The translations under genes and the position numbers were made by a program. Source: Sphingomonadaceae bacterium (GTDB lineage Bacteria; Pseudomonadota; Alphaproteobacteria; Sphingomonadales; Sphingomonadaceae). Taken from it: a stretch of 64,000 nt of DNA. The stretch spans positions 10,674 through 74,673 of the forward strand of contig PKED01000047.1 in the NCBI GenBank assembly GCA_002863155.1. Reading direction: 5' to 3'. Below the pieces are notes generated by a model. The model was not told the origin of the DNA. It made no database searches and worked only from the letters and a program-made list of their open reading frames with translations. This document shows, piece by piece, positions 1 to 64,000 of this stretch; within the stretch, counting starts at the first letter, position 1, and each line of letters begins with the position of its first letter.

Positions 1-3000
1 TGAAGCGCGCGCCGAGCCGGATCGAGTAGGTCGACGCGTTGAAGTTCGGCGCCAGATTGGTGTTCGGATCGCGGTACGACGAGAAGCGGTACTGCGCGCA
101 GGTCTGCGTCGAGGCGGTGTTGATAATGCCGGCGCCGGGTGTGGTGCCGGTCGGCACTGCCTGCGACAGGCACTGAACCGTCACGACAGCCGCCGAACCG
201 ATCGTACGCAGCCCGCCCCAGTTGCTGTTGAGCAGGTTGGGCAGGTTGTTGATGTCGGCAAAGATCGCAACGCGCGATTTGCCGACGAACACCGGGATCT
301 CCTGTTCCAGGTGAAGATCGATGCGCGTCACGGCCCGATTGCGCGCGATATTCTTCGCCGCGATCGATCCGCGATAGTTGCGCAGTTCGGTTGCGTTGAT
401 CAGGGCATCGAGCGAGTTCTGGGTCGTCGCATTGTCATAGCTGACGATCGGATCGTTGGTGCCGGTCGGCACATAAAGCAGGTTCGACGGCGCATTGCCC
501 GTCAGCACCGTGCCGAACACGCTCGACCGGGTCGACACGTTGTCGAGCATCAGGAAGCTGTAGGGATTGCCCGCGCGGGTTTCGCCGAACAGCTGGATCT
601 TGGTGCGATAGTCTTTGTAAAACGCCCGGTCGAAACCGATGTTGTACTTGAACTGCCAGCGCGTCTGATTGTCCGACGTGCCAAGCACGGGCAAGTTTGG
701 ATCGGCGAAGATCTGGAAGCGATAGTTCGAGTTCGGCGTCGAGGCACTGGCGTTACCGATGTCACGGACGTCCGACAGGATGTACGCACCGCCAAACGAC
801 AGGCCGAAATCGAACTTCTTGTCGAAGCGAACGACGCCGATATGGCTGCGGCCACCCTGGGTATTGTAACCCAGCACGTCCCAGTTGTTGTCGGCAAAGC
901 CGAGGCGACCATTATAACGCGGGCGACCATCGGGCAGGACACCGATCTGAACCGAGCGAATGTCGGTGAACGAAATGTCGTTGCGCGTCTTCGAGAAGAG
1001 ATAGTCGACACCGAAATTCCACCCGCGGAAATTCCATTCGGCCGACAACGTCGCCTTCAGCGACGTCGGCAGCGTGAAGTTCGGAGCCAGCTCGGCGGTG
1101 TTGGTCGCCGCCGCTGCTGTCCCGCCCTGGGCGAACTGGACCAGCAACGGGTTGACGTTGGCGCCGACATTGTTGAGCGCCGCAGCGCAGACTGCAGCCG
1201 TGATGTTGGCCGGGCCGGTGCAGCCCGCCGCATTGTTGGCGCGCGTGATGGTGAGCGAGTTGGTGGTAACGGTGTTCGAGAAGCTGTTCGACAGGTAGAT
1301 GTCGGGATTGCCACCCGCCAGGATGCCGACGCCGCCATGAATGCGAAGCGACGGCGCCACCTTCCAGTCGATGCTGAGCCGCGGTTCAAAGGTCTCCAGG
1401 CCGCGATAGGTCTTGAGGTTGGTGAACCCCGTGCGGTTGGTGAACGCCTGGTTGAAAACCGGCCGCTCGTTCATCGCATAGAGATTCCAGCGGAAGCCGT
1501 AGGTGACGGTCAGCCCCGGACCGGGGCGCCAGTCATCCTGCAGGCCGACAGAAATTTCGTCGTAGCGGAACCGCGCCGCAGCACCGGTCGGCCCGCCCAC
1601 GACGACGGCTGCGTATTGTACCTGATTGGCATTGCCGGCCTGGAAGTCGGCGACCGAGTCGAAATAATAGCTGCCCAGGCTGTTCGGCACGAAGTTGTTG
1701 AAGGTGGCATTGCGCGAGAATTCGGCCAGCAGCTTCAATTCGTGGTTGTTCATGTTCAGACGGCCAAGGAACGATCCGCTATAGGTGTCCGTGGTCAGCG
1801 TATTGGTCTGACGGAAAGTGTCGGGGCCGAAGAAGATGCGCGGCGTGCCGGTCGAGCAGCCGGTGGCCGAGGCGGTGTTGTTGACCGCGTCCTGGCAAAC
1901 CTGGAACTGCGAATTGCCGCGCCCGCCCAGCGGCTCCTGGCCGCGAACATAGCTCTTGTAGGCGAAACGGATTTCGGTCGACAGCGTGCTCGACCAGGTC
2001 GAGTTGAACTGGGCGATGCCGGCCCGAAGCAACTCGCTCAGCGTGTAGGCGTTCGAGCTCAGGCCATAAGACGGCGTTGTACCCGAAGTCGACGTGTTGT
2101 TCGGGCTGATCTGCGCGTTGTAAGCGTTCACGTAAGAGATCGACAAACGCTGGCCATTGGCGACGTTCCAGTCGACCCGGGTCGAAAACTTCTCGTCCGC
2201 GCGGGTGTTGATCCGCAGGACGTCGCCATAGGCAGCACCGGTGATGCCGTAGCGCGGACCGCCGGCAATCGCCCCCAGCGCAGTCACCTGATTGAGCGTC
2301 AGGCCCGGAATGCTCTCCGGCTGTGTGCCGAACGAGCGCGGATCGGTGTTCTTTTCATAGGAGAACATCAGGAACAGCTTGTCGCGGATAATCGGCCCGG
2401 CGATCGTGGCGCCATAGGTTTCCGATTTGAAGCGCGGCAGCGCGACGCGGACGGCGCCGATCTGATCGCCCGACAGGCCGTCGGTATTTTGCGAATAGAA
2501 GCCGGTCAGGAACAGCTTGTTGGTGCCCGAACGCAGCACCGCGTCGATCACGCCGCCCTGATAGTTGGTTTGGCGGATGTCGAAATTCGCCGCCGAGGTG
2601 GTGACCTGCTCGAGCGCATCGAACGGGACCGGGCCGCGGATATTCGGGCTGGCATCCTGGTTTAGGCCGAACGTGTCGCCGACCGTGACGCCGTTGATCG
2701 TGAAGCGGTTGAAGCGCGGGTTGACGCCGGCGAAGCGCACCGCGCCGCCGCGATCGGTCGAGTTGCCGAGATCGAACGTCGCGAAGGGGTCGCGACGCTG
2801 GATGTCGCGGATATCGCGGTTGACCGAGGCGACCTTCGAAATGTCATCCTGCGTCAACGTCGTCTGAACACCCTTCGACGCGTTGCCTGCGCCGCGGATC
2901 TTGGTGGCGGAAACGACGACTTCAGCGACCTGTTCGGTCGCGAGTTCGATCGGCAGATTATAGGTCTGCTGCACGACGGTGTAGATGTCAGTGACCGAGG

Positions 3001-3262
3001 TGCTGCCGTCTGCGCTCTTCACGTCGACCGTGTAAGGGCCGCCGACGCGAAGACCTGCGAACGAAAATTCGCCATCGGCGCCGGTCGTCACTTCCGAGCG
3101 CGTGCCCGACGGAATGTTGGTCGCTGTCACGGTAGCCCCGGCGACGGGCGCGCCGTCCTTCGTCACGGTGCCGCGGATGATCGACGTGGTTTCCTGCGCG
3201 CTGGCTGCGGCGGGAATCGCGAGCGCAGCGACAGCCACGCCCAGAAGCAGATGATTTCGCAT
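1..3262 (-). CDS. TonB-dependent outer-membrane receptor, Oar-like (carboxypeptidase-regulatory-like N-domain); 3' end just outside window
   Basis: Not in the ORF track; read manually. ATG at 3262 gives MRNHLLLGVAVAALAIPAAASAQETTSIIRG (signal peptide), then a plug region (RDIRDIQRRDPF, GVNPRFNRFTINGV, GPVPFDALEQV, GGVIDAVLRSGTN). The window edge reads YSIRLGARF, typical of a final beta-strand. Confidence 0.9.
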   Translation of the reverse strand, partial: MRNHLLLGVAVAALAIPAAASAQETTSIIRGTVTKDGAPVAGATVTATNIPSGTRSEVTTGADGEFSFAGLRVGGPYTVDVKSADGSTSVTDIYTVVQQTYNLPIELATEQVAEVVVSATKIRGAGNASKGVQTTLTQDDISKVASVNRDIRDIQRRDPFATFDLGNSTDRGGAVRFAGVNPRFNRFTINGVTVGDTFGLNQDASPNIRGPVPFDALEQVTTSAANFDIRQTNYQGGVIDAVLRSGTNKLFLTGFYSQNTDGLSGDQIGAVRVALPRFKSETYGATIAGPIIRDKLFLMFSYEKNTDPRSFGTQPESIPGLTLNQVTALGAIAGGPRYGITGAAYGDVLRINTRADEKFSTRVDWNVANGQRLSISYVNAYNAQISPNNTSTSGTTPSYGLSSNAYTLSELLRAGIAQFNSTWSSTLSTEIRFAYKSYVRGQEPLGGRGNSQFQVCQDAVNNTASATGCSTGTPRIFFGPDTFRQTNTLTTDTYSGSFLGRLNMNNHELKLLAEFSRNATFNNFVPNSLGSYYFDSVADFQAGNANQVQYAAVVVGGPTGAAARFRYDEISVGLQDDWRPGPGLTVTYGFRWNLYAMNERPVFNQAFTNRTGFTNLKTYRGLETFEPRLSIDWKVAPSLRIHGGVGILAGGNPDIYLSNSFSNTVTTNSLTITRANNAAGCTGPANITAAVCAAALNNVGANVNPLLVQFAQGGTAAAATNTAELAPNFTLPTSLKATLSAEWNFRGWNFGVDYLFSKTRNDISFTDIRSVQIGVLPDGRPRYNGRLGFADNNWDVLGYNTQGGRSHIGVVRFDKKFDFGLSFGGAYILSDVRDIGNASASTPNSNYRFQIFADPNLPVLGTSDNQTRWQFKYNIGFDRAFYKDYRTKIQLFGETRAGNPYSFLMLDNVSTRSSVFGTVLTGNAPSNLLYVPTGTNDPIVSYDNATTQNSLDALINATELRNYRGSIAAKNIARNRAVTRIDLHLEQEIPVFVGKSRVAIFADINNLPNLLNSNWGGLRTIGSAAVVTVQCLSQAVPTGTTPGAGIINTASTQTCAQYRFSSYRDPNTNLAPNFNASTYSIRLGARF

Positions 3263-3370
3263 GTTTTTCCCCTAGAAAAGACGAGTCGCTCGGTCGCGCA
3301 TTTGGTCGCCGTTGCAGGCGCCCTTGCAGCCCAATTATTTCGCTTCGATGACAATCACCGGCTGGGGAAT

Positions 3371-3385
3371 TTAATCCGGCATTAA
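3371..3385. promoter_or_regulatory. Candidate CtrA-binding site (TTAA-N7-TTAA)
   Basis: TTAATCCGGCATTAA is an exact match to the CtrA consensus, about 110 bp upstream of the TonB receptor ATG. Confidence 0.55.
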
Positions 3386-3428
3386 GCCGATGGTGCGTTG
3401 CAAAAAAGCATCACCGCCGCTGGCCCGT

Positions 3429-5522
<2,094 letters not shown>

Positions 5523-5628
5523 CTAGCTTTGGCGCAGGCAGCGATCAAGCACGCTTGCAACCGGCGGCGTGCTTCGTGCTTTGTGGTCGCGCGGCGCGCC
5601 GGGGTGCCGCCTGCTCCAAAGGAAGACC

Positions 5629-5964
5629 ATGGCCACCCTCCTGCTGCTCTGCGCGTCGAACCTGTTCATGACGGTCGCCTGGTACTGGCATCTGAAAGGC
5701 GGGATGACGAAGCCGATCCTGGTCGTGATCCTGGTGAGCTGGGCCATTGCGCTGATCGAATATTGCTTTGCCGTGCCGGCGAACCGGATCGGCTATGTTG
5801 CCGGGTGGAGCGGCGGCCAGCTGAAGGTGGCGCAAGAGGCCATTACCCTGATCGTCTTCGCGGGGTTCGCAGCGGTGGTACTGGGCGAACCGCTGACGCT
5901 GCGCCATCTGGGCGCGTTCATTTGCCTGATGGGCGCCGTCACCTGCATGTTCGCCGGGCGGTAA
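5629..5964 (+). CDS. Small DMT-family (DUF486-like) four-helix membrane protein
   Basis: ATG 5629 after AAAGGAAG. SNLFMTVAWYWHLK and SWAIALIEYCFAVPANRIG motifs; hydrophobic throughout. Confidence 0.8.
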   Translation: MATLLLLCASNLFMTVAWYWHLKGGMTKPILVVILVSWAIALIEYCFAVPANRIGYVAGWSGGQLKVAQEAITLIVFAGFAAVVLGEPLTLRHLGAFICLMGAVTCMFAGR

Positions 5965-5980
5965 GCGATCGCGGCGTGGC

Positions 5981-7645
5981 CTAGGCCACTTCCAGCAACC
6001 GCACCGCCTGCGCCCTTGCCTCGTCGGTGATTTCCGCGCCCGACAGCATCCGGGCGATTTCCTCGCGCCGCTCCCCGGAATCGAGCGCGCGAACCCCGGT
6101 GCGGGTGACAGTGCCGTCGCTCGATTTGGCGATGAAATAATGGTGGCTCCCGCGAGCCGCGACTTGTGGGCTGTGAGTGACGACCAGCAGCTGCGTCGTT
6201 TCCGCCAGCCGCGCGAGCCGCTCGCCGATCGCGCTTGCCACCGCACCGCCGACGCCGCGGTCGATCTCGTCGAAGATCATCGTCGCGGCACTTCCCGCCT
6301 CGGCGAGGCTCACCTTGAGTGCGAGGATGAAGCGCGACAATTCGCCGCCGCTCGCGATCTTGATCAGCGGCGCGAAGGGGGCGCCGGGATTGGTCGCGAT
6401 TTCGAATTCGACCCGGTCCTTGCCCGCGCCCGACCAGCCGTCCGCCCCGAGCGGTGCCACGACCGTGCGGAAGCGTGCGGCGTCGAGTTTCAGCGGGGCG
6501 AGTTCGCGCTTCACCGTTGCGTCGAGCCGCTCGGCGGCAGCGATGCGGGCCGCCGTCAGCGCGGCGGCGGCGGCATCATAGGCGCTTGCGGCGGTTTTGG
6601 CGGCGGCGTCGAGCTTGGCGATGCTCCCTGCGCCCCCCTCGATCCGTTCGAGCCGGGCGGCCAGATCGTCGGCGAGTGCGGCGAGATCGTCCGGCTGGAC
6701 GCGGTGCTTGCGCGCCACCGCACGCAGTTCGAACAGCCGCGTCTCGTCGGCCTCGAGTTGCGCGGGGTCGAAGGCGAGCGCGGCCGCCGCGGCATCGATA
6801 TTGTCCTGCGTCAGCGCGGCGTCGTTGATCGCGCGGTCGATCGCGGCGAGCGCTTCGCCGAGTGCGTCATGCTCATCGGTGACCCGCTCGAGAATGCGGG
6901 CGGCCTGGCGCAGCTTGGTGAGCCCGCCGTCCGACCCATCGAGCAGATCGGCAATGGCCTGCAGGTCGACCGCGATCTTCGCGCCGCGCTGCATGGTCGC
7001 GCGGCGATCGGCGAGCGTTGCTTCCTCGCCGGGTTCGGGCGCCAGCCGGGTCAGTTCGGCGACGGCGTGCTCCAGCCAGTCGCGGTCGCGCGCGGCGCTG
7101 TCCTGCTCGGCCCGTGCGGTCGCGAGCGCGGCGACGGCGGCGCGCCATGCGCCCCAGGCCGCAGCGACCGGCTGGGTATCGATCCGGCCGAAGCCGTCGA
7201 GCAGCGCGCGGTGCCCGGCCGGGCTCAGCAGCCCGCGATCGTCATGCTGGCCGTGAATCTCAACCAGCATGCCGCCGAGCGTGCGGAGCAGTGCGGCCGA
7301 TGCGGGCTGATCGTTGACGAAAGCGCGGCTGCCGCCATCGGCCTTGACGATGCGGCGGATCAGGAGCGGCTCGCCGGGATCGAGATCGAGGCCGTTTTCG
7401 TCGAACAGCGCGGCGATCGCGCCGTCGCGCAGGGGCGGATTGAAGCTTGCGGTCACCACCGCCTGCGCCGCGCCCTGCCGTACCAGCGCGCTGTCACCGC
7501 GCGCGCCGAGCGCGAGACCGAGTGCGTCGAGCAGGATCGACTTGCCCGCACCCGTCTCCCCGGTCAGCACGCCGAGTCCTGCGCCGAATTCGAGATCGAG
7601 CGCTTCGATCAGAACGACGTCGCGGATGGAAAGCGCGGTCAGCAT
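5981..7645 (-). CDS. recN: DNA repair protein RecN
   Basis: MLTALSIRDVVLIE start, Walker A GETGAGKS, EIHGQHD, ASGGELSRF signature, IFDEIDRG, VTHSPQVAA; 554 aa. Confidence 0.97.
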   Translation of the reverse strand: MLTALSIRDVVLIEALDLEFGAGLGVLTGETGAGKSILLDALGLALGARGDSALVRQGAAQAVVTASFNPPLRDGAIAALFDENGLDLDPGEPLLIRRIVKADGGSRAFVNDQPASAALLRTLGGMLVEIHGQHDDRGLLSPAGHRALLDGFGRIDTQPVAAAWGAWRAAVAALATARAEQDSAARDRDWLEHAVAELTRLAPEPGEEATLADRRATMQRGAKIAVDLQAIADLLDGSDGGLTKLRQAARILERVTDEHDALGEALAAIDRAINDAALTQDNIDAAAAALAFDPAQLEADETRLFELRAVARKHRVQPDDLAALADDLAARLERIEGGAGSIAKLDAAAKTAASAYDAAAAALTAARIAAAERLDATVKRELAPLKLDAARFRTVVAPLGADGWSGAGKDRVEFEIATNPGAPFAPLIKIASGGELSRFILALKVSLAEAGSAATMIFDEIDRGVGGAVASAIGERLARLAETTQLLVVTHSPQVAARGSHHYFIAKSSDGTVTRTGVRALDSGERREEIARMLSGAEITDEARAQAVRLLEVA

Positions 7646-7663
7646 GCGCCTTGCGTCATACAG

Positions 7664-7678
7664 GAACGAAGCGGATAC
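7664..7678. promoter_or_regulatory. Possible alphaproteobacterial LexA (SOS) box
   Basis: GAAC-gaagcgg-ATAC, one mismatch from GAAC-N7-GTAC, 19-33 bp upstream of the recN ATG. Confidence 0.35.
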
Positions 7679-7747
7679 GGAATAGCGCGATTGCAAATCC
7701 CGCGTGCCGCTGCCAATCTCGCGGCGTCGGATTGCGGGGGGGAGGCG

Positions 7748-8416
7748 ATGATGACAGCCATGGCTCGGTCGGCGCTGGCGGCACTGGCAACATTGTGCCT
7801 GGGCGGCGCGGCACCGCCGCCCGCACCGGTCGAACCCGGCGACTGCTGGGCCGTCATCCCGAGTGACGGCGGCAAGAACAACATCTTCCTGCACCTCGAT
7901 AAGGCATATTACGTCACCTACGACAGTTTGTCGGTGCAGCAGTCGGTCGGCGCCGTGATTCTGAAAACATCCTTTCAGGTGCGCAGCTTCTACGGGCTTC
8001 CAGCCGGCGATCTGATCGCCGCCGATATCTTGACATCGGTGCAGGATGTTGAGACCAAAACCCGTGTCCGCCCCCGACCGGGTCAGAAACATCTTTTCAC
8101 CGCAACGCTCGCAGACGGCTCGACGCTGAGCGGTCAGACTGGGGTGACGATGGTGGCGAAGCGGGCCGATCTGGTCGGGCCGATGGCGGGCGATCCGCAA
8201 AAGGGCGCGCGGCTGCACGACGACATCCTCGGCGGGAAGCCGGTGGACCTGCGCTATTCGATCAGCGGGGGCGGGACCGTGCTGCTCTCGACGCGGGTGA
8301 CCGGGCCTTATGCCGCGAAACCCAATTATCGGCTCTGGGCGCTCAAGACCGCACGGAATTTCGCCGCCGAACGGATGCGGACCGGGCAGTGCCCGATCAT
8401 GCGCAATTTCCAGTAG
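7748..8416 (+). CDS. Hypothetical exported protein (222 aa)
   Basis: GGAGG RBS directly before ATG 7748; Ala/Leu-rich signal-like N-terminus; fills the bamD-recN gap; no recognised motif. Confidence 0.7.
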   Translation: MMTAMARSALAALATLCLGGAAPPPAPVEPGDCWAVIPSDGGKNNIFLHLDKAYYVTYDSLSVQQSVGAVILKTSFQVRSFYGLPAGDLIAADILTSVQDVETKTRVRPRPGQKHLFTATLADGSTLSGQTGVTMVAKRADLVGPMAGDPQKGARLHDDILGGKPVDLRYSISGGGTVLLSTRVTGPYAAKPNYRLWALKTARNFAAERMRTGQCPIMRNFQ

Positions 8417-8452
8417 CGTTGCCGCAGCGTCGCGGTCGGCGGCTGTGCGTCG

Positions 8453-9295
8453 TCAGGCGGCCGTCGCCGCGGGCTGATCGTCCTTCTTGCGCTTGTCGCG
8501 CTTCGGCTTCTTCTCGCGCACGTCGCCATTCTTTTCGATCAGCTTGAAGGCGCGATCGTACCAGACGGTGCCGGGATAATTGGCGCCGAGCACCGCCGCC
8601 GACTTCTTGGCCTCCGCAGGCACGCCGAGCGCGAGATAGGTCTCGGTCAGCCGCATCAGCGCCTCGGGCACGTGCGTCGTCGTCTGGTAATCGTCGATTA
8701 CCTTGCGGAAGCGCAGCGTCGCGCCGAGCCATTCGCCGCGCGTTTCGTAGAAGCGGCCGATCTCCATTTCCTTGCCGGCAAGGTGGTCGCGCACCAGGTC
8801 GATCTTGAGCCGCGCATCGGCGGCATATCGCGAGCCGGGATAGCGGCGCGACAATTCGCCCAGCGCGTCGAGCGCCTGCTGCGTGATCTTCTGGTCGCGC
8901 GTCACGTCCGAGATCTGCTCGTAATAGCACAAGGCGATCAGATAATAGGCATAGGGCGCGTCGCGGTTGCCGGGATGGACCGCGAGGAAGCGCTGCGCCG
9001 ATTCGATCGACTTGGTGTAATCGGCCTCGAGATAATAGCTGAACGCGCTCATCAACTGCGCGCGGCGCGCCCATACCGAATAGGGGTGCTGGCGCTCGAC
9101 TTCGTCGAACAATGCCGCCGCTTCGGCATAGCGCCCGCGATCGAGATAGCGCTTGGCGCTCGCGTAGAGGGTCGACACGTCGCGCGCAACATAGGGAATG
9201 TCGCCCTTTGATCGGGTACCGTTGCAGGCGGCGAGCGGCAGGGCGCAAGCGGCGATCAGCGCGAGCGAGACGGAGCGGGACAGGGGGATACGCAT
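8453..9295 (-). CDS. bamD: Outer-membrane assembly lipoprotein BamD
   Basis: Lipobox LAAC; TPR-like motifs (FDEVERQHPYSVWARRAQLM, RDHLAGKEMEIGRFY). Confidence 0.95.
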   Translation of the reverse strand: MRIPLSRSVSLALIAACALPLAACNGTRSKGDIPYVARDVSTLYASAKRYLDRGRYAEAAALFDEVERQHPYSVWARRAQLMSAFSYYLEADYTKSIESAQRFLAVHPGNRDAPYAYYLIALCYYEQISDVTRDQKITQQALDALGELSRRYPGSRYAADARLKIDLVRDHLAGKEMEIGRFYETRGEWLGATLRFRKVIDDYQTTTHVPEALMRLTETYLALGVPAEAKKSAAVLGANYPGTVWYDRAFKLIEKNGDVREKKPKRDKRKKDDQPAATAA

Positions 9296-9440
9296 TGCCG
9301 CCTCATTAGCCGAGGGACGCTTCGACGAACAATGGTTTTTCGCAACGTCCGACGGCCGGTGATTTTGCAGCGGCAGGGTGGATCGCTTGGCGCGACCGCG
9401 GCGTTCAGGCTAGGACGATCAATGACGGGAGATCATCGGG

Positions 9441-10259
9441 ATGACGGCGACACTGCTGACGACGCGGCGCGTCGACAAGCCCTGGGGCAGCCACCGGCTG
9501 TGGCCGGGCTTTGCCGATCCCGCGCCCGATGCCGAACCGGTCGGCGAGGTCTGGTTCGAAGCCACAGGCGAGCCCGACTTGCTGATCAAATATCTGTTCA
9601 CCAGCGAAAAGCTGTCGGTGCAGAACCACCCGTCGGACGAAGAAGCGCACAAGCGCGGGCTGCCGCGCGGCAAGGACGAATGCTGGCTGATCCTGGCCGC
9701 CGAGCCCGATTCGACGATCGCGATAGGCCCCAAGGCGCCGGTTGGCGCGGACGAATTGCGGGCAGCGGCGCTCGACGGATCGATCGTCGACCTGCTCGAC
9801 TGGAAGCCGGTGAAGGCAGGCGATTTCTTCTATTCGCATTCGGGGGTTATCCACGCGATCGGGGCGGGGCTGACGCTGATCGAGGTGCAGCAGAACAGCG
9901 ACACCACCTATCGCCTCTATGATTACGGCCGCCCGCGCGAACTGCACCTCGACGACGGCGTCGCGGTGGCCGAACTGACGCCCTATGTCGCGCCGTCGGC
10001 GCCGGGCGAGGTCGCGCCGGGGCGCATGATCTTGGTCGAAGGGCCGAAATTCGTGCTCGAACGCTGGGGCGGCGGCCGCCGCGACATCGCGCTCGGCGAC
10101 GGGCAGCAGGGGTGGCTGGTGCCGGTCAGCGGCGCCGGGATGGTCGGCGGCATCGCCTTCGAAGCCGGGCAGTGCGTGCTCGTTGAGGGGACGGAAACGA
10201 TCGAGGCGGCGCCGGGCAGCGACCTGCTGTTCGCCTATCCGGGGGCGCGGCGGCTCTGA
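9441..10259 (+). CDS. Class I mannose-6-phosphate isomerase-like cupin
   Basis: KPWG, GEVW, LLIKYLFTSEKLSVQNHP, GKDECW, HAIGAG, EVQQNSDTTYRLYDYGR. Confidence 0.88.
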   Translation: MTATLLTTRRVDKPWGSHRLWPGFADPAPDAEPVGEVWFEATGEPDLLIKYLFTSEKLSVQNHPSDEEAHKRGLPRGKDECWLILAAEPDSTIAIGPKAPVGADELRAAALDGSIVDLLDWKPVKAGDFFYSHSGVIHAIGAGLTLIEVQQNSDTTYRLYDYGRPRELHLDDGVAVAELTPYVAPSAPGEVAPGRMILVEGPKFVLERWGGGRRDIALGDGQQGWLVPVSGAGMVGGIAFEAGQCVLVEGTETIEAAPGSDLLFAYPGARRL

Positions 10260-10294
10260 CGCAAGTTTAACGCTTCGCATGCTAGCATGCGTCG

Positions 10295-11461
10295 ATGCTG
10301 CGCGTGCTGACCCTGTCGACCCTGTTCCCCGACGTGACGCGCCCCAATTTCGGCGTGTTCGTCGAACGTCAGACGCTGGGTCTCGCCGGACTGCCCGAGG
10401 TCGATTTGCGGGTGGTCGCGCCGATCGGCATGCCGCCTTGGCCCTTGTCGCGCCATGCCCATTATGCTGGCTTTGCCCATGTGCCCGAACGCGAGCAGTG
10501 GCGCGGGCTCGACCTGTATCGGCCGCGCTTTGCGACTCTACCCGGCACGGGTGGGCGGCTGCACGTCGCGGCATTGACCCGGCGGCTCGTGCCGCTGCTG
10601 ACCGCGCTGCGCCGGGACTTCGCGTTCGACGTGATCGATGCCGAATTCTTCTTTCCCGACGGTCCAGCCGCGGTCGCGCTCGGCCGGCGCTTCGGGGTGC
10701 CGGTGTCGATCAAGGCGCGCGGGGCCGATATCCATCTTTGGGGTCATGGTGCGACGCGCGGCCAGGTGCGCCGCGCCGGACAGGCGGCCGATGGAATGCT
10801 CGCGGTGTCGGCGGCGATGAAGGCGGACATGGTCGCGCTGGGCGTGCCGGGTGAGCGGATCATGGTGCATCGCACCGGTGTCGATGCCGCGCGCTTTGGC
10901 GGGGTCGACCCGGTCGAGGCCAAGGCGGCGCTCGGCATGACAGGGTCGATCGTGGTGTCGCTCGGCGCGCTGGTGGCGCGCAAGGGGCATGACATCGTCA
11001 TCGATGCCGCCGCTATGCTGCCGGGGGTGACGCTGCTGATCGTCGGGGAGGGGCCCGAGCGCCCCCGGCTGGAGGCCCAGATCGCCGCGCGTGGGCTGGG
11101 CGACCGGGTGCGCCTGATGGGCGCCGTCGCGCATGAAGCGATCGGGCGGCTGCTCTCGGCCGCCGATGTGATGGCGCTCGCCTCGGCTTCCGAAGGGCTT
11201 GCCAATGCTTGGGTCGAGGCGCTGGCGTGCGGTGTACCGATCGTCATTCCCGATATCGGCGGCGCGCGCGAAGTGCTGACCGACCCGGCCTTCGGGCTGA
11301 TAGCGGATCGCCATGCGGCCGGGTTCGCCGAGGCGATCGGCGTGCTCCTCACCGCGCCGCCGCCACCCGAGCGTGTGAAGCAGGGCGCGGCACGCTTCAG
11401 CTGGGAGACAAATGCAGCCGCGTTGAAGGCGCATCTGGGCGCGCTGGTAGCGGGAGGTTAG
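10295..11461 (+). CDS. Glycosyltransferase family 4 (GT-B)
   Basis: DAEFFFPDG, RKGHD, SEGLANAWVEALACGVP donor-binding motif. Its stop codon TAG is the first triplet of a 140-bp repeat. Confidence 0.9.
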   Translation: MLRVLTLSTLFPDVTRPNFGVFVERQTLGLAGLPEVDLRVVAPIGMPPWPLSRHAHYAGFAHVPEREQWRGLDLYRPRFATLPGTGGRLHVAALTRRLVPLLTALRRDFAFDVIDAEFFFPDGPAAVALGRRFGVPVSIKARGADIHLWGHGATRGQVRRAGQAADGMLAVSAAMKADMVALGVPGERIMVHRTGVDAARFGGVDPVEAKAALGMTGSIVVSLGALVARKGHDIVIDAAAMLPGVTLLIVGEGPERPRLEAQIAARGLGDRVRLMGAVAHEAIGRLLSAADVMALASASEGLANAWVEALACGVPIVIPDIGGAREVLTDPAFGLIADRHAAGFAEAIGVLLTAPPPPERVKQGAARFSWETNAAALKAHLGALVAGG

Positions 11462-11598
11462 AGTCGGATGACTTTTGGTTGAATCAAATCCCCAACCGTT
11501 CGTGTCGAGCGAAGTCGAGACACCCTGCGCAACGCTCGTGGCCCGTTTCTCGACCGCGCTCGAAACGAACGAGTTAAGGTAATGTCATCGGGCTCTAG
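11459..11598 (+). repeat. 140-bp composite intergenic element, copy 1
   Basis: TAGAGTCGGATGAC...GTCATCGGGCTCTAG imperfect terminal inverted repeats; GANTC at 11461 and 11481; nested palindrome 11496-11572; near-identical to 18160-18299 and 28816-28955. Confidence 0.95.
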
Positions 11599-11626
11599 CG
11601 CACACCAGCCTTGGCTTGCATGCCCA

Positions 11627-11647
11627 ACTTCGCTCGAAATCAACGGG
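11627..11647 (+). repeat. Degenerate isolated right arm of the nested palindrome family
   Basis: ACTTCGCTCGAAATCAACGGG versus ACTTCGCTCGAAACGAACGG in the intact copy at 18391-18410. Confidence 0.6.
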
Positions 11648-11676
11648 CGGGGAGAATGGTCAGAGCGGCGATCCGG

Positions 11677-12621
11677 TCAATGCGCCGCCGCCGCCTTCCG
11701 CTTCGGCACCAAATGCAGTACACCGACGATCACCGCGCCGACGATGATCCCGACCAGCGCCGATCCGATTGCCCCCATCAGCCATTCGACGACGGCGCCA
11801 CCCACCGGCACCGCATGGCCGACCCGCACGCCGAGATCGTGGATGACGTGCGCGGGCGCGGCGACGCCGAACACCTCGAGCGCGTGGACGACGATCCCGC
11901 CGCCGACCCACAGCATCGCCGCCGTGCCGATCACCGACAGCGCTTCGAGCAGCATCGGCATGGTCTTCACCAGCCCGCGCCCGATCGCGCGGGTCGTGGT
12001 CGCGCGGCGCCGGGCGAGGTTCAGCCCGATATCGTCCATCTTCACGATCACCGCGACGACGCCGTACACTCCCGCCGTAATCGCGACCGCGACCGCGAAC
12101 AGCGCCAGTGCCTGGGTCAGCAGCGGCTTGCCCTCGATCGTGCCGAGCGCGATCGCCATGATCTCGCCCGACAGGATGAAATCGGTCCGGATCGCGCCGC
12201 TGACCTGGCGCTTTTCGAGCTCCTGCGGATCGGTGATCGTATCGGTGCCCGTTTCATGCTCACCGCCGATGAGCGCATGGAGGATCTTCTCGCTTGCCTC
12301 GAAACAAAGATAGGCGCCGCCGACGAGCAGCAGCGGCGTTATCGCCCAGGGCGCGAACGCGCTCAACGCAATCGCGGCGGGGAGCAGGAAGAGCAGCTTG
12401 TTGCGCAGCGATCCGATCGCGATCTTGCCGATGATCGGCAATTCACGGTCGGGCGTCAGGCCGATCACGTAATTGGGCGTGACGGCGGTGTCGTCGATCA
12501 CCACGCCCGCCGCCTTGGTCGCCGCCTTAGCCGAAGCACCCGCGACATCGTCGAGCGACGCCGCCGCCATCTTCGCGATCGCAGCGATATCGTCGAGCAG
12601 TGCTACCAGTCCGCCGGGCAT
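11677..12621 (-). CDS. DUF808 (YedI-like) inner-membrane protein
   Basis: MPGGLVALLDDIAAIAK, AAGVVIDDTAVTP, GAIRTDFILSGEIM, VKMDDIGL. Confidence 0.88.
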   Translation of the reverse strand: MPGGLVALLDDIAAIAKMAAASLDDVAGASAKAATKAAGVVIDDTAVTPNYVIGLTPDRELPIIGKIAIGSLRNKLLFLLPAAIALSAFAPWAITPLLLVGGAYLCFEASEKILHALIGGEHETGTDTITDPQELEKRQVSGAIRTDFILSGEIMAIALGTIEGKPLLTQALALFAVAVAITAGVYGVVAVIVKMDDIGLNLARRRATTTRAIGRGLVKTMPMLLEALSVIGTAAMLWVGGGIVVHALEVFGVAAPAHVIHDLGVRVGHAVPVGGAVVEWLMGAIGSALVGIIVGAVIVGVLHLVPKRKAAAAH

Positions 12622-12674
12622 GTCGTTCCCCTGTCCATGTCCGCGATCAGCCTTGTGGCGATCGGCGCGCCGGA

Positions 12675-14537
12675 TCAAGCCGCAATCTGCTCGAGCGCCT
12701 CGCTGGCTTCCAGCCACGCCGCCTCCGCCGCCGCAAGCTGATCGGCGATGTCGGCGCGGCGCTTCATCAGCTCGCTCATCGTCAGTTTCGCAAGCGCCGG
12801 CGCAGCCTTGGCGGGATCGAACATGGCAAGGTCGACCGCGCTCTGTTCCTGGGTCAGCTTCATCACGCGCGCTTCGGCGTCGCTCGCTGCCTTGCGCACG
12901 GCGGCCATCCGGTCGCGTTCCGCGGCAGCGGCTTTCTTGTCCTTTTTCTTGAAGCTCTCGGCGGCGCCCTTGGGCTGGTTCCGGCCCAGGATGAGGTCGG
13001 TATAATCGTCGAGACTGCCGGCGTAGTCCTTGGCCGTCCCGCCATCGACCAGCACCAGCCGGTCGGCGGTCAGCTCGATCATGTGGCGGTCGTGGCTCAC
13101 CACCACCACCGCACCGTTATAGTCGTTCAGTGCCTGCACCAGCGCCTCGCGCGCGTCGACGTCCAAATGGTTGGTCGGCTCGTCGAGGATCAGCATGTGC
13201 GGCGCGTCGCGGGTGATGAGCGCGAGCGCAAGCCGCGCCTTCTCGCCGCCAGAAAGCGAGCCGACCTTGGTGGTCGCCTTCATCCCCGAGAAACCGAACC
13301 TGCCGAGCTGGGCACGCACCGCCGCGGGCGATTTTCCCTCCATCGCCCGGGTCATGTGTTCGAGCGGGGTATCGGCGCCGTCGAGCTCCTCGACCTGGTA
13401 CTGGGTGAAATAGCCGACGCGCATCTTGCCCGATTTCGACACGTCGCCGTCCATCGCCGGCAGCTGCGCGGCGAGCAGGCGGGCAAGCGTGGTCTTGCCA
13501 TTGCCGTTGCGGCCCAGGAGCGCGAGCCGGTCATCGGGGTCGAGCCGCAGGTTCAGCCGCTGGAGCACCGGCTTCTCGGCATAGCCGACCGCCGCCATGT
13601 CGAGCGTGACTAGCGGCGGGCGCAGCGGATCGGGCGACGGGAAGTCGAAGCTGAGCGTCGGATCCTCGGCCATCGCCGCGATCGGCTGCATCTTCGCGAG
13701 CATCTTCAGCCGCGACTGCGCTTGCTTCGCGGTCGAAGCGCGGGCCGAATTGCGCGCGACATAATCCTGCAGCTTCGCGCGCTGCGCTTCCTGGTTGGCG
13801 CGCGCGGCGGCGAGTTGGGCGATGCGTTCGGCGCGCTGGCGCTCGAAATCGTCATAGCCGCCGGGATAGAGAAAAATCTTGCCGCCTTCGAGGTGGAGGA
13901 TGTTGTCGACGACATTGTTGAGCAGGTCGCGTTCATGGCTGATCACGACCATCATCGCCGGATAGCTTTTGAGGAAATTTTCGAGCCACAGCGACGCTTC
14001 GAGATCGAGGTGGTTCGACGGTTCGTCGAGCAGCAGCAGATCGGGTTCGGAGAACAGCAGTGCGGCGAGTGCCACGCGCATCTTCCACCCGCCCGAATAG
14101 CTGTCGAGCGGGCGTGCCTGCATCTCGTCGTCGAAGCCGAGACCCACGAGGATTTTCGCCGCGCGCGCCTCGGCGGTATAGGCGTCGATCGCCTCAAGCC
14201 GTTCGTAGAGTTCGGCGATGCGGTCGGGATCGTGGCAATGCTCCGCCTCCGCCAGCAGCGCGGCGCGCTCGGTATCGGCGGCGAGCACGGTCTCGAGCGG
14301 GCTCGCGGTGCCGTGGGGCGCTTCCTGTTGCAGATAGCCGATACGTGTCTTGCGCGGCATTTCGATCTCGCCCTCGTCGGGGTCGATTGCGCCGATCATG
14401 ACCTTCATCAGCGTCGACTTGCCCGCGCCGTTGCGCCCGATCAGCCCGACGCGGCTGCGCGCAGGCAGCGCCGCCGTCGCGCGGTCAAGGATCGTCCGCC
14501 CGCCAAGGCGCACCGTGATGCCGTTCAGATTGAGCAT
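12675..14537 (-). CDS. ABC-F family ATP-binding protein (YheS/Uup-like)
   Basis: Two ATPase cassettes (GRNGAGKST...SGGW...LDEPSNHLD; GRNGNGKTT...LSGGE...LDEPTNHLD), no TM segments; start MLNLNGITVRLGG. Confidence 0.93.
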   Translation of the reverse strand: MLNLNGITVRLGGRTILDRATAALPARSRVGLIGRNGAGKSTLMKVMIGAIDPDEGEIEMPRKTRIGYLQQEAPHGTASPLETVLAADTERAALLAEAEHCHDPDRIAELYERLEAIDAYTAEARAAKILVGLGFDDEMQARPLDSYSGGWKMRVALAALLFSEPDLLLLDEPSNHLDLEASLWLENFLKSYPAMMVVISHERDLLNNVVDNILHLEGGKIFLYPGGYDDFERQRAERIAQLAAARANQEAQRAKLQDYVARNSARASTAKQAQSRLKMLAKMQPIAAMAEDPTLSFDFPSPDPLRPPLVTLDMAAVGYAEKPVLQRLNLRLDPDDRLALLGRNGNGKTTLARLLAAQLPAMDGDVSKSGKMRVGYFTQYQVEELDGADTPLEHMTRAMEGKSPAAVRAQLGRFGFSGMKATTKVGSLSGGEKARLALALITRDAPHMLILDEPTNHLDVDAREALVQALNDYNGAVVVVSHDRHMIELTADRLVLVDGGTAKDYAGSLDDYTDLILGRNQPKGAAESFKKKDKKAAAAERDRMAAVRKAASDAEARVMKLTQEQSAVDLAMFDPAKAAPALAKLTMSELMKRRADIADQLAAAEAAWLEASEALEQIAA

Positions 14538-14587
14538 GCGGGGGCCGCTACCACGGGTTGGCGGCGGGCGGTAGGGGGCCTTGACCG

Positions 14588-15304
14588 CTATTCGCGCAGC
14601 GCGGCGATCAGCCTTTCTTCGAACCCGCGAATGTCGCCTTGTCCTTCGCGCAGGGCGGCGTTCGTCAGCTTCAGCCCGATCTCGCCGCCACGCAGCACGA
14701 TCGCTTCGTCGCAATAGCCGCAGACCGTGGTCAGTTCGTGAAGCGCGGTGACCAGCGTCGTGCCCGACCGGACGATGTCGGCAAGCGCGGCGCGCGTGTC
14801 GAAGGCGGCAACAGGGTCGAGCCAGTTGAACGGCTCGTCGAGGATGACGATCGGCGTCGCGCGCGCAAACGCCAGCGCGACTGCGGCGCGCTGGCGCATG
14901 CCCGACGAACAGGTACCGACTTTGCGATCGAGCAACGCGGGCAGACCAAGTGCTGCCCAAAGGCGGGGATTGCGGCGCTGCTGGGCGGCGCAGTCATCGC
15001 CTGCAAGCGCGAGCAGTTGACCGATGCGCAGGCTCGCGGGCAGTCGCTCGATGGGCGGAGCGAAGCCGATGCGGGCGGCTCGCCCGGCGCGGTCGCTTGC
15101 CAGCGCGACGCCGTCGATCGTGCAGTGCCCGGCCGCGATCGGCAGGCGGCCGGCCAGCGCGCGCAGCAGCGTCGTCTTGCCCGATCCGTTGGCGCCGATC
15201 ACGCCGAACCAGGCGCCGGCGGTGATCGAGATCGCCAGCTCGCGGATGACGGGCGCACCGCCGCGATCGACGCGGAGGCGCTGGGTCGCGATGGCGAGGG
15301 TCAT
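14588..15304 (-). CDS. ABC transporter ATP-binding protein
   Basis: Walker A GANGSGKT, signature CSSGMRQR, Walker B ILDEPF, H-loop ALHE. Confidence 0.88.
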   Translation of the reverse strand: MTLAIATQRLRVDRGGAPVIRELAISITAGAWFGVIGANGSGKTTLLRALAGRLPIAAGHCTIDGVALASDRAGRAARIGFAPPIERLPASLRIGQLLALAGDDCAAQQRRNPRLWAALGLPALLDRKVGTCSSGMRQRAAVALAFARATPIVILDEPFNWLDPVAAFDTRAALADIVRSGTTLVTALHELTTVCGYCDEAIVLRGGEIGLKLTNAALREGQGDIRGFEERLIAALRE

Positions 15305-16332
15305 GCGATCAGCCAGCGCTTGGGTGCCGCGCCACGCGCCAGCCGGACCAGCCCGACCAGCAGCACGACCGGCGCGAGCGGCGGGAATAGCGCGAGGGCG
15401 AGCGCTGCCACCGCGAGCAATATGCCGATGAACCAGTCACCCGCGCGCCGCCCGAACAGGCGATAGGCGAGCACCCGCAGCGCAATCAGCAGCGGCACCG
15501 CGCCTGCCGCCAGCATCCCGGCAATGAGCGCGATCCGGTCGGCACCGACTGCCAGCGCGCCTGCCAGCGGACCAAGGAAGGCCAGCGGTCTTGCGATACG
15601 ATCGCCGATGATCGCGCGCGACGTGCGACCGATCATCGTCAGATAGCCGACCAGTTCGGCATCGACCGGCCCAAGCGCCGTGCCTGCCGCGAAGGCGACA
15701 AGCGCCGCCAGCGCGGCGGCGACGGTACCCGTAACCGGCAGCATTGTCAGCGCGACCCCGGTCGCGGCCCCAAGCACGACCGTCAGCCACAAACGGGTGC
15801 GGCTAGACCGGCCAACGTTCGGCAGGATATGGCCACGCATCGCTTGCCGGGGCGCCATCGCCAGACGGAACCGGCCCGCCGCAGCAGCGCTCACGGCGCC
15901 GACGGCAAAGCCGATGAGATACCGGTCGGGCGCAAACACGCCCAGGATCGCCAGTCCCGAAAGGCCGATCGCCAGCGCCGTGCCGAGAATCACGATCGCC
16001 AGCCGCGCCTGGGGGCGCCAGTGCTGCGCGGGCGCGGCCAGAATGCCGTCGGTCGCGTGATAGGCGAGGCGGCCAAGGGCCTGGGTCGCCGCCATGAAAC
16101 CGATCGCGGCGCCGATGCCCGCCGCCAGCCAGCGATGCTGCGCGGGCGACAGAGGCACCGCCCAATCGCGCGTGATCAGCGCAAGCAGCGGGATGCCGAT
16201 CAACAGCGTCACGAAATCGGATCGGTTGCGCCCAAGCGCGCGCAACGCCGCGCGGACGATCGCGGCGTCATGGGTGAGCGGTCCGGCGTGCGATGCCGTA
16301 GTCCTGCCGCCCTGCCTGTCCGTGCGCCCCAT
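15301..16332 (-). CDS. Hypothetical multi-pass membrane protein, probable permease for the adjacent ABC ATPase
   Basis: Many hydrophobic segments; stop overlaps the ATPase start (15301-15304); start codon uncertain. Confidence 0.65.
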   Translation of the reverse strand: MGRTDRQGGRTTASHAGPLTHDAAIVRAALRALGRNRSDFVTLLIGIPLLALITRDWAVPLSPAQHRWLAAGIGAAIGFMAATQALGRLAYHATDGILAAPAQHWRPQARLAIVILGTALAIGLSGLAILGVFAPDRYLIGFAVGAVSAAAAGRFRLAMAPRQAMRGHILPNVGRSSRTRLWLTVVLGAATGVALTMLPVTGTVAAALAALVAFAAGTALGPVDAELVGYLTMIGRTSRAIIGDRIARPLAFLGPLAGALAVGADRIALIAGMLAAGAVPLLIALRVLAYRLFGRRAGDWFIGILLAVAALALALFPPLAPVVLLVGLVRLARGAAPKRWLIA

Positions 16333-16486
16333 GCCGGTGATATTGGCGGGGGGACCGGCTTTTTGCACGGAAAAACCATGGAGCAAGCGACAGGGTGGCG
16401 CCGTGCCCAAGTCCCATCGCCTTGGCCGGCCATTGCATCCCCCGTTGCTCCGGCGCACTTTCGCTCGCAACTAGGGCGAGGCAAGG

Positions 16487-17395
16487 ATGATCCGGGGCAT
16501 CAGCCAGATCGGGGTGCGGGTGCGGCATGCGGGCGAACTCGCTGCGGTTGGGCGCTGGCTGGCGGCGGAGGCCGATGGCGCGGGTTGGCGGGCGGCGAAT
16601 GTGCATCTGGTGGCTAGCGAGGGGGCCGGCGACACCGATGCGGCGCTCAAGCCGCACGAGCAGGGGATCACCCATTTCTGCCTGCAGGCGCGCGATCCCT
16701 GGCCGATGTTCGACGAGCTTGCGGCCGCCGGCATGCGCTTCACGGCGCCGCTGACGACGCTCGGCAACGGCACCCATTATGCCTATGGCGCGCTGCCGTC
16801 CGGCCCGATCATCGAGATCGAGAGCGCGACCTTCGTCCCCGAAGCGATGTCCAATGCCTGGGTCGCGCATGTCGCCTTTGCGACGCCCGATCTGCGGCGG
16901 CTGAGCGCTTTCTACGCCGGGCTGACGGGGCGGGGCTTTACCGGCGGGTTCAGCGTGCCGCCGCGTGCCGAGAACGCGATCATTACTGGCTATGACGATC
17001 CGGCGATGCGGGTCGGGTGGGTGCCGTGCGGCAACATGATGCTCGAATTCTGGCAATATGCCTCGCCGCCGACGCTGCCGCGCGCTGACCCTGCTGCCGA
17101 TGCACCGGGCTATGCCGCGCTGGTGTTCGAAACGACCGGGCTGGGGCAGGGGGCCGAGGCGCTCGCCGCCGCCGGGGTCGCCGATCTGTCGCCGGTGCGG
17201 CGCGAGGACGATGGCGCGCTTTACGTCGAGGGGCGCGATCCCGACGGCAACGCGATCGGCTTTGTGTGCTTCGACGACGTGCCCGGTTCGCCGCGCGCGC
17301 TGGCCGCGCTCGACGATCCGTGGCTGATGCCGCGGCTCGGCGCCCTGCGCGCGACGCTGTCCCCGCCCCATTATCGACCGGAGATGACATGGTGA
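16487..17395 (+). CDS. VOC/glyoxalase superfamily protein with two domains
   Basis: SQIGVRV, GITHFCLQ, IIEIE and AHVAFATPDL, MLEFWQY, YVEGRDPDGNAIGF patterns. Confidence 0.75.
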   Translation: MIRGISQIGVRVRHAGELAAVGRWLAAEADGAGWRAANVHLVASEGAGDTDAALKPHEQGITHFCLQARDPWPMFDELAAAGMRFTAPLTTLGNGTHYAYGALPSGPIIEIESATFVPEAMSNAWVAHVAFATPDLRRLSAFYAGLTGRGFTGGFSVPPRAENAIITGYDDPAMRVGWVPCGNMMLEFWQYASPPTLPRADPAADAPGYAALVFETTGLGQGAEALAAAGVADLSPVRREDDGALYVEGRDPDGNAIGFVCFDDVPGSPRALAALDDPWLMPRLGALRATLSPPHYRPEMTW

Positions 17396-18162
17396 CACCG
17401 CTTCAGGGACAAGTCGCGCTGATCTCCGGCGCGGCGAAGGGGATTGGCCTCGCGACCGCGACCCGGCTCGCGCGCGACGGCGCGGATATCGTCGCGCTCG
17501 ACCTGGCGGGAAGCGACACGACCGCGCTGGCGGCAGCCGTGGCGGACGCCGGACGCGGGCTCGAGGTGGTCGAGGGCGATGTCAGCACGCCCGAAGGCTG
17601 GGCGGCGGCGGTCGAAGCGGCGGTGGCGCGGTTCGGCGGCATCGATATCCTCGTCAACAATGCCGGGATTTCGGGGCCGTTCGCGCCGATCGAACGCTAT
17701 CCGATCGAGGATTTCGACCGGGTGATGGCCGTCAATGCGCGGGGCAGCTGGCTCGGCATCCGCGCGTGCATTCCCGAGCTGCGCAAGCGCAAGGGGCGGG
17801 TGATCAACATCTCGTCGACCGCCGGGCTGGGCGGTCCAGCGGCGATCAGCGGCTATACGATGAGCAAGCACGCGGTGATCGGCCTCACCAAGATGGCGGC
17901 GATGGGGCTCGCCGCCGACGGCATCCGCGTCAATGCGGTGTGCCCGTCGCCGACCGACACCGACATGATGCGCGGCCTTGAGGCGGGTCGCAGCGACGAC
18001 GAGGCCCGGATGATCCGCGCACGGTTCGAGGCTGACTGCCCGCTCGGCCGTTATGCAGAACCCGAAGAGATCGCCGCGTCGATCGCGTTCCTGGCCGGGC
18101 CCGATTCGTCGTTCGTGACGGGCGCGATCCTGTCGGTCGATGGCGGGGTGAAGGCGCGTTAG
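17389..18162 (+). CDS. Classical short-chain dehydrogenase/reductase
   Basis: SGAAKGIG Rossmann motif, NNAG, YTMSK catalytic motif, IRVNAVCP; start overlaps the VOC stop. Confidence 0.93.
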   Translation: MVTPLQGQVALISGAAKGIGLATATRLARDGADIVALDLAGSDTTALAAAVADAGRGLEVVEGDVSTPEGWAAAVEAAVARFGGIDILVNNAGISGPFAPIERYPIEDFDRVMAVNARGSWLGIRACIPELRKRKGRVINISSTAGLGGPAAISGYTMSKHAVIGLTKMAAMGLAADGIRVNAVCPSPTDTDMMRGLEAGRSDDEARMIRARFEADCPLGRYAEPEEIAASIAFLAGPDSSFVTGAILSVDGGVKAR

Positions 18163-18299
18163 AGTCGGATGACTTGTGGTTGAATCAAATCCGCAACCGT
18201 TCGTGTCGAGCGAAGTCGAGACACCCTGCGCAACGCTCGTGGCCTGTTTCTCGACTGCGCTCGAAACGAACGGGTCAAGGTAATGTCATCGGGCCCTAG
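18160..18299 (+). repeat. 140-bp composite intergenic element, copy 2
   Basis: Same termini (TAGAGTCGGATGAC...GTCATCGGGCCCTAG) and nested palindrome; its first TAG is the SDR stop codon. Confidence 0.95.
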
Positions 18300-18332
18300 G
18301 CGCGATGGGCTTTGGATCGAACCACGGTCCAT

Positions 18333-18410
18333 CCGTTAGTTTCGAGCGTAGTCGAGAAACGATTTTCGACCGCCTGTGGCCTGTTTCTCGACTTCGCTCG
18401 AAACGAACGG
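18333..18410. repeat. Stand-alone REP-like palindrome (78 bp)
   Basis: CCGTTAGTTTCGAGCGTAGTCGAGAAAC...GTTTCTCGACTTCGCTCGAAACGAACGG; 28-bp arms. Confidence 0.9.
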
Positions 18411-18431
18411 GTGGGGGGGCGTGAGCGCACT

Positions 18432-21400
18432 CTACGCCGCGAGCAAACTCGTCGCGCCGCCCAGATCGACCGACACGAGCCGGCTGACGCCCTGTTCGAT
18501 CATCGTCACGCCGAACAGGCGGTGCATGCGGCTCATCGTCACTGCGTTGTGGGTGACGATCAGATAGCGGGTCGCGGTCTCGCGGGTCATCGCGTCGAGC
18601 AGGTCGCAGAAGCGCTCGATATTCGCGTCGTCGAGTGGCGCATCGACTTCGTCGAGCACGCAGATCGGCGCGGGGTTGGTGAGGAACAGCCCGAAGATGA
18701 GCGCGACCGCGGTCAGCGCCTGTTCGCCGCCCGACAACAACGTCAGCGATTGCAGCTTCTTGCCCGGCGGCTGGGCCATGATCTCCAGCCCCGCCTCGAG
18801 CGGATCGTCCGAATCGACGAGCGCGAGATGGGCGCTGCCGCCGTTGAACAGCGTCGTGAACAGCCGCCGGAAATGCCCGTCGACCGCCTCGAACGCCGCG
18901 AGCAGGCGCTGGCGGCCTTCGCGGTTGAGCGTGCCGATCGAGCCGCGCAGGCGGTTGACGGCCTGCCCCAGTTCGTCGCGCTCCGCTGCGTTCCGGGTGC
19001 GGGACTGTTCGATCTCGGCGAGTTCGGTGTCGGCGACGAGATTGACCCCGCCCAGCCGCTCGCGTTCCAGCGTGAGCCGTTCGTGGCGGGCGGATTCGTC
19101 GGCGGGCCCGCGCACTTCGTCGGTGCCGAAGCCGACCCGTTCGGGCAGCAGCACCGGCGGGCATTCGAAGCGCTCGCCCGACACGCGGCCCATTTCGATC
19201 CGCCGCGCTTCCTGCGCTTCGGCGCGCGCGGCGGCCCCGGCGCGGTGCTCGCGCGCTTGGGCGAGGCGTTCGGCGGCTTCGGCGGTGGCATGTTCGGCGC
19301 TCCGCAATGCCGCTTCGGCGTCGCGTTCGGCAGTCTGCGCGCGGTCGGCGGCGGCACGCGCGTCGGCATGCTCGGTCGCGATCTCGGCAATGCGGCGGTC
19401 GAGGATCGCGGGGCGCGCGGCCAGCACCGCCGCTTCCTCGGCGAGCGTATCTGCACGTTTCGCCATGTCGGCGATCCGGCGTGCGGCATCGCCCGACCGC
19501 GCGCGCCAGCTTTTGGCTTCGGCCTGGCCCTGCGCCAACCGGTCGCGATCGGCGGCGAGCTCACGGTCCAGCGACGATCGGCGCGCGCGGGCATCGGCGG
19601 TGGCGGCGCGCGCGGCCTCGGCCTCGCGGCTCAGCGTCGCGACGCGGTTGCGGGTGGCGCTGCCGTCCGGGAGCGCGGCGATCGTCGCCTCGGCGCGCGC
19701 GACATCGGCCTGCGCTTCGTCGACTTCGGCTTCGGTGCGGCGCTGGCGCTCACCCAAATCAGCGCGCCGGGCGTCGACGCGTTCGATCGCGGCGGCGGCG
19801 CGATCCTCGATCCGGGCGGCGTCGCGCGCGCGGGCATCGGCGGCATCGAGCAGGCGGCGCGCATCGGCGGCGGCGCGCCGGGCCTCTGCAATCGTGTCGT
19901 CGATCCGCGCGAGTTCAGCGTCGGCGGCCTCGACCGCGCGGACGGCGGGAGCGCGTGCCTTTTCGAGCGCCCGCAGCCGGTTCATCCGTTCGAGCCGCTG
20001 GGCGGCGGCCGCCCCGCCTGATCGCGCGACGAATCCGTCCCAACGGCGTAGCGTACCCGCAGGCGTCACCAGCCGCTGCCCGACCGCAAGCGGCTGGCCG
20101 TCGTCGCTTTCGGCGACGAATATCTGCGCCAGCCGCCGCGCGAGCGCGGGCGGCGCCTTCACATGCGCGGCAAGCGGTGTTGACCCGTAAGGTGCGGCGG
20201 GGTCGCCGGGCAGCGGTTGCGCGCCCGCCCAATGGCGCTCGCCCGCCGGGTCGAGCCCGGCTTCGAGATCGTCGCCAAGTGCTGAGGCAAGCGCGCGTTC
20301 AAACCCAAGATCGGGCTGGAGCGCGTCGAGGATGCGGTCGTTGCCGCTGGTGCGTGTCGCCTTAGCAAGCGCTGAGGCTTCGCTGTCGATCGCGGCCAAG
20401 TCGGCGTGGGCGGCGGCGCGCGCGGACTGTGCGGCGTCGCGTACGTCGCGCGCGGCACTTTCGGTGCCGTCGGCGCGCGCCAGGCTCGCGCGCGCCTGTT
20501 CGGCATGCGTCTGGGCCTGTACGCGGTCGGCGGCGGCCTGGTCTCGCTGAGCGATCAGCGGAGCGGTGTCGCCGAGCGCGCGCGCTTCGGCGGCGATCCG
20601 CGCGGCGTCGCGTTGCGCCCGATCGAGCCTCGCCCGGGCAGCGGCGAGCGCGGCCTGGGCCACGCGCGCGTCGGCGGCTTCGCTCGCCTGTTCGGCCAGT
20701 GCCTGAGCGAGCGCCACCTCGGCGTCGCGCGCGTGCCGTTCGGCTTCGGACACGGCGGCGTCGAGCGCGGGCAGACGGGCGGCCGATTCGGCAAGCCGCG
20801 CCTCGATCGTCTTGGCCTCCTCCGCCAGGCGCGCGATCGCGGCGGCGGCATCCTCGGCCAGCGCCCCCTCGCGTTCGCGATCGGCGACCAGCCGCGCCTG
20901 GGCGTCCGCCAGTTCGGCGATGCGACGCGCGGTCGACTCGCGCTCGGCCTTCAGGCTGGCCAGCTGATGCCCCGCCTCGCTTGCCCGGTCGCGCGCGGCG
21001 AGTGCCGTCGCGCGCACGGTGGCGAGCGCTTCGGTCGCGGCATGGCTGTGCGCGGCGGTGGCGCGCTGCTCCTCGGCAGCTTCGGCAACGCGCGCCTCGG
21101 CGGCCGCTGCCTCGGCCTTGGCGGCATCAGCGGCGGCGGCGGCATCGCGCCAGCGCGCGAAGATCATCCGTGCCTCGGCAGTGCGAATCAGGTCGGAGAG
21201 CGTGCGATAGCGTTCGGCCTGCTTGGCCTGGCGACGCAAGGCGGCGGCGCGCGTGTCCTGGTCGGCAATCACCTCGTCGAGCTTGGCCAGATTGGCTTCG
21301 GTCGCGCGCAGCCGTTGTTCGGCATCCTTGCGGCGGACGTGGAGCCCGGCGATCCCGGCGGCTTCCTCCAGCATCGCGCGGCGCTCGGCAGGCCGTGCGT

Positions 21401-21833
21401 TGATGACCGCGCCGATCCGTCCCTGGCTGACGAGCGCCGGGCTGTGCGCGCCGGTCGCCGCATCGGCGAACAGCAGCGCGACGTCCTTGGCGCGGACGTC
21501 GCGCCCGTTGATGCGATAGGCGGAACCCGCGCCGCGTTCGATCCGGCGGACGACTTCGGTCTCGCCGTCGTCGGTGCCGTCGATCAGCATCGACACCTCG
21601 GCGAAATCGCGCTGCGGCCGTGTCGCGGTGCCGGCGAAGATCACGTCCTCCATGCCAGCACCGCGCAGCGACTTGGCGCTCGCTTCGCCCATCGTCCAGC
21701 GCAGCGCCTCGAGCAGGTTGGACTTGCCGCAACCATTGGGGCCGACGATGCCGGTCAGCCCGGGTTCGATACGCAGATCGGCGGGATCGACGAAGCTCTT
21801 GAACCCGGTCAGCCGCAGCCGCTTGATCTGCAC
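18432..21833 (-). CDS. smc: Chromosome segregation protein SMC
   Basis: GFKSF, GPNGCGKSN, long coiled coils, LSGGEQ signature, LDEVDAPLD; GTG start. Confidence 0.97.
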   Translation of the reverse strand: MQIKRLRLTGFKSFVDPADLRIEPGLTGIVGPNGCGKSNLLEALRWTMGEASAKSLRGAGMEDVIFAGTATRPQRDFAEVSMLIDGTDDGETEVVRRIERGAGSAYRINGRDVRAKDVALLFADAATGAHSPALVSQGRIGAVINARPAERRAMLEEAAGIAGLHVRRKDAEQRLRATEANLAKLDEVIADQDTRAAALRRQAKQAERYRTLSDLIRTAEARMIFARWRDAAAAADAAKAEAAAAEARVAEAAEEQRATAAHSHAATEALATVRATALAARDRASEAGHQLASLKAERESTARRIAELADAQARLVADREREGALAEDAAAAIARLAEEAKTIEARLAESAARLPALDAAVSEAERHARDAEVALAQALAEQASEAADARVAQAALAAARARLDRAQRDAARIAAEARALGDTAPLIAQRDQAAADRVQAQTHAEQARASLARADGTESAARDVRDAAQSARAAAHADLAAIDSEASALAKATRTSGNDRILDALQPDLGFERALASALGDDLEAGLDPAGERHWAGAQPLPGDPAAPYGSTPLAAHVKAPPALARRLAQIFVAESDDGQPLAVGQRLVTPAGTLRRWDGFVARSGGAAAAQRLERMNRLRALEKARAPAVRAVEAADAELARIDDTIAEARRAAADARRLLDAADARARDAARIEDRAAAAIERVDARRADLGERQRRTEAEVDEAQADVARAEATIAALPDGSATRNRVATLSREAEAARAATADARARRSSLDRELAADRDRLAQGQAEAKSWRARSGDAARRIADMAKRADTLAEEAAVLAARPAILDRRIAEIATEHADARAAADRAQTAERDAEAALRSAEHATAEAAERLAQAREHRAGAAARAEAQEARRIEMGRVSGERFECPPVLLPERVGFGTDEVRGPADESARHERLTLERERLGGVNLVADTELAEIEQSRTRNAAERDELGQAVNRLRGSIGTLNREGRQRLLAAFEAVDGHFRRLFTTLFNGGSAHLALVDSDDPLEAGLEIMAQPPGKKLQSLTLLSGGEQALTAVALIFGLFLTNPAPICVLDEVDAPLDDANIERFCDLLDAMTRETATRYLIVTHNAVTMSRMHRLFGVTMIEQGVSRLVSVDLGGATSLLAA

Positions 21834-21847
21834 CCCTTATGCGTCCT

Positions 21848-22579
21848 TCAGGCGCCCGCGGCCTTCAGCGCGGGTTCGAGCTTGGCCCAGGTGTCGACCG
21901 CGTCCATCACCTTGCCGTTGAGGATGAAGGTCGGCGTGCCCCGGACATTATATTGCTGGTTGGCCTTTTCGAAATTCGCCGCGAGCGCCTCGATCTTGGT
22001 CTTGTCGTTGAGGCAGGCGCGCGCCTGATCTTCGGGCACGCCGCGCTGCTTGACGAAATCGAGATAGCCGAGCCCTTCCGCAAAGGCGGTTGCGACCTTG
22101 CTCGGCTCGCCGAGCGCGGCTGCCCGCGGCCCGACTTCCTCGGCCTTGGCGAGCAGCGTCGGCTGGTTCTTCATCATCTGGTCGAGCATCGGGAAGAACG
22201 CCTCGGCCGACAGGCAATGGCCAAGCAGGATCGGCGCGACGTCGAGCGCGCCGTGGATCGGATAGTCGCGAAATTCGTAGGAAACCTTGCCGCTCGCGAC
22301 ATAGACCGACTTCAGCGGATCAAAGCCTTCCGCGTCGAACTTCGCACAATAGGGGCAGGCGCGAGAGCCATATTCGATGAGCTTAAGCGGCGCATCGGGA
22401 TTGCCCATGCGATAGCCGCCGTCGGGCGTCGCCGAAACGACGTCGCTCCAGGCCTTGCCGGCCGGAGCCTGCTTTCCGGCAACGGGCGCGCTCGCCACGG
22501 TCGCATTGTCGGCGCCGGCGCCGCTGCACGCGGCGAGCATGGCGAAGGGGAGCAGGGCAAGCTGAACGTACGACTTCAT
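21848..22579 (-). CDS. DsbA-like thioredoxin-fold lipoprotein (CPYC)
   Basis: Lipobox LAAC, MGNPDAPLKLIEY, CPYC, GTPTF cis-Pro loop. Confidence 0.88.
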   Translation of the reverse strand: MKSYVQLALLPFAMLAACSGAGADNATVASAPVAGKQAPAGKAWSDVVSATPDGGYRMGNPDAPLKLIEYGSRACPYCAKFDAEGFDPLKSVYVASGKVSYEFRDYPIHGALDVAPILLGHCLSAEAFFPMLDQMMKNQPTLLAKAEEVGPRAAALGEPSKVATAFAEGLGYLDFVKQRGVPEDQARACLNDKTKIEALAANFEKANQQYNVRGTPTFILNGKVMDAVDTWAKLEPALKAAGA

Positions 22580-22601
22580 CGGGGAAAACTCCTGGACAAT
22601 A

Positions 22602-23324
22602 TCATTTGGCGCCCTGGGCGCGGATGATCGGTTCGAGCGACGGCCAGTCATGGACTTTGACGTCGCGCCCGCCGACGTAAAAACTGGGCGTATACTGGAT
22701 GATCCTGCTCGCCGCCTCACCCGTTTTCAGGATCGGGTTGACGATCTGCGGGTCGGCGAAGCACGCCTTGATCTGCGCGTCGTTCAGGCCCTGGCTCTTG
22801 GCGATGTCGTTGAGGCCGATCGATTGCGCGGTGATGCGGACCTGTTCGATCGGCTTTTCGCTTTCGAAACGGCGCAGCTCGCGATTGAGGAAATTGAAGC
22901 CCAGCCCGACCCATTCTTCCTGCCGCGCAAAGATCGCCTCGGCGGTCGCGACATAGCGTGCCGGGCCGGCGCAGCGCGCGATGATCGACGCGGCGAGGTC
23001 GAGCGGGTTCGACGTCAGCGCCCGAAATTCGAGGCTGGTCGAGCCGGAGCGGATCATCTGCGCCTTGAGCGTTGGCGCCGATTCCTTCGAAAAAGCGGCG
23101 CAATGCGGGCAGGTGAAGCTCAGATATTCGACAATCTTTACCTTGGCCGCAGGATTGCCGACCATGATCGTGCCGCTCGGTGTGACGCGCGCCACCTTGC
23201 TCCAGTCGGCAGGTGCTGCCGCGGCGACCGCGCGCTTCGTCTGCGCCCGCTTGATCGGGGGCACCCCGGCCATGGCCAGACCGCCAAGCAGCGCGACCGT
23301 CAGCACCGCAACCATCGCCCTCAC
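22602..23324 (-). CDS. DsbA-like thioredoxin-fold protein (CPHC)
   Basis: Signal peptide, GNPAAKVKIVEYLSFTCPHC, YTPSF. Confidence 0.85.
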   Translation of the reverse strand: MRAMVAVLTVALLGGLAMAGVPPIKRAQTKRAVAAAAPADWSKVARVTPSGTIMVGNPAAKVKIVEYLSFTCPHCAAFSKESAPTLKAQMIRSGSTSLEFRALTSNPLDLAASIIARCAGPARYVATAEAIFARQEEWVGLGFNFLNRELRRFESEKPIEQVRITAQSIGLNDIAKSQGLNDAQIKACFADPQIVNPILKTGEAASRIIQYTPSFYVGGRDVKVHDWPSLEPIIRAQGAK

Positions 23325-23887
23325 GAACCTTCCTCCACATCCTTTGCCGGGCCGATCACCGGCGTGCCGCGTGTCGCGGCGACGCCTGCCGCCAGAGCCG
23401 CCAGCACGGCCTTCAATTCGGGGTCGACGATCGCGCGCAGGCTGTCGCCAAGCTCGACCGGCACCGGTTTGATCGAGGGCGGGGCCGGGCGCGGCGCAGG
23501 CGAGGCGACGTCGCCCTGGCGCATCACGATCCTTGCGACCGCGGGATAGCCGAAGAAGCGGTTCACTCGCTCGACGATTTCAGGGGCGATGTGCTGCATC
23601 ATCGTGCCGTGAGCGCCCCGCACGACCAGATGCAGCGTGCCCTCCTGGCGGCTGCCGCGCGGAAAGCGAATCGATTCGGGAGCGGAGACGGCGGCGAAGC
23701 GCGGGCCGACGATTTCGGGCCAGCGGCCGACGATCGAGCTTTGCACGAAGCCGAATTTCTTGAAAGCGACGCCGCTCACTGCCGGCAACAGGTCGCTCAG
23801 CGCGCGCGCGGGGCCGCCGCGGGCCGCATCCGCTTGCTTCGGTTTCGGCTCGGGAGGGTGGACGCCTTTGCTCACAGCATCGTCCAT
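23321..23887 (-). CDS. DUF721 / DciA-like protein
   Basis: KFGFVQSSIVGRWPEIVG, PESIRFPRG, IVERVNRFFGY; canonical position divergent from mutY. Confidence 0.85.
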   Translation of the reverse strand: MDDAVSKGVHPPEPKPKQADAARGGPARALSDLLPAVSGVAFKKFGFVQSSIVGRWPEIVGPRFAAVSAPESIRFPRGSRQEGTLHLVVRGAHGTMMQHIAPEIVERVNRFFGYPAVARIVMRQGDVASPAPRPAPPSIKPVPVELGDSLRAIVDPELKAVLAALAAGVAATRGTPVIGPAKDVEEGS

Positions 23888-23901
23888 GCCATAGCCGCCC
23901 G

Positions 23902-24954
23902 GTGGACGCCAAGCTTCGATGTGACCCGGCGCTGATCGCGCCTGCGCTGCTCGACTGGTACGACGTCCACGCCCGCGACCTGCCCTGGCGGGTGCGTCCG
24001 GGCAAGTCGGCGGACCCGTACCGCGTCTGGCTTTCCGAAGTGATGCTCCAGCAGACAACGGTTGCGACGGTGCGGCCGCGCTATGCCGAATTTGTCGCGC
24101 GTTGGCCCGACGTGGCGGCGCTGGCGGCGGCCGATGATGCCGATCTGATGGCGGCCTGGGCCGGGCTTGGCTATTATGCCCGCGCGCGCAATCTGCTTGC
24201 CTGTGCGCGAGCGGTGATGGCCGATCATGGCGGCCGCTTTCCGGGCGACGAAGCCACGCTGCGGACGCTGCCGGGGGTTGGCGACTATACCGCCGCCGCC
24301 ATTGCCGCGATTGCCTTTGACCGCCGGGCGGTGGTGGTCGACGGCAATGTCGAGCGCGTCGTCACGCGGCTGTTCGCGCTTGCCGAGCCGCTGCCGGGTG
24401 CAAGGCCGATGGTGCGCGCGCTCGCCGACAGCATCACGCCGGAGCATCGCGCCGGGGACTTTGCGCAGGCGATGATGGATCTGGGCGCCGGGCTGTGCAG
24501 CCCGCGCCAGCCGGCCTGTTCGCTTTGTCCGCTAAACACCATGTGCGCCGCGCATGCCCAGGGCAGTCCGGACGGCTATCCGGTGAAGGCCGCGAAAAGG
24601 GCCCGGCCGCAGCGATTCGGCACCGCCTATTGGATCGAGCGCGACGGCGCGGTGCTGCTGGTCCGCCGTCCGCCAAAGGGGCTGCTCGGCGGTATGCGCG
24701 CCCTGCCGACAGGGCCCTGGGCCGATACACCGCCGGGCCTGACCGACGCGCCGGTGCCCGATGCCGACTGGGCAATGATCGACGGCACGGCGAGCCACGC
24801 GTTCACGCATTTCCGGCTGGAACTGGTGCTTGCGGTTGCGCGCGGCGACGGGCAATCAGGCGGCCTGCAAGGCGAATGGTGGCCGATTGCCGATCTTGAG
24901 TCGGCTGGCCTTCCGACCGTGTTCGCCAAGGTCGCGCGTTTGAGGAGAGCATGA
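23902..24954 (+). CDS. mutY: A/G-specific adenine glycosylase
   Basis: LLDWYD, PYRVWLSEVMLQQT, GLGYYARARNL, LPGVGDYTA HhH, VDGNV, Fe-S cluster Cys motif. Confidence 0.96.
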   Translation: MDAKLRCDPALIAPALLDWYDVHARDLPWRVRPGKSADPYRVWLSEVMLQQTTVATVRPRYAEFVARWPDVAALAAADDADLMAAWAGLGYYARARNLLACARAVMADHGGRFPGDEATLRTLPGVGDYTAAAIAAIAFDRRAVVVDGNVERVVTRLFALAEPLPGARPMVRALADSITPEHRAGDFAQAMMDLGAGLCSPRQPACSLCPLNTMCAAHAQGSPDGYPVKAAKRARPQRFGTAYWIERDGAVLLVRRPPKGLLGGMRALPTGPWADTPPGLTDAPVPDADWAMIDGTASHAFTHFRLELVLAVARGDGQSGGLQGEWWPIADLESAGLPTVFAKVARLRRA

Positions 24955-26297
24955 TGGCGAAGTTTCGGGCAATGACGGTGGTGGCGCTGGCGGCGCTGGC
25001 CGGGACGGCGGCGCTGGCCGGGACGGCGGCGCTGGCCGGTCAAGCGCAGCAACAGGCTTCGCATCAGGGCCACCAGCAAATGGAGGCCGGTTCGGTCGCG
25101 CTGCCCAAGGTCAGCGCGCTTGTCGAAAGCTATCCGGCGACGCGCAAGGCGCCGGGCATTGTCGCGGTCGTCGGCGTCGGCCATTCTTCGGTGGCCCGGC
25201 AGGCCGGCGCGCTGGCTTTCGACGCGGGAGCGCCGAAGGCCGATGGCAATTCGCTGTGGCGCGTCTATTCGATGACCAAGCCGATCACCGCGATGGCAGC
25301 GATGATCCTGATCGAGGAAGGCAAGCTGAAGCTCGACGACCCGATCAGCAAGTTCATCCCGGCGTTCAAGAACATGACCGTGCTGGTCGACGGCACCAAG
25401 GACCTGACCGCCGTCCCGGCCAAGACCCAGATCACCGTGCGCCATCTGATGACGCATACGGCGGGGCTGGGATACACGATCGTCACCAAGGGGCCGTTGC
25501 TCAAGGCCTATGAAGACGCCGGGATCACGCCGTTCACCTCGACCACGCAGGCGGAGAAGGAACTGCGCAAGGTTCGCCCGGCCACGCTCCAGGCCTTTGC
25601 CGAAAAGGTCGCGACGCTGCCGCTGATCGCCGAGCCCGGCACCAAATGGAGCTATTCGATCGGTCTCGACGTGCTCGGCGCGGTGATCGAGAAGGCCGGG
25701 GGGATGCCGTTCGATACTTTCCTCCAGACGCGAATCTTCGACCCGCTCAAGATGCGCTCGACCTATTTCACGGTGCCTGCCGCCGATGCGGCACGGCTGG
25801 CGACCGGCTATGCCTTTGTCGGCGAGAATGCGCTGCCGCTCGATGCCGGTGCGACGTCGGTGTTCCTCCAGCCGCCGAGCTTTCCCTATGGCGGCGCCGG
25901 GCTGGTGACCTCGGCGAACGATTACGACCGTTTCCTCCACATGCTCCAGAATGGTGGTGAGCTTGACGGTGCCCGCATCCTGAAGCCCGAGACGGTCGCG
26001 CTGGCGATGTCGAACCTGCTGCCGGCGGGCGTTCTTTATCCGGGCGCCGTGCCCAACACCGGCGGCGCACCGGGGCCGTCCCAGGGTTTCGGCGCCGGAG
26101 GATCGGTCTATCTGGTTGACCTCCCCGGGGGGCCGGGCAAAGGCACGTACGGCTGGGGCGGGGCGGCGGGCACGATCGCCTGGGTCGATCCCAAGAACAA
26201 GCTGCGCGCAACCGTGATGGTCAATTACCTGCCCGGCGACCGCTGGCCGCTGCGGACCGATTTCACCAAGGCGCTCTACGCCGATCTCCTGCGCTGA
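24951..26297 (+). CDS. Exported serine hydrolase, beta-lactamase-like family
   Basis: SMTK (SxxK), LMTHTAG, WSYS, GWGGAAG; signal peptide. Confidence 0.88.
   Translation: MMAKFRAMTVVALAALAGTAALAGTAALAGQAQQQASHQGHQQMEAGSVALPKVSALVESYPATRKAPGIVAVVGVGHSSVARQAGALAFDAGAPKADGNSLWRVYSMTKPITAMAAMILIEEGKLKLDDPISKFIPAFKNMTVLVDGTKDLTAVPAKTQITVRHLMTHTAGLGYTIVTKGPLLKAYEDAGITPFTSTTQAEKELRKVRPATLQAFAEKVATLPLIAEPGTKWSYSIGLDVLGAVIEKAGGMPFDTFLQTRIFDPLKMRSTYFTVPAADAARLATGYAFVGENALPLDAGATSVFLQPPSFPYGGAGLVTSANDYDRFLHMLQNGGELDGARILKPETVALAMSNLLPAGVLYPGAVPNTGGAPGPSQGFGAGGSVYLVDLPGGPGKGTYGWGGAAGTIAWVDPKNKLRATVMVNYLPGDRWPLRTDFTKALYADLLR
24990..25040 (+). repeat. In-frame 18-bp tandem repeat in a signal peptide
   Basis: GCGGCGCTGGCCGGGACG twice plus a partial third copy; encodes AALAGT-AALAGT-AALAG. 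Confidence 0.85.
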
Positions 26298-26304
26298 TCG
26301 ACCG

Positions 26305-27174
26305 ATGTTGACGCCGGGCTTCACGGGGGGGCGGCTCGACCGTGCCGATCAGCTTCGGCACGATGCCGCCGCGATCGAGCGGCTGCGAAGCGACTGGCGC
26401 GCGAGGCTGCTGACGCTTGTCAATTTCGAGCCCGAGGTGACGGCGGAAGGCATGCTGGCCTGGGGCTCGCTTGCCGACGCGCCGGATGATGCCGAACTGG
26501 TGCTGCTCGGGCTCGACGATGGCGGGCGGCCGCACTTCGCCGCCTATGTGCCGGGCATGCGCGCGCCGCCGGGCCGGTCGCTGCGGCTGTTCGGGATGCT
26601 CGATCAGTTCGCGCCAGGCGAGGCGGCGACTTATGCGGCGGCGCGCAGCGTGCTCGACTGGCACAGCCGCCACGGCTTCTGCGCCAATTGCGGGGTGGCG
26701 ACCGCGATGATCCGTGCTGGCTGGGCGCGCAAATGCGGCGGCTGCGGCGCCGAGCATTTTCCGCGGGTCGACCCGGTCGTCATCATGCTGGTCGAACATG
26801 AAGGCCGCGCGCTGCTCGGGCGCGGCAAGGGATGGCCCGAGGGGCGCTATTCGGCGCTGGCCGGATTCGTCGAGCCGGGCGAATCGATCGAGGAAGCGGT
26901 GGCGCGCGAGGTGTTTGAGGAGGCCGGAGTGCGGGCGGTGTCGGTCCGCTATGTTGCCAGCCAGCCCTGGCCATTTCCGTCGTCGCTGATGATGGCGTGC
27001 GTGGCGGTGGCCGAGGATGATGCGCTCAACATCGACCCGAACGAGCTCGAAGATGCGATCTGGGTTGCGCGCGAGGATGTCCGGGCCGTCATGGCGGGGG
27101 CGCCGGGGCCGTTCCTGCCCGCGCCGCCCTATGCGATCGCCCACACCCTGCTGACCGAATGGTCCCGCGACTAG
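26305..27174 (+). CDS. nudC: NAD(+)/NADH diphosphatase NudC
   Basis: Zn-ribbon FCANCG...CGGCG, FPRVDPVVI, Nudix box GESIEEAVAREVFEEAG, SQPWPFPSSLM. Confidence 0.95.
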   Translation: MLTPGFTGGRLDRADQLRHDAAAIERLRSDWRARLLTLVNFEPEVTAEGMLAWGSLADAPDDAELVLLGLDDGGRPHFAAYVPGMRAPPGRSLRLFGMLDQFAPGEAATYAAARSVLDWHSRHGFCANCGVATAMIRAGWARKCGGCGAEHFPRVDPVVIMLVEHEGRALLGRGKGWPEGRYSALAGFVEPGESIEEAVAREVFEEAGVRAVSVRYVASQPWPFPSSLMMACVAVAEDDALNIDPNELEDAIWVAREDVRAVMAGAPGPFLPAPPYAIAHTLLTEWSRD

Positions 27175-28058
27175 CGTTCGCGCGCCATCGGATAGGTGCC
27201 GAGCAGGCGGACCCACTCGCAGTGGAAGGCGAGCTCGCCGAGCGCGCGGTCGACCGCAGGGTCGCCGGGCCGACCGATGAAATCGGCGTAGAATTCGGTC
27301 GCGGTGAAGCTCGCGCCGCGCTGATAGCTTTCGAGCTTGGTCATGTTGACGCCCGCCGTCGCGAACCCGCCCAGCGCCTTGTACAGCGCCGCCGGTGCGT
27401 TCGGCAGCGCGAAGATGAGTGTCGTCACGAATGGCCCGTCGCCGTCCAGCGGCACCGCCTGCTGCGCCAGCACGACGAACCGGGTCATGTTGTGCGCTTC
27501 GTCGGCGATGTCCTCGACGAGCAGCTTCAGGCCATAGGTTTCGGCGGCGATCGCGGGGGCAAGCGCGGCAAGCGCTGTGTCGCCGCGCTCCGCCACCAGC
27601 GCGGCGGCGCCTGCGGTATCGGGATAGGTCACAGGCGAGATCCCGGCCGCGCGCAACCACTGGCGGCACTGGCCCAGTGCCTGCGGGTGGCTGATCGCCT
27701 CGCGCACCTGGTCGCGCGTGCCGAGCCCCATCATCGCGTAGCGGATCGGCAGGAAAAATTCGCCGATGATTGCCAGCCCCGATTCGGGCAGCAGGAAATG
27801 GATGTCTGCGACCCGGCCATGGAGTGAATTCTCGATCGGGATGATCGCCAGTTCGGCGGCGCCCGACTGAACCGCCTCGATCGCGTCGTCGAAGTCAAAG
27901 CATGGCAAAGGCAGGCCGCCGGGCACCGCCTGGAGCGCGGCGATGTGCGAATTGGCGCCCGGTGCACCCTGAAACGCCACGGCGCGCGCGGGGTCGGCAG
28001 CGGCGGCGCGGGTCATCTCGGCGACGATCGGCTGGGCGGGGGCGGGAAAGCGTTCCAT
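27171..28058 (-). CDS. pheA: Prephenate dehydratase
   Basis: AFQGAPGANS, IPIENSLHG, SHPQALGQC, NMTRF, NMTKLES ACT domain. Confidence 0.93.
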   Translation of the reverse strand: MERFPAPAQPIVAEMTRAAAADPARAVAFQGAPGANSHIAALQAVPGGLPLPCFDFDDAIEAVQSGAAELAIIPIENSLHGRVADIHFLLPESGLAIIGEFFLPIRYAMMGLGTRDQVREAISHPQALGQCRQWLRAAGISPVTYPDTAGAAALVAERGDTALAALAPAIAAETYGLKLLVEDIADEAHNMTRFVVLAQQAVPLDGDGPFVTTLIFALPNAPAALYKALGGFATAGVNMTKLESYQRGASFTATEFYADFIGRPGDPAVDRALGELAFHCEWVRLLGTYPMARER

Positions 28059-28166
28059 GTCGGCGCGCGCTTATCGGCCCTTTGCAGGCGCGGCAAGCGT
28101 GGCTTGCGATTGGGGGCGTGCATATCTAAAGGACACCCACTTTCGCGATCAGAGGCATTTCACGAC

Positions 28167-28802
28167 ATGAGCTTTCGGACGAACATCATTGTAGGCTGGA
28201 TCCTGGCGGCGATCTTCGTCGGGCTCGGTCTCGCGCTGGTCGTCGGGCATCATTTCCGCAGCGAACGCCCGGAAAAAATGGGTTATCCGATCGAGGGTGT
28301 GGTCGAAGCGTCGGCCGAAGGCGGCGCGGCTGCCGCGCCCGATGTGCCGATCGCGACCCTGCTCGCCTCTGCCGATGTCGCCAAGGGCATGGAAACCTTC
28401 AAGAAGTGCGGGTCGTGCCATAATGCCGATCAGGGTGGTGCCAACGGCATCGGCCCCAATCTCTGGGGCGTCGTCGGCGCCGGGATCGCGGCGAAGCCGG
28501 GCTTTGCCTATTCGGACGTGTTGAAGGGCATGACGTCGGGCAAGTGGACGTTCGAAGAGCTCGACAAGTGGCTCAAGAACCCTCGCAGCTATGCCAGTGG
28601 CACCAAGATGAGCTTTGCCGGCCTGACCAACGGCCAGGACCGGGCGAACGTGATCGCCTATCTGAACGGCCAGGGTTCGAACCTGCCGCTTCCCGCAGCA
28701 CCCGCCGCCGAAGCCGGAGCGCCCGCGGGCGATGCCGCCGCAGCACCTGCCGAAGGCGATGCCGCCGCGCCTGCGGAAGGCAATGCGACGGCAGCGGAAT
28801 AA
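28167..28802 (+). CDS. Membrane-anchored cytochrome c (class I, cytochrome cM/cy-like)
   Basis: N-terminal TM helix, CGSCH, GPNL, GTKMSFAG axial Met, Ala/Pro/Glu-rich tail. Confidence 0.92.
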   Translation: MSFRTNIIVGWILAAIFVGLGLALVVGHHFRSERPEKMGYPIEGVVEASAEGGAAAAPDVPIATLLASADVAKGMETFKKCGSCHNADQGGANGIGPNLWGVVGAGIAAKPGFAYSDVLKGMTSGKWTFEELDKWLKNPRSYASGTKMSFAGLTNGQDRANVIAYLNGQGSNLPLPAAPAAEAGAPAGDAAAAPAEGDAAAPAEGNATAAE

Positions 28803-28815
28803 TTCCGGCCTGTTT

Positions 28816-28955
28816 TAGAGTCGGATGACTTTTGGTTGAATCAAATCCCCAACCGTTCGTGTCGAGCGAAGTCGAGACACCATGCGCGACGCTCGTGGCC
28901 TGTTTCTCGACTGCGCTCGAAACGAACGGGTCAAGGTAATGTCATCGGGCTCTAG
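28816..28955 (+). repeat. 140-bp composite intergenic element, copy 3
   Basis: TAGAGTCGGATGAC...GTCATCGGGCTCTAG with nested palindrome. Confidence 0.95.
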
Positions 28956-28959
28956 GTAA

Positions 28960-28997
28960 CTGTCGACGGGGTGTGGCGTCGCCGCCACCCCCGACAG
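28960..28997. terminator. GC-rich hairpin between convergent genes
   Basis: CTGTCG/CGACAG, GGGG/CCCC and TGGCG/CGCCA pairings; no clear U-tract. Confidence 0.45.
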
Positions 28998-29003
28998 GCT
29001 TCG

Positions 29004-29900
29004 TCAGTCGCCACCCATCGGGTCGCGCGCCATCGGATCGGGGCGATCGCGATAGAAATCGCGGACATAGTCCCACGCCTCTTCGGCGGTTTCGACGAAG
29101 CGGAAAATCTCCAGGTCGCGCGGCGAGATCACGCCTTCCTCGCACAACGCCTCGAAATTGACGACGCGGGTCCAGAAATCGCGTCCGAACAGCAGCACCG
29201 GGATCGGATCGATCTTGCCGGTCTGGATCAGCGTCAGCAGCTCGAACAGTTCGTCGAACGTCCCGAAGCCGCCCGGAAACGCCGCTAGCGCGCGCGCGTG
29301 CAGCAGGAAATGCATCTTGCGCAGCGCGAAATAGTGGAACTGCAGGCTCAGGCGCGGGGTGACATAGGGGTTCGGCGCCTGCTCGTGCGGCAACACGATG
29401 TTGAGGCCGATCGATTCGGCATCGACGTCGCACGCGCCGCGATTGGCGGCCTCCATGATCGACGGGCCGCCGCCCGAGCAGACGACGAACTGGCGCATGC
29501 CGTTCGCGTCGACCGGCACCCGGCTGACGATCTGGGCAAGCTTGCGGGCCTCGTCATAATAGCGCGATTTGGCGACCAGGCTCTCGGCGATCCTGCGCGC
29601 CGCCTCGCCCTCGGCAATGTCGAGCATCGCCTGCGCCTTGGCCGGTTCCGGAATCCGGGCCGAGCCGTAGAAGACGAAGGTCGATCCGATGCCCGCCTCG
29701 GCCAGCAGCAGTTCGGGCTTGAGCAGCTCGAGCTGGAACCGCACCGGCCGCAAATCCTCGCGCAACAGGAAATCCATGTCCTGGAAGGCAAGGCGATAGG
29801 CGGGGTCTTCGGTCTGCGGCGTCTGCACCATGCCGCGCGCAGTCTCTGCGTCCTGGCTGGCGCGCGCGAAGACGCGCTGGGGTACTTTGGGATCGGTCAT
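29004..29900 (-). CDS. LOG family (Rossmann-fold nucleotide-binding) protein
   Basis: YGSARI, SGGGPSIMEAANRGA, FHYFALRKMHF, PGGFGTFDELFE. Confidence 0.9.
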   Translation of the reverse strand: MTDPKVPQRVFARASQDAETARGMVQTPQTEDPAYRLAFQDMDFLLREDLRPVRFQLELLKPELLLAEAGIGSTFVFYGSARIPEPAKAQAMLDIAEGEAARRIAESLVAKSRYYDEARKLAQIVSRVPVDANGMRQFVVCSGGGPSIMEAANRGACDVDAESIGLNIVLPHEQAPNPYVTPRLSLQFHYFALRKMHFLLHARALAAFPGGFGTFDELFELLTLIQTGKIDPIPVLLFGRDFWTRVVNFEALCEEGVISPRDLEIFRFVETAEEAWDYVRDFYRDRPDPMARDPMGGD

Positions 29901-29940
29901 GCACACGGCCCTAGCGCCTTTGTGCGCGGTTAGGAACGGA

Positions 29941-30600
29941 TCAGCGGCAAAATCCCGCGCGGTCGTCCTCCAGATGGAGGTGATTGTAATGCGCGGCGTT
30001 ATAATCGGGGCTCAGCACCGTCCCGAACCGCTTGCAGGCCGATGCGTGGACGACGCGGAAGAACTCGCGGACATCGGGGTCGGGCGAGCGCCATCCCTCC
30101 GCCACGCCGATCCGCCGGCCATCGGCGAGCACGACCCCGCTGAAATCGACGGCATTGCCGGTCGCGTGGCCTGACAGGCGGGTATAGGCGGCGGCCGTGC
30201 CGACCGTGTTGCGGCAGGCATAGCTGCCAAAGGTTTCGATCCTTACCAGATCGCTGCCGAGGATTTGCCGCGCCGCCGGGGCGAGCGCGAAGCGCGCCCA
30301 GCCGGTAAAGCTGCGCGCGACGCCGCAGCGCATGCCCTTGATGCCTGTCACCGGCACGCCGAAATCGATCAGCTGCACCGCGCCGACGAGCTGGCATCCG
30401 CCGCCATAATCGCGGTCGGGCAGCGGGCTGTAGCGAATGCCGGCCCGCGAGAGATCGGCATAACAGGCTTGGGTCTCGCGGCTGGTGGGCAGGTTGAGCG
30501 TCACCGGCCGCGATCCGGCCGGCCGCGCGGGCGGTGCGCGGTCGCTGACGCCGCAGCCCGCCAGCGCCAGGATCGCAAGGAGGAGAGCGGCCTGCCGCAT
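29941..30600 (-). CDS. Extensin-like C-terminal domain lipoprotein
   Basis: Lipobox LAGC; GSYACRN, SGHATGNAVD, LSPDYNAAHYNHLHL. Confidence 0.85.
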   Translation of the reverse strand: MRQAALLLAILALAGCGVSDRAPPARPAGSRPVTLNLPTSRETQACYADLSRAGIRYSPLPDRDYGGGCQLVGAVQLIDFGVPVTGIKGMRCGVARSFTGWARFALAPAARQILGSDLVRIETFGSYACRNTVGTAAAYTRLSGHATGNAVDFSGVVLADGRRIGVAEGWRSPDPDVREFFRVVHASACKRFGTVLSPDYNAAHYNHLHLEDDRAGFCR

Positions 30601-30683
30601 CGCGCGAGGATAGCGACCGGCCCGCGCCTCGCGCAACCGCCACGACGGGGCGTTGGTCCGGCGTGCGGAGTGCACCATCGTGC

Positions 30684-30711
30684 TTGACGGCGCCGGAACG
30701 ATCGCTAGGGC
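30684..30711 (+). promoter_or_regulatory. Sigma70-type promoter of serC-serA
   Basis: TTGACG-N14-GCTAGGGC resembles the alphaproteobacterial housekeeping consensus. Confidence 0.5.
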
Positions 30712-30722
30712 GGTCGACGGGC

Positions 30723-30762
30723 CACGCGGTCCCAACGCCGCGCGTGCTCTCTGCAAGGAGAG
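30723..30762 (+). promoter_or_regulatory. Structured serC 5' leader (candidate serC RNA motif)
   Basis: Hairpin CACGCGG...CCGCGCGTG followed by CTCTC-TGCAAG-GAGAG, which pairs over the RBS. Confidence 0.45.
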
Positions 30763-30768
30763 ACTGAC

Positions 30769-31929
30769 ATGACTGATACTGCCGCGCTTGACGCCGTTAC
30801 TGCGCCTGCGAAACCCCTTACAAAACCCGCCCGCCCGTTCTTCTCGTCGGGCCCTTGCGCCAAGCCGCCGGGCTGGAATGCCGCGAAGCTCGCTACCGGC
30901 TCGCTCGGCCGGTCGCACCGTTCGAAGATCGGCAAGGCGCGGCTGCAGCACGCGATCGACCTGATCCGCCAGATTTTGCGCGTGCCCGACACGCATCGGA
31001 TCGGCATCGTCCCTGCCTCCGACACCGGCGCCTATGAAATGGCGATGTGGACGATGCTGGGCGCGCGGCCCGTGACCACGCTCGCTTGGGAAAGCTTTGG
31101 CGAGGGCTGGGTGACCGACGCGGTCAAGCAGCTGAAGCTCGATCCGACCGTGATCCGCGCCGATTACGGCCAGCTGCCCGATCTGGGCGCGGTCGACTGG
31201 TCCAACGACGTGCTGTTCACCTGGAACGGCACCACCAGCGGCGTGCGCGTGCCGAACGGCGACTGGATCAGCGAGAGCCGCGAGGGGCTGAGCTTCAACG
31301 ACGCGACCAGCGCCGTGTTCGCCTATGACATGCCGTGGGACAAGCTCGATGTGACGACTTTTTCCTGGCAGAAGGTGCTGGGCGGCGAGGGCGCGCATGG
31401 GGTCATCATTCTCGGCCCGCGCGCGGTCGACCGGCTGACCAGCTATACGCCCGCCTGGCCGCTGCCGAAGATCTTCCGGCTCGTGTCGAAGGGCGCGCTG
31501 GCCGAGGGTGTGTTCAAGGGCGAGACGATCAACACCCCGTCGATGCTGGCGGTCGAGGACGTGATCTTTGCGCTCGAATGGGCGCTGGGGCTGGGCGGGC
31601 TCGACGGGCTGATCGCGCGTAGCGACGCCAATGCCGCCGCGCTCGACCGGATCGTGGCGGAGCGCGACTGGCTCGGTCATCTTGCGGTCGACCCGGCGAG
31701 CCGCTCAAAAACCAGCGTCTGCCTGACCGTTGAGGGCGCCGATGAGGCGCTGATCAAGGCGATGGCCGGTTCGCTCGAAAAGGAAGGCGCAGCGTTCGAC
31801 GTCGCGGGGTATCGCGACGCGCCGCCGGGCCTGCGCATCTGGTGCGGCGCGACGGTCGACACCGCCGATATCGAAGCGCTAGGTCCCTGGCTCGACTGGG
31901 CCTATGCGAGCGCCCGCGCCCAAGCTTGA
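30769..31929 (+). CDS. serC: Phosphoserine aminotransferase
   Basis: FSSGPCAKPPGW, GRSHRSKIGK, SDTGAYE, TFSWQK PLP lysine, GETINTPSML. Confidence 0.96.
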   Translation: MTDTAALDAVTAPAKPLTKPARPFFSSGPCAKPPGWNAAKLATGSLGRSHRSKIGKARLQHAIDLIRQILRVPDTHRIGIVPASDTGAYEMAMWTMLGARPVTTLAWESFGEGWVTDAVKQLKLDPTVIRADYGQLPDLGAVDWSNDVLFTWNGTTSGVRVPNGDWISESREGLSFNDATSAVFAYDMPWDKLDVTTFSWQKVLGGEGAHGVIILGPRAVDRLTSYTPAWPLPKIFRLVSKGALAEGVFKGETINTPSMLAVEDVIFALEWALGLGGLDGLIARSDANAAALDRIVAERDWLGHLAVDPASRSKTSVCLTVEGADEALIKAMAGSLEKEGAAFDVAGYRDAPPGLRIWCGATVDTADIEALGPWLDWAYASARAQA

Positions 31930-31930
31930 T

Positions 31931-32006
31931 CGTCATTCCCGCGAAGGCGGGAACCCATACCCACTGCCGTCAGCGAAAATGGATCCCCGCCTGCGCGGGA
32001 ATGACG
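31931..32006. repeat. CGTC-tagged REP doublet (REPIN-like)
   Basis: CGTCATTCCCGCGAAGGCGGGAACCCA...TGGATCCCCGCCTGCGCGGGAATGACG; inverted arms, each with an internal hairpin. Confidence 0.88.
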
Positions 32007-32028
32007 GCTGAAATCCAAGGAATCTCCC

Positions 32029-33606
32029 ATGCCCAAAGTCCTCATTTCCGACAAAATGGACCCCAACGCCGCCGCCATCTTTCGCGCGCGCGGGGTCGAG
32101 GTCGACGAGATCACCGGCCAGACCCCCGAAGAACTCGCCGCGATCATCGGCCAATATGACGGCCTCGCTATCCGCAGCTCGACCAAGGTGACCAAGGCGA
32201 TCCTTGATGCCGCGACCAATCTGAAAGTCGTCGGCCGCGCCGGGATCGGCGTCGACAATGTCGATATCCCAGCCGCATCGGCCAAGGGCGTCGTCGTCAT
32301 GAACACCCCCTTCGGCAATTCGATCACCACCGCCGAACATGCGATCGCGCTGATGTTCGCGCTCGCCCGCCAATTGCCCGAGGCCGACGCAAGCACCCAG
32401 GCGGGCAAGTGGGAAAAGAACCGCTTCATGGGCGTCGAGCTGACGTCGAAGACGCTGGGCCTGATCGGTGCGGGCAATATCGGCTCGATCGTTGCCGACC
32501 GGGCGCTTGGCCTGAAGATGAAGGTGATCGCGTTCGATCCTTTCCTGACGCCCGAACGCGCGATGGAAATGGGCGTGGAAAAGGTGACGCTCGACGATCT
32601 GCTCGCGCGTGCCGATTTCATCACGCTCCACACGCCGCTGACCGATCAGACGCGCAATATCCTGTCGGCGGAGAATCTCGCCAAGACGAAGAAGGGTGTG
32701 CGGATCATCAACTGTGCGCGCGGCGGGCTGATCGACGAGGCGGCGCTGAAGGCGGGGCTCGATTCGGGCCATATCGCGGGCGCGGCGCTCGACGTGTTCC
32801 AGACCGAGCCCGCGAAGGAATCGCCGCTGTTCGGCACCCCCGGCTTCGTCTCGACCCCGCATCTGGGGGCGTCGACGACCGAGGCGCAGGTGAATGTCGC
32901 GCTGCAAGTCGCCGAGCAGATGGCGGATTATCTGACGACGGGCGGCATCACCAACGCGCTCAACGTGCCGTCGCTGTCGGCGGAGGAAGCCCCCAAGCTA
33001 AAGCCGTATATGGCGCTTGCCGAAAAGCTCGGCTCGCTGGTCGGCCAGCTGGCGCATGGCGCGCTCTCGGGCATTTCGGTCGAGGTCGAGGGGGCCGCGG
33101 CGCAGCTCAACCAGAAGCCCATCACCAGCGCCGTGCTCGCGGGCATGATGCGCGTCCATTCAGACATCGTGAACATGGTCAACGCGCCGTTCCTGGCGAA
33201 GGAGCGCGGGCTCGACGTGCGCGAAATCCGCCACGACCGCGAAGGCGATTACCACACGCTGGTGCGCGTGACGGTGAAGACGCAAGCCGGCGACCGGTCG
33301 GTCGCGGGCACGTTGTTCGGCGATCAGGCCCCGCGTCTGGTCGAGCTGTTCGGCATCAAGGTCGAGGCCGATCTGGTCGGCCATATGCTGTACGTCGTCA
33401 ACGAAGACGCGCCGGGCTTTATCGGGCGGCTGGGCACGCTGCTCGGCACCGAGGGCGTCAATATCGGCACGTTCCACCTCGGTCGTCGTGCGGCGGGCGG
33501 CGAAGCGGTGCTGCTGCTGTCGGTCGATGAGGCGGTGACGCCCGGCCTGATCGCCAAGGTCCGCGAACTGGCCGGCGTGAAGACGGTGATGGCGCTGGCG
33601 TTTTGA
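32029..33606 (+). CDS. serA: D-3-phosphoglycerate dehydrogenase
   Basis: GRAGIGVDNVD, NTPFGNSITTAEH, GAGNIG, PHLGASTTEAQ, ACT domain. Confidence 0.97.
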   Translation: MPKVLISDKMDPNAAAIFRARGVEVDEITGQTPEELAAIIGQYDGLAIRSSTKVTKAILDAATNLKVVGRAGIGVDNVDIPAASAKGVVVMNTPFGNSITTAEHAIALMFALARQLPEADASTQAGKWEKNRFMGVELTSKTLGLIGAGNIGSIVADRALGLKMKVIAFDPFLTPERAMEMGVEKVTLDDLLARADFITLHTPLTDQTRNILSAENLAKTKKGVRIINCARGGLIDEAALKAGLDSGHIAGAALDVFQTEPAKESPLFGTPGFVSTPHLGASTTEAQVNVALQVAEQMADYLTTGGITNALNVPSLSAEEAPKLKPYMALAEKLGSLVGQLAHGALSGISVEVEGAAAQLNQKPITSAVLAGMMRVHSDIVNMVNAPFLAKERGLDVREIRHDREGDYHTLVRVTVKTQAGDRSVAGTLFGDQAPRLVELFGIKVEADLVGHMLYVVNEDAPGFIGRLGTLLGTEGVNIGTFHLGRRAAGGEAVLLLSVDEAVTPGLIAKVRELAGVKTVMALAF

Positions 33607-33625
33607 CGGAGCTAAGGGGCGGGCA

Positions 33626-34732
33626 ATGACCTCTTCGCTGCTTCCGGAAGGCTTTCACGATCGCCTGCCGCCCTATGCCGATGCCGCCGCGTCGCTCGAG
33701 GCGCGGCTGCTCGGCGCGGCGTTCGCCCATGGCTATGAGCGCGTCGATCCGCCGGTCGTCGAGTTCTTCGAAGGGCTCGCTCAACGGCTGAAGGCGTCGC
33801 GGACCATCGATGCGGTGCGCTATGTCGATCCGGTATCGCAGCGCACGCTCGCGATCCGGCCCGACATCACCGCGCAGGTGGGGCGGATCGCCGCGACGCG
33901 GATGGCCCATCACCCGCGCCCGGTGCGGTTGAGCTATGCCGGGCAGGTGATCAAGCTGCGCGCCGCCGAGCTCGATCCCGAGCGCGAGCGGCGGCAGGTC
34001 GGCTGCGAGCTGATCGGGCTCGACAGCGTGCCCGCCGCGCAGGAGATCGTCCGGGTCGCGGTCGACGCGCTGACTGCCGCCGACATTGGCGGGCTGTCGA
34101 TCGACTTCACCCTGCCGGACCTGGTCGACACGCTTGCGGCCGGGCCGCTGCCGGTGGCGGCCGACCGGATCGAGCGGCTGAAGGATCGGCTCGACGCCAA
34201 GGATGCCGGCGCGGTCGCGGCGATCGACGCGCGTTATCTGCCGTTGATCGAGGCGGCGGGCCCTTTCGTGGCGGCGCACGACCGGCTCTGCGCGTTCGAT
34301 GTGGGTGGCGCGCTGCGATCGCGGCTCGACGGGCTGTGGCAGATCGCACAGGCGCTCGACGGGCGCATCGCGATGACGCTCGACCCGACCGAGCGACACG
34401 GGTTCGAATATCAGAGCTGGATCGGCTTTTCGATCTTCGCAGGCGGGGTGCGCGGCGAGATCGGCCGCGGCGGCAGCTATGCCGTCGTCCATGAGGGCGG
34501 CGCCGAGGAGCCGGCGATCGGCTTCTCGCTCTATCCCGACGCGATCGTCGACGGCGGTCTGAGCGTGCCCGAGCGGCGGCGGCTGTTCGTCCCGCTCGGT
34601 ACCGATCCGGCGATGGCGGCGGCGATGCGGGCGCAGGGATGGGTGACGGTGGCTCAGCTGGAGGCGAGCGACAGCCCGGAAGCGCAGCTGTGCACCCATG
34701 TCATGACGGAAGGCGAACCGCGCACGCTCTGA
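33626..34732 (+). CDS. hisZ: ATP phosphoribosyltransferase regulatory subunit
   Basis: LPEGFHDRLP, RPDITAQVGR, RLSYAG, QVGCELIG, GRGGSY, AIGFS. Confidence 0.92.
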   Translation: MTSSLLPEGFHDRLPPYADAAASLEARLLGAAFAHGYERVDPPVVEFFEGLAQRLKASRTIDAVRYVDPVSQRTLAIRPDITAQVGRIAATRMAHHPRPVRLSYAGQVIKLRAAELDPERERRQVGCELIGLDSVPAAQEIVRVAVDALTAADIGGLSIDFTLPDLVDTLAAGPLPVAADRIERLKDRLDAKDAGAVAAIDARYLPLIEAAGPFVAAHDRLCAFDVGGALRSRLDGLWQIAQALDGRIAMTLDPTERHGFEYQSWIGFSIFAGGVRGEIGRGGSYAVVHEGGAEEPAIGFSLYPDAIVDGGLSVPERRRLFVPLGTDPAMAAAMRAQGWVTVAQLEASDSPEAQLCTHVMTEGEPRTL

Positions 34733-34742
34733 CCGGGGCGGA

Positions 34743-35657
34743 TCAGCGGGCGAAGCGGCGCATCAGATAGGCGTCGACAAGGGCCGTCGCCGGATAGTCT
34801 GATTCGCCAAGCCGGCGGTTGATCTCCATATGCCCGCGCAGGCCGGTGCCCGCGACGGCCTTCACCTCGGCCGCCGTGCCGCCCGCTCGGAGCGCTGCGG
34901 CGAGCGCCGCCGACTGTTCGGGGCTGCCGGGTCGGTCGATATGCAGGATCAGGAAATCGGTGGCGTTGGGCGCTGAGGCGTGCAGGGTCGGCGATAATGC
35001 CCGCTGCCGCGCCGGATCGCTGCCGAAGGCTTGGGAATAGGTATCGCGCATGAAGCCGCCGCCGGTCATCTGGCGCGGCACGTCATAGGCGGCGCCGTCG
35101 AGCAGCACCACACCACGAAGCGCGTCGGGCTGCATTCCCGCCTTGGCGAAATAGCGCGGATCGGTGCCGACAAGCGCTGCGAGATGCGCGCCCGCGCTAT
35201 GCCCCATCAGTACGATTCGCGTCGCATCGATACCGAGCTTCGTGGCCTGCGCGCGCAGCGCCGCAACCGCGTCGGCGACGTCCTGCGCCTGCTGCTCGAC
35301 CGTCGCGGCCGGGACAAGGCGATAATTGACCGACGCGACCGCATAGCCCGAAGCCCGCCAGTGGGAGACTTTGGCGCCCCCGGTCGCACTGGCCTTGTCG
35401 CCCATTCGCCAGCCGCCGCCATGGACGAAGATGATGAGCGGCGCAGAGGGCGCCGCGCCGCGCCAAAAATCCAGCCTTTGCGCCGGATCGCTCCCATAGG
35501 CGATCTCGACGCCGCCGGGCACGGGCGCCTGCTGCCCGCGCTGGAGCAGGCGTTCGCGAAACCGCTCGCGAAACCGTTGCCCGGCGTCGGCGGGCGTAAG
35601 CGCGGCAAAGGCGGTGAGCAGAAGCAGCAGCAGGCGGATCATCGTCGCTTCCCCCAT
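34743..35657 (-). CDS. Exported alpha/beta hydrolase (HSL-like esterase)
   Basis: HGGGW, GHSAG nucleophile elbow, signal peptide; start may be 35642. Confidence 0.88.
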   Translation of the reverse strand: MGEATMIRLLLLLLTAFAALTPADAGQRFRERFRERLLQRGQQAPVPGGVEIAYGSDPAQRLDFWRGAAPSAPLIIFVHGGGWRMGDKASATGGAKVSHWRASGYAVASVNYRLVPAATVEQQAQDVADAVAALRAQATKLGIDATRIVLMGHSAGAHLAALVGTDPRYFAKAGMQPDALRGVVLLDGAAYDVPRQMTGGGFMRDTYSQAFGSDPARQRALSPTLHASAPNATDFLILHIDRPGSPEQSAALAAALRAGGTAAEVKAVAGTGLRGHMEINRRLGESDYPATALVDAYLMRRFAR

Positions 35658-35753
35658 GGGTCGTTTCGAGCATGGGCTATGCCGGGGGCGATCCCCCGGT
35701 CAATTTGAAAGCTGTAACAAATTGTCGGGAGCCCCAGCCGCGCTGGGCCGAGT

Positions 35754-36452
35754 TCAATCCTTTGCCGAGATATCGAGACTGAAGGGCAGATAGAGCAGCA
35801 CCTCGGTAGGGCTGGTCAGGATCCACCGTACCGGCTGGGCAAGATTGCCGACCTGCGCGGCATAGCCCTCGCCGAACTGCTTGGCGGCGGCTGTCGCGTC
35901 GGCGGCGATCGCGGCGATGATCTGGCTGCGATACTGACTGGGATCGACGATCGACACGCCCGCCTCGCCATCGGCCTTGATCGTCGCGCGACCGCTTGTT
36001 GGCACCGCCTTGATGAAGCTGCTCATCCGATCGATCGCGGTCAGCGCGTCGGCATCCTTCAGCGGTGCCTTGATGATGAACCCGACTTGTTCGGCGTCGT
36101 CCCGATCATCGTCATCGTCGAATTCGAGGACCGACGCATAATTGGCGAGCGTCAGCGGGCGGATCACCGCGCCGCCATAGGAAAGGGCGAGCCCGCGCTT
36201 CTGCGCCGCTTCGATCGCGCTGCGCACCGTCGCCAGTATTTCCGCGCGGCGGGCCGTCTTGTCGCGGGTGTCGCCGTAAACTGTGACGCGCTGCACCGCG
36301 AAGTCCGCGCGTCGCTTGATGCCGACCCCCGTCACCTGTTGGGGTTCTGTGCCGGCGCGCTTCGTTCCGGTGACGACGATTTCGTCCTGCGCCAGGGCGG
36401 GTGCCGCAAGCGTCAAGCCCAGCAGCGCGATCACCAGACCTATCCGTATCAT
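35754..36452 (-). CDS. Exported hypothetical protein with TonB-box-like N-terminus (possibly SIMPL-like)
   Basis: Signal peptide ending ALA, then [11 protein letters not shown]; 232 aa with no beta-barrel. Confidence 0.7.
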
Positions 36453-36543
36453 GCCCCTTCTCCCTGCCCATGTTGCGAAAGGTTGGACCGGTGGCGCCTG
36501 CCTGTCTAGAGCATCGGCTTTCATACGAACAAGGAAGCGAGCA

Positions 36544-37833
<1,290 letters not shown>

Positions 37834-37869
37834 TCGCGCCGCAACGCGCCCGGGGGCGTGGCCGGCGCC

Positions 37870-38166
37870 TTATTTCGGTGCGGGCGGCGCAGTGGTGTCG
37901 GTGCCGGGCGGCGTGCTGGGATCGCTCGGCGGTGCAGTGTCGGGTGTCGGCGGCGTCGGGCCTGGCTGCGGGTCCGGCGCGGTCGGCGGGGTGGTGGTCG
38001 TCGTCGAATCGGGGGTCGGCGACGGCGTCGGCACGGGGTCCGGCGCGGGGGTCGACTGGGCCGTTGGCGGCGACTTGGGCTTCTTGGGCTTGGTCGGGCT
38101 GGACTGCGCGAGCGCGACGCTCGACACGCCAAGGCCGATCAGCCCGACGATCAACTTGATACGCAT
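37870..38166 (-). CDS. Small exported Pro/Thr-rich low-complexity protein
   Basis: Signal peptide MRIKLIVGLIGLGVSSVALA followed by a P/T/D-rich tail. Confidence 0.7.
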   Translation of the reverse strand: MRIKLIVGLIGLGVSSVALAQSSPTKPKKPKSPPTAQSTPAPDPVPTPSPTPDSTTTTTPPTAPDPQPGPTPPTPDTAPPSDPSTPPGTDTTAPPAPK

Positions 38167-38183
38167 GAGGAATACTCCGGTTA

Positions 38184-38211
38184 CAATGCCACTGAACCAT
38201 CAGCGGCATTG
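38184..38211 (-). promoter_or_regulatory. 12-bp hairpin/palindrome upstream of the Pro-rich gene
   Basis: Minus strand CAATGCCGCTGA-TGGT-TCAGTGGCATTG (one G-U pair), 17 nt upstream of the ATG. Confidence 0.45.
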
Positions 38212-38309
38212 CTACCCATAACCGATTGCGGCGACTGGCGATCATGTCGACGGGCTCCGATCGTCGCCGACCATGGCCGACTCGTCCGGCTGCCGTGCTC
38301 TTTACGCGC

Positions 38310-39386
38310 TCAACCGCATTGGCCGCGATGCCGCAGCTTGTGGTCGGCAAGCACCAGCGCGACCATTGCCTCCACCACCGGCACCCCGCGAATGCCGACG
38401 CACGGATCATGGCGACCCTTGGTCATGATTTCCGTCGCCATGCCGTCGCGGGTGATCGTCTCGACGGGCGTCAGGATCGAGCTCGTCGGCTTGAAGGCGA
38501 CGCGCAGGCTGACTGGCTGGCCGGTCGAAATGCCGCCCGCGATGCCGCCCGCGTGATTGGCGAGGAATTCGGGCCCGTCCGCGCCGGGGCGCCCCGGGCG
38601 CATGGCATCGGCATTGTCCTCGCCGCGCAGCGCCGCCGCGCCGAAGCCGTCGCCAATCTCGACGCCCTTGACTGCGTTGATGCTCATGCAGGCGCTCGCC
38701 AGATCGGCGTCGAGCTTGGCATAGAGCGGGGCGCCCCAGCCGGCGGGCACCCCGGTCGCTTCGCAGGCGATGACGGCACCCAGCGACGAACCCGACTTGC
38801 GCGCGCCGTCGACCAGCGCTTCCCAGCGCGCGGCGGCGCTGGCATCGGGGCAGAAGAACGGGTTGCGGTCGATCTCGGCCGCGTCGAAATTGGCGGGGTC
38901 GACGCGATCGCCACCGATCGCCTCGACCCAGGCGCTGATCCGAACCTCCGGGATCACCAGCCGCGCGACCGCGCCTGCCGCAACGCGCATCGCCGTCTCG
39001 CGCGCGGACGATCGCCCGCCGCCGCGATAATCGCGAAAGCCGTATTTCGCGTCATAGGCGTAATCGGCATGGCCGGGGCGATAGGCCTTGGCGACGTCGG
39101 AATAATCCTTCGATCGCTGGTCGACATTGTCGATCATGAGGGCAATCGGCGTCCCCGTCGTCTGCCCCTCGAACACGCCGGAGAGAATGCGGACCTGATC
39201 GGGTTCCCGCCGCTGCGTGGTGAAGCGGCTGGTGCCGGGGCGACGCTTGTCGAGATAGGGCTGGAGATCGGCCTCGCTCAGCGTCAACCCCGGCGGGCAG
39301 CCGTCGACGACGGCGCCGATCGCCGGCCCGTGCGACTCCCCCCAAGTGGTGACGCGAAACAGATGGCCGAAGCTGTTGTGGCTCAT
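38310..39386 (-). CDS. aroC: Chorismate synthase
   Basis: [44 protein letters not shown]. Confidence 0.97.
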
Positions 39387-40186
39387 CCCAGCGTAATATC
39401 CGGCGCATCCTCCGCCTTCATGCCGACGACGTTGTACCCGGCATCGACATGGTGCGTTTCGCCCGTCACCCCGCTCGACAGATCACTGAGCAGGTACAGC
39501 CCCGCGCCGCCGACATCCTCGATCGTCACGTTGCGCTTCAGCGGCGAGTTATATTCGTTCCACTTCAGGATCAGCCGGAAATCGCCGATGCCGCTTGCCG
39601 CCAGCGTCTTGATCGGGCCGGCGGAAATCGCGTTGACGCGGATATTGTCGCGGCCCAGATCGACGCTGAGATACTGCACGCTCGTCTCCAGCGCAGCCTT
39701 GGCAACGCCCATCACATTGTAGTGCGGAATCACCTTTTCCGCGCCGTAATAGCTGAGCGTCAGCAGCGCGCCGCCATTGGGCATCATCGCCCGCGCCCGC
39801 TTCGCCACCGCGACGAAGGAATAGACGCTGATGTTCATCGTCATCAGGAAATTGTCGAGGCTGGTGTCGACATAGCCGCCCCGCAGCTCGTTCTTGTCCG
39901 AAAAGCCGATCGCGTGGACGACGAAGTCGATGGTCGGCCATTCGGCGGCAAGCTGCTCGAAGGTCTGGTCGAGCGCCGCCATGTCCGACACATCGCAGTC
40001 GAACAGCCGCGCCACGCCCAGCTGCTCGGCGAGCGGACGAACGCGCTTCTCCATTGCCTCGCCCTGATAGCTGAAGGCGAGCTCGGCGCCCGCCTCGCTC
40101 AGCTTCCTCGCAATGCCCCATGCGAGCGACCGATCATTGGCAAGCCCCATGATCAGCCCGCGTTTGCCCTGCATCAATCCCGTCAC
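39383..40186 (-). CDS. fabI: Enoyl-ACP reductase
   Basis: GTG start overlapping the yihY stop; [42 protein letters not shown]. Confidence 0.95.
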
Positions 40187-41142
40187 GCGCTTTGCAACTC
40201 CCCGTCCGTGTCGTCGCTTCCTACTCCCTGTTCGTCCGCTTCCGCCAGTGCCGCGTTGAGCTGCGCCCCGACGACGAGGCCGAGCCCGACCAGGAAGAAG
40301 AAGATCAGCGCGATCATCACACCCGCCAGGCTGCCATAAGTCAGGTCGTAATTGGCAAAGCTGGCGAGCAGAGTCGGCAGCAGTGCGGTGACGCTCAGCC
40401 ACCACCCTGCGGTGAAGACGGCGCCGGGCCATTTCGGCGCCCGGCTTTCGCGGTATCGGCGCGGTGTCAGCGCGTAGAACAGCAGATAGAGCGCCCCGAA
40501 CAACGCGACCGCCGGCGCCAGCCGCGATACCGACACGATCATCGCCGCATCCTTGGCAAAGGGCATCGCCCGGACGATGAACTGTTCGGCAGCGACCAGC
40601 GTGACCTGAAAGCTGAACGCAATCAGCGCGAGCACCAGCGCGAAGATCACCAGCGCGATCGACCACAGGCGATGCTGCCAGAAGGGTCGCACCGACTTGA
40701 CGCCATAGGCGCGCCGCAGGATGTCGCGGATCGTCTCGACAAAGCTGGCGGTGGTCCAAAGGCCGACGAGCGCCCCGAACCACAGCAGCGAACCGGACCG
40801 CGCGGCTAGCACATCGGCGATCGGCGTCTGGAGCACCACCGCGACCTGTGGCGGGACATTGTGCAGGAACAGGTCCACCGTGCGCTGCCCGGCGCCGGTG
40901 CGGCCGAACAGACGCGCGACGGCGGCGGCGACGATGAAGAAGGGAAACAGCGCGACCAGCGAGAGATAGGCAAGGTTGCCGGCATGGATGAAGCCGTCGC
41001 TGAACACGCCGACGATCACGCGCTTGCCGACCTCGTATAGGTAGCTGCCGGGCGCCATGAAGGCGACGCGGCGGTTGAGTCTGATCCCTTCCCCCGGATG
41101 GCGGCGCCGCGCCTCGGGCGAGATGGGGGAATGATCGGACAT
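40183..41142 (-). CDS. YihY/virulence factor BrkB family membrane protein
   Basis: AGNLAYLSLVALFPF, YDLTYGSLAGVMIALIFFF; about six TM helices. Confidence 0.9.
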   Translation of the reverse strand: MSDHSPISPEARRRHPGEGIRLNRRVAFMAPGSYLYEVGKRVIVGVFSDGFIHAGNLAYLSLVALFPFFIVAAAVARLFGRTGAGQRTVDLFLHNVPPQVAVVLQTPIADVLAARSGSLLWFGALVGLWTTASFVETIRDILRRAYGVKSVRPFWQHRLWSIALVIFALVLALIAFSFQVTLVAAEQFIVRAMPFAKDAAMIVSVSRLAPAVALFGALYLLFYALTPRRYRESRAPKWPGAVFTAGWWLSVTALLPTLLASFANYDLTYGSLAGVMIALIFFFLVGLGLVVGAQLNAALAEADEQGVGSDDTDGELQSA

Positions 41143-41149
41143 GGCGCCG

Positions 41150-42082
41150 TCAGTTGTCGAACTTGCCGCGCGGATTGCCTTTGTCGCGGCCCGACCAGTT
41201 CTGGACGAATTCGACCAGCGCATCGTCAGCGACCGGCAGATCGACCATCAGCGTGACGAGCTGGTCGCCGCGCGCCCCGTTCTTTCCATGAAAGCCGCGT
41301 CCCTTCAGCCGCAAGACCTTGCCCGAGCTCGACCCCGCCGGGATGGTCAACATGACCGCGCCCGACACGGTCGGCACGCGCACGCTGGCCCCCAGCACTG
41401 CTTCGGCCAGGCTTATCGGCAGGTCGAGCCGGACGTCGTCGCCCTCGCGCGTGAAAAAGCGGTGCGGTTGGACATCGATCGTGACGATGGCGTCGCCGGG
41501 GCCGCCGGGGCCGGGGTCGCCCTTGCCCGCGAGCCGCATCTGGGTGCCGCTTTCGACGCCGGGCGGCAGCTTCAGGTCGATCGTCTTGCCGTCGGCCAGC
41601 GTGATCCGTTGCGGATTCAGGCTGGCCGCATCGGCGAACGGGACCGACAGGCGATAGGGGCGATTGGCGCCCTTTGGCTGCGGGCCGCGCCGTCCAAAGC
41701 CCCCGGCAAAACCGCTCCCCGATCGGCGTCCGCCGAACAACCCTTCGAAAATGTCGCTGAAATCGCCGCCATCGCCTGCATCGAACGCGCCGGCGCCGGG
41801 CCCGGGCGAGAAGCCGCCATTGTTCGGCGTCGGCCCCTGGCGGAAACCGAAGCCTGCCGGGTTGCCGTCGCCATCGATCTCGCCGCGGTCGAAACGCGCG
41901 CGCTTGTTCTTGTCGGACAGCAGGTCATAGGCGTTGGTGACGCGCGAAAAGCGTTCCGACGCCTTCGGATTGTCCTTGTTGCGGTCGGGGTGGAGTTCCT
42001 TGGCGAGCTTGCGATACGCCTTCTTGATATCGGCATCGCTTGCGCCCCGCGCCACGCCCAGAATCTGATACGGATCGGCCAT
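41150..42082 (-). CDS. DnaJ/CbpA-class co-chaperone (no zinc finger)
   Basis: J-domain [10 protein letters not shown]...HPD, G/F-rich linker, C-terminal MRLAGKG and LRLKGRG repeats. Confidence 0.93.
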
Positions 42083-42220
42083 CATGCTCCCGTCGCTTGA
42101 TCGGCGCCTATTTGGGGGATCGGGCGGCCAAGCGCAAATCCTGCCGTTCCAATTCCCGGCATAAACGCGCCGCCGGGCAAAAGGGTGACGCGCGGCGGCC
42201 AAGCCGCTAAGGGCGGGCGC

Positions 42221-42796
42221 ATGACCGATCCCCTTGCCCTGTTCGACGAATGGTATGCCGAGGCCCGCGCCAGCGAGATCAACGATCCGAACGCCATGGC
42301 GCTGGCGACCAGCGATGCGACCGGTCGGCTGGGCTTGCGGATGGTGCTGCTGAAGGGGCATGGCTCGGATGGTTTCGTCTTCTACACCAACCAGGAAAGC
42401 CGCAAGGCCGCCGACCTTGCCGCCAACCGGCAGGCCGCGTTGCTGTTCCACTGGAAGACGCTGCGCCGGCAGATCCGGATCGAGGGGCCGGTTTCGACCG
42501 TCAGCGATGCGGAGGCGGACGCCTATTTCGCGACCCGTAGTCGCGATTCGCGGCTCGGTGCATGGGCGAGCGATCAGTCGCGTCCGCTCGATGCCCGCGC
42601 GACGTTCGAAGCGCGCTTCGAAGCGATGAAGGCGCGGTTCGAGGGCACCGACGTGCCGCGCCCGCCGCATTGGTCGGGATATCGCGTCGCGCCCGAGCGG
42701 ATCGAATTCTGGCAGGACCGGGCGCACCGGCTCCACGAGCGCCGCCTGTTCACGCGTGACGACGAGGGGTGGCGCGAGGGCCTGTTGTTCCCGTGA
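42221..42796 (+). CDS. pdxH: Pyridoxamine 5'-phosphate oxidase
   Basis: [38 protein letters not shown]. Confidence 0.96.
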
Positions 42797-43767
42797 CCGA
42801 GCCGACCCATCACGACACGCGCGCCCGGCGGCATGCCGATCTGGGCCGGATCGCCCAGCGCGCCGCGATCGCCAGCGTCGCGACGGCGACGCTGCTGCTC
42901 GGCGTGAAGGGGTTTGCCGCGTTCCACACCGGATCGGTGGCGCTGCTGGCGTCGCTTGCCGATAGCGGGCTCGATCTCGTCGCGTCGCTGATGACGCTGT
43001 TCGGGGTGCGGCTGGCGGCGCAGCCGGCCGATCACGATCACCGTTTCGGCCATGGCAAGGCAGAGGCGCTGGTTGCGCTCGTGCAAGTCGCGCTGATCGC
43101 CGCGTCGGCGCTGGCGGTGTGTTCGCGCGCGGTCGGCCAGTTGCTCGGCGCGCAGCCGATCGAGGATATCCGCCTGGGGATCGTCGCCTCGCTGGTCGCA
43201 ATCGCCGCAACGGTGGTGCTGATCGCCTATCAGCGGCATGTGATCGCACGGACCGGATCGGTCGCGATCAAGACCGATCACATGCATTATCAGTCCGATC
43301 TGGCGATCAACGGCGCCGTCGTCGTCGCGCTGTTGCTGGAGGAGCGGCTGGGGCTGATGGGCGCCGACGCGCTGTTCGGGATCGGCATCGCGGTCTGGCT
43401 GCTGCGCGGCGCGTGGCGCGGATCGAGCGAAGCGATCGACCAGCTGATGGACAAGGAATGGCCCGAGGCCAAGCGTCGCCGCTTCGTTGAGGTCGCCAGC
43501 CGCCATCCCGAGCTGAAGGGGCTGCACGACCTGCGCACGCGTACCAGCGGCGCCACCGATTTCGTCCAGTTTCACATGTGGATGGACCCGGCGATGACCG
43601 TCGCCGAAGCGCACGAAGTGGTCGAGGACATCGAACGGCGGCTGGCGATCGAGTTTCCCGGGACCGAAATCCTGATCCATATCGACCCCGAAGGGCAGGT
43701 GGATCATCCCGGCAATCCGCTGGTCGAAGCCGACGAGATCGCCAAACTGAGAGGAGACGCCGCATGA
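42793..43767 (+). CDS. Cation diffusion facilitator (FieF-like)
   Basis: [26 protein letters not shown], cytoplasmic domain with HIDP. Confidence 0.92.
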
Positions 43768-44561
43768 CGCGCTTGCCGATCGTCCAGATCGATGCCTTTG
43801 CCGACCGGCCGTTCACCGGCAATGCGGCGGCGGTGATGCCGCTCGACGCCTGGCTCGACGATGGCGTGCTCCAGGCCATCGCTCAGGAGAACAACCTTAG
43901 CGAGACCGCCTTTCTGGTGAAGGACGCGACCGGCGCGACGGATTACGAACTGCGCTGGTTCACGCCCGCGGCCGAAGTCGTGCTGTGCGGCCACGCGACG
44001 CTGGCGAGCGGGCATTATCTGCTCGGCCAGGACGCAGCGCGGGATCGGGTGACGTTCCGCACGCGCAAGGCGGGGACGCTGTCGGTCGCGCGCGCCGCCA
44101 AGGGCTATGAGCTCGGCCTCCCGGCATGGGCGCCGCAGCCGCGGCCGCTGCCCGACATCGTCGCCGCCCTTCGCATCGATCGCGCGTCCGCGACATTGTG
44201 GCACGATTCCGGCTATGCGCTGATCGTCGTCGAGGATGCAGCGACGGTGCGTGGCCTGGCGCCCGACCTTGGTGCCCTGGCTGCGCTCGGTCCGCTCGTC
44301 GCGATCGTCACCGCGCCGGGGGACGAGACCGACGTGATCAGCCGGGTCTTCACCCCCTATTACGATATCCCCGAAGACCCGGTGACCGGATCGGCGCATG
44401 CGGTCCTGACGCCCTATTGGGCCGCGCGGCTGGAGCGCGACCGGTTCACCGCATATCAGGCATCCAAGCGGGGCGGTCATGTCGCCTGTCGGCTCGAGGG
44501 CGACAGGGTCGTGTTGGGCGGCAGCTGCGTGACGGTGCTGGAGGGAATTTTCCTGCTCTGA
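43764..44561 (+). CDS. PhzF family epimerase/isomerase
   Basis: QIDAF, GNAAAV, LSETAF, WFTPAAEVVLCGHATLA, EDPVTGSAH. Confidence 0.92.
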   Translation: MTRLPIVQIDAFADRPFTGNAAAVMPLDAWLDDGVLQAIAQENNLSETAFLVKDATGATDYELRWFTPAAEVVLCGHATLASGHYLLGQDAARDRVTFRTRKAGTLSVARAAKGYELGLPAWAPQPRPLPDIVAALRIDRASATLWHDSGYALIVVEDAATVRGLAPDLGALAALGPLVAIVTAPGDETDVISRVFTPYYDIPEDPVTGSAHAVLTPYWAARLERDRFTAYQASKRGGHVACRLEGDRVVLGGSCVTVLEGIFLL

Positions 44562-44565
44562 CGGG

Positions 44566-45762
44566 TCAGACGGCGGCGCCCGCTGCGGCGCCACTCGCCC
44601 AGGCCCATTGGAAGTTGTAGCCGCCGAGCCACCCCGTCACGTCGACCGCTTCGCCGATCGCGAACAGGCCGGGCAGCTTGCGCGCCATCATCGTCTGCGA
44701 CGACAGGCCGTCGGTGGAGATGCCGCCGACGGTGACTTCGGCCTTGGCGAAACCCTCGGTCCCGCTCGGCTGGAAGCGCCAGTCCTTCAGTCGCCGGGCC
44801 GCGTCCGACAGAGCGTGGTCGGGCAGGTTGGCGAGGTCGCCGGCCAGACCCAGCCGGTGGGCGAGCGCTTCGGCCAGCCGCGTCGGCAGCGTTGCCGCGA
44901 GCGCCGCCTTCACGGTGCTGCGCGGGCGCGCGCGCTTGGCCGCTGTCAGCCAGTCTGCCCCGGCATCGGGCACGAAATCGATCGCGACGCTCTCGCCGTG
45001 CCGCCAATAGCTCGATGTCTGCAGGATCGCGGGCCCGGAAAGACCGCGATGGGTGAACAGCGCCGCCTCGCGAAACGAAGCCTTGCCCGCACGGGCAACG
45101 ACTTCGGTCGCGACGCCCGACAGCGACTGGAACAGCGCTTCCGCGCCGCCGAGCGTCAGCGGCACCAGCGCCGGGCGCGGCTCGACCACCTTCAGCCCGA
45201 ATTTTCGCGCAAGATCGTAGGCGAAGCCGGTCGCGCCCAGCTTCGGGATGGCTGGGCCGCCGGTCGCGATGACGAGCGCGGGCGCGACGTCGGTGCGGCT
45301 GCCATGGCGCACGTGGAAGCATCCGTCGGCGTGGGCGACGTCGCGCACCGGCTGGCCGAATGCGAAGTCGACGCCTGCGCATTCGGCGATCAGCATCGCC
45401 ACGATCTGTCGTGCCGATCCGTCGCAGAACAGCTGGCCCAGCGTCTTTTCGTGCCAGGCGATGCCGTGCGCGTCGACCAGCGCGATGAAGTCGTGCGGGC
45501 CGTATCGGCCCAGCGCGGATTTGGCGAAATGCGGATTCGCCGAAAGAAAGCGATCGGGTGCCGTGCCCAGATTGGTGAAGTTGCACCGTCCGCCGCCCGA
45601 GATCAGGATCTTGCGCCCCGGCTCGGCATTATGGTCGATCAGCAATACCCGCCGGCCGCGCTGATGCGCGACGCGTGCCGCCATCATCCCTGCAGCGCCC
45701 GCGCCCAGCACGATCACGTCATAGGCGGGCGGCGTGGCTATTCGGGTGTGCCCCAGTACCAC
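44566..45762 (-). CDS. HI0933/YhiN-family flavoprotein
   Basis: GAGAAG, GRKILISGGGRCNFTN, LFTHRGLSGPA, GWLGGYNFQWAWASG; start uncertain. Confidence 0.92.
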   Translation of the reverse strand: MVLGHTRIATPPAYDVIVLGAGAAGMMAARVAHQRGRRVLLIDHNAEPGRKILISGGGRCNFTNLGTAPDRFLSANPHFAKSALGRYGPHDFIALVDAHGIAWHEKTLGQLFCDGSARQIVAMLIAECAGVDFAFGQPVRDVAHADGCFHVRHGSRTDVAPALVIATGGPAIPKLGATGFAYDLARKFGLKVVEPRPALVPLTLGGAEALFQSLSGVATEVVARAGKASFREAALFTHRGLSGPAILQTSSYWRHGESVAIDFVPDAGADWLTAAKRARPRSTVKAALAATLPTRLAEALAHRLGLAGDLANLPDHALSDAARRLKDWRFQPSGTEGFAKAEVTVGGISTDGLSSQTMMARKLPGLFAIGEAVDVTGWLGGYNFQWAWASGAAAGAAV

Positions 45763-46313
45763 ATGCGCTGGAATTCGCGCTGGCCGTCGAGGAACTGGTG
45801 CTTCAGCGCGCCGAGGATGTGCAGCCCGACCAGCAGATAGATCAGCTTGCCGATGATGTCGTGCGCCTCGCCAAAGCCATCATGCACGGCTAGCTTGGTC
45901 GCCGGATCGAGCGCCATGATGAAGCCGATCCGTGGCCATTCGAACAGCCCGAACAGGTACATCGGGTTGGCGGCGGCGTCCTTCCAGGCCGAATCCATGA
46001 TCCACCCGGTCAGCGGCATCGCGAAGATAAGGACGTACAGGGCGATGTGCGTCCAGTGCGATAGCCGCACTTCCCATGCCTTGAATCCGGTCGGCAGCGC
46101 GGGCGGTTGGTGCGTCAGCCGCCACAGCAACCGCATGATCGCCAGGCCGAGCACGGTGATGCCGAGCGATTTGTGCAGGTCGATCAGCGGCCGCACCTGC
46201 GCGTCGGCGACATTGGGCCAGATCCACACCAGCGCGATGTTGGTGATGATGCCGATCGCGATCAGCCAGTGAAACGTAATGGCAAGACCGGTGTAGCGGC
46301 GATCGTTCATCAT
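45738..46313 (-). CDS. Cytochrome b561-like (YceJ/CybB) diheme membrane protein
   Basis: FHW, LHKSLG, HIALY...PLTGW, HILGALKHQF; GGAG RBS. Confidence 0.9.
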   Translation of the reverse strand: MMNDRRYTGLAITFHWLIAIGIITNIALVWIWPNVADAQVRPLIDLHKSLGITVLGLAIMRLLWRLTHQPPALPTGFKAWEVRLSHWTHIALYVLIFAMPLTGWIMDSAWKDAAANPMYLFGLFEWPRIGFIMALDPATKLAVHDGFGEAHDIIGKLIYLLVGLHILGALKHQFLDGQREFQRMWYWGTPE

Positions 46314-46415
46314 CGTCTCCTCGGCTCTTCTATGGCATCTCGCCACTGGCGATCCAAGGCGGTACTTCCTACCTAGGCGCGGTCACCGTTTCACCTTCCG
46401 ATCGCGGGAACCCTG

Positions 46416-47864
46416 TTGCCAGCGCTTGCCCGCCTTACCCAGACGCTTGCCGCTCAGTCGCCGCGATTTTCGCCGCGTCCAGCGCGCTGGCCGAGCTATG
46501 CGATCGCGGCGAGCGCGGTGCTGTTACTGATCGTGCTGGTGGCGCAGGCATTCTTCCGGCAAAGCCTTGCGAGCTGGTCGGTCGGGTTGGCTTATATCGG
46601 GTACGATACCGCGCTGCTGACGTTCACCGCGCTGCACAGCTGGCGGCTCATGCGACCGATGCCGGTCCACGCCGTCCCGGCCTCCCGGCCGACGCTGGGG
46701 GTGATTGTCGCCGCACATAACGAGGCAGGCGTGCTCGGCACCACGATCGATCAGCTGGCGAGCGCCGACGACCCGCCCGACCTGATTCTGATCGCCGATG
46801 ACGGGTCGACCGACGGCACCGCGGCGCTGATGGCCGAGCGTTACGGGCTCGCGCCCCCCGAACTTGGCGGTATCAGCCCGCCGTCGGCAACGATTCCTGC
46901 GCTCCGCTGGTTGCGGCTTCCCCATGGCGGCAAGGCGCGGGCGCTGAATGCGGCGATCGTGGAGGCCGATACCGAAATCGTCCTGACCGTCGATGCCGAT
47001 ACGCTGCTCGACCGGGGAGCGCTGGCGGCGATGCGGGCGTCGTTCGCCGACGAGGCCGAACTGGTCGCCGCGACCGGCGTGCTGACGCCGATCTGCGGTC
47101 CGTCGCTGTCGGGGCGCGCGTTCCAGTGGTTCCAGACCTATGAATATGTCCGCAATTTCCTGTCGCGCTATGCCTGGATGCAGGCGCACAGCCTGTTGCT
47201 GATCTCGGGCGCGTTTGCCGCGTTCCGGCGCGAGGCGTTATTGACGGTCGGCGGGTTCGACCCCGATTGCCTGGTCGAGGATTATGAGCTGATCCACCGC
47301 CTGCACCGGCATGCCGCCGACCGCGGGCTCGACTGGCGCGTGCGGGTGATCGGCGCGGCGCAGGCGCGGACCGATGCGCCCGCGTCGATAATCGGCTTCC
47401 TGAAGCAGCGGCGGCGCTGGTTCGGCGGGTTCCTCCAGACCCAATATTGGAACCGCGACATGATCGGCAATGCCCGCTTCGGCACGCTCGGCACCGCGCA
47501 CATGCCGGTCAAGACGCTCGATACGCTCCAGCCGATTTACGGGCTGGCGGCCTTTGCGATCCTGGTCGGGCTGGTCGTGACCGGACGCTTCACGATCGCA
47601 TTGCCGATCCTGATCGTGATGATCGCGAAGATCGTCATCGACCTTGCTTTCCTGCTCTGGTCGCTGCGGCTTTATCGGCGCTGGACGGGCAGGGATGAGG
47701 GGCTGTCGGCAGGCGGGGCACTGCTTGCCGCGATGCTCGAGCCGTTCAGCTTCCAGTTGCTGCGTCACGCCGGCGCGATCTGGGGATGGCACGCTTTCCT
47801 GACCGGGCGCGAAAGCTGGGGACGGCAGCGGCGCACCGCGATCAAAGGGGCGGCGGTCGAATAG
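46416..47864 (+). CDS. Membrane-bound processive glycosyltransferase family 2
   Basis: DDGSTD, GKARALN, VDAD, VED, KQRRRW; flanking TM helices; TTG start. Confidence 0.88.
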   Translation: MPALARLTQTLAAQSPRFSPRPARWPSYAIAASAVLLLIVLVAQAFFRQSLASWSVGLAYIGYDTALLTFTALHSWRLMRPMPVHAVPASRPTLGVIVAAHNEAGVLGTTIDQLASADDPPDLILIADDGSTDGTAALMAERYGLAPPELGGISPPSATIPALRWLRLPHGGKARALNAAIVEADTEIVLTVDADTLLDRGALAAMRASFADEAELVAATGVLTPICGPSLSGRAFQWFQTYEYVRNFLSRYAWMQAHSLLLISGAFAAFRREALLTVGGFDPDCLVEDYELIHRLHRHAADRGLDWRVRVIGAAQARTDAPASIIGFLKQRRRWFGGFLQTQYWNRDMIGNARFGTLGTAHMPVKTLDTLQPIYGLAAFAILVGLVVTGRFTIALPILIVMIAKIVIDLAFLLWSLRLYRRWTGRDEGLSAGGALLAAMLEPFSFQLLRHAGAIWGWHAFLTGRESWGRQRRTAIKGAAVE

Positions 47865-47867
47865 GCG

Positions 47868-49223
47868 CTATAGAACAATACCGATCAGCAGTGTCGCGTT
47901 GAGCGCGATCACCAGTCCCGCGACGCCCCAGGCGAGGATGTGCAGCCAGTCCGGACTGACGAGCGTACCCATCACGGTCCGGTCACCGGTAAAGCTGACC
48001 AGGGGCACGATTGCGAACGGCAGCTGCAGGCTCAAAATGACCTGGCTCAGCACCAGCAGATCGGTCGCGCCGCGATCACCCAGCCATGCAACCACGATCA
48101 CGGCGGGAACGATCGCGAGCAGGCGTGTCGCCAATCGTCGCAACCAAACCGGCAGTTTCAGGTCGAGAAACCCCTCGGCGACGATCTGACCGGCCAAGGT
48201 GCCGGTGATCGTCGAATTCTGACCCGAAGCGAGCAGCGCAACTGCAAAGACGACGCTTGCGGCGCCCGCGCCCAGCATGGGGCTGAGCAGGCGATATGCC
48301 TGGTCGATATCGGTCACGTCGGTGCGGCCCGCCTGATGAAAGGTCGCCGCCGCAAGGATCAGGATCGCGGCGTTGATGAACAGCGCGAGCCCCAGCGCGA
48401 TCGTCGAATCGAGCACGGCAAGGCGTGCAGCCTGTCGCTTGCCCTCGGCGTCGCGGGCAAAGGCGCGGGTCTGGACGATCGAGGAATGCAGATAGAGATT
48501 GTGCGGCATCACCGTCGCGCCAAGGATGCCGATGGCGATATAGAGCATCGCCGGATCGGTCGCGATTTCGCCATCGGGGATCAGGCCGGCGGCGATTGCC
48601 GCGATGTCGGGCTGGGCGATCGCGAGTTCATAGGCGAAGCAGCCCGCGATCACCACCAGCAGGGTGACGATGAACGCTTCGAGCAGCCGGAAACCCCAAT
48701 GCTGGAGCATCAGGATCAGCAGCACGTCGAATCCGGTGAGCACTACGCCAGCGATCAGCGGCAGCCCGAACAGCAGCTTGAGCGCGATCGCGGTGCCCAG
48801 CACTTCGGCAAGATCGCAGGCGATGATCGCCAGCTCGCACAACAGCCAGAGCAGCAGGTTTACCGGGCGCGGATAGCGTGCGCGGCATGCCTGGGCGAGG
48901 TCCATGCCGCTCGCGATGCCAAGCCGCGCGGCAAGCGCCTGGAGCAGCATCGCCATCAGGTTGGCGAGCAGGATGACGCTCAGCAGGCGGTAGCCGAACG
49001 CCGATCCGCCGGCGATGTCGGTCGCCCAGTTGCCCGGGTCCATATAGCCGACCGCGACCAGATAGCCCGGCCCCGAAAAGGCGAACAGCCGCCGCCAGAA
49101 GCCGATGCCGGGCCCCGGCACGGCCACGCTGCGATGGCTTTCGCTCAACGAGGCGCGGACGGCGACTGCCGGTTCGGCGATGGCGCCGGCCGGATTGTGC
49201 GCGAAGGGCGGGGGCGGGGCCAT
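47868..49223 (-). CDS. mntH: Nramp divalent metal (Mn2+) transporter
   Basis: [46 protein letters not shown]. Confidence 0.95.
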
Positions 49224-49285
49224 GGTGCACCATTTGGCGCGAAACGGCGCCGATACATAGCCCCGTCTTCGCCGTTGATCGCGAA

Positions 49286-50164
49286 TTATCCGCGCGCGCC
49301 GTTCACTCGCGTCATCACCGCGTCGAGCTTGGCGAGCATGGCGGGATTGCGTCGCGCCGGGTCGGTGATGAGTGCTGCGTCGAGCACCGTGTCGATCGGC
49401 GAGGGCGCGCGTTCGGGCGGCAGCGACGCGAGGAAGGCGGCGACCGTGCGCCGGGCGAGATCGCCATTGGCGTGCATCTGGGCGATCACCTCGCTCACCT
49501 CGACATGCGCTTCGCTTTCGCGCCAGCAGTCATAGTCGGTGACCATGCCGATCAGCGCATAGGGCAGCTCGGCCTCTCGTGCGAGCTTGGCCTCGGGCAT
49601 CGCGGTCATGCCGATCACGTCCGCACCCCATTGCCGATAGAGCAGGCTTTCGGCGCGGCTGGAGAATTGCGGGCCCTCCATCGCAAGATAGGTCGCACCT
49701 TCGCTCATCGCGCCGCCGGCCGTCCGGACTGCCTTCGCGGCGAGTGCCGAGAGGCGCGGGCAAACCGGCTCCGCCATAGAGACATGCGCCACCATGCCGG
49801 TGCCGAAGAAGCTCGATGCGCGCGCGACGGTGCGATCGATGAACTGTTCGACGATCACGAACCGGCCGGGTTCGAGTTCCTCGCGCAGCGAACCGATCGA
49901 CGAGATGGCGAGGATGTCGGTGCAGCCGCTGCGCTTCAGCGCATCGATGTTGGCGCGGGCGTTGAGCTCACTCGGCGGGATCACATGGCCGCGACCGTGG
50001 CGTGGCAGGAACACGATATTGACGCGGCCGACCCGCCCGAACAGCAGCTGGTCCGACGGCATGCCCCATGGCGTTTCGACCGCGCGCCACTCGGCGTCTT
50101 GCAGCCCCTCGATCGCATAGAGGCCGGAGCCGCCGATAATGCCGATTGTCCAGTCACCATTCAT
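49286..50164 (-). CDS. mtnP: S-methyl-5'-thioadenosine phosphorylase
   Basis: [57 protein letters not shown]. Confidence 0.93.
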
Positions 50165-50211
50165 GCTGTTACTCCGAATTGAATCCGATACGTCAGAAAA
50201 GGACATTGCCG

Positions 50212-50631
50212 ATGCGGTCGATCGCTGCCCTTGGGGTGCTTGCCCATGCCATGCTGTTGCCCGCCGCCGCTCATGCCGCCGAGCCGATCACAGGGCAATG
50301 GCTGACGAAGGAAGGCAAGGCGATTGTCGCGATCGAGCCGTGCGGTAAGCAGCTGTGCGGTCGCATCGCCAGGGTGATCAAGCCCAACCCCGGCGGCCAC
50401 GGCGTCGATGAACGCAACCCCAATCCGGCGCTGCGGAACCGCCCGATCGTGGGTTTGCCGGTGCTGTCCGGTTTCAGCGATGCCGGACGGGACTGGCGCG
50501 GCCGGATCTACGACCCCGAAGCGGGGAAGGAATATCGCTCGATCGTCAAGAAGCTGCCGGACGGCACGCTGCAGGTGCAGGGGTGCATCGCCTTTTTCTG
50601 CCAGTCACAGACCTGGAAACCGGCGAAATAG
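50212..50631 (+). CDS. DUF2147 domain exported protein
   Basis: GQWLT, CGKQLCGRI, D..NP.P.LRNRP..G, GRIYDPEAGKEY, GCIAFFCQSQTW. Confidence 0.9.
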   Translation: MRSIAALGVLAHAMLLPAAAHAAEPITGQWLTKEGKAIVAIEPCGKQLCGRIARVIKPNPGGHGVDERNPNPALRNRPIVGLPVLSGFSDAGRDWRGRIYDPEAGKEYRSIVKKLPDGTLQVQGCIAFFCQSQTWKPAK

Positions 50632-50655
50632 CCGATGCCCCTTGAAAGGCGCTGC

Positions 50656-52452
50656 TCAGAAGGTGAGCGGCGTCTGCGATTTGGCTGCAACGCGGCGGAT
50701 CAGCGCGTCGTCTTCTTCGCGACCCGGCAGCTGAGCATAATTGAAAAAGGCATTGACCCGGTCATAGTCTGATGTTCGTGTCGTTCCGTAAGGCTGGATC
50801 AATTCCTGATCGAGCGCCTCTTCGTGCAGATACAGGCTCATGCGGAAGAAATTGGCGGTGATCCGCTTGAAAGCCTCCAGCTGCTTGGCCTTGATCGTTG
50901 GGCTGACGGCTGAATTGCCGGGGCTGTTCCAGCGCGTCGGCGTCGCCCGATTATAGCCGGCGAAATAGTTGAAGCTCAGCATATAGGGTGGCGGTGCTTT
51001 GCCCCAGGCGGCGTCGGGGCGATAGCTGGCGGCGACCAGCCGCATCCCCGTCTGCAATGTGCGATGAATGAACATATCCTGTCGCCACATCGCGGCCTGG
51101 AGATATTCGCCCACCAAGGTCGAATTCGACTGGCTGATCCGTGTTTGCGCCGGATCGAGGGTCGCGCCCAGCATGAACCACGAAAGCTGCAGGTCGTCGA
51201 GCATGGCGTCAGCGCGCAACTGCGGCTCGACGCTGTCCAGCACAAAGGACGGATAGCCGAGCAGCCTCATGACATCGCGCGCATTATCCTGTCCCTTGTT
51301 GCCGACACCGCCGAGGCTGGCGTCGCTCGGCCGGAATGCCGATCGGGCGGCTTCGCCGATTTCCCACCAGGGATTGGGCAGGAAGCGCGGCATTTTTTCC
51401 CCACTCGGGTTGGAAAGAACGGGCTGATTGGCAAAACTCGTCCTGAACGGTTCCTCCGAAGCCAGATAAGCCAGCGCCATACCATTGCGCATGAAACCGG
51501 CGTTCCCCGCCGCTTTTGCGCGAAGGCCGTGATGCCCCAGGAGTGTGGATTTGAACTTGGCAGCGGCAAACCGCTCGACTTTGGCCGCGTCTGCCGGGTC
51601 ATACGGCGTCGGCGCGGTGAAGGACTGGGTCATCTTGTCGACAGAGAAGTAAAGCGTCCAAAAGTTGTAGTCGCTCGGATCGTTCAGATATTTGTCCTGA
51701 AGCGCGAGCCACGCCGATTCATAGCCGGGCTTTGCCACGCGAGCGATATCGGTGACCCAGTCGTTGATGGTGCCTTCCTGTGCGCCGTGGGCAAGATCGG
51801 CCGACCAGAGCGGGAACTGGATTCCGATCTTCATCCGGCTGAAGTCGACGTTGAGCAGTTCATCGCGAGCACGTTTCGCATCGGCCAGCGACCGGATCGG
51901 CGTAGCGCCGCTCAGAGTCGGCAGGAAGCTTGCCATCTCGTCGCCAAGTGCTGCGTCGCGCTCGATACTGGTCGCGCCCGGCAGGACGGCGCCACCGGGC
52001 TGGAACGGGCGGAAGGTCCGCGGATCTTCCGGTGCCAAGGCATAGCGTGCGCGGACTGCACTAATGCCGGCGACAAGGGCGTTCGCTTCTGCTTCGCTTG
52101 CGCCGTCGATCTGCGCGCGTCGGATAGTGTCGGCAACGCTGGTGCCGATCCGTGCGAGATCGAAAAAGTCCGGCCCATGGCATGAAGCGCAGCTGCCCTT
52201 GACGCGCGGTGCGCGCCACATCGCAAGCGCCGTCGCATAGGTTTCAGTAGGAAGCTGCTTGGTGATGGTGCCGGACGGCAAGATGGGTGATGAAAAGCTG
52301 GTGAGCGATGGCGCCGCGCCGCTCACGATGGCGAAAGGGGAACTGCCGCTTCTTTTAACGGTTGCGGCAAATGCGGCCAGCGACAGTAAGGATACACCGC
52401 CGATTACTGCAAGCTTCGATGCCTTAGCTTTGCCGTAACGCCTCTTTTCCAC
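50656..52452 (-). CDS. Large exported hypothetical protein with one c-type heme motif
   Basis: Basic plus hydrophobic N-terminus, Ser/Pro linker, then KGSCASCHGPD; start uncertain (GTG 52452 chosen; ORF open to 52503). Confidence 0.8.
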   Translation of the reverse strand: MEKRRYGKAKASKLAVIGGVSLLSLAAFAATVKRSGSSPFAIVSGAAPSLTSFSSPILPSGTITKQLPTETYATALAMWRAPRVKGSCASCHGPDFFDLARIGTSVADTIRRAQIDGASEAEANALVAGISAVRARYALAPEDPRTFRPFQPGGAVLPGATSIERDAALGDEMASFLPTLSGATPIRSLADAKRARDELLNVDFSRMKIGIQFPLWSADLAHGAQEGTINDWVTDIARVAKPGYESAWLALQDKYLNDPSDYNFWTLYFSVDKMTQSFTAPTPYDPADAAKVERFAAAKFKSTLLGHHGLRAKAAGNAGFMRNGMALAYLASEEPFRTSFANQPVLSNPSGEKMPRFLPNPWWEIGEAARSAFRPSDASLGGVGNKGQDNARDVMRLLGYPSFVLDSVEPQLRADAMLDDLQLSWFMLGATLDPAQTRISQSNSTLVGEYLQAAMWRQDMFIHRTLQTGMRLVAASYRPDAAWGKAPPPYMLSFNYFAGYNRATPTRWNSPGNSAVSPTIKAKQLEAFKRITANFFRMSLYLHEEALDQELIQPYGTTRTSDYDRVNAFFNYAQLPGREEDDALIRRVAAKSQTPLTF

Positions 52453-52651
52453 GGATAATTGCCCTCCGGATTCGGTGTTTTCCCGCGTCGGTTTTCGCCG
52501 CACCAGGCCGAACCCGAGTTCAACAAGATCACTGAAGATCGGAGTAAGGCTAAATTTCGGCGACGGCTTGAGTGGGCGCTTGTAATGGACCGGCCATCAG
52601 CGCTCAGGCAGTTCGCATGGCCTTATCGATTGGGAGCGGATTTCCCGAAAA

Positions 52652-53236
52652 CTAACGCTTGTCAGGAATGACGACCGTCTTCTGCGCGGTGCATGCCCTG
52701 GTGGCATAGGCCTCGGCATAAGGCCGGTCGAAGCACTTCAGGAAACCGTCGAGCACGTTGAGATTGAGCGGCCAGTCGATCGGGACATCCTGGCCGTTGA
52801 TCTTGAAGCTGGGCAGGTCGCGGGGCTTCGGCAATGCCGCCAGCCTATCCCGCGCCCGTTGCAGCGCGGGCCGATCATGACGCAGAAACGCGATGCTGCC
52901 GTCGACATAATGGTTCCAGCCGATGCCGTCGTCGGCCGGTGGCTTGCGCGCCAGATTGAACAGCGCGATCGCAGCGGCGGTTTCACTTAGAAACGCACGC
53001 ATTTGCCCTTCGTGCCAGAACAGGATCGACGAGTTCTTGCGCGGTTTTGCCTCCCGATAATCGCGCAAGAGATCAGCAGCCTCGGCGCGGCAGCCGCGCT
53101 GTTCAAGCGCGCGCCAGCCGCCGGTCAGATCCTGATCAAATTCTTGTTCGCCAAGCGCCAGCAGTGCGGCTCGATCGAAGCTGCAATCCGCCTCAGGCTT
53201 GGGAACCGCCGCAAGCAACAGGGTGAACCACATCAC
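52652..53236 (-). CDS. Hypothetical exported protein (possibly helical/TPR-like)
   Basis: Short hydrophobic N-terminus; three Cys; fills the gap downstream of the AlkA-like gene. Confidence 0.65.
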   Translation of the reverse strand: MMWFTLLLAAVPKPEADCSFDRAALLALGEQEFDQDLTGGWRALEQRGCRAEAADLLRDYREAKPRKNSSILFWHEGQMRAFLSETAAAIALFNLARKPPADDGIGWNHYVDGSIAFLRHDRPALQRARDRLAALPKPRDLPSFKINGQDVPIDWPLNLNVLDGFLKCFDRPYAEAYATRACTAQKTVVIPDKR

Positions 53237-53284
53237 GAGCTTCCTTCGACCCCGCTTGCATTGCCGTCATTCGCGTTGACGGGC

Positions 53285-53908
53285 TTAGACGACCGCCATG
53301 TCGACCTTGTAATGGTGCCACGCCATGATGGCTGCCGCCCCCCGATGAGGACGCCACGGCTCGGCAAGCGCACGAGTCGCCTTTTCGGTTGGGCGCGCAT
53401 CCAGCCCCAGAATGCGGCCGATCTCGATCTGCACCGCCAGATCCCCGGCAGGCCAGATATCGGGCCGTCCTTCGGCAAACAGCAGGTAGATCTCCGCCGA
53501 CCAGCGGCCGATGCCCTTGATGCTGGACAGCAGCACGATCGCTTCCTCATCGTCGGCCGGCAGCGCACCCAGATCGACACGCCCGCTCGACACCGCTTCG
53601 GCGAGGCTGTGCGCATAGCTTGCCTTCTGCCGCGACAGGCCGAACGGCCGCAGCTCATCGATACTGACGGCGGTCAGCGTTGCCGGATCGTCGAGATTGC
53701 CGAGCCCCGCTTCGAGCTTTGCCCAGATCGATTGCGCGGCGGCGACGCTGACCTGCTGGCCGACGATCGTGCGCAGGAGCGTGCCATAACCGCGATCGCG
53801 GATGCGTGGCGGCGGGTAGCCCGCGCGCGCGATCGCCGCGGCCATCGCGGGCTCGATCCTCGCGACGGCGTCGAGGCACGTCTTCAGTTGCTCGGCAGTC
53901 AGGCCCAT
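53285..53908 (-). CDS. DNA-3-methyladenine glycosylase II (AlkA-like HhH-GPD)
   Basis: LLRTIVGQQVS, GLSRQKA, IKGIGRWSAE, WPAGDLA, WRPHRG. Confidence 0.9.
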   Translation of the reverse strand: MGLTAEQLKTCLDAVARIEPAMAAAIARAGYPPPRIRDRGYGTLLRTIVGQQVSVAAAQSIWAKLEAGLGNLDDPATLTAVSIDELRPFGLSRQKASYAHSLAEAVSSGRVDLGALPADDEEAIVLLSSIKGIGRWSAEIYLLFAEGRPDIWPAGDLAVQIEIGRILGLDARPTEKATRALAEPWRPHRGAAAIMAWHHYKVDMAVV

Positions 53909-53977
53909 CGACACTTTCCTTGAAATCGCCGCGCGTGCACGGCAAGGCAGGCGCAAACCCGGCCTGAGGAGATTTGG

Positions 53978-54295
53978 ATGCCGCAGCTTATCGTCGTGAC
54001 CCGCAATGGGGAAGAACGGGCTATTGCGGGGGAAGCGGGCCTTTCGGTGATGGAAGTGATCCGCGATGCCGGGATCGACGAGATTCTGGCGCTGTGCGGC
54101 GGTTGCTGTTCGTGCGCGACCTGCCATGTCCATGTCGACCCGGAATTTGCGGCCAAACTGCCGAAGATGAGCCCCGACGAGGACGACCTGCTCGACTCGA
54201 CCTCCGACCGCGACGAATATTCGCGGCTGTCGTGCCAGATTCCGTTCAGCGATGCGCTCGACGGGCTGAAGGTGCGCGTCGCGGCGGAGGACTAA
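53978..54295 (+). CDS. [2Fe-2S] ferredoxin, adrenodoxin/putidaredoxin type
   Basis: [14 protein letters not shown] and SRLSCQI. Confidence 0.95.
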
Positions 54296-55011
54296 GGCGC
54301 GAGCGGCGCGAGTTTCAGCACCGCCGTCGGCGCCTGTTTCAGCGCGGGCGTCGCTTTCCAGACGATCCGTTTGCGGCCGGCCGCCGTCTGGACGCCGCTT
54401 TCCTCATTCTGGCTGACGATCTCGGCGTCGGTATCGAGCGTGAAGACGCCGTCGAGCGCGGTTGCGGGATCGGGTAAGGATGCGCCGCCGGGCAGGCCAG
54501 GGACCGATTTCGAGCTGTCATTGGCGAATGCGGGCGCCTTCACCCGCACCGTGCCGCCCTGGCGCAGCTCGACCGACACAAACGGGAAGATGACTTCGCC
54601 GTCGAGGTTGTACGGCCAGTTGAAGCCATAGGTCAGCACGCCCTTCACGGCATAATCGACCATGAACTTGCCCTCGCCGAGATAGACGACCTTGCGATAC
54701 CCGGCTTCGCGGGTGAGCGCCGCGGCGATGTCGCGGTTGCGCTTCTCGGTCTCGGCCTTGGCGCGCGCCTTGGCCGCTGCAACGTCGGCGGGCTTTTCCT
54801 TGCCGCCGCCGTCGGTGGACGGCTTCAAATCTTCAAGCCCCTTCAGGCTTTCGCCCGGATCGATCGCAACGACTTCGCCCGTGTAGCTGAAGGTGAAGCT
54901 GCGGTCGGCGTTGATCGTCAGCATCGAGGTGAACTTGCCGGGCGCCAGCACGCAGCTGGCAAGCAGGAAGGGCAGCAGCAGAACCGCCGTCAGGCGCGCG
55001 TACATCGGCAA
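54292..55011 (-). CDS. Hypothetical lipoprotein
   Basis: Lipobox LLASC; no recognised domain. Confidence 0.7.
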
Positions 55012-55023
55012 TTCCCCCCTTAT

Positions 55024-55776
55024 TCAGTCTCCCCGTGTCGCGACCGCATATAGCGCAATTGCCGCCGCATTCGAAACGTTCAGACTTTCGACCTTGTCCG
55101 AAATCGGCAGTCGGGCGAGCACATCGCAATGTGCTTCTGTATTCTGGCGCATGCCTTCGCCCTCGGCGCCGAGCACGAGGCAGGTCTTGCCGCCGCCTTT
55201 CAGCGCGCCTGCAAGCGTCGTCGGCGCTTCGCCGGTCAGCCCGATCCGCCAATATTGCGCCTCGGCGATCTCGTCGAGCGCACGGGCGAGGTTGACCACC
55301 CGCACCCAGGGCACGACTTCGAGCGCGCCCGAGGCGGCGCGGGCGACCGTGCCCGATTCGGGCGGCGCGTGCCGGTCCTGCGTCACGATGCCGAGCGCAT
55401 CGAACGCGGCCGCCGATCGCAGCACCGCGCCGACATTGTGCGGATCGGTCACCTGATCGAGCACGATCAGCGGGCGATCATTGTCGCGGCCCTGCTCGAT
55501 CAGGTCACCGAGCCATATGTCCTCGAGCGGATCGGCCTCACAGACGATGCCCTGATGCGGCGCATCGGCCGGCACCAGTCGCGCCAGATCGGCGACGTCG
55601 GCGAACACGGTCGGCACGTCCTTCGGCATCACGATCGCCGATGCGGCCTCGTGCGTGATCCACAGCTTGCGCACGGTGCGTTCGGGATTGTCGAGTGCTG
55701 CATAGACGGCATGCCGCCCCCAGAAACGGGGGCGGTTGCCCTGGGTCTTGCTGGGGCGGTGGCCGCGTTTAGCCAT
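55024..55776 (-). CDS. rlmB: TrmH/SpoU family rRNA 2'-O-methyltransferase (RlmB-like)
   Basis: HQG, LDQVTDPHNVGAVLRSA, GAEGEGMR, VESLNVSNAAA. Confidence 0.9.
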   Translation of the reverse strand: MAKRGHRPSKTQGNRPRFWGRHAVYAALDNPERTVRKLWITHEAASAIVMPKDVPTVFADVADLARLVPADAPHQGIVCEADPLEDIWLGDLIEQGRDNDRPLIVLDQVTDPHNVGAVLRSAAAFDALGIVTQDRHAPPESGTVARAASGALEVVPWVRVVNLARALDEIAEAQYWRIGLTGEAPTTLAGALKGGGKTCLVLGAEGEGMRQNTEAHCDVLARLPISDKVESLNVSNAAAIALYAVATRGD

Positions 55777-55784
55777 GCCTCGAA

Positions 55785-57392
55785 TCAATCATCATCATTG
55801 TTGTACGCATAGGGATCGGTGACCGCAGGCTTGGTCGGCAGCGGCGGCTTGGGCAGCGGCTTGTCGGCATTGGCCGCGTTGACGAGAAAGCTTGCAAGGA
55901 TCGTCGATGCCTGGCGCATGTCGTCTCCCTTCAGGTGATCGAAGGTGTCGACGCTGGTGTGGTGGACGCGCGGAAAATAATCGAGCGGATCCTGGATGAA
56001 CTGGAAGCCCTGCAGGCCAATCGCCTGGAGGAAAACATGGTCGGTGCCGCCGGTCTTCTGGATCGCGACGGTGGTCGCGCCCATCGGCCCGAACGGGGCC
56101 AGCCATTCGCGAAAGATCGGCACGACCGCCGGATTATTCTCCGCATAGATGCCGCGCAGCTTGCCCGATCCGTTATCGATGTTGAAATAGGCGGCAAGCT
56201 CATTGTAGCCGGGCTTGGTCGTGATCGGCCAGCGATCATTCCAGCCATAGAAGCGCTTCAGCCCGGTCGCCTTGGGATCGCTCGGGCTGCCGCGCGTCGC
56301 CAGATGCTGTTCGACATAGGCAAGGCTGCCGAGCAGGCCCTGTTCCTCGCCCGCCCAGAGCGCGAAGCGGATCGTGCGCTTGGGGCGGATGCCGGTCGCC
56401 GCGATGATGCGCGCGGCCTCCATGATCATCGCGGTGCCCGCGCCGTTATCGGCGGCGCCGTCCGCGGCATGCCACGAATCGAGATGCGCGCCGGCCATCA
56501 CGTAACCGGCCTTGGGATCGGTGCCGGGAATTTCGGCGATGATATTGTATGCCTTGGTGTCGCTGTCGTCGAACCGGATCTTGGTGTCGATCTCGATCGT
56601 CGGGTTCATCCCGGCCTTGGCGAGACGCGCAAGGCGGCGATAATCCTCGGCCGCGATCTCGACGCCGGGCAGCGACGGCGTTTCGTCGGTGCCGAACAGA
56701 TAGCCCTCGCCATGCACCAGCTTGCCGTCGAGCCGCGACTTCTGCACCCAGGCGAGCGCCCCTTCGGCTTTCAGGAAAGCGTCGAGCTTCTTGGCGAAAT
56801 CGAGCCGTTTCAGCCGACGGTCGGCGCCTTCGGGGTCATAGCGCGGCTGCTGGAACTGATCGAGCTTGGCGAGATCCTCACCGGTGTAGCGCTTGAATGG
56901 CGGGGTCGCCGGCTCGTCGCCGGTGCCGGGCAGGGTCAGCATGACGATCTTGCCGCTCAGCTTGCCCTTCCACTTGTCGAAATCGCTCAGCTTGGCGATC
57001 GGCGCGACGATGATCGGCGCGGTGAGCGGGCCATTGGTGCCCGGAGTCCAGGCGATCGGGATCGCGGTCAGCTGGAGCGGGCGCGGCCCCACCATCCGCA
57101 CGCTCGACCGCTCGACTTCCCAGCCGCGACCGAATTCGAACCCTTCCTTGTGGACATTGGCGAGACCCCAGGCCTTGAATCGGCTCTGCGTCCATTCCTC
57201 GGCCTTGCGCATGCCGGGCGAGTTGGTGACCCGCGATCCGATCACGTCCGAAAGATGCTGGGCGGTCGGCATCACTTCGCTGTGGTTGATGCCCTGATCG
57301 ATGATCTGGTTGACGGCGTTGCGGTCGACCGACTGGGCAAGGGCGGGCGCGGCAATCACAATGGCGGCAGCGGCAAGCAGCAACGAACGCAT
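55785..57392 (-). CDS. Exported M28-family metallopeptidase with PA insert
   Basis: Signal peptide; GAHLDSW, GAADNGAG, WAGEEQGLLGS, GGTDH, HHTSVDTFD. Confidence 0.9.
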   Translation of the reverse strand: MRSLLLAAAAIVIAAPALAQSVDRNAVNQIIDQGINHSEVMPTAQHLSDVIGSRVTNSPGMRKAEEWTQSRFKAWGLANVHKEGFEFGRGWEVERSSVRMVGPRPLQLTAIPIAWTPGTNGPLTAPIIVAPIAKLSDFDKWKGKLSGKIVMLTLPGTGDEPATPPFKRYTGEDLAKLDQFQQPRYDPEGADRRLKRLDFAKKLDAFLKAEGALAWVQKSRLDGKLVHGEGYLFGTDETPSLPGVEIAAEDYRRLARLAKAGMNPTIEIDTKIRFDDSDTKAYNIIAEIPGTDPKAGYVMAGAHLDSWHAADGAADNGAGTAMIMEAARIIAATGIRPKRTIRFALWAGEEQGLLGSLAYVEQHLATRGSPSDPKATGLKRFYGWNDRWPITTKPGYNELAAYFNIDNGSGKLRGIYAENNPAVVPIFREWLAPFGPMGATTVAIQKTGGTDHVFLQAIGLQGFQFIQDPLDYFPRVHHTSVDTFDHLKGDDMRQASTILASFLVNAANADKPLPKPPLPTKPAVTDPYAYNNDDD

Positions 57393-57512
57393 CAAATCCC
57401 CTTTCGAGCAACAAAGTTGCGGCAGGGTTATGCGGGCATCCGGCCAAGCGCAAGCGGCGTTGACAGCCGGGGCGCAGATAGGCATTGAGCCGCCTCGCTT
57501 TTGGCGCCCCAT

Positions 57513-57598
57513 GGACAGGTGGCCGAGTGGTTAAAGGCAGCAGACTGTAAATCTGCCCGTGCAAGCGTACGCTGGTTCGAATCCAGCCCTGTCCACCA
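57513..57598 (+). tRNA. tRNA-Tyr (GTA)
   Basis: GGACAGG acceptor stem, GCAGA-CTGTAAA-TCTGC anticodon arm, long variable arm, GGTTCGAATCC, encoded CCA. Confidence 0.97.
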
Positions 57599-57613
57599 CC
57601 AGCTTATCCGCAA

Positions 57614-57645
57614 GCCTCCGCACCGATGTCGGACGCTGCGGAGGC
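57614..57645 (+). terminator. Hairpin after tRNA-Tyr
   Basis: GCCTCCGCA...TGCGGAGGC 9-bp stem with an inner CCGA/TCGG stem; no U-tract. Confidence 0.5.
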
Positions 57646-57965
57646 GTGATCGAAGCTGCGCCGAGGTTGCGCTTTTACAGCTCGAAATTGTTAAAGATGC
57701 GCCCCAAGCGCCGCGCCTGCTTTATTGCCTGATTTTATAAATGCTCAAATAACGATAATAATAAGATAACCGAACTAACTTCGTTAGAGAAAATGAAACC
57801 AGATTATATTGGCGAATAATTGAAGAAAATCAGTTTACAATAACTTCTTTCGCCTGTTTAATCTGACTGCGGTCGACCGTGGTCTGCCGTCTTCGAAGCA
57901 CATCAAGTTATCGGTCTGCGAATGGATGGGCTTCGGCGCCAACTGTCGGAATCGAGGAGAACGTC

Positions 57966-58142
57966 ATGCGAAAGGTGCTTATGTCGCTGCTTATTCTAGG
58001 ATCGGCAATGGCAACACCGGCTGTGGCGCAGGTCACGCCTGCGAACGCTGCCTACAGCTTTGAAGGGAGCGACCTCCCACCTGGGTGCTTCCGCGTATTT
58101 CCCGGCGGACCTGTTTTCTGTCTGCCATTGCCGATTGAATAA
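57966..58142 (+). CDS. Small secreted two-cysteine peptide (58 aa)
   Basis: GAGGAG RBS; signal peptide ending AVA-Q; mature part contains CFRVFPGGPVFC; hairpin just downstream. Confidence 0.65.
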   Translation: MRKVLMSLLILGSAMATPAVAQVTPANAAYSFEGSDLPPGCFRVFPGGPVFCLPLPIE

Positions 58143-58152
58143 TCGGATAAGC

Positions 58153-58183
58153 TGGTGGGGTCGGTAGGTCGCCGACCCCACCA
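58153..58183 (+). terminator. Perfect 12-bp stem-loop after the small peptide gene
   Basis: TGGTGGGGTCGG-TAGGTCG-CCGACCCCACCA followed by TTGAATT. Confidence 0.6.
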
Positions 58184-58387
58184 TTGAATTGCAGGGCAGC
58201 TTTGCCAAGTCGTCACGCGTTGTGACCGACCGGTTAGGGTCAGAAGGATTGTTGCAGCGATTTTACTTGTCTCGTTAATCCCCATGGGACAACGGAGGGA
58301 GGTTGCGAGCGCCATTGGGTTCGTGTCTATTTAGCTACCGATTGGCTCCGTTGCCCCAAGAGCCGATCCTGGAAGATCTTGACGACG

Positions 58388-59530
58388 ATGAACCCCGTCT
58401 ATTCCCGGCTCGGCACCACCATTTTCGAAGCGATGTCGGCGCGGGCGCGGGCGACCGGCGCGGTCAATCTGGGCCAGGGCTTCCCCGACGGCAAAGGTCC
58501 ACCGGACGTGCTGCAGGAAGCGGCGCGCGCGCTGCTGGGCAATTCGAACCAGTATCCGCCGATGGCGGGGCTGCCGGTGCTGCGGCAGGCCGTCGCGGAC
58601 CATTATGCCGCGCATCAGGGGCTCGACCTCGACGCCGCCGAAGTGATCGTAACGTCGGGCGCGACCGAGGCGCTGGCGGCGGCGATCCTCGCGCTGGTCT
58701 CGCCGGGCGACGAAGTGATCCTGTTCCAGCCGATGTACGACGCTTACCTGCCGCTGGTCGAGCGGGCAGGAGGCGTCGCGCGCTTCGTCCGGCTCGAGCC
58801 GCCCGAATGGCGGATCACGCGCGAGGCGCTCGAACGCGCCGCATCGCCGCGCACGAAGCTGATCCTGTTCAATGACCCGCTCAACCCGACCGCGACGATG
58901 GCGAGCGTCGAGGAGCGTCGCCTGCTCGCCGACTTCTGCGTCGAGCGCGACCTGATCGCAATCTGCGATGAAGTGTGGGAGCATGTCGTGTTCGACGGTC
59001 GCACCCATGCCTCGCTGATGGCCGAACCCGGCATGCGCGAGCGGGCAGTCAAGATCGGGTCGGCGGGCAAGATCTTCTCGCTGACCGGCTGGAAAGTGGG
59101 CTGGCTCTGCGCTGCGCCTGCATTGTCCGGGGTGATCGCCAAGGCGCACCAGTTCCTGACCTTCACCACACCGCCCAATCTTCAGGCCGCGGCCGCTTAT
59201 GGGCTGGGCAAGGACATGGGGTATTTCGCGACTATGCGCGCAGGCTTCCAGCGCTCGCGCGATCGGCTGGCGGCGGGGCTGACCGGGCTGGGCTATACCG
59301 TGCTGCCGAGTGCGGGGACGTACTTCCTGTCAATCGACCTCGCCGCCAGCGGCATTGCGATGGCCGACGTCGCCTTTTGTGAGTGGCTGGTCGAGCAACG
59401 CGGCGTCGCAGCGATCCCGGTCAGCGCCTTCTACGCGCAGGACGCCGTGACCAACGTCGTGCGGCTGTGCTTCGCGAAAGTCGACGACACCATCGACGCG
59501 GCGCTGGAGCGGATGGCGCGGCGGGGTTAG
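58388..59530 (+). CDS. PLP-dependent class I/II aminotransferase (YbdL/MtnE-like)
   Basis: AVNLGQGFPD, NQYPPM, VTSGATEAL, NDPLNPT, DEVWE, SAGKIFSLTGWKVGW; near mtnABCD. Confidence 0.88.
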   Translation: MNPVYSRLGTTIFEAMSARARATGAVNLGQGFPDGKGPPDVLQEAARALLGNSNQYPPMAGLPVLRQAVADHYAAHQGLDLDAAEVIVTSGATEALAAAILALVSPGDEVILFQPMYDAYLPLVERAGGVARFVRLEPPEWRITREALERAASPRTKLILFNDPLNPTATMASVEERRLLADFCVERDLIAICDEVWEHVVFDGRTHASLMAEPGMRERAVKIGSAGKIFSLTGWKVGWLCAAPALSGVIAKAHQFLTFTTPPNLQAAAAYGLGKDMGYFATMRAGFQRSRDRLAAGLTGLGYTVLPSAGTYFLSIDLAASGIAMADVAFCEWLVEQRGVAAIPVSAFYAQDAVTNVVRLCFAKVDDTIDAALERMARRG

Positions 59531-59943
59531 GCGTCGGGCGAACGACTGCGCGCTTTTCGGATTTTCCCCTCCCTGGAAGGGAGGGGCCGGGGGTGGGTTG
59601 GCCCGAGGATGTCGGCGACGTTCGCCAATATGGCTTCGGCGACGCCTTCAGGGTTCTCCGACACTTGTGCGTTCCAGAATCGGATCACCCGCCAGCCACA
59701 GCTTTCGAGAAATGAGGTGCGCTCAGCGTCGTACGTCAAATCGAGATGGTGGCTCCCGTCGAATTCGACAGCCAACTTCGCGTTTCGGCAGGCCACATCG
59801 AGGATGTAGTTTCCGACAACCAGTTGCCGCGTAAATCGGGGGCGATGATTAGCGATCAGCCGCCAGATCGTGCGCTCAGCGTCGGTTGCGTTGTTGCGCA
59901 GTTCGCGGGCGCGCTGGGTCATCAGGGGCGGAACGCGGGGCAT
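59527..59943 (-). CDS. DUF559 / Vsr-like PD-(D/E)xK endonuclease
   Basis: ARELRNNATDAE, FTRQ, YILD, AVEFDGSHH, DAERTSFLESCGWRVIRFWN; the C-terminal THPRPLPSREG is encoded by a repeat. Confidence 0.9.
   Translation of the reverse strand: MPRVPPLMTQRARELRNNATDAERTIWRLIANHRPRFTRQLVVGNYILDVACRNAKLAVEFDGSHHLDLTYDAERTSFLESCGWRVIRFWNAQVSENPEGVAEAILANVADILGPTHPRPLPSREGKIRKARSRSPDA
59566..59600. repeat. 35-bp hairpin repeat, downstream arm flanking the DUF559 gene
   Basis: CCCCTCCC-TGGAA-GGGAGGGG plus a CCGGGGGTGGGTTG tail; inverted copy of 59976-60010 (33/35 identical). Confidence 0.92.
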
Positions 59944-59975
59944 TGCGAAATTCTGGCGGCGGTGCCTGCCGAGCG

Positions 59976-60010
59976 CAACCCACCCCCGACCCCTCCCTTC
60001 CTGGGAGGGG
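59976..60010. repeat. 35-bp hairpin repeat, upstream arm flanking the DUF559 gene
   Basis: CAACCCACCCCCGA-CCCCTCCC-TTCCT-GGGAGGGG. Confidence 0.92.
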
Positions 60011-60122
60011 AGCGTTCGGGCTTGGGCTGGCCGAACGATTGGCGTCGTTACTTCGGGAGGTTGCTTCACGAATCCCGCATTTTGATGATATTGCGCAGCT
60101 TGAAACAATCTAGGATGATACG

Positions 60123-60347
60123 ATGAATGATCTCGTCGACGCATTAAGCAAAGCCTGCGCGGCCGCAGCTAAAGGTGACAGGGTTGTTACAGTTCATCTT
60201 TTCGGCATCGAGCATGCTGCCCGTCTCAAGAACGTCAATTTATCGGACCTCGCTGGGCGCGCGGGTATCAGTGAGAAGTACGGGACGGAGTTGCGTAAGG
60301 CTGTTCGTTTGGCGGAGTATGTTAAGATTGTAGCCAAGCCGCACTAA
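60123..60347 (+). CDS. Small AT-rich hypothetical protein, possibly HTH-like (74 aa)
   Basis: Intact ORF with AGGA upstream; codon usage unlike neighbours; amphipathic helices (VHLFGIEHA...GISEKYGTELRKAVRLAEYV). Confidence 0.6.
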   Translation: MNDLVDALSKACAAAAKGDRVVTVHLFGIEHAARLKNVNLSDLAGRAGISEKYGTELRKAVRLAEYVKIVAKPH

Positions 60348-60390
60348 GCAGTTTGGATTGGATCGTCGTGGAGCGCCTTTCCGGCTTTGG

Positions 60391-61425
60391 TTAGCCAATC
60401 CGCGCGCTGACACCCTTCTCGGTAATATACCCCGTCACCAGCCGCGCGGGCGTCACATCGAAGGCCGGGTTCGCCGCATCCGAAGCCGTCACCCGGATCG
60501 CGCCGCCTTCGCCCTGGACATGGGTGACTTCGTCGCCCGAGCGTTCCTCGATCGGCACGTCGGCGCCGGTCGGGGTGTGCGGATCGAACGTCGTCGTCGG
60601 CAGCGCGACATAGAAGGGAATGTCGTTGTCCTGGGCGGCGAGCGCCTTCAGATAGGTGCCGATCTTGTTGCAGACATCGCCGTTCGCCGCCACGCGATCG
60701 GTACCGACGATCACCATGTCGACCTGGCCGTTCATCATCAGATGCCCGCCGGCATTGTCGACGATCACGGTATGCGGCACGCCGTGGCTGGCGAGCTCGA
60801 ACGCGGTCAGCAGCGCGCCCTGATTGCGCGGGCGCGTCTCGTCGACCCAGACATGGATCGGGATGCCGGCGTCGTGCGCCTTGTAGATCGGCGCGGTCGC
60901 GGTGCCGTAATCGACCGTCGCCAGCCAGCCTGCGTTGCAATGGGTCAGGATATTGAGCGGGCGGTTGGGGTGCTTCGCATGCAGGTCGCGCAGGATCGCA
61001 AGGCCGTGGCTGCCGATCGCCTCGCTCATCGCGGCGTCTTCATCCGCGATCGCGTCGGCACGGGCGAAGGCGGCTTCGGCGCGCGATTCGGGGGGCAGGG
61101 GGCGGACATGCGCCGCCACGTCGTCGAGCGCCCAGCGCAGGTTGACCGCGGTCGGGCGCGCGTTGAGCAGGAAGGCGTGCGCCTTGTCGAGCCCCGCATC
61201 CGACGCATCCTCGGCGAGCGCGAGCGCCAGACCGTACGCTGCGGTCGCCCCGATCAGCGGCGCCCCGCGCGTCCACATCTCGCGGATGGCGCGCTCGGCA
61301 GTGGCGGCGTCGCGCAGCTCCACCCAGGTGATCTTCCACGGCAGGTCGCGCTGATCGAGGATCGCCGCGCCCTTTCCATCATCGGTGCGGCGGATCGATC
61401 GGGTGTGGATGCCGTTGAGTTTCAT
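60391..61425 (-). CDS. mtnA: S-methyl-5-thioribose-1-phosphate isomerase
   Basis: RGAPLIG, ARPTAVNL, THCNAGWLAT, ETRPRNQG, GTDRVAANGDVCNKIGTY, NPAFDVTP; start set at MKLNG. Confidence 0.95.
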   Translation of the reverse strand: MKLNGIHTRSIRRTDDGKGAAILDQRDLPWKITWVELRDAATAERAIREMWTRGAPLIGATAAYGLALALAEDASDAGLDKAHAFLLNARPTAVNLRWALDDVAAHVRPLPPESRAEAAFARADAIADEDAAMSEAIGSHGLAILRDLHAKHPNRPLNILTHCNAGWLATVDYGTATAPIYKAHDAGIPIHVWVDETRPRNQGALLTAFELASHGVPHTVIVDNAGGHLMMNGQVDMVIVGTDRVAANGDVCNKIGTYLKALAAQDNDIPFYVALPTTTFDPHTPTGADVPIEERSGDEVTHVQGEGGAIRVTASDAANPAFDVTPARLVTGYITEKGVSARIG

Positions 61426-61446
61426 TCGTCTCGTTCCTGTACCGGA

Positions 61447-61525
61447 CCCGTTCGTTTCGAGCGAAGTCGAGAAACGCTGCGCACCGCTCGGGTCCTGTGT
61501 CTCGACTTCGCTCGACACAAACGGG
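61447..61525. repeat. Stand-alone REP-like palindrome (79 bp) between mtnC and mtnA
   Basis: CCCGTTCGTTTCGAGCGAAGTCGAGAAAC...GTGTCTCGACTTCGCTCGACACAAACGGG. Confidence 0.9.
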
Positions 61526-61541
61526 TCAGTGGGGTGATTGG

Positions 61542-62192
61542 CTAAAGGCTGATCTCGTCGAAGTTCGAAATATCCGCCGGGCCACCACCGCGATCGATCA
61601 GCAGCGCCTGCATCCCCGCCGCCTTTGCCGCATCGGTTTCCGCCGCCACGTCGGACAGGAACAGGATCTCGCCCACCGGCAGCCCGATCGACTCTGCGAT
61701 CCGCGTGTAGGCGACTGCCTCGCGCTTCGGCCCGGTCGTCGTGTCGAAATAGCCCGAGAAAAGCGGGGTCAGGTCGCCCGCCTCGCTGAACCCGAAAATC
61801 AGCTTCTGCGCCGCGATCGATCCGCTGGAGAACACATAGAGTTTGAGCCCCGCCGCATGCCATGCCCTGAGCGCCGCGACCGCGTCGGGATAGACATGCC
61901 CCTTGAACGCGCCGTCGCGGAACCCCCCGTCCCAGATCATCCCCTGGAGCGTTTTCAGCGGGGTGATCTTGCGATCCTCGTCGATCCAGCGCTGCATCGT
62001 CGCGATCGGATCGCCCGGCTCGATCGCCTGAACCTCGGCCAGGATCGGCGCAACCTGTTCCGGGTGCGCCGCGCAATAATCGCCCAGCCGCGCGCGGGCA
62101 TAGGGAAACAGCACGTCCGCCACGAAGGAGATCGACGATGTCGTCCCCTCGATATCCGTGACGATGGCCCTGATCGTGCCGGACAAGCTCAC
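61542..62192 (-). CDS. mtnC: Acireductone synthase (enolase-phosphatase E1, HAD)
   Basis: [42 protein letters not shown]; GTG overlapping the mtnD stop. Confidence 0.95.
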
Positions 62193-62731
62193 GCGTGCGC
62201 TGGCTCGAGCCGGGGGAATCGGTCGGCGATGTCGTCGCCGGTGAATTGGGCGATCCAGCCGTCGGGGTTGAGGAACAGGCGGATCACGCTGAATTGCGGC
62301 TCGGCGCCCATGTCGAACCAGTGACGCATGCCGGCGGGGACCGAGATCAGGTCGCCCCTGGTGCACAGCATGTTGAACACGCGGCCACCTTCGTGCAGCG
62401 TGAACAGCCCCTGTCCATCAACGAAGAAGCGGATCTCGTCTTCGGCATGGGTGTGTTCGGACAGGAATTTGGTGCGGATCGTCGCGCGGTCAGGGTGGTC
62501 GGGGGTCACGCCCATCACGTCGATCGATCGATAGCCGTCGGCGGCGACGAGCTGGTCGATTTCGGGGGCATAGGCGCTAAGAACTTCGTCCGCGCTCGCC
62601 ACCTCGCGGGTCGGCCAGCGTTCGAAGCGGACGCCGATCGCGCCAAGCTGTTCGGCGATGACGGCGGCGTCATCGGTGTCGAGCAGCGGAGTCGCCGCAT
62701 CGGCCTCGTCGAAAATCTGCAAATGGCTCAT
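62189..62731 (-). CDS. mtnD: Acireductone dioxygenase
   Basis: [28 protein letters not shown] cupin motif. Confidence 0.95.
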
Positions 62732-63357
62732 CGCATCCCCTCCCGGAAGCGGCTTTCGGCGAGTTCGGCAGCGATCATCCATTCGACGCCTTCGATCACG
62801 CGCTCCGCCTCCGCCATGTCGCGGCCCCAGCCGTACAGGCCGTGCCCGCGGATAAGATAGGCAGGCGGCGGCGATTCGGCCAGCATCGCGGGTTCAAGCG
62901 CGGCGATGATGTCGGCCATGTCCTGGCTGTTGTCGACGATCGGCAGGTCGAAATGGGTGTCATGCGTGTCGAACCCGGGCAGCACCTTCAGCATCTCATG
63001 CCCCGCCAGGCGGTAGCTCGCAGCGTCGGCATAGGCGCGGCTCATCCCGACAGCCTCGGGCGAATGGCTGTGCAGCACGGCGTTGATGTGCGGAAAGCGG
63101 GCATAGAGCGCCATGTGCAGCGCGGTTTCCGCCGAGGGCTTCTTGCCGTCGAGCGAACGCCCATCGGCATCGACCGCCATCACCCCGAAATCGGTCAGCC
63201 GCCCCTTGTGCCAGCCCGACACGGTGATCGCGAAGCGGCCATCCGCCAGCCGCATCGAATAATTGCCGGCGGTGGCGGGGGCCCAGCCTTTGCCGTCGAG
63301 CCAGCGCCCGGCGGCAATGATCTGGGATTTCGCATCGGCAAGCGTCGGCGCGGTCAT
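62728..63357 (-). CDS. mtnB: Methylthioribulose-1-phosphate dehydratase
   Basis: PATAGNYS, KPSAETALH, HSHS, LIRGHGLYGWG class II aldolase motifs. Confidence 0.95.
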   Translation of the reverse strand: MTAPTLADAKSQIIAAGRWLDGKGWAPATAGNYSMRLADGRFAITVSGWHKGRLTDFGVMAVDADGRSLDGKKPSAETALHMALYARFPHINAVLHSHSPEAVGMSRAYADAASYRLAGHEMLKVLPGFDTHDTHFDLPIVDNSQDMADIIAALEPAMLAESPPPAYLIRGHGLYGWGRDMAEAERVIEGVEWMIAAELAESRFREGMR

Positions 63358-63380
63358 GCACGGTTCCGGATGAAAGGGAG

Positions 63381-63454
63381 TGGAGCGGGTAACGGGAATC
63401 GAACCCGTGTATTCAGCTTGGAAGGCTGCTGTACTACCATTGTACTATACCCGC
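63381..63454 (-). tRNA. tRNA-Gly (TCC)
   Basis: GCGGGTA acceptor stem, CT-TCC-AA anticodon loop, GGGTTCGATTCCC, encoded CCA; 74 nt. Confidence 0.96.
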
Positions 63455-63468
63455 GCCCGGGCCGGACG

Positions 63469-63497
63469 CGATTACCGGCAAGCGCGCGCGCGTGCAA
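63469..63497 (-). promoter_or_regulatory. Sigma70-type promoter of tRNA-Gly
   Basis: Minus strand TTGCAC-N17-TAATCG, ending 14 nt upstream of the tRNA. Confidence 0.55.
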
Positions 63498-63550
63498 GTC
63501 GCCACATCCTTCACGGGTTGCTTACCCTTTGTCGCCTAAAGCGGCGGGCG

Positions 63551-64000
63551 ATGCTGCACGATCCCGCTCTCGCCCGCGCCACCGCCGCCGATCCGCGCCC
63601 TGTGTCCGCCGTCAGCACCGGCGTGGGCGTGGTCGGCCTGGTCGGGCTTCTCGCCTGGGTCGCGGTCGCGCGCTGGTTCAAGATGGATGGCCCGCTCTCC
63701 GCGATGACCAATCTGGTCGCGTGCGGCGTGCCAATGGTGCTTTGGTCGGTGTTTGTCGACAAGGTTCACCTGCGCCCCTCGACCGGTATCGACTGGCAGC
63801 AGACCAGGAACTGGCGCGAGACGATCGACATCAGCCTGACCAAGCTCGCCGGGCTTTGGATCACCTGGGTGGCGATCGCGCTCGTCTATTTCACCGGCCG
63901 CTTCTACTGGACGGATCGTTTCGCGTTTTCGATGAGCGTGTTCGGTGTGGTGGCGCCGTTCGTGTTCATCCTGTCGGTGCCCTATGTCATCTGGCTCGAC
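63551..64000 (+). CDS. Multi-pass membrane protein, possibly isoprenylcysteine carboxyl methyltransferase-like; runs off window
   Basis: ATG 63551 frame open to the window end (MLHDPALA...MVLWSVFVDKVHLRPSTGIDW...); family guess from memory of the N-terminus only. Confidence 0.55.
   Translation, partial: MLHDPALARATAADPRPVSAVSTGVGVVGLVGLLAWVAVARWFKMDGPLSAMTNLVACGVPMVLWSVFVDKVHLRPSTGIDWQQTRNWRETIDISLTKLAGLWITWVAIALVYFTGRFYWTDRFAFSMSVFGVVAPFVFILSVPYVIWLD

Follow-up and report, generated by a model that had tools for sequence, protein, structure and literature searches.

A 140-bp repeat of a Sphingomonadaceae bacterium is very probably an IS630-family MITE that encloses a REP doublet of its own genus

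Organization of the locus

The window, a 64,000-nucleotide stretch of Sphingomonadaceae DNA, carries three repeats of 140 bp each on the same strand, at 11459-11598, 18160-18299 and 28816-28955, which align without a gap and whose flanks show no relatedness from the first outside base onward. All three lie between convergent genes, as an earlier note on this DNA had described, and these genes have Pfam support. Copy 1 separates a glycosyltransferase gene (+) from a DUF808 gene (-) that begins 78 nt downstream, copy 2 a short-chain dehydrogenase (SDR) gene (+) from an SMC gene (-), and copy 3 a cytochrome c gene (+) from a LOG gene (-). In each element, two differing REP units stand head to head between a left IS end of ~34 nt and a right IS end of ~27 nt, the latter retaining the final codons and the stop of a transposase gene. 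The features are as follows.

11459..11598, + strand: probable MITE copy 1, 140 bp; the glycosyltransferase gene 10295-11461 terminates at its left TAG
11459..11485, + strand: left terminal inverted repeat of copy 1, ~27 nt, TAGAGTCGGATGACTTTTGGTTGAATC, homologous to the left ends of IS630-family ISs
11497..11571, + strand: REP doublet core of copy 1, two units with a ~20-nt spacer between them
11502-11523, + strand: REP unit 1, GTGTC-GAGCGAAGTCGA-GACAC, preceded by a CCGTTC tag
11545-11566, - strand: REP unit 2, GTTTC/GAAAC stem, preceded by a CCGTTC tag
11572..11598, + strand: right terminal inverted repeat, GGTAATGTCATCGGGCTCTAG, of copy 1; the IS end on contig C84 agrees with it at all of the outermost 18-19 nt and at ~24/27 positions overall
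18160..18299, + strand: probable MITE copy 2, 140 bp; the SDR gene 17266-18162 terminates at its left TAG
18297..18434, + strand: older composite, 138 bp, TAGGCGCGATGGGCTTTGGATCGAACC... REP doublet ...GCGTGAGCGCACTCTA, abutting copy 2
28816..28955, + strand: probable MITE copy 3, 140 bp, inserted at TTTTA/G (the slash marks the junction), 13 nt past the TAA stop of the cytochrome c gene
61447..61525, no strand assigned: free REP doublet lacking an IS630 shell, with units at 61454-61475 (+) and 61497-61518 (-)

The diverged composite that adjoins copy 2 is the fourth in the window and had gone unmentioned before. It has the TA at 18297-18298 in common with the right end of copy 2, and at its own right end the CTA serves the SMC gene (18432-21833, -) as stop codon. 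The double use of the left TAG of copies 1 and 2 as the stop of the upstream gene had likewise been overlooked. A small hairpin (28795-28807) lies a short way ahead of copy 3.

Copies and termini of the 140-bp element

A BLAST search of the organism's own draft genome, that of a Sphingomonas, with the 140-bp unit gave 43 hits that span 100 bp or more with 91-100% identity, spread over many contigs and both strands. Complete copies number 33, of which 30 measure exactly 140 bp; ~10 further copies run off the end of a contig, one has lost its 5' part and another is interrupted by a different IS. A search with the pair of terminal repeats as a pattern returned 37 hits, compared to none for the reversed-pattern control. 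The unit is non-coding, and all 140 bp are conserved as a single unit across copies, with a mean pairwise identity of 93.8% (96.6% to the consensus) and some pairs only one base apart. The recent spread proposed earlier thus holds for this species only, with its ~40 copies at 93.8% pairwise identity; the design itself, however, is old and widespread (see below). The empty-site polymorphism looked for among the three window copies did not appear: in eight metagenome runs no empty site was found for any of them, and a strain ~96-97% identical among these runs has copy 1 occupied.

The termini read TAGAGTCGGATGAC on the left and GTCATCGGGC(T/C)CTAG on the right. The 14-bp inverted repeats of the earlier note are present but their extent was understated, as the homology of TAGAGTCGGATGAC... 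with ...GTCATCGGGCTCTA runs over ~27 nt, 19 of 27 matching. The internal palindrome, also noticed before, occupies element positions 39-113. RNA folding yields a predicted structure of -64.6 kcal/mol (z = -6.5) in which the two ends pair with each other. The claim of a strong hairpin carried to gene 3' ends is borne out. Such a hairpin may affect the 3' ends of the mRNAs.

Target sites and stop codons

TA is found on both sides of 30 of the 33 complete copies. On the left, C flanks 25 copies and T eight, with A or G at none, and the inferred targets are CTAG (18), TTAG (8) and CTAA (7), that is YTAR; the TA/CTAG target duplication proposed from the window was therefore correct. One copy (C18:18939-19078) breaks up a free REP doublet, which reads CCCCAATCCGTTAGTGTCGAGCGAAGTCGAG... 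when the copy and one TA are taken away.

By crude gene calls (GC3-filtered ORFs, 2,261 genes), 24 of the 33 copies lie between convergent genes, and in 19 (58%), three of them at both ends, an end coincides with the stop codon of a flanking ORF, compared to only ~10% of non-coding YTAR sites elsewhere in the genome. The element proper begins with G and ends with C, so that TA plus G gives TAG on both strands. Because the ends re-create TAG in this way, insertion into a TAG or TAA stop keeps the gene terminated. We propose that, in a genome of 65.6% G+C, this rebuilding of TAG together with selection against other sites would concentrate the copies at stop codons and in the gaps that separate convergent genes.

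Parent IS and transposase

The first 121 nt of contig C84 of the same organism are the tail of an IS, whose terminal 18-19 nt are identical to the right end of the MITE and whose reading frame ends in an IS630-type C-terminus, ...WRRVGSLLDAFTASKCSNYLRNSGYGST*. This fragment is all of the IS found in the organism's own assembly, from which contigs below 2.5 kb are absent; no full-length copy was detected there. In four metagenome runs the unitig with the C84 IS end is covered ~1.5-3 times as deeply as its flank (roughly twice as deeply in two of them), and a second flank is present. The organism probably has a working transposase.

Complete ISs of 1,046-1,051 bp with the same ends, the enzyme-bearing partner that the earlier note suggested searching for, occur in the genomes of four relatives (G024, G149, G089 and G069), and a more diverged relative in G112; the end sequence of IS and MITE is TAGAGYSSGATGAC. 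The G024 copy has duplicated TA at TTAA. In the ~1,050-bp parent IS, two transposase ORFs meet at an A8 slippery site. Their product, fused by us at the A8 site to serve as the query, scores 212 bits against NF033545 'IS630 family transposase' (cut-off 100) and matches DDE_3 (PF13358) with E = 3e-34.

The element is assigned to IS630 because its ends match IS ends; TA duplication at YTAR also fits some elements of the IS427 group in the IS5 family. Members of that group, such as IS711 of Brucella, duplicate TA at YTAR as well, and the YTAR consensus with its 2-bp TA duplication would suit a MITE derived from an IS5-family element. Nevertheless, the terminal 18-19 nt are the end of an IS with an IS630-type C-terminus, the complete relatives carry a DDE_3/NF033545 transposase between the same ends, and an IS5-type partner with these ends was not seen, which makes an IS5 origin extremely unlikely.

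IS630 reportedly inserts at CTAG and duplicates TA (Tenzen and Ohtsubo). The elements here have the same CTAG preference and TA duplication, and their parent ISs encode a DDE_3 transposase of the same NCBIfam equivalog. They differ from IS630 in that the MITE is non-autonomous, and in that the parent ISs are 1,050 bp long with an A8 frameshift site and carry GANTC at 23 and ~57 of their left ends. Altogether, the 140-bp unit is very probably a non-autonomous IS630-family element (MITE) enclosing the genus's own REP pair, in line with the earlier proposal of a non-autonomous element with terminal inverted repeats. It would be mobilized in trans: the parent transposase, made from two ORFs joined at A8, is expected to bind the ~27-nt terminal repeats, cut the element out and insert it into the TA of YTAR, duplicating TA.

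The REP core and free REP doublets

The interior is a REP-type palindrome that also exists alone, as had been supposed: ~30-40 free doublets are found in the organism's own genome, and tens in 12 of 24 same-genus genomes. Perfect 5-bp stems are present in 130 units, in three compensated versions (GTGTC, GTTTC and GTCCC). This type-A unit combines a CCGTTC tag with a 5-bp stem around a conserved loop of 12 nt, GAGCGNNGTCGA. A second, CGTC-tagged type (CGTCATTGCGAGCG..AGCAATCCA) is represented by 33 units in this genome. A further small hairpin element sits within REP unit loops.

Published CGTC REPs have a CGTC (or TGTC/CCTC) tag, an 8-9-bp stem starting with AT, a 4-5-nt loop and a CCA tail, and occur mostly as head-to-head dimers (PMC3733652); no dedicated tyrosine transposase accompanies the alphaproteobacterial ones (Di Nocera et al. 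2013, PMC3733652). The core described here resembles REPs, BIMEs and REPINs as a head-to-head dimer of short hairpin units, in Sphingomonads too, and like the CGTC REPs it lacks a dedicated tyrosine transposase, whereas the tag, stem and loop of the type-A unit depart from the published description, and the doublet is enclosed by the ends of a DDE transposon.

The core, an inverted REP doublet whose units each form a compensated 5-bp stem, is built like a REPIN (PMC3116915), and the whole could accordingly be read as an element of REPIN type that a REP-associated tyrosine transposase (RAYT) moves in single-stranded form, the outer inverted repeats being incidental. We give this reading next to no probability. 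Y1_Tnp/RAYT (PF01797) had no match in the own genome (99.9% complete), while control genomes scored, and it is absent from 12 of 13 REP-carrying genomes of the genus; moreover, the copies are bounded by IS630 ends with a TA duplication, which is not a product of Y1 transposases, and the whole 140 bp is conserved as one unit. The REP doublets form an older family, scattered over part of the genus and not dependent on any RAYT transposase. In this genome, over half of the type-A units reside in MITE copies, because the doublet rides there as cargo.

GANTC sites

The two GANTC sites reported in the left arm were found as GAGTC at element positions 3-7 and GAATC at 23-27; in copy 1 they lie at 11461-11465 and 11481-11485, both within the left terminal repeat. 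They had been taken to suggest kinship with the CcrM-associated intergenic repeats of Caulobacter (CIR; reviews PMC10969869, PMC3184786). By description, both kinds of repeat are ~110-140 bp, intergenic and alphaproteobacterial, with inverted repeats and GANTC. The element would then be a host repeat selected to place GANTC and a hairpin at gene ends, not a selfish transposon. CIR were reportedly described by Chen and Shapiro in 2003. CcrM is common in alphaproteobacteria, the class of this host, and GANTC is 9-fold denser in the element than in the genome (13.9 versus 1.51 per kb) and fixed in position, with 25 of 33 copies having it at position 3 and 32 of 33 at position 23.

However, both sites are no more conserved than the adjacent bases. 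They lie in the predicted transposase-binding end and are common to the parent IS family: all five ISs have the two GANTC sites at conserved positions in the left end, with 0-1 sites in the remaining ~990 nt. Among ten sister MITEs from other species, two have GANTC at 22-23 and three lack it altogether. The TA duplication, the terminal repeats and the nested insertion all point to transposition. As CIR are described, GANTC lies at the centre of the internal repeat, whereas here it sits in a transposon end, is mostly not kept in sister elements, and comes with a clear TA duplication and an IS partner. The GANTC sites of the element are inherited from the left end of an IS630-type IS; because of this, and since they are mostly missing in sister MITEs, a CIR/CcrM role is unsupported and a CIR-like host repeat is very unlikely. 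A rather doubtful side reading is that the paired GANTC sites of the IS left end link the expression of the transposase, or its binding to the ends, to hemimethylation by CcrM, in the way that Dam acts on IS10 and IS50.

Recurrence across Sphingomonadaceae

The same shell was found around REPs of type A, B or C in 19 other genomes of 400, and shell-plus-REP composites also occur in Sphingobium and 'Stakelama' records; none of 16 genomes from other genera within the order matched the 140-bp query. Metagenomes contain shell-only, REP-free versions of 48-73 bp. Within Sphingomonadaceae, the combination of shell and REP is old and widely distributed. What is new here is that one shell encloses three REP families in other Sphingomonas species and also exists in REP-free forms of 48-73 bp. 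No earlier description of a REP-filled MITE was found (Rfam gave no match, the literature searched contained no paper on Sphingomonadaceae MITEs, and plasmid matches were unannotated), consistent with the suspicion that the composite was undescribed.

RUP of Streptococcus pneumoniae and Nezha of cyanobacteria are listed as bacterial MITEs (PMC3733652). Both resemble the present element in being ~100-140 bp, non-coding and present in tens of copies, with terminal repeats matching an IS630-family IS, a TA duplication and a long hairpin formed by the whole element. We take their parentage to be IS630. By contrast, the interior here is the genus's own REP doublet, which also occurs free, and not IS-derived filler; the targets are YTAR, and 58% of the copies sit on stop codons rebuilt as TAG. 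The Correia elements of Neisseria are similar in their TA duplication, ~26-nt terminal repeats, length of 100-160 bp, position next to genes and hairpin transcripts, yet they are unrelated in sequence, carry no REP cargo and belong to a different host clade.

How REP and shell came together may be approached through three 59-bp shell-only MITEs (L135, L163 and L166), which match a composite of the G309 type from which the REP doublet is missing; the junction may show a 2-bp TC repeat. Combined with the small hairpin element inside REP unit loops and with three REP families at the same central place of the shell, these MITEs would suit free REP doublets that are the primary mobile unit and insert into hairpin loops, the MITE being one target and the composite a by-product. 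We regard this as possible, though on balance unlikely. The same pattern would arise if the palindrome were deleted between short direct repeats, and L126 displays a partial deletion; the compared sequences come from different organisms, and no enzyme for REP movement is known here. Primary movement of REPs is in any case compatible with our best explanation of the current spread of the 140-bp unit, namely transposition as an IS630-family MITE. The REP doublet would either have inserted into, or been kept in, the centre of a short shell-only MITE, and would now travel as MITE cargo.

A wider and rather doubtful reading is that the ~27-nt ends of one IS630 lineage serve as a general carrier for RAYT-less alphaproteobacterial REP doublets in Sphingomonadaceae, the shell being filled at its hairpin apex with three REP families in different species, either by REP insertion into hairpin loops or through a REP core that favours MITE amplification. 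If this holds, a DDE transposase would be a main route by which such 'orphan' REPs multiply.

Copies and conservation of the 140-bp element

Gap-free alignment of the three window copies confirmed that each is 140 bp long, as the earlier note had described, with similarity ending at the first base outside the element. The terminal inverted repeats, the two GANTC sites in the left arm and the internal palindrome that it had reported are found in all three, the palindrome occupying element positions 39-113. Pfam matches also support its placement of every copy between convergent genes:

Copies of the element in the window and their convergent flanking genes (Pfam)
Copy 1, 11459-11598: glycosyltransferase gene / DUF808 gene
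Copy 2, 18160-18299: short-chain dehydrogenase (SDR) gene / SMC gene
Copy 3, 28816-28955: cytochrome c gene / LOG gene

The window corresponds to C2:10674-74673 in the draft assembly (3.29 Mb, 228 contigs, 65.6% G+C), which belongs, judged from its named relatives, to Sphingomonas in the GTDB sense. The genome-wide BLASTN search suggested earlier returned 43 matches of at least 100 bp over the whole assembly, with 91-100% identity and on either strand. Complete copies number 33, 30 of them exactly 140 bp, and the incomplete ones comprise about ten cut at contig ends, one truncated at the 5' end and one interrupted by an unrelated IS (C33:246-331 plus C97:10114-10188, on two contigs outside the window). 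The mean pairwise identity of copies is 93.8%, the identity to the consensus is 96.6%, and some pairs have just one differing base. As a side observation, the interrupted copy is split at the loop of its internal REP doublet; both halves lie near the start of the shared IS sequence, which has the end sequence TTGGTCTGAGCCCCGACGATCCTC...TTATGAGTAGAGC.

Target site and TA duplication

The base 5' of the element is a pyrimidine in every copy (C in 25, T in 8); the element starts as TA-G, ends as C-TA and has G or A as the next base. With TA taken as a 2-bp duplication, the inferred targets are CTAG (18), TTAG (8) and CTAA (7). Direct proof of this duplication comes from a copy nested within a free REP doublet, that is, a REP pair without the shell of the element (C18:18939-19078): once the copy and one TA are taken out, the sequence becomes ...CCCCAATCCGTTAGTGTCGAGCGAAGTCGAG..., a normal doublet with a CGTTAG variant known elsewhere. 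According to Tenzen and Ohtsubo, IS630 reportedly inserts at CTAG and duplicates the TA. In the window, copy 2 used the terminal TA of an older element:

18297-18434: older, diverged composite element

Copy 3 entered the TA of GCCTGTTTTAG (28795-28815), the T-tract that follows a small hairpin, CGGAATAATTCCG, downstream of the cytochrome c gene; a terminator stem may thus have been parted from the end of its T-run.

Empty sites were sought in two ways. In eight metagenome runs, no joint skipping any of the three window copies was found. An empty-site model of copy 2 matched relatives only at the end of the downstream SMC gene, these relatives being too distant and not syntenic. The organism itself is present in near-identical form in at least 20 public metagenome runs (X1-X20; drinking-water, freshwater, wastewater, biofilm and marine samples, and one metatranscriptome), as judged from window positions 28300-29500 and 11000-29400. 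Two runs (X14 and X16) hold a strain of about 96-97% identity, in which the site of copy 1 is also occupied.

A partner insertion sequence of the IS630 family

Searching for further occurrences of the end motif led to the first 121 nt of contig C84, CTAGAGCCCGATGACATTAGGTTGAACC..., whose terminal 18-19 nt are identical to the right end of the element and whose opposite strand encodes ...RSHEATWRRVGSLLDAFTASKCSNYLRNSGYGST*. The right arm of the element thus preserves the 3' end of a transposase coding sequence, its final codons and stop. An enzyme gene between the same ends, which the earlier note had proposed to look for, exists in complete ISs of 1,046-1,051 bp in four other genomes of the genus, G024 (the MAG Sphingomonas sp. 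D1_Bin_44), G149, G089 and G069; G112 has a more diverged relative. The first three share the ends TAGAG(C/T)SSGATGAC (left) and GTCATC...(C/T)CTA (right), of which those in G069 and G112 are diverged versions; TAGAGYSSGATGAC denotes the end sequence of the 1,050-bp IS630-family IS. The G024 IS has duplicated TA at TTAA. The partner ISs contain two ORFs that overlap at TTCAAAAAAAAGC, and the fused transposase reaches 212 bits against NCBIfam NF033545 “IS630 family transposase”, for which the cut-off is 100, in addition to a Pfam DDE_3 match.

In our own assembly, the search for the full IS yielded its last 121 nt only. The assembly is devoid of contigs below 2.5 kb, and the IS forms a separate contig of ~1,050 bp in both G149 and G069. 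In four metagenome runs containing the organism, the IS-end unitig is covered about 1.5-3 times as deeply as the C84 flank (about two-fold in two runs) and is joined to a second flank, which is absent from our assembly. From this depth and the second flank, we take the organism to have at least two copies of the IS. Altogether, we consider it highly probable that the 140-bp element is a MITE of the IS630 family.

Another DDE_3 match, at the end of contig C27, was rejected as a partner, as it belongs to a different, truncated IS630-type remnant (C27:28705-28827, a contig-end remnant transposase, HQEFIRFLNAIEAEMPVDKAIHVILDNYATHKQPKVRAWLE).

Origin of the GANTC sites

The GANTC density is 1.51 per kb in the genome, about half the mononucleotide expectation, and 13.9 per kb in the element, where the sites lie at positions 3, 23 and sometimes 133. 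All five complete ISs (L060 in G024, L052 in G149, L061 in G089, L021 in G069 and L029 in G112) carry GANTC at position 23 and again at 53-58 (CTGATTCAA), within the first 60 nt and ahead of the transposase ATG, compared to none or one in the other ~990 nt. Among ten sister MITEs of other species, two have GANTC at position 22-23, and the others read GAACC, GATCC or GACCC. The sites of the MITE were therefore inherited from the left end of the IS. The reading in the earlier note that links the element to CcrM and to the CcrM-associated intergenic repeats of Caulobacter (CIRs, compared here by description) is not supported, and nothing in these data requires a CIR-like function. The control of IS10 and IS50 is coupled to Dam methylation. 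By analogy, and as speculation, the GANTC sites, if they matter, would perhaps matter for the IS, through a CcrM-linked, methylation-coupled control.

The interior is a REP doublet

Core-only copies were also found: positions 39-113 occur free about 30-40 times in our genome, with 72-87% identity. The core is present in 12 of 24 same-genus genomes, in tens of copies, and no match was found in 16 genomes from other genera of the order. It consists of two head-to-head units of the form CCGTTC-[5-nt stem]-GAGCGNNGTCGA-[stem complement]. Genome-wide, 130 units have a perfect stem, namely GTGTC/GACAC (63), GTTTC/GAAAC (52) or GTCCC/GGGAC (15). These three compensated versions indicate that each unit has kept its own small hairpin, and not the long arm-to-arm pairing. 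Free doublets mostly combine two different stems, GTGTC with GTCCC (10) or GTTTC (6), and all 30 scorable composites pair GTGTC with GTTTC. By its sequence anatomy, the core is best described as a REP doublet of the BIME or REPIN type.

More than half of the REP units of this family (type A) in our genome sit inside the MITE shell, the two IS630-type ends. Within the composite of shell and core, the core diverges least from the consensus (1.8%, compared to 3.3% and 8.1% for the arms), which shows that the whole 140 bp was copied as one unit. The composites of our genome represent a young burst, and the free doublets, about 80% alike, an old population.

Two candidate mobilisers of the REP were rejected. 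For a RAYT (REP-associated tyrosine (Y1) transposase), PF01797 is absent from our genome and from 12 of 13 same-genus genomes that carry this REP, and there is no correlation across relatives. The second candidate lies in the window, and its flanking hairpins, CCCCTCCC...GGGAGGGG, show no relationship to the REP units:

59527-60010, minus strand: DUF559 (Vsr-like) gene, bracketed by inverted hairpin repeats CCCCTCCCTGGAAGGGAGGGG and GGGGGTGGGTTGG

Di Nocera et al. (PMC3733652) described CGTC-tagged REPs of alphaproteobacteria, Sphingomonads included, as mostly head-to-head dimers that “apparently lack a dedicated transposase”; no mobilising enzyme is known for them. The type-A unit looks like a relative of these REPs, although the sizes of its stem and loop are not those given there. 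Our genome has a second REP family with the CGTC tag, CGTCATTGCGAGCG.AGCGAAGCAATCCA (33 units; also written CGTCATTGCGAGCG.AGCGAAGCAATCCAG), for instance at C2:6424-6500 outside the window, on C18 after position 2024 and in the flanks of C112 and C26. No MITE copy of our genome contains any of the 33 units, although this family occupies the same shell in other species. Inside the GAGC...GTCGA loop of REP units lies a further insertion, a third small hairpin element, ...GCCTGTCCTGAGCGGCTGGCTTGCCAGCCAGTCGAAGG... (C4:6093-6154, C80:7215-7271 and C80:839-898), and two loci from “Stakelama”/Sphingomonadales MAGs (L070 and L081) have it inside a MITE copy, which shows that the repeats nest in one another's loops.

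Recurrence across Sphingomonadaceae

A terminal-repeat-pair pattern, TAGAGNNNGATGAC-N95-125-GTCATNNNNCTCTA, gave 37 matches in our genome, compared to none for the reversed control pattern. It also matched in 19 of 400 other same-genus genomes, with one to four elements (two to eight strand-hits) each. The interior of every listed composite is a REP doublet, drawn from three families:

REP families in the interior of composites from other genomes
Type A (as in our genome): G102, G309, G258
Type B, CTGAGCTTGTCGAAGG: G101, G212, G091, G279, G272, G152, G392, G389 and the C9 element of G002
Type C, CGTCATTGCGAGCG.AGCGAAGCAATCC: G348, G259, G362, G216, G250, G049, G121

Without exception, these composites have one arm of ~27 nt and another of 34-40 nt. 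The junction of a short arm with a type-A core was found in Sphingobium xenophagum, Sphingobium sp. AS12, and “Stakelama” and Sphingomonadales MAGs; one of these records (L073) is identical to the 140-bp element over 60 nt. The exact left-arm/core junction had no match in 185,579 species representatives, and a plasmid collection yielded only core matches, themselves unannotated, on Sphingobium replicons.

Shell-only copies were found as well. Searching metagenomes for ends 20-50 nt apart retrieved 83 contigs with mini-MITEs of 48-73 bp, flanked Y-TA...TA-R. These (among L088-L167) consist of two IS630-type ends of ~27 nt with a few bases between them; their contigs have 57-69% G+C, many come from moss or peat samples, and one 60-bp family recurs across many contigs. 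Three of the loci (L135, L163 and L166) correspond to the G309-type composite minus its REP doublet, so that one shell lineage exists both with and without a REP filling, and another (L126) keeps half a REP unit. The junction is compatible with insertion of the REP doublet {TCCGTTCG...CGAACGGA} into a shell, with a 2-bp TC repeat, and equally so with deletion of the palindrome between the TC repeats of a filled form.

In line with the suggestion that the composite might be undescribed, no description of it was found: a Rfam scan of window positions 10000-30000 at E <= 1 returned nothing, and a search of the available literature found no paper on MITEs in Sphingomonadaceae or IS630 MITEs in Sphingomonas. 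The composite is not confined to one species. What makes it unusual is its interior of a REP doublet, a design seen in Sphingomonadaceae with three REP families.

Stop codons, predicted fold and host effects

With crude gene calls, which took high-GC3 ORFs of 80 aa or more, 24 of the 33 complete copies lie between convergent genes, six between tandem genes and one between divergent genes. In 19 of the 33 copies, an element end falls on the stop codon of a neighbouring ORF, and in three of them both ends do. By the same calls, YTAR sites outside MITEs comprise 287 stop codons, compared to 2,659 other “non-coding” sites. Stop codons are over-used about six-fold as MITE sites, somewhat less allowing for uncalled genes. 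The element proper starts with G and ends with C, by which the duplicated TA becomes TAG on either strand, so that a TAG or TAA stop struck by the element stays a stop. In the window, the glycosyltransferase gene at 10295-11461 and the SDR gene at 17266-18162 terminate in the left TAG of copy 1 and copy 2, respectively, and the SMC gene uses the right CTA of the older composite as its stop. The pattern may reflect either a target preference or the survival of harmless insertions.

The consensus is predicted to fold into a single long hairpin with its ends paired together and its REP arms paired together (RNA, -64.6 kcal/mol, z = -6.5; DNA, -37.5 kcal/mol, z = -6.5). An intrinsic terminator was considered: no T-run comes behind the hairpin, and a terminator scan found no convincing combination of stem and T-run within the element or downstream of it. 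REPs and other MITEs, as treated in the background of Di Nocera et al. (PMC3733652), make it plausible by analogy that the hairpin affects 3'-end processing or stability of read-through transcripts.

Altogether, the conspicuous repeat that breaks our assembly is now explained, about ten contig ends falling within its copies, and Sphingomonas and Sphingobium genomes gain a defined MITE/IS630 pair for annotation. It is now a testable question whether REP doublets are carried along by IS630 ends or insert into the hairpins of MITEs. Insertion at the TA of a stop codon, with TAG rebuilt by the terminal G and C, offers a neat route to transposon harmlessness in a GC-rich genome, and dozens of genes may have their mRNA 3'-end stability altered by the hairpins right behind their stop codons.

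Follow-up and report, generated by a model that had tools for sequence, protein, structure and literature searches.

A widespread family of exported proteins with an invariant haem c attachment motif and a body of unrecognised fold: candidate monohaem enzymes

A rare accessory gene in the window analysed here (the whole 64,000-nt stretch of Sphingomonadaceae DNA) encodes a protein that very probably is exported, contains haem c and belongs to a new family. Judging from sequence, there is about an even chance that this protein is a periplasmic enzyme that uses its single c-type haem for catalysis, possibly in a glycan-related process. The component claims differ in strength: a catalytic function of the haem, as opposed to that of a pure carrier, is slightly favoured, and a glycan-related substrate is a tentative suggestion on which the balance tips the other way. 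The first-pass annotation of this DNA had proposed a new class of monohaem enzyme, which is plausible in the light of the features described below.

The gene and its product

The gene had been assigned to an ORF at 50656-52503 on the minus strand. This ORF is indeed open and uninterrupted, but its start required revision. Translation almost certainly begins at GTG 52452, yielding a protein of 598 aa, and not at GTG 52503, because the former codon is preceded by a Shine-Dalgarno sequence and aligns with the ATG start of the ~90 % identical relatives at loci L095 and L096, and because every one of the 11 proteins in the closest cluster has this same length (Table 1).

Table 1. Positions of the haem-protein gene, its parts and an adjacent gene in the window. 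Residue numbers here and throughout follow the 615-aa numbering, counted from GTG 52503.
Feature	Coordinates	Strand	Remarks
Haem-protein coding sequence	50656..52452	minus	598 aa + stop, from preferred GTG start
In-frame extension ahead of the start (17 codons, beginning at GTG 52503)	52453..52503	minus	Probably untranslated; without Shine-Dalgarno; not conserved as coding in L095/L096
Shine-Dalgarno GGAGGG	52462..52467	minus	9 nt before GTG 52452; read from sequence
Sec-type signal peptide, residues 18-46	52366..52452	minus	Basic n-region, 16-residue hydrophobic core, AFA|A site; from translation
Ser/Pro/Thr-rich linker, residues 47-84	52252..52365	minus	Predicted disordered; aligns poorly across homologues
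CASCH haem c attachment motif, C105/C108/H109, residues 105-109	52177..52191	minus	Invariant in 31-sequence and 108-sequence sets
N-terminal core, most conserved, residues 85-340	51484..52251	minus	Conservation table; best-matching stretch in most distant relatives
R151, invariant	52051-52053	minus	Within N-terminal core
Q168 in RPFQPGG motif, invariant	52000-52002	minus	Within N-terminal core
Y272, invariant	51688-51690	minus	Within N-terminal core
H325, 96 % conserved	51529-51531	minus	Within N-terminal core
C-terminal all-helical part, residues 341-615	50659..51483	minus	Holds W442 99 %, Y467 94 %, H480 94 %, N551 90 %
Neighbouring 194-aa hypothetical gene (hyp194)	52652..53236	minus	No Pfam match; separate extra insertion

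The translation bears out the basic and then hydrophobic N-terminus that had been noted (KRRYGKAKASK-LAVIGGVSLLSLAAFA, with a signal-peptidase-type AFA|A site). This signal peptide contains no lipobox Cys; 22 of 108 diverse relatives carry a lipobox-like Cys in place of a signal peptide of this kind. The Ser/Pro linker is present as described, rich in Ser, Pro and Thr and modelled as disordered (pLDDT < 50 at residues 46-78 of the AlphaFold model), and so is the CASCH motif near the N-terminus, which contains the only two Cys residues of the protein. The description of the remaining sequence as aromatic-rich holds marginally, with W+F+Y amounting to 10.7 %.

A large family with an invariant CxxCH motif

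The protein had been called an orphan, which it is not. One sequence search returned 119 homologues, and a second one, 351 cluster representatives at 50 % identity, 120 of these at E <= 1e-30; more than 100 proteins aligned over 80-97 % of the length, with E-values between 0 and 1e-60. The family is represented in Pseudomonadota, Deinococcota, Myxococcota, Verrucomicrobiota and other groups, where its members go by the database names "hypothetical protein" or "cytochrome c" only; one carrier is S. aquatica LMG 28596 (locus L013), a Sphingomonas. In the literature, we found no description of this family and no biochemical data on any of its members.

Conservation was assessed in 108 diverse representatives with 23-55 % identity to the window protein. 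Six residues, C105, C108, H109, R151, Q168 and Y272, are invariant in all 108 sequences, and all six are present in the window protein; H325, W442, Y467 and H480 are near-invariant (each at least 94 %). In sequence order, the pattern CxxCH ... R ... RPFQPGG ... Y ... H ... W ... Y ... H defines the family. The conservation of CxxCH, which the first-pass annotation had singled out as a test of its reading, is beyond chance because the motif is invariant among sequences that share just 23-55 % identity with the window protein. Like the window protein, 73 of the 108 representatives contain a single CxxCH.

A body without recognisable relatives

No Pfam family matched the window protein at E <= 10. 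In a search with 31 members (E <= 5), cytochrome models matched only the extra N-terminal domains of di-haem relatives, and PF03150 was matched by two of the 31, with E-values of at least 0.033 and at the motif level only. Searches against NCBIfam and against the PDB, by sequence and by profile, yielded similarity that extended no further than CxxCH; this amounted to a weak motif-level likeness to SorB (E 0.014) in NCBIfam and, in the PDB profile search, to cytochrome c4 (E 0.03), together with a match to 6nx0 (E 0.16) that is confined to the motif. The full-length AF2 model (pLDDT 86.9, pTM 0.83) retrieved nothing significant from the PDB with Foldseek (best E 0.38), and with the model of the domain at 82-340 (pLDDT 91.3) the best match had an E-value of 1.9, the sole cytochrome among the matches being 1h9x_B at E 8.5. 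The sequence had been described as unrecognised, and indeed neither HMM nor structure-similarity searches gave a full-length or domain-level match to a characterised family. As predicted from sequence and model, the protein has an all-helical body of roughly 530 residues for which neither the known families nor the solved folds include a recognisable relative.

The class-I c-type cytochromes (PF00034/PF13442) resemble this protein in being exported and in having an N-terminal helix followed by CxxCH with His as the proximal ligand. However, they are 80-120 residues long, compared to the 530-residue body here, and in the present family we detected no HMM match, no conserved Met ligand, no hhalign alignment beyond the motif and no cytochrome c fold.

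These results bear on the explanation that CxxCH binds no haem at all and instead forms a metal site or a redox-active disulfide, or that the protein is a purely structural component of the periplasm or the surface. The core without a Pfam cytochrome match and the Foldseek searches without a cytochrome c fold are compatible with such a role, but the His that follows the second Cys is, like both Cys residues, invariant across the 108 sequences, all members examined look exported, the window's own genome encodes CcmE (PF03100, 113.9 bits), and the motif shows a weak likeness to the haem sites of SorB, cytochrome c4 and CCP. On this evidence, a protein free of haem is very hard to credit.

The predicted haem site and its electron supply

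The signal peptide, cleaved after AFA, would direct the unfolded protein to the periplasm, with the Ser/Pro/Thr linker preceding the folded body, and the host Ccm system would join haem covalently to C105 and C108, leaving H109 as the proximal ligand. A conserved Met is missing from the 108 representatives, the maximum being 62 % at M555, and no conserved Met (or His) that could act as a sixth ligand was found 40-70 residues after CxxCH, where RPFQPGG occupies the equivalent stretch. The distal side would then be devoid of the Met typical of electron carriers, and is predicted from conservation to be lined by the polar residues R151, Q168 and Y272 together with the near-invariant H325, Y467 and H480. 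Because of the missing Met ligand and the family-invariant polar residues on the presumed distal side, we propose that the haem is a reactive catalytic centre, of the peroxidase or oxygenase type, and not a simple electron relay.

We also considered whether Q168-P169 might be a homologous counterpart that replaces the Met-Pro ligand motif. When the N-terminal region of the family was compared, using hhalign, to the extra class-I cytochrome c domains of relatives, only 16 columns around CxxCH were aligned, so this candidate was dropped and the correspondence is to be read as a positional analogy only. Separately, H325 or H480 may serve as the sixth ligand, in which case the haem would be low-spin, with bis-His ligation, and of the carrier type.

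In 31 of the 108 representatives (~29 %), a further class-I cytochrome c domain, which has an MPAF-type Met, is fused ~105 residues upstream; where a second haem site is present, it belongs to a generic class-I domain. The fusion of a carrier-type domain implies that the chain ends at the conserved haem: electrons would travel to or from it via the class-I cytochrome c, and in the host of the window gene, a separate periplasmic cytochrome would take the carrier role.

The main competing explanation is that the protein is itself a non-catalytic electron-transfer cytochrome, feeding, for example, an LPMO-type enzyme or an oxidase outside the cytoplasm in the manner of the CjX183 domain of Cellvibrio Cbp2D, with the helical body serving for docking or as a scaffold. 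The combination of a haem c motif with CBM fusions is typical of Cbp2D-type redox partners as well (PMC8981238), H325 and H480 are conserved at 94-96 % and could provide bis-His ligation, and the homologue at locus L097 is two genes away from a gene for a di-haem peroxidase. Nevertheless, some 530 conserved residues around one haem, together with the invariant Arg, Gln and Tyr, far exceed what docking would need, 31 of the 108 relatives already possess a fused carrier-type domain, and no gene for a partner enzyme is conserved nearby. We therefore consider an electron-transfer cytochrome unlikely.

The proposed catalytic haem has parallels among known periplasmic enzymes. Members of the bCCP/MauG superfamily (PF03150, including BthA) are c-haem enzymes whose catalytic haem has no Met ligand and is fed by a carrier haem, and this logic of a carrier domain plus a reactive haem is matched in the di-haem relatives of the present family. 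MauG makes use of a haem with His/Tyr ligation. The superfamily differs in having two CxxCH motifs in a conserved two-domain core, whereas the window protein has one haem site and shows no sequence or fold match to CCP/MauG structures in the PDB beyond the motif level. RoxA contains two haems and a CCP/MauG-related core. By analogy, RoxA is the closest precedent for the working principle proposed here, being a large (~70 kDa) secreted c-haem protein whose covalent haem itself cleaves an extracellular polymer; the RoxA-type rubber oxygenases are extracellular c-type di-haem dioxygenases of Steroidobacter/Xanthomonas sp. 35Y (PMC5979037). Unlike in RoxA, where the polymer is polyisoprene, the fused modules in this family point to glycans, and no PDB sequence or fold match links RoxA to the window protein.

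Fused modules and a possible link to glycans

In relatives of the window protein, the conserved body is fused to PA14, Golvesin_C, CBM56, CBM60, CBM96, GLEYA and DUF4082 domains, as well as to PKD, Big_7 and CHB_HEX_C domains, dockerin and a T9SS tail; none of these fusion partners is a known catalytic domain. Among the relatives with carbohydrate-binding or surface-display modules is one that is 56 % identical to the window protein, which itself has no carbohydrate-binding module. PA14, PKD and Big domains are also found in adhesins.

Some loci encode CAZyme-like proteins in the vicinity, namely, a CBM60+Sortilin/BNR protein directly upstream of the CBM60-fused homologue and on the same strand (L097), GH2 (L098), a CBM96 protein and two pectate-lyase-fold proteins (L099), and GH42M together with a pectate-lyase-fold/PKD protein (L101); this context is limited to these four loci, all of distant, module-fused members. 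The sugar-binding fusions suggest a new secreted haem enzyme that would act on glycans. The substrate may be a glycan located in the periplasm or outside the cell, or else a compound associated with glycans, given that relatives carry carbohydrate-binding and surface-display modules and adjoin genes for glycoside-hydrolase-like and pectate-lyase-fold proteins.

Cellvibrio japonicus Cbp2D offers a relevant comparison, as its small cytochrome c domain, CjX183, acts as a carrier that reduces LPMOs (PMC8981238). As is proposed for the module-fused members, a c-type haem domain is part of a CBM-bearing secreted protein and is tied to polysaccharide oxidation, but in the present family the haem would be embedded in a conserved 530-residue body, and neither an LPMO nor any other partner is conserved in the vicinity. 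In modular secreted redox enzymes of the CAZy 'auxiliary activity' kind, a catalytic body is fused to carbohydrate-binding modules; relatives in the present family have fusions to CBM56, CBM60, CBM96, PA14, GLEYA and dockerin, and the window protein has none of these modules.

Genomic context and probable horizontal gain

The first-pass annotation had proposed an inspection of the neighbourhoods of homologues. All-vs-all clustering of ORFs across 71 loci revealed no conserved neighbour, the best neighbour cluster being present in six loci, and in a Pfam census of 102 immediate flanking genes, no family occurred more than three times and no partner was indicated. A conserved operon or partner gene was rejected on these grounds, and the window gene itself has no informative neighbours. 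The adjacent hyp194 gene was discarded as a partner because it is missing between AlkA and the haem gene at the closest relatives' loci (L095 and L096, ~90 % identical) and was detected in two of 24 relatives, both of which lack the haem gene. An Nramp metal transporter gene is located 1.4 kb from the haem gene, in a local gene order that also occurs in relatives without the haem gene.

A haem-based sensor or binding protein, such as a gas or redox sensor or a haem/iron scavenger with no enzymatic activity, could be envisaged given the single haem without a conserved Met ligand and the stand-alone gene near Nramp. Yet no signalling output domain is present in the ~150 relatives examined, and neither a regulator nor a transporter is conserved in the neighbourhood; the adjacency to Nramp is local synteny that persists where the haem gene is absent; and the fusions to CBMs, dockerin and the T9SS tail are typical of secreted enzymes. 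Such a function seems quite improbable, and the redox sensor that had been offered as an option is unsupported, since neither an output domain nor a regulator neighbour was found.

The haem gene was likely gained horizontally, as had been suggested. It is missing from all 340 other genomes surveyed, which comprised 40 related ones, including 24 congeners, and a sample of 300 from across the order; in the congener G005, the site is empty, a DUF2147 gene abutting an AlkA-like gene with nothing in between; and the GC3 of the gene (0.716) is the lowest among 13 local genes. The impression that this DNA is less GC-rich than its flanks was correct, with a GC content of 0.61 compared to the window mean of 0.667 (2.9th percentile of 1.8-kb windows). 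The family tree, in which Deinococcota are interleaved with Burkholderiales, also speaks for horizontal transfer. There was no tblastn match in 72,556 plasmids, and the gene has no paralogues in its own genome. The window copy would represent the bare catalytic body, encoded by a rare accessory gene that was acquired at this site.

Implications

Exported c-type haem proteins are well known. The present family, in contrast, consists of at least 351 sequence clusters from several phyla and is without a name, a Pfam model, a solved structure or, according to Foldseek, a known fold. The invariant haem motif, the missing Met ligand, the carrier cytochrome fused in some members and the CAZyme-style modules of others together lead to the hypothesis that these are secreted haem enzymes involved in polysaccharide turnover. 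In its most far-reaching form, which we put forward as speculative and rather improbable, the family would be a new class of c-haem enzymes with an unseen all-helical fold, in which a His-ligated haem faces a pocket of invariant Tyr, Gln and Arg and oxidises or cleaves glycans or glycan-bound substituents; it would be a new bacterial 'auxiliary activity' family working with glycoside hydrolases, with the window gene as its minimal representative, lacking any module. Even if the protein were a mere electron carrier, the predicted structure would represent a new haem-binding fold. If the enzymatic hypothesis is true, it would add a new combination of cofactor and fold to oxidative biomass degradation and would provide an annotation for hundreds of 'hypothetical proteins' in environmental Sphingomonas, Polaromonas, Trueperaceae, Myxococcota and Verrucomicrobiota.

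A sizeable family without a recognizable fold

The gene is uninterrupted, and its product carries only two cysteines, both within CASCH (residues 105-109 in the numbering of the 615-aa product), in agreement with the single haem site of the first-pass annotation. The N-terminus that it had described, basic and then hydrophobic (…KRRYGKAKASK-LAVIGGVSLLSLAAFA|AT…), followed by a Ser/Pro linker, is likewise read in the translation, where the linker is Ser/Pro/Thr-rich. The label 'aromatic-rich' is marginal, with W, F and Y making up 10.7% of the protein. Translation is better placed to start at GTG 52452, for a product of 598 aa, because a GGAGGG Shine-Dalgarno sequence lies 9 nt 5' of this codon, the codon pairs in alignment with the ATG start in two ~90%-identical environmental loci (L095 and L096), where no start aligns with the upstream GTG (52503), and the closest protein cluster consists of 11 members, each 598 aa long. 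Some 60-110 nt 5' of the gene start (window 52520-52570, minus strand; 5900-5950 in L095 and L096) lies the stretch CTTACTnCGATCTTCA…TTGAACnCnGGTTC, which is kept between the window and these relatives, the remaining intergenic region having diverged. It could be a promoter or an operator; on the minus strand, no sigma-70 consensus was found.

The protein was originally considered an orphan, a label that has to be abandoned. A word-seeded search yielded 119 homologues, about 110 of which are 32-90% identical to the query and match it over 70-99% of its length, and an exhaustive phmmer search over 1.84 billion cluster representatives yielded 351 at E ≤ 1e-3, including 120 at E ≤ 1e-30. A scan of the genome collection placed family members in Sphingomonadales (Sphingomonas, Erythrobacter, Stakelama, Aurantiacibacter), Hyphomonadaceae and Robiginitomaculaceae, Burkholderiales (Polaromonas, Variovorax, Rhizobacter), Deinococcota (Trueperaceae, Meiothermus), Oligoflexus, Myxococcota, Verrucomicrobiota, Rhodothermaceae and Gemmatimonadota. 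The members are named 'hypothetical protein' or, where an additional N-terminal cytochrome domain is present, 'cytochrome c'. Many are predicted lipoproteins, a simple search detecting a lipobox-like pattern in 22 of the 108 representatives. According to the record titles (L015-L046), many members come from metagenome-assembled genomes from glaciers, glacier-fed streams and other cold freshwater, assigned to Polaromonas, Deinococcales and Trueperaceae, which suggests that the family leans ecologically towards oligotrophic biofilm habitats.

The HMM and structure searches proposed in the first-pass annotation produced no match to a characterized family beyond the haem motif. Pfam gave nothing at E ≤ 10, NCBIfam only a sub-threshold SorB cytochrome match (residues 80-114), and the cores of 31 members, scanned at E ≤ 5, only weak CxxCH-type matches. 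The protein sequence had no match in the PDB, and the family profile retrieved only motif-level matches to cytochrome c4 and di-haem peroxidase (E 0.03-0.16). AlphaFold2, given the family alignment, produced a confident model (mean pLDDT 86.9, pTM 0.83; mostly >90 over residues 85-615) that is almost wholly helical. With this full model, Foldseek retrieved from 350,542 PDB chains only unrelated helical repeats (best E 0.38). Residues 82-340, the best-conserved part, were also modelled on their own (pLDDT 91.3) and fared no better in a fold search of the PDB (best E 1.9), the sole cytochrome match being cd1 nitrite reductase (E 8.5). Alignment of the family's N-terminal region with bona fide class-I cytochrome c domains of its relatives (hhalign) covered only 16 columns around CxxCH.

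The haem motif and its surroundings

Across 31 sequences, C105, C108, H109, D112, R128, R129, R151, R165, Q168, P169, G171, D236, W249, Y272, W442, G446, E466 and H480 are invariant. Among 108 diverse representatives, 23-55% identical to the query, C105, C108, H109, R151, Q168 and Y272 are retained without exception, R128, P169 and W442 reach 99%, H325 96%, and Y467 and H480 94%. Loss of the CxxCH in homologues, the outcome named initially as evidence against the proposal, is therefore not seen; the motif is the most conserved feature of the family. A non-haem role for CxxCH was considered as an alternative; the His is conserved as strictly as the two Cys. No Met is conserved above 62% in this set. 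The gene and its conserved haem motif are real.

Origin of the gene

The gene is single-copy in its own genome and was found neither in 40 related genomes, 24 of them of the same genus, nor in 300 genomes over 86 genera of the order. The congener G005 keeps the order HI0933-cytb561-GT2-MTAP-DUF2147-AlkA, with the AlkA-like gene directly abutting DUF2147. L095 and L096 show the exact gene order of the window, in which AlkA and DUF2147 flank the haem gene. In the maximum-likelihood tree, the window protein belongs to a well-supported Sphingomonadales clade (SH-aLRT 99), and elsewhere in it Deinococcota sequences are interleaved with those of Burkholderiales. Its starred branches force at least four changes, so the family moves between phyla. 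A tblastn search of 72,556 plasmids found no homologue. The lower GC content noted initially is borne out: 0.61 for the gene, the window mean being 0.667, which places it at the 2.9th percentile of 1.8-kb windows, and the lowest GC3 (0.716) among 13 neighbouring genes. The patchy presence might possibly reflect many independent losses instead of gain; the absence in relatives, the empty site in G005, the tree and the low GC3 together support an acquired accessory gene, as first proposed.

Other indels surround the gene. The 194-aa gene is missing from its window position in L095 and L096 in an otherwise identical order and is therefore a separate, later insertion; it occurs in only two of 24 related genomes, neither of which has the haem gene, and looks like a small insertion of independent origin. 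The Nramp gene is absent from this position in G005, which makes a second indel in the neighbourhood. In relatives DUF2147 is called at 135 aa, so that its true start probably lies downstream of the listed TTG. Only 24 bp separate its stop from that of the convergent haem gene, a gap in which no terminator-like hairpin was found.

Coordinates of the haem gene, its neighbours and the L097 locus of a relative
Feature	Location	Strand	Remarks
Haem gene	window 50656-52503	-	uninterrupted ORF, 615 codons counted from GTG 52503
194-aa hypothetical gene	window 52652-53236	-	no Pfam match; GC3 0.733; just upstream of haem gene
Nramp (MntH-like) gene	window 47868-49223	-	beside MTAP; present in window, L095/L096 and congener G001
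DUF2147 ORF as listed	window 50146-50631	+	161 aa when started at TTG; 61-bp overlap with MTAP gene
CBM60-fused member	L097 8001-10178	same as next row	56% identical to window protein; directly downstream of next row
CBM60 + Sortilin/BNR-repeat protein	L097 4206-7775		1189 aa; adjoins CBM60-fused member

Fused domains and neighbourhoods in relatives

In 31 of the 108 representatives, a second CxxCH lies ~105 residues upstream, within a typical class-I cytochrome c domain (PF13442/PF00034) with an MPAF-type Met ligand. Many periplasmic redox enzymes have this layout, a carrier cytochrome fused to a catalytic domain. We considered a pure electron-carrier or docking cytochrome; by analogy with those enzymes, the fused carrier favours a position of the conserved haem at the reactive end of an electron chain. 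A haem sensor or scavenger was a further alternative considered. In other members the fusion partners are binding or display modules (PA14, GLEYA, Golvesin_C, CBM56, CBM60, CBM96, DUF4082, DUF1349, PKD, Big_7, CHB_HEX_C/Fn3_assoc, dockerin, T9SS sorting tail); a known catalytic domain is never among them. CAZyme-like surroundings occur in four of the five module-fused members with sufficiently long contigs (two further contigs are too short). At L097, the CBM60-fused member comes directly after the CBM60 + Sortilin/BNR-repeat protein on the same strand, and two genes downstream there is a CCP_MauG di-haem peroxidase gene; the CBM56-fused member has a divergent GH2 gene beside it; after the PA14-CBM96 member come a CBM96 protein and a pair of pectate-lyase-fold proteins, one of them with CBM6; and the DUF1349-Golvesin member is preceded by a GH42M-domain protein and a 1560-aa pectate-lyase-fold/PKD protein. 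The fifth contig has only a 3-keto-disaccharide-hydrolase-like gene. Against these clues, no conserved neighbours at all accompany the bare-core members, the window gene among them, in the loci compared. The two adjoining L097 proteins have the same N-terminal CBM60. A betaproteobacterial subgroup (P0049, P0073, P0079) carries a ~90-residue insert (family alignment columns ~190-330) between signal peptide and haem domain, dockerin/EF-hand-like with a DxDGDG motif; PF00404 matches P0073 (E 3e-6).

A putative secreted haem enzyme

Two groups in which a c-haem does the catalysis come nearest in working principle, the di-haem CCP/MauG enzymes and the extracellular rubber oxygenases of the RoxA type. 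The CBM association has its closest parallel in the CjX183 cytochrome domain of Cbp2D (PMC8981238). By HMM match, haem number, Met ligand and fold, the family belongs to none of the three. In the proposed mechanism, Sec would export the protein and the host Ccm system (CcmE is present in the genome) would attach haem, with H109 as the proximal ligand. The distal side, lacking Met, would be built by some of R151, Q168, Y272, H325, Y467 and H480, leaving the haem ligand-accessible or Tyr/His-tuned and able to oxidize with peroxide or O2. Electrons would be exchanged with a soluble periplasmic cytochrome c, fused in other lineages, and the substrate would most likely be a glycan or glycan-borne group. 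There is good support for the protein being an exported haem c protein and its family being new; catalysis and a connection to glycans are inferred from architecture, and a new secreted haem enzyme is plausible. The family is sizeable and wholly uncharacterized, with a fold predicted to be novel: exported c-haem proteins are of a known kind, but here the body is of unknown type.

Follow-up and report, generated by a model that had tools for sequence, protein, structure and literature searches.

Precedents for structured repeats and their protein partners

To our knowledge, the BoxC/TM repeats have been catalogued for some thirty years as triplex-folding, instability-linked sequences whose origin, partner protein, and function are not known. 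Work on the BoxC/PIT/TMECO motif reportedly includes that of Bergler (1992) and of Hoyne et al. (2000). We likewise know of no function for DUF559, a very large protein family whose members are annotated just as “endonuclease domain-containing protein.” Two further classes of repeat bear on what follows. The REP/REPIN sequences and their RAYT transposases are said to have been described by Nunvar (2010), Bertels and Rainey (2011), and Ton-Hoang (2012), and MITEs and the Rickettsia palindromic elements are the systems against which paired, gene-less repeats are to be compared.

The triplex has been demonstrated in vitro, by NMR, for the Escherichia coli motif only, and genomic instability has been linked to TM repeats in that organism (PMC4666352). 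According to Holder et al. (2015), no mobility functions were ever encountered in the vicinity of the motif (PMC4666352). One DUF559 protein has been studied genetically, namely, VsrA of Caulobacter, which is tied to cytosine methylation and DNA damage and not to repeats (PMC12907096). In the literature searched, no paper mentioning DUF559 describes flanking repeats.

A nuclease gene framed by two inverted repeats

The window analyzed here, a 64-kb stretch of DNA, contains a 447-bp cassette in which an intact DUF559 gene is framed by two inverted-repeat arms (Table 1). Each arm is 36 nt long, the two lie 375 nt apart, and they are complementary at 34 of 36 positions (94%); the initial annotation, which gave 35-bp copies identical at 33 positions, was essentially right. 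It had also described an 8-bp stem and a gene-facing tail in each copy, which are present in both arms, and had placed one repeat before the ATG and the other in the translated C terminus. This arrangement holds as well: the upstream repeat lies 33 to 68 nt 5′ of the inferred ATG, and the downstream repeat is within the reading frame (codons ...GPTHPRPLPSREG), which continues for 12 further codons (59527-59564) into flanking DNA and ends in a stop codon that overlaps that of a convergent aminotransferase gene.

Table 1. Features of the DUF559 cassette and its terminal repeats (window coordinates)
Feature	Coordinates	Strand	Remarks
Terminal repeat 1, family-A triplex-type motif	59565..59600	+	3′ end of DUF559 gene; tail inward
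Repeat 1 hairpin, CCCCTCCC-TGGAA-GGGAGGGG	59566-59586	+	Linker CC follows
Repeat 1 G-rich tail, GGGGGTGGG(T)	59589-59598	+	Points into cassette
DUF559 CDS, 138 aa	59527..59943	-	Inferred start ATG at 59943; stop codon 59527-59529
Leader, 32 nt, from upstream repeat to ATG	59944..59975	-	Poorly conserved among cassettes
Terminal repeat 2, family-A triplex-type motif	59976..60011	-	Inverted copy of repeat 1; upstream of gene
Repeat 2 hairpin	59990-60010		Tail is the complement of 59978-59987; inward

The leader contains neither a consensus sigma-70 promoter nor a strong Shine-Dalgarno sequence, and its pairwise identity among cassettes is 0.44 to 0.54. The cassette occupies an intergenic position between convergent genes, with the aminotransferase gene, a small HTH_73 open reading frame (ORF), and mtnA as neighbors. 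The pattern CCCCTCCC-N5-GGGAGGGG matches exactly twice in the window versus 0.00 expected matches (100 dinucleotide-preserving shuffles), and when the arms are folded computationally as single-stranded DNA, each gives a hairpin of 8 to 9 bp at -10.8 to -12.8 kcal/mol. An identical locus is found in assembler contigs from four metagenomes (drinking-water, biofilm, and wastewater) and is therefore no assembly artifact.

The repeat as a triplex-type motif

Judged by its sequence, the repeat is an intrastrand-triplex motif (TM) of the BoxC/TMECO class, a known motif that went unrecognized when the initial annotation described a hairpin plus tail. It is built of a pyrimidine arm, a loop, a purine arm perfectly complementary to the first, and a G-rich strand that is the mirror image of the second. 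In the window, the tail GGGG(G)TGGG comes after the arm GGGAGGGG and is a third G-rich segment that sets G opposite G and A or T opposite A. For 8 distinct asymmetric arm types (131 loci), the recorded tail, which is the commonest or an example tail for each arm type, agrees with the mirror image of the arm at every position, and a direct reading fits n-2 positions. The mirror image is less clearly favored when every copy is counted: it is better in 202, the direct reading is better in 113, and 171 are ties. The same G-tracts could instead fold into a G-quadruplex.

The likeness to the E. coli motif extends beyond its build, which in both cases is a pyrimidine arm, a short loop, a purine arm, 1 to 3 nt, and a mirroring G-rich strand (for E. 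coli, CCCTCGCCCCTCTGGGGAGAGGGTTAGGGTGAGGGG). Both are highly conserved, multicopy, mainly intergenic, and often in close inverted pairs, at loci that are unusually variable among relatives. What differs is the gene: a partner is unreported in the BoxC/TMECO papers, whereas here a nuclease gene is systematically framed by the motif. E. coli does have a DUF559 gene, ycjD, with a TMECO copy ~230 nt downstream and a degenerate copy at its stop codon. Neither the stem sequence of the present repeat nor Sphingomonas is described by Holder et al. (2015) (PMC4666352), and the designation “triplex-type” is used here on the strength of sequence.

The DUF559 product is a predicted nuclease under purifying selection

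The initial annotation identified the gene as DUF559 and its product as a Vsr-like nuclease, and both identifications stand. The long ORF matches PF04480 over residues 76 to 176 with 112.9 bits (curated cutoff, 20.6; E = 8.7e-33) and matches PDB entry 3hrl by sequence (E = 1.2e-14). In Foldseek searches with an AlphaFold model (pLDDT 86.4), the best PDB matches were 3hrl (TM-score, 0.83) and 3r3p, which is I-Bth0305I (TM-score, 0.75; E = 7e-5), and Vsr itself (1cw0) was a weaker match. The 14-kDa protein, with a core of only ~126 aa, is thus predicted to be a PD-(D/E)XK nuclease of the Vsr/I-Bth0305I fold, and D49, E60, D62, G63, and H66 are invariant in a 30-sequence alignment.

The gene is intact in 20 of 23 family-A cassettes, and in the 21 that gave a clean frame, dN/dS is 0.06 to 0.21. 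The gene is therefore under purifying selection, and dN/dS, the intact frames, and the invariant catalytic D/E-x-D/H residues together indicate a functional protein. A hydrolytic PD-(D/E)XK nuclease is by itself incapable of strand transfer, so any movement would need host functions.

With Vsr and the Vsr-like (EDxHD) homing endonucleases, the protein has in common the catalytic fold and the conserved D...E-x-D-G-x-x-H core. The cassette differs from a homing endonuclease gene in having no intron, intein, conserved target gene, or extra DNA-binding domain and in lying between dispersed repeats, a setting that homing endonuclease genes lack. Homing endonuclease genes are marked by precise presence and absence within a target gene, and this intergenic cassette does not display that pattern. 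As for Vsr, no T/G-mismatch context was found, nor was a cytosine methyltransferase gene present among the immediate neighbors.

The gene and the repeat are found together across genomes

How general is the pairing of gene and repeat? All four DUF559 genes of the source genome are bracketed, each by its own repeat family, as are 19 of 20 and 25 of 31 such genes in samples from the genus. Across phyla, 64 of 76 DUF559 loci in public genomes are bracketed (84%; sampled from Sphingomonadales, other Proteobacteria, Oscillospiraceae, Anaerolineales, and Pirellulales) versus 2 of 70 displaced controls. By these counts, the unit of gene and inverted hairpins proposed in the initial annotation is genuine, recurrent, and non-random. 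The same holds when the repeats are taken as the starting point, in that all 23 inward family-A pairs extracted at a spacing of 360 to 400 nt enclose a DUF559 gene.

In 121 genomes of the genus, all 8 that have no DUF559 gene have zero TMs, and all 111 that bear TMs have a DUF559 gene (Fisher p = 5e-11). The two copy numbers are correlated (Spearman rho, 0.68), and genomes that carry DUF559 have 1 to 11 paralogues. Co-absence spans at least 2 to 3 independent lineages and comes from few events, given that 4 of the 5 complete DUF559-less genomes form one clade and the three others are incomplete assemblies. It would be explained equally well if the nuclease were needed only where repeats exist.

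The repeat type also follows the protein. Mapped onto the protein tree, repeat-type labels require 23 changes versus a shuffled mean of 62.9, and none of 200 shuffles was as low. Across the 23 family-A cassettes, whose proteins are 52 to 72% identical to that of the window, identity is 0.81 to 0.95 at the termini and 0.43 to 0.74 in the interiors, and family-A termini are retained in the other Sphingomonadales genera sampled. Thus, the gene and its repeat type are co-inherited, and conservation is much higher at the termini than in the gene they enclose. A strict one-to-one match between a repeat population and its cognate cassette fails in four of the five examined genomes richest in family A (G047, 217 copies; G114, 132; G007, 113; G062, 86). 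None of these four has a DUF559 gene flanked by exactly family A; each has only relatives, with the same stem and another loop or tail.

Repeats without the gene

Most TMs are gene-less and occur as singlets or as inverted doublets of ~100 to 135 bp, so the hairpin family that the initial annotation wished to see traced with and without DUF559 does exist without it. The 32-nt family-A motif, counted with up to 2 mismatches, is present in 93 of the 121 genus genomes at 0 to 217 copies per genome, and the reversed control gave 0 everywhere. A general TM pattern is present in 111 of 121 at 0 to 272 copies per Sphingomonas genome, with the reversed control at 0 in most genomes. The source genome has just 6 TMs by the strict pattern; it contains a family-A and a family-B cassette, 4 gene-less doublets, and further single or partial copies. 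In G018, which has many inverted doublets at a regular spacing of 90 to 91 nt (18 sequenced and aligned), the center of the doublet is hypervariable and the arms are nearly invariant.

Gene-less doublets lie in either orientation and prefer gaps between convergent genes. In the source genome, doublets also lie in frame inside GlyS and IleS, where they are read as 33 extra residues. Insertion hot spots exist, and in-frame insertions are among them. The same intergenic gaps and protein loops gather many unrelated palindromic elements.

In several respects, the doublets resemble MITEs and the Rickettsia palindromic elements: they are gene-less units of 99 to 135 bp with terminal inverted repeats, are found in both orientations, prefer convergent-gene gaps, and are read in frame inside proteins. 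Unlike MITEs, they are accompanied by neither a DDE transposase nor a target duplication, and they combine a hypervariable center with near-invariant arms. A pairing of MITE and autonomous transposon does not describe the data, which contain no target-site duplication, no near-identical copies, and no deletion derivatives. In G018, the identity between the inner arms of doublets and the subterminal DNA of the cassette is 0.45, and shuffles give 0.42 to 0.45; the doublets are therefore not simple internal-deletion derivatives. Doublets and cassettes have only their ~40-nt termini in common. Lengths in multiples of three describe the 6 elements of the source genome (99, 99, 105, 87, 429, and 447 bp) and fail elsewhere, where doublets measure 98 to 146 bp and cassettes fall into all residues modulo 3.

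Site history and mobility

The initial annotation proposed an active minimal mobile element of ~450 bp. That part of its reading is not supported: the cassette is single-copy per lineage, has no visible target-site duplication, and is hardly ever carried by plasmids or phages, and it does not behave as an active mini-transposon. No near-identical pair of cassettes was found within any one genome examined. The two copies detectable by BLAST in the source genome encode proteins of 40% identity, and in G018 the interiors of the two family-A cassettes are different over their whole length. No target-site duplication or direct repeat is visible at either end of any cassette or doublet examined, and the bases flanking family-B repeats (TTCAAG...CTTGAA) are inverted rather than direct and are therefore part of the repeat. 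Carriage by plasmids or phages is negligible, with the family in 28 of 72,556 plasmid records and 2 of 50,697 phage records.

Fixation of the locus across relatives had been named as an outcome that would count against mobility; the cassette is not fixed, its site being empty or differently filled in relatives. The window site holds ~640 to 680 bp of other DNA in the nearest relative (85% nucleotide identity) and in a metagenomic relative at ~90%, and it holds ~40 bp in G006. No precise empty site was found for the window cassette, and no boundary could be drawn. Close species have the cassette at the same, syntenic site; otherwise, related cassettes are found in unrelated contexts. One site has a solo repeat in four genomes and, in four others, a cassette beside that solo repeat. 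The sites compared include no orthologous position occupied by a cassette in one genome and by a doublet of the same family in a second. At the peptidase/acyl-CoA-ligase site, the doublets of the relatives belong to a different family, and so no in situ conversion can be read from it. Cassettes occupy insertion hot spots used by other small nuclease genes, such as a GIY-YIG gene in G073, and several occupy conserved sites immediately 5′ of housekeeping genes (e.g., aroC and a HisZ-like gene).

Could a RAYT be the real mobilizer? The RAYT (Y1 transposase) family PF01797 has no match in the whole source genome, whereas control genomes were matched. For the source genome, this result dismisses a RAYT as mobilizer and agrees with the earlier expectation of a unit without a classical transposase. 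In metagenome contigs from 4 runs, in which rare forms would be hidden, neither inversion nor excision variants were found, and the cassette had one orientation only.

A possible partnership between nuclease and repeat

The initial annotation drew a parallel with RAYT genes flanked by their REPs, and the analogy is apt because the unit is recurrent, the hairpins also occur without the gene, the locus is not fixed, and no RAYT is present. As in REP/REPIN-RAYT systems, a single-copy chromosomal gene lies between inverted short structured repeats; further copies of the repeat, single or paired in inverted orientation, are scattered over that genome; each repeat family is passed on together with its gene; the system is seldom found on plasmids; and repeat numbers vary widely between related genomes. 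The differences are that the enzyme here is a predicted hydrolytic PD-(D/E)XK nuclease instead of an HUH/Y1 transposase, that the repeat has a third, mirror-symmetric strand, and that several genomes are repeat-rich without an exactly cognate gene.

Gene and repeat co-occur across the genus, and therefore the enzyme may be the missing partner protein of the repeat. We posit, at somewhat less than even confidence, that the folded repeat is the substrate of the nuclease whose gene it flanks, in a partnership like that of REP and RAYT but with an unrelated enzyme. In this model, the nuclease would be the protein partner of the TM repeat family and would recognize the folded repeat (the hairpin with its third strand or a competing G-quadruplex) in single-stranded or extruded DNA. 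It would nick at or beside the repeat, and nicking together with host repair or replication would create singlets and doublets, keep them alike, and occasionally relocate them. The gene with its two repeats would be maintained as a single-copy unit that moves slowly and is inherited mostly vertically, and the logic would be that of REP/REPIN-RAYT transferred to another DNA fold and to an enzyme unrelated to RAYT. We infer repeat binding, cutting, and any role of the nuclease in spreading, mobilization included.

A broader version, which we regard as doubtful, is that DUF559 nucleases are dedicated partners of BoxC/TM repeats in general, a second repeat-enzyme partnership in bacteria, independent of RAYT. 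These small PD-(D/E)XK nucleases would recognize a DNA end folded into three strands or into a G-quadruplex, nick it there, and thereby drive repeat spread, homogenization, and occasional in-frame insertion, including into the essential genes glyS and ileS. If this were true, a repeat class and a protein family, both of them orphans, would explain each other; the idea drawn from RAYT and REP, that of a domesticated enzyme tending its own repeats, would gain an independent second example with different chemistry; and the odd G/P-rich tails and inserts that the repeats add to annotated proteins would be accounted for.

Other explanations deserve the same scrutiny. DUF559 could be a free-standing, homing-type selfish gene living inside TM doublets, with the repeats spread by slippage or another enzyme and serving the gene as a safe harbor and as short homology arms for copying into other doublets or, after transfer between cells, into the empty allele. 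The closest characterized fold is indeed the catalytic domain of the homing endonuclease I-Bth0305I, and a cassette has the outline of a doublet that encloses a gene; the site with a solo repeat in four genomes and a cassette next to it in four others, and the hot spots held in common with other small nuclease genes, also fit. We nevertheless consider homing unlikely. Genomes with 50 to 130 doublets have one or two same-family cassettes, never identical, and homing into doublets would therefore be rare or absent. The doublet center, into which the gene would have to insert, is hypervariable and is thus not a conserved recognition site, and no orthologous same-family doublet/cassette site was found. 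Homing would also leave unexplained why the repeats are absent from gene-less genomes, and repeat types follow the protein tree and are not mixed across it. Improbable, too, in our estimation, is host maintenance by a Vsr-like repair nuclease, in which DUF559 would process TM non-B structures or mismatches and be kept only where repeats exist, with the repeats around the gene being regulatory (mRNA ends, terminators, or a damage sensor) or having accumulated there. If repeats select for the nuclease, the co-distribution and the copy-number correlation are explained equally well, and the gene is under purifying selection, single-copy per lineage, chromosomal, syntenic among close species, and in places upstream of housekeeping genes. 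The link of TM repeats to genomic instability in E. coli (PMC4666352) and the action of Caulobacter VsrA as a DNA-damage-linked nuclease (PMC12907096) point the same way. Maintenance does not explain, however, why the gene sits exactly between two inward copies in 84% of loci, why each protein lineage has its own repeat type, or why related cassettes occur at unrelated loci, and as many as 11 paralogues in one genome would be unusual for a housekeeping repair enzyme.

Two further readings can be weighed against the partnership of nuclease and repeat. The inverted repeats could be recombination sites of an invertible switch that turns the gene on or off relative to outside promoters. The cassette has no recognizable promoter of its own, and “DUF559 domain-containing protein” is 14-fold enriched among predicted targets of programmed inversion (PMC9881135). 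The inverted repeats are by themselves enough to produce that enrichment. The neighboring genes include no invertase or recombinase, the metagenome contigs hold a single orientation (rare variants being possible), and the same repeats occur hundreds of times with no gene enclosed; we hold a switch to be very unlikely. Coincidence, in which TM repeats pile up in permissive gaps where small DUF559 genes happen to lie, would agree with the gathering of unrelated palindromic elements in the same gaps and protein loops. It is already disfavored, and we would give it almost no weight: displaced controls are scarcely ever bracketed and DUF559 loci mostly are, every extracted inward family-A pair encloses the gene, repeat types are clustered on the protein tree, and TMs are wholly absent from genomes that have no DUF559.

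A nuclease gene framed by a folded repeat

The initial annotation described, from the bare sequence, a DUF559 gene set between inverted copies of a hairpin repeat, and this description was correct: the two copies are complementary at 34 of 36 positions, their G-rich tails are directed inward, and the downstream copy is coding, read as GPTHPRPLPSREG in the DUF559 frame. Each copy consists of CCCCTCCC-N5-GGGAGGGG, two bases, and GGGGGTGGG, and is computed to fold as single-stranded DNA into an 8-9-bp hairpin; the CCCCTCCC-N5-GGGAGGGG pattern has exactly 2 matches in the 64-kb window versus 0.00 expected from shuffles. If translation starts at the ATG at 59943, which the upstream repeat precedes by 33-68 nt, the protein would have 138 residues. 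Past the downstream repeat, the frame continues for 12 codons and ends at the stop codon of a convergent aminotransferase gene. The locus is identical, with zero differences, in contigs from four independent metagenomes (drinking-water, biofilm, and wastewater). The modeled protein fold (pLDDT 86) is closest to 3hrl (a Neisseria DUF559 protein) and the catalytic domain of the homing endonuclease I-Bth0305I, with Vsr structurally more distant than either, and the DUF559 core D...E-x-D-G-x-x-H is invariant in the alignment.

Based on its build (pyrimidine arm, loop, purine arm, and a G-rich strand as mirror of the purine arm), the repeat is to all appearances a G/C-rich intrastrand triplex motif (TM) of the class called TMECO and, earlier, BoxC. 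The Escherichia coli TMECO consensus is CCCTCGCCCCTCTGGGGAGAGGGTTAGGGTGAGGGG; its triplex fold was demonstrated by NMR, inverted pairs are frequent, and a mobility function was never found next to it (Holder et al. 2015, PMC4666352). Eight distinct asymmetric purine arms (131 loci), each scored by its commonest or an example recorded tail, have a perfect mirror, whereas the tail read directly fails at two positions; counted copy by copy, the mirror rule has less of an edge, fitting better in 202 cases against 113 for the direct reading, with 171 ties. The G-tracts could form a G-quadruplex as an alternative to the triplex. In E. coli K-12, the DUF559 gene ycjD adjoins fabI, with a TMECO copy ~230 nt downstream of ycjD and a degenerate copy at its stop codon.

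The window is part of contig C2 of a Sphingomonas genome of 3.29 Mb and 65.6% G+C, in which a second DUF559 gene is framed by family B, a sister of the window's own repeat (family A) with the build CCCCTCCCC-TTCA-GGGGAGGGG-TT-GGGGGTGGGG. The two remaining DUF559 genes also have inverted hairpins, each its own. Besides gene-less inverted pairs (doublets), this genome has further single or partial gene-less copies.

Repeats, DUF559 genes, and doublets in the source genome (bare coordinates refer to the window)
Feature	Position	Strand	Details
Terminal repeat 1	59565-59600		36 nt; inverted partner of 59976-60011
Terminal repeat 2	59976-60011		36 nt; inverted partner of 59565-59600
DUF559 gene	between the 59565-59600 and 59976-60011 copies	minus	PF04480, E 8.7e-33
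Second DUF559 gene	C4:7826-8140		protein 40% identical to the window's; bracketed likewise by family B
Family-B inverted doublets, gene-less	C9, C22, C67		99-105 bp; those at C9 and C22 are the ileS and glyS doublets listed below
Family-A-like doublet, gene-less	C17		
Family-B doublet in ileS	C9:8969-9067		99 bp; in-frame insert PLPFRGGVGGGA...PHPNPSPEGEG
Family-B doublet in glyS	C22:28695-28793		99 bp; in-frame insert PLPFRGGVGGGA...PHPNPSPEGEG

Insertion sites and possible relocation

The proposal that the cassette is mobile stood in part. What the data speak for is relocation on an evolutionary scale, into unrelated contexts and variable sites: related cassettes in different species have unrelated neighbor genes, and flanks are common to close species alone, in three groups. 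What they speak against is an active mini-transposon: no genome examined holds two near-identical cassettes, no target duplication is visible at the insertions examined, and close species have cassettes at the same site. Homologues are scarce on plasmids (28 of 72,556 records, mostly megaplasmids) and in phages (2 of 50,697).

The empty-site comparison suggested in the initial annotation indicates that the locus is not fixed; the gap between the aminotransferase gene and mtnA measures ~40 bp in one Sphingomonas genome (G006), and both G011, the closest relative, and a ~90%-identical metagenomic relative have other DNA there. Between the cassette and mtnA, a 74-aa ORF at 60123-60347 (+) with an HTH_73 domain (PF24718, E 4e-22), found in none of the relatives examined, sits in a stretch that by eye is apparently A+T richer. 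ORF and cassette together make up 889 bp, in place of which the metagenomic relative has 637 other bases.

Other sites are shared by different elements. One convergent-gene gap is occupied by a family-A cassette (two genomes), family-C doublets (three), a family-B doublet (one), or, in another genome, a putative GIY-YIG gene accompanied by palindromes of its own. This last gene (L161, G073:C1:1336194-1337050) is small, with GIY-YIG-like motifs recognized by eye, and its different palindromic repeats would make it a second small-nuclease-in-repeats arrangement. In the source genome, IleS and GlyS each have 33 extra residues (PLPFRGGVGGG...PHPNPSPEGEG), the doublets being translated in the same frame. 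The loop in GlyS is a hot spot, with different palindromic elements inserted in different species; elsewhere it holds a family-A doublet (G018), other palindromes (three genomes), or nothing (G019 and G005). At a site downstream of a thiolase gene, a solo repeat stands alone in four genomes and has a cassette beside it in four others. At L143 (G136:C1:3231950-3236368), the left terminus of the cassette with ~17 nt of leader recurs solo 45 bp beyond it, and genomes without the cassette (L164-L167) have exactly one copy of this solo terminus; if the two direct copies recombined, the gene would be lost and a solo repeat would remain. The family-B cassette of the source genome lies directly after sufB (C4:7700-8260), and the last 51 bp of sufB (VEAQKLLGISLEGSVG and stop) stand around it in two copies, ~84% identical. 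Copy 1 ends SufB before the cassette, and copy 2 forms, in frame, the DUF559 C terminus after it; this could mean that the cassette inserted in frame long ago and was uncoupled afterward, or that its insertion generated a long duplication.

Gene and repeat across genomes

An association between the repeats and DUF559 genes, which the initial annotation proposed to look for, was borne out. Inverted hairpins of lineage-specific sequence frame 19 of 20 high-scoring DUF559 genes in other genomes of the genus and 25 of 31 in five TM-rich genomes. Among public genomes (Sphingomonadales, Azospirillum, beta-, gamma-, and zetaproteobacteria, Oscillospiraceae, Anaerolineales, and Pirellulales), a flanking inverted repeat is present at 64 of 76 usable loci versus 2 of 70 displaced controls.

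Across 121 genomes of the genus, the general TM pattern is present in 111 (0-272 copies per genome). All 8 DUF559-less genomes have zero TMs, and every TM-bearing genome has DUF559 (Fisher p = 5e-11, uncorrected for phylogeny). On an rpoB tree, the five complete DUF559-less genomes comprise a clade of four and, apart from it, G116; G005 is placed near the source genome by its aminotransferase gene. The number of independent events behind the association is accordingly two or three, and no more than five. DUF559 and TM copy numbers are correlated (Spearman rho 0.68, genome size uncontrolled), the median TM count rising from 5 with one DUF559 gene to 64 with six.

The family-A motif, searched with up to 2 mismatches, occurs in 93 of the 121 genomes (0-217 copies), and a reversed control sequence had 0 matches in all 121. 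Many of the G018 copies form pairs spaced regularly at 90-91 nt. The 18 doublets sequenced and aligned there, in both orientations, combine 40-nt termini that hardly vary with two conserved inner arms and a hypervariable center of constant length, ~18 nt (e.g., G018:C1:433225-433346; loci L041-L060). No simple copy-and-decay model explains invariant termini and arms around a seemingly random center, and no relationship was found between these arms and cassette DNA, a further point against an active mini-transposon.

In 23 family-A cassettes (442-453 bp; the window's, 447 bp), pairwise identity over the terminal 40 nt is 0.81-0.95, with differences mostly in loop and linker; interiors are 0.43-0.74 identical, and proteins 52-72% identical to the window's. 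The frame is intact in 20 of 23, with dN/dS of 0.06-0.21. On a tree of 117 DUF559 proteins, flanking-repeat type needs 23 changes versus a shuffled mean of 62.9 (0 of 200 shuffles as low), a strong clustering with an imperfect fit; thus, gene and termini have been co-inherited over long times.

How nuclease and repeat may be related

We tentatively posit that the best fit to these data is a nuclease lineage in long-term partnership with a folded repeat of its own. The DUF559 protein would bind or cut its repeat, and this action would spread the repeat. Such an arrangement would resemble RAYT with REP/REPIN in being an enzyme-repeat partnership; it would differ in its unrelated enzyme (no RAYT-type Y1 transposase was found in the source genome) and its presumably three-stranded repeat. 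Against a simple partnership stand repeat-rich genomes without an exactly cognate cassette, the hydrolase chemistry, and the VsrA phenotype. A PD-(D/E)XK hydrolase alone is incapable of strand transfer. Genetic work on DUF559 proteins is limited to one study, of Caulobacter VsrA, which connects this protein with cytosine methylation and the SOS response (PMC12907096).

A nuclease that merely guards against repeats, in host maintenance or repair, would give the identical co-distribution; we consider this unlikely, and a homing-type parasite of preexisting repeats is doubtful to the same degree. Predicted inversion targets are listed as enriched in DUF559 (PMC9881135), as an inversion switch might lead one to expect, but inverted repeats alone explain that enrichment, and we regard a switch as highly improbable. 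That gene and repeat keep company by coincidence is scarcely credible.

Both the TM class and the DUF559 family are already known; we found no description of their pairing in the searchable literature. What this window contributes is a genus-wide test, which yields complete gene/repeat co-absence, a copy-number dose relation, co-inheritance of repeat type with protein lineage, shared insertion hot spots, and a counterexample, repeat-rich genomes without an exactly cognate gene. Strict family-A cassettes occur in 21 of the 121 genomes, with enrichment in repeat-rich ones (15/38 with ≥20 copies versus 8/83 with fewer), and none was found in G047 (217 family-A copies), G114, G007, or G062, whose DUF559 genes have flanking repeats with the identical GGGAGGGG stem and a different loop or tail.

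In G047, two DUF559 genes lie ~4.5 kb apart at conserved positions with purA between them (L279, G047:C1:2402800-2408800), a spacing that recurs in G114, G007, G102, G126, G085, and G074. One shares 4 nt with the start of aroC, and its partner overlaps a HisZ-like (tRNA-synt_His) gene at the 5' end of the latter; in G047, G114, and G007, the HisZ-like-side gene is without flanking inverted repeats and the aroC-side gene has them.
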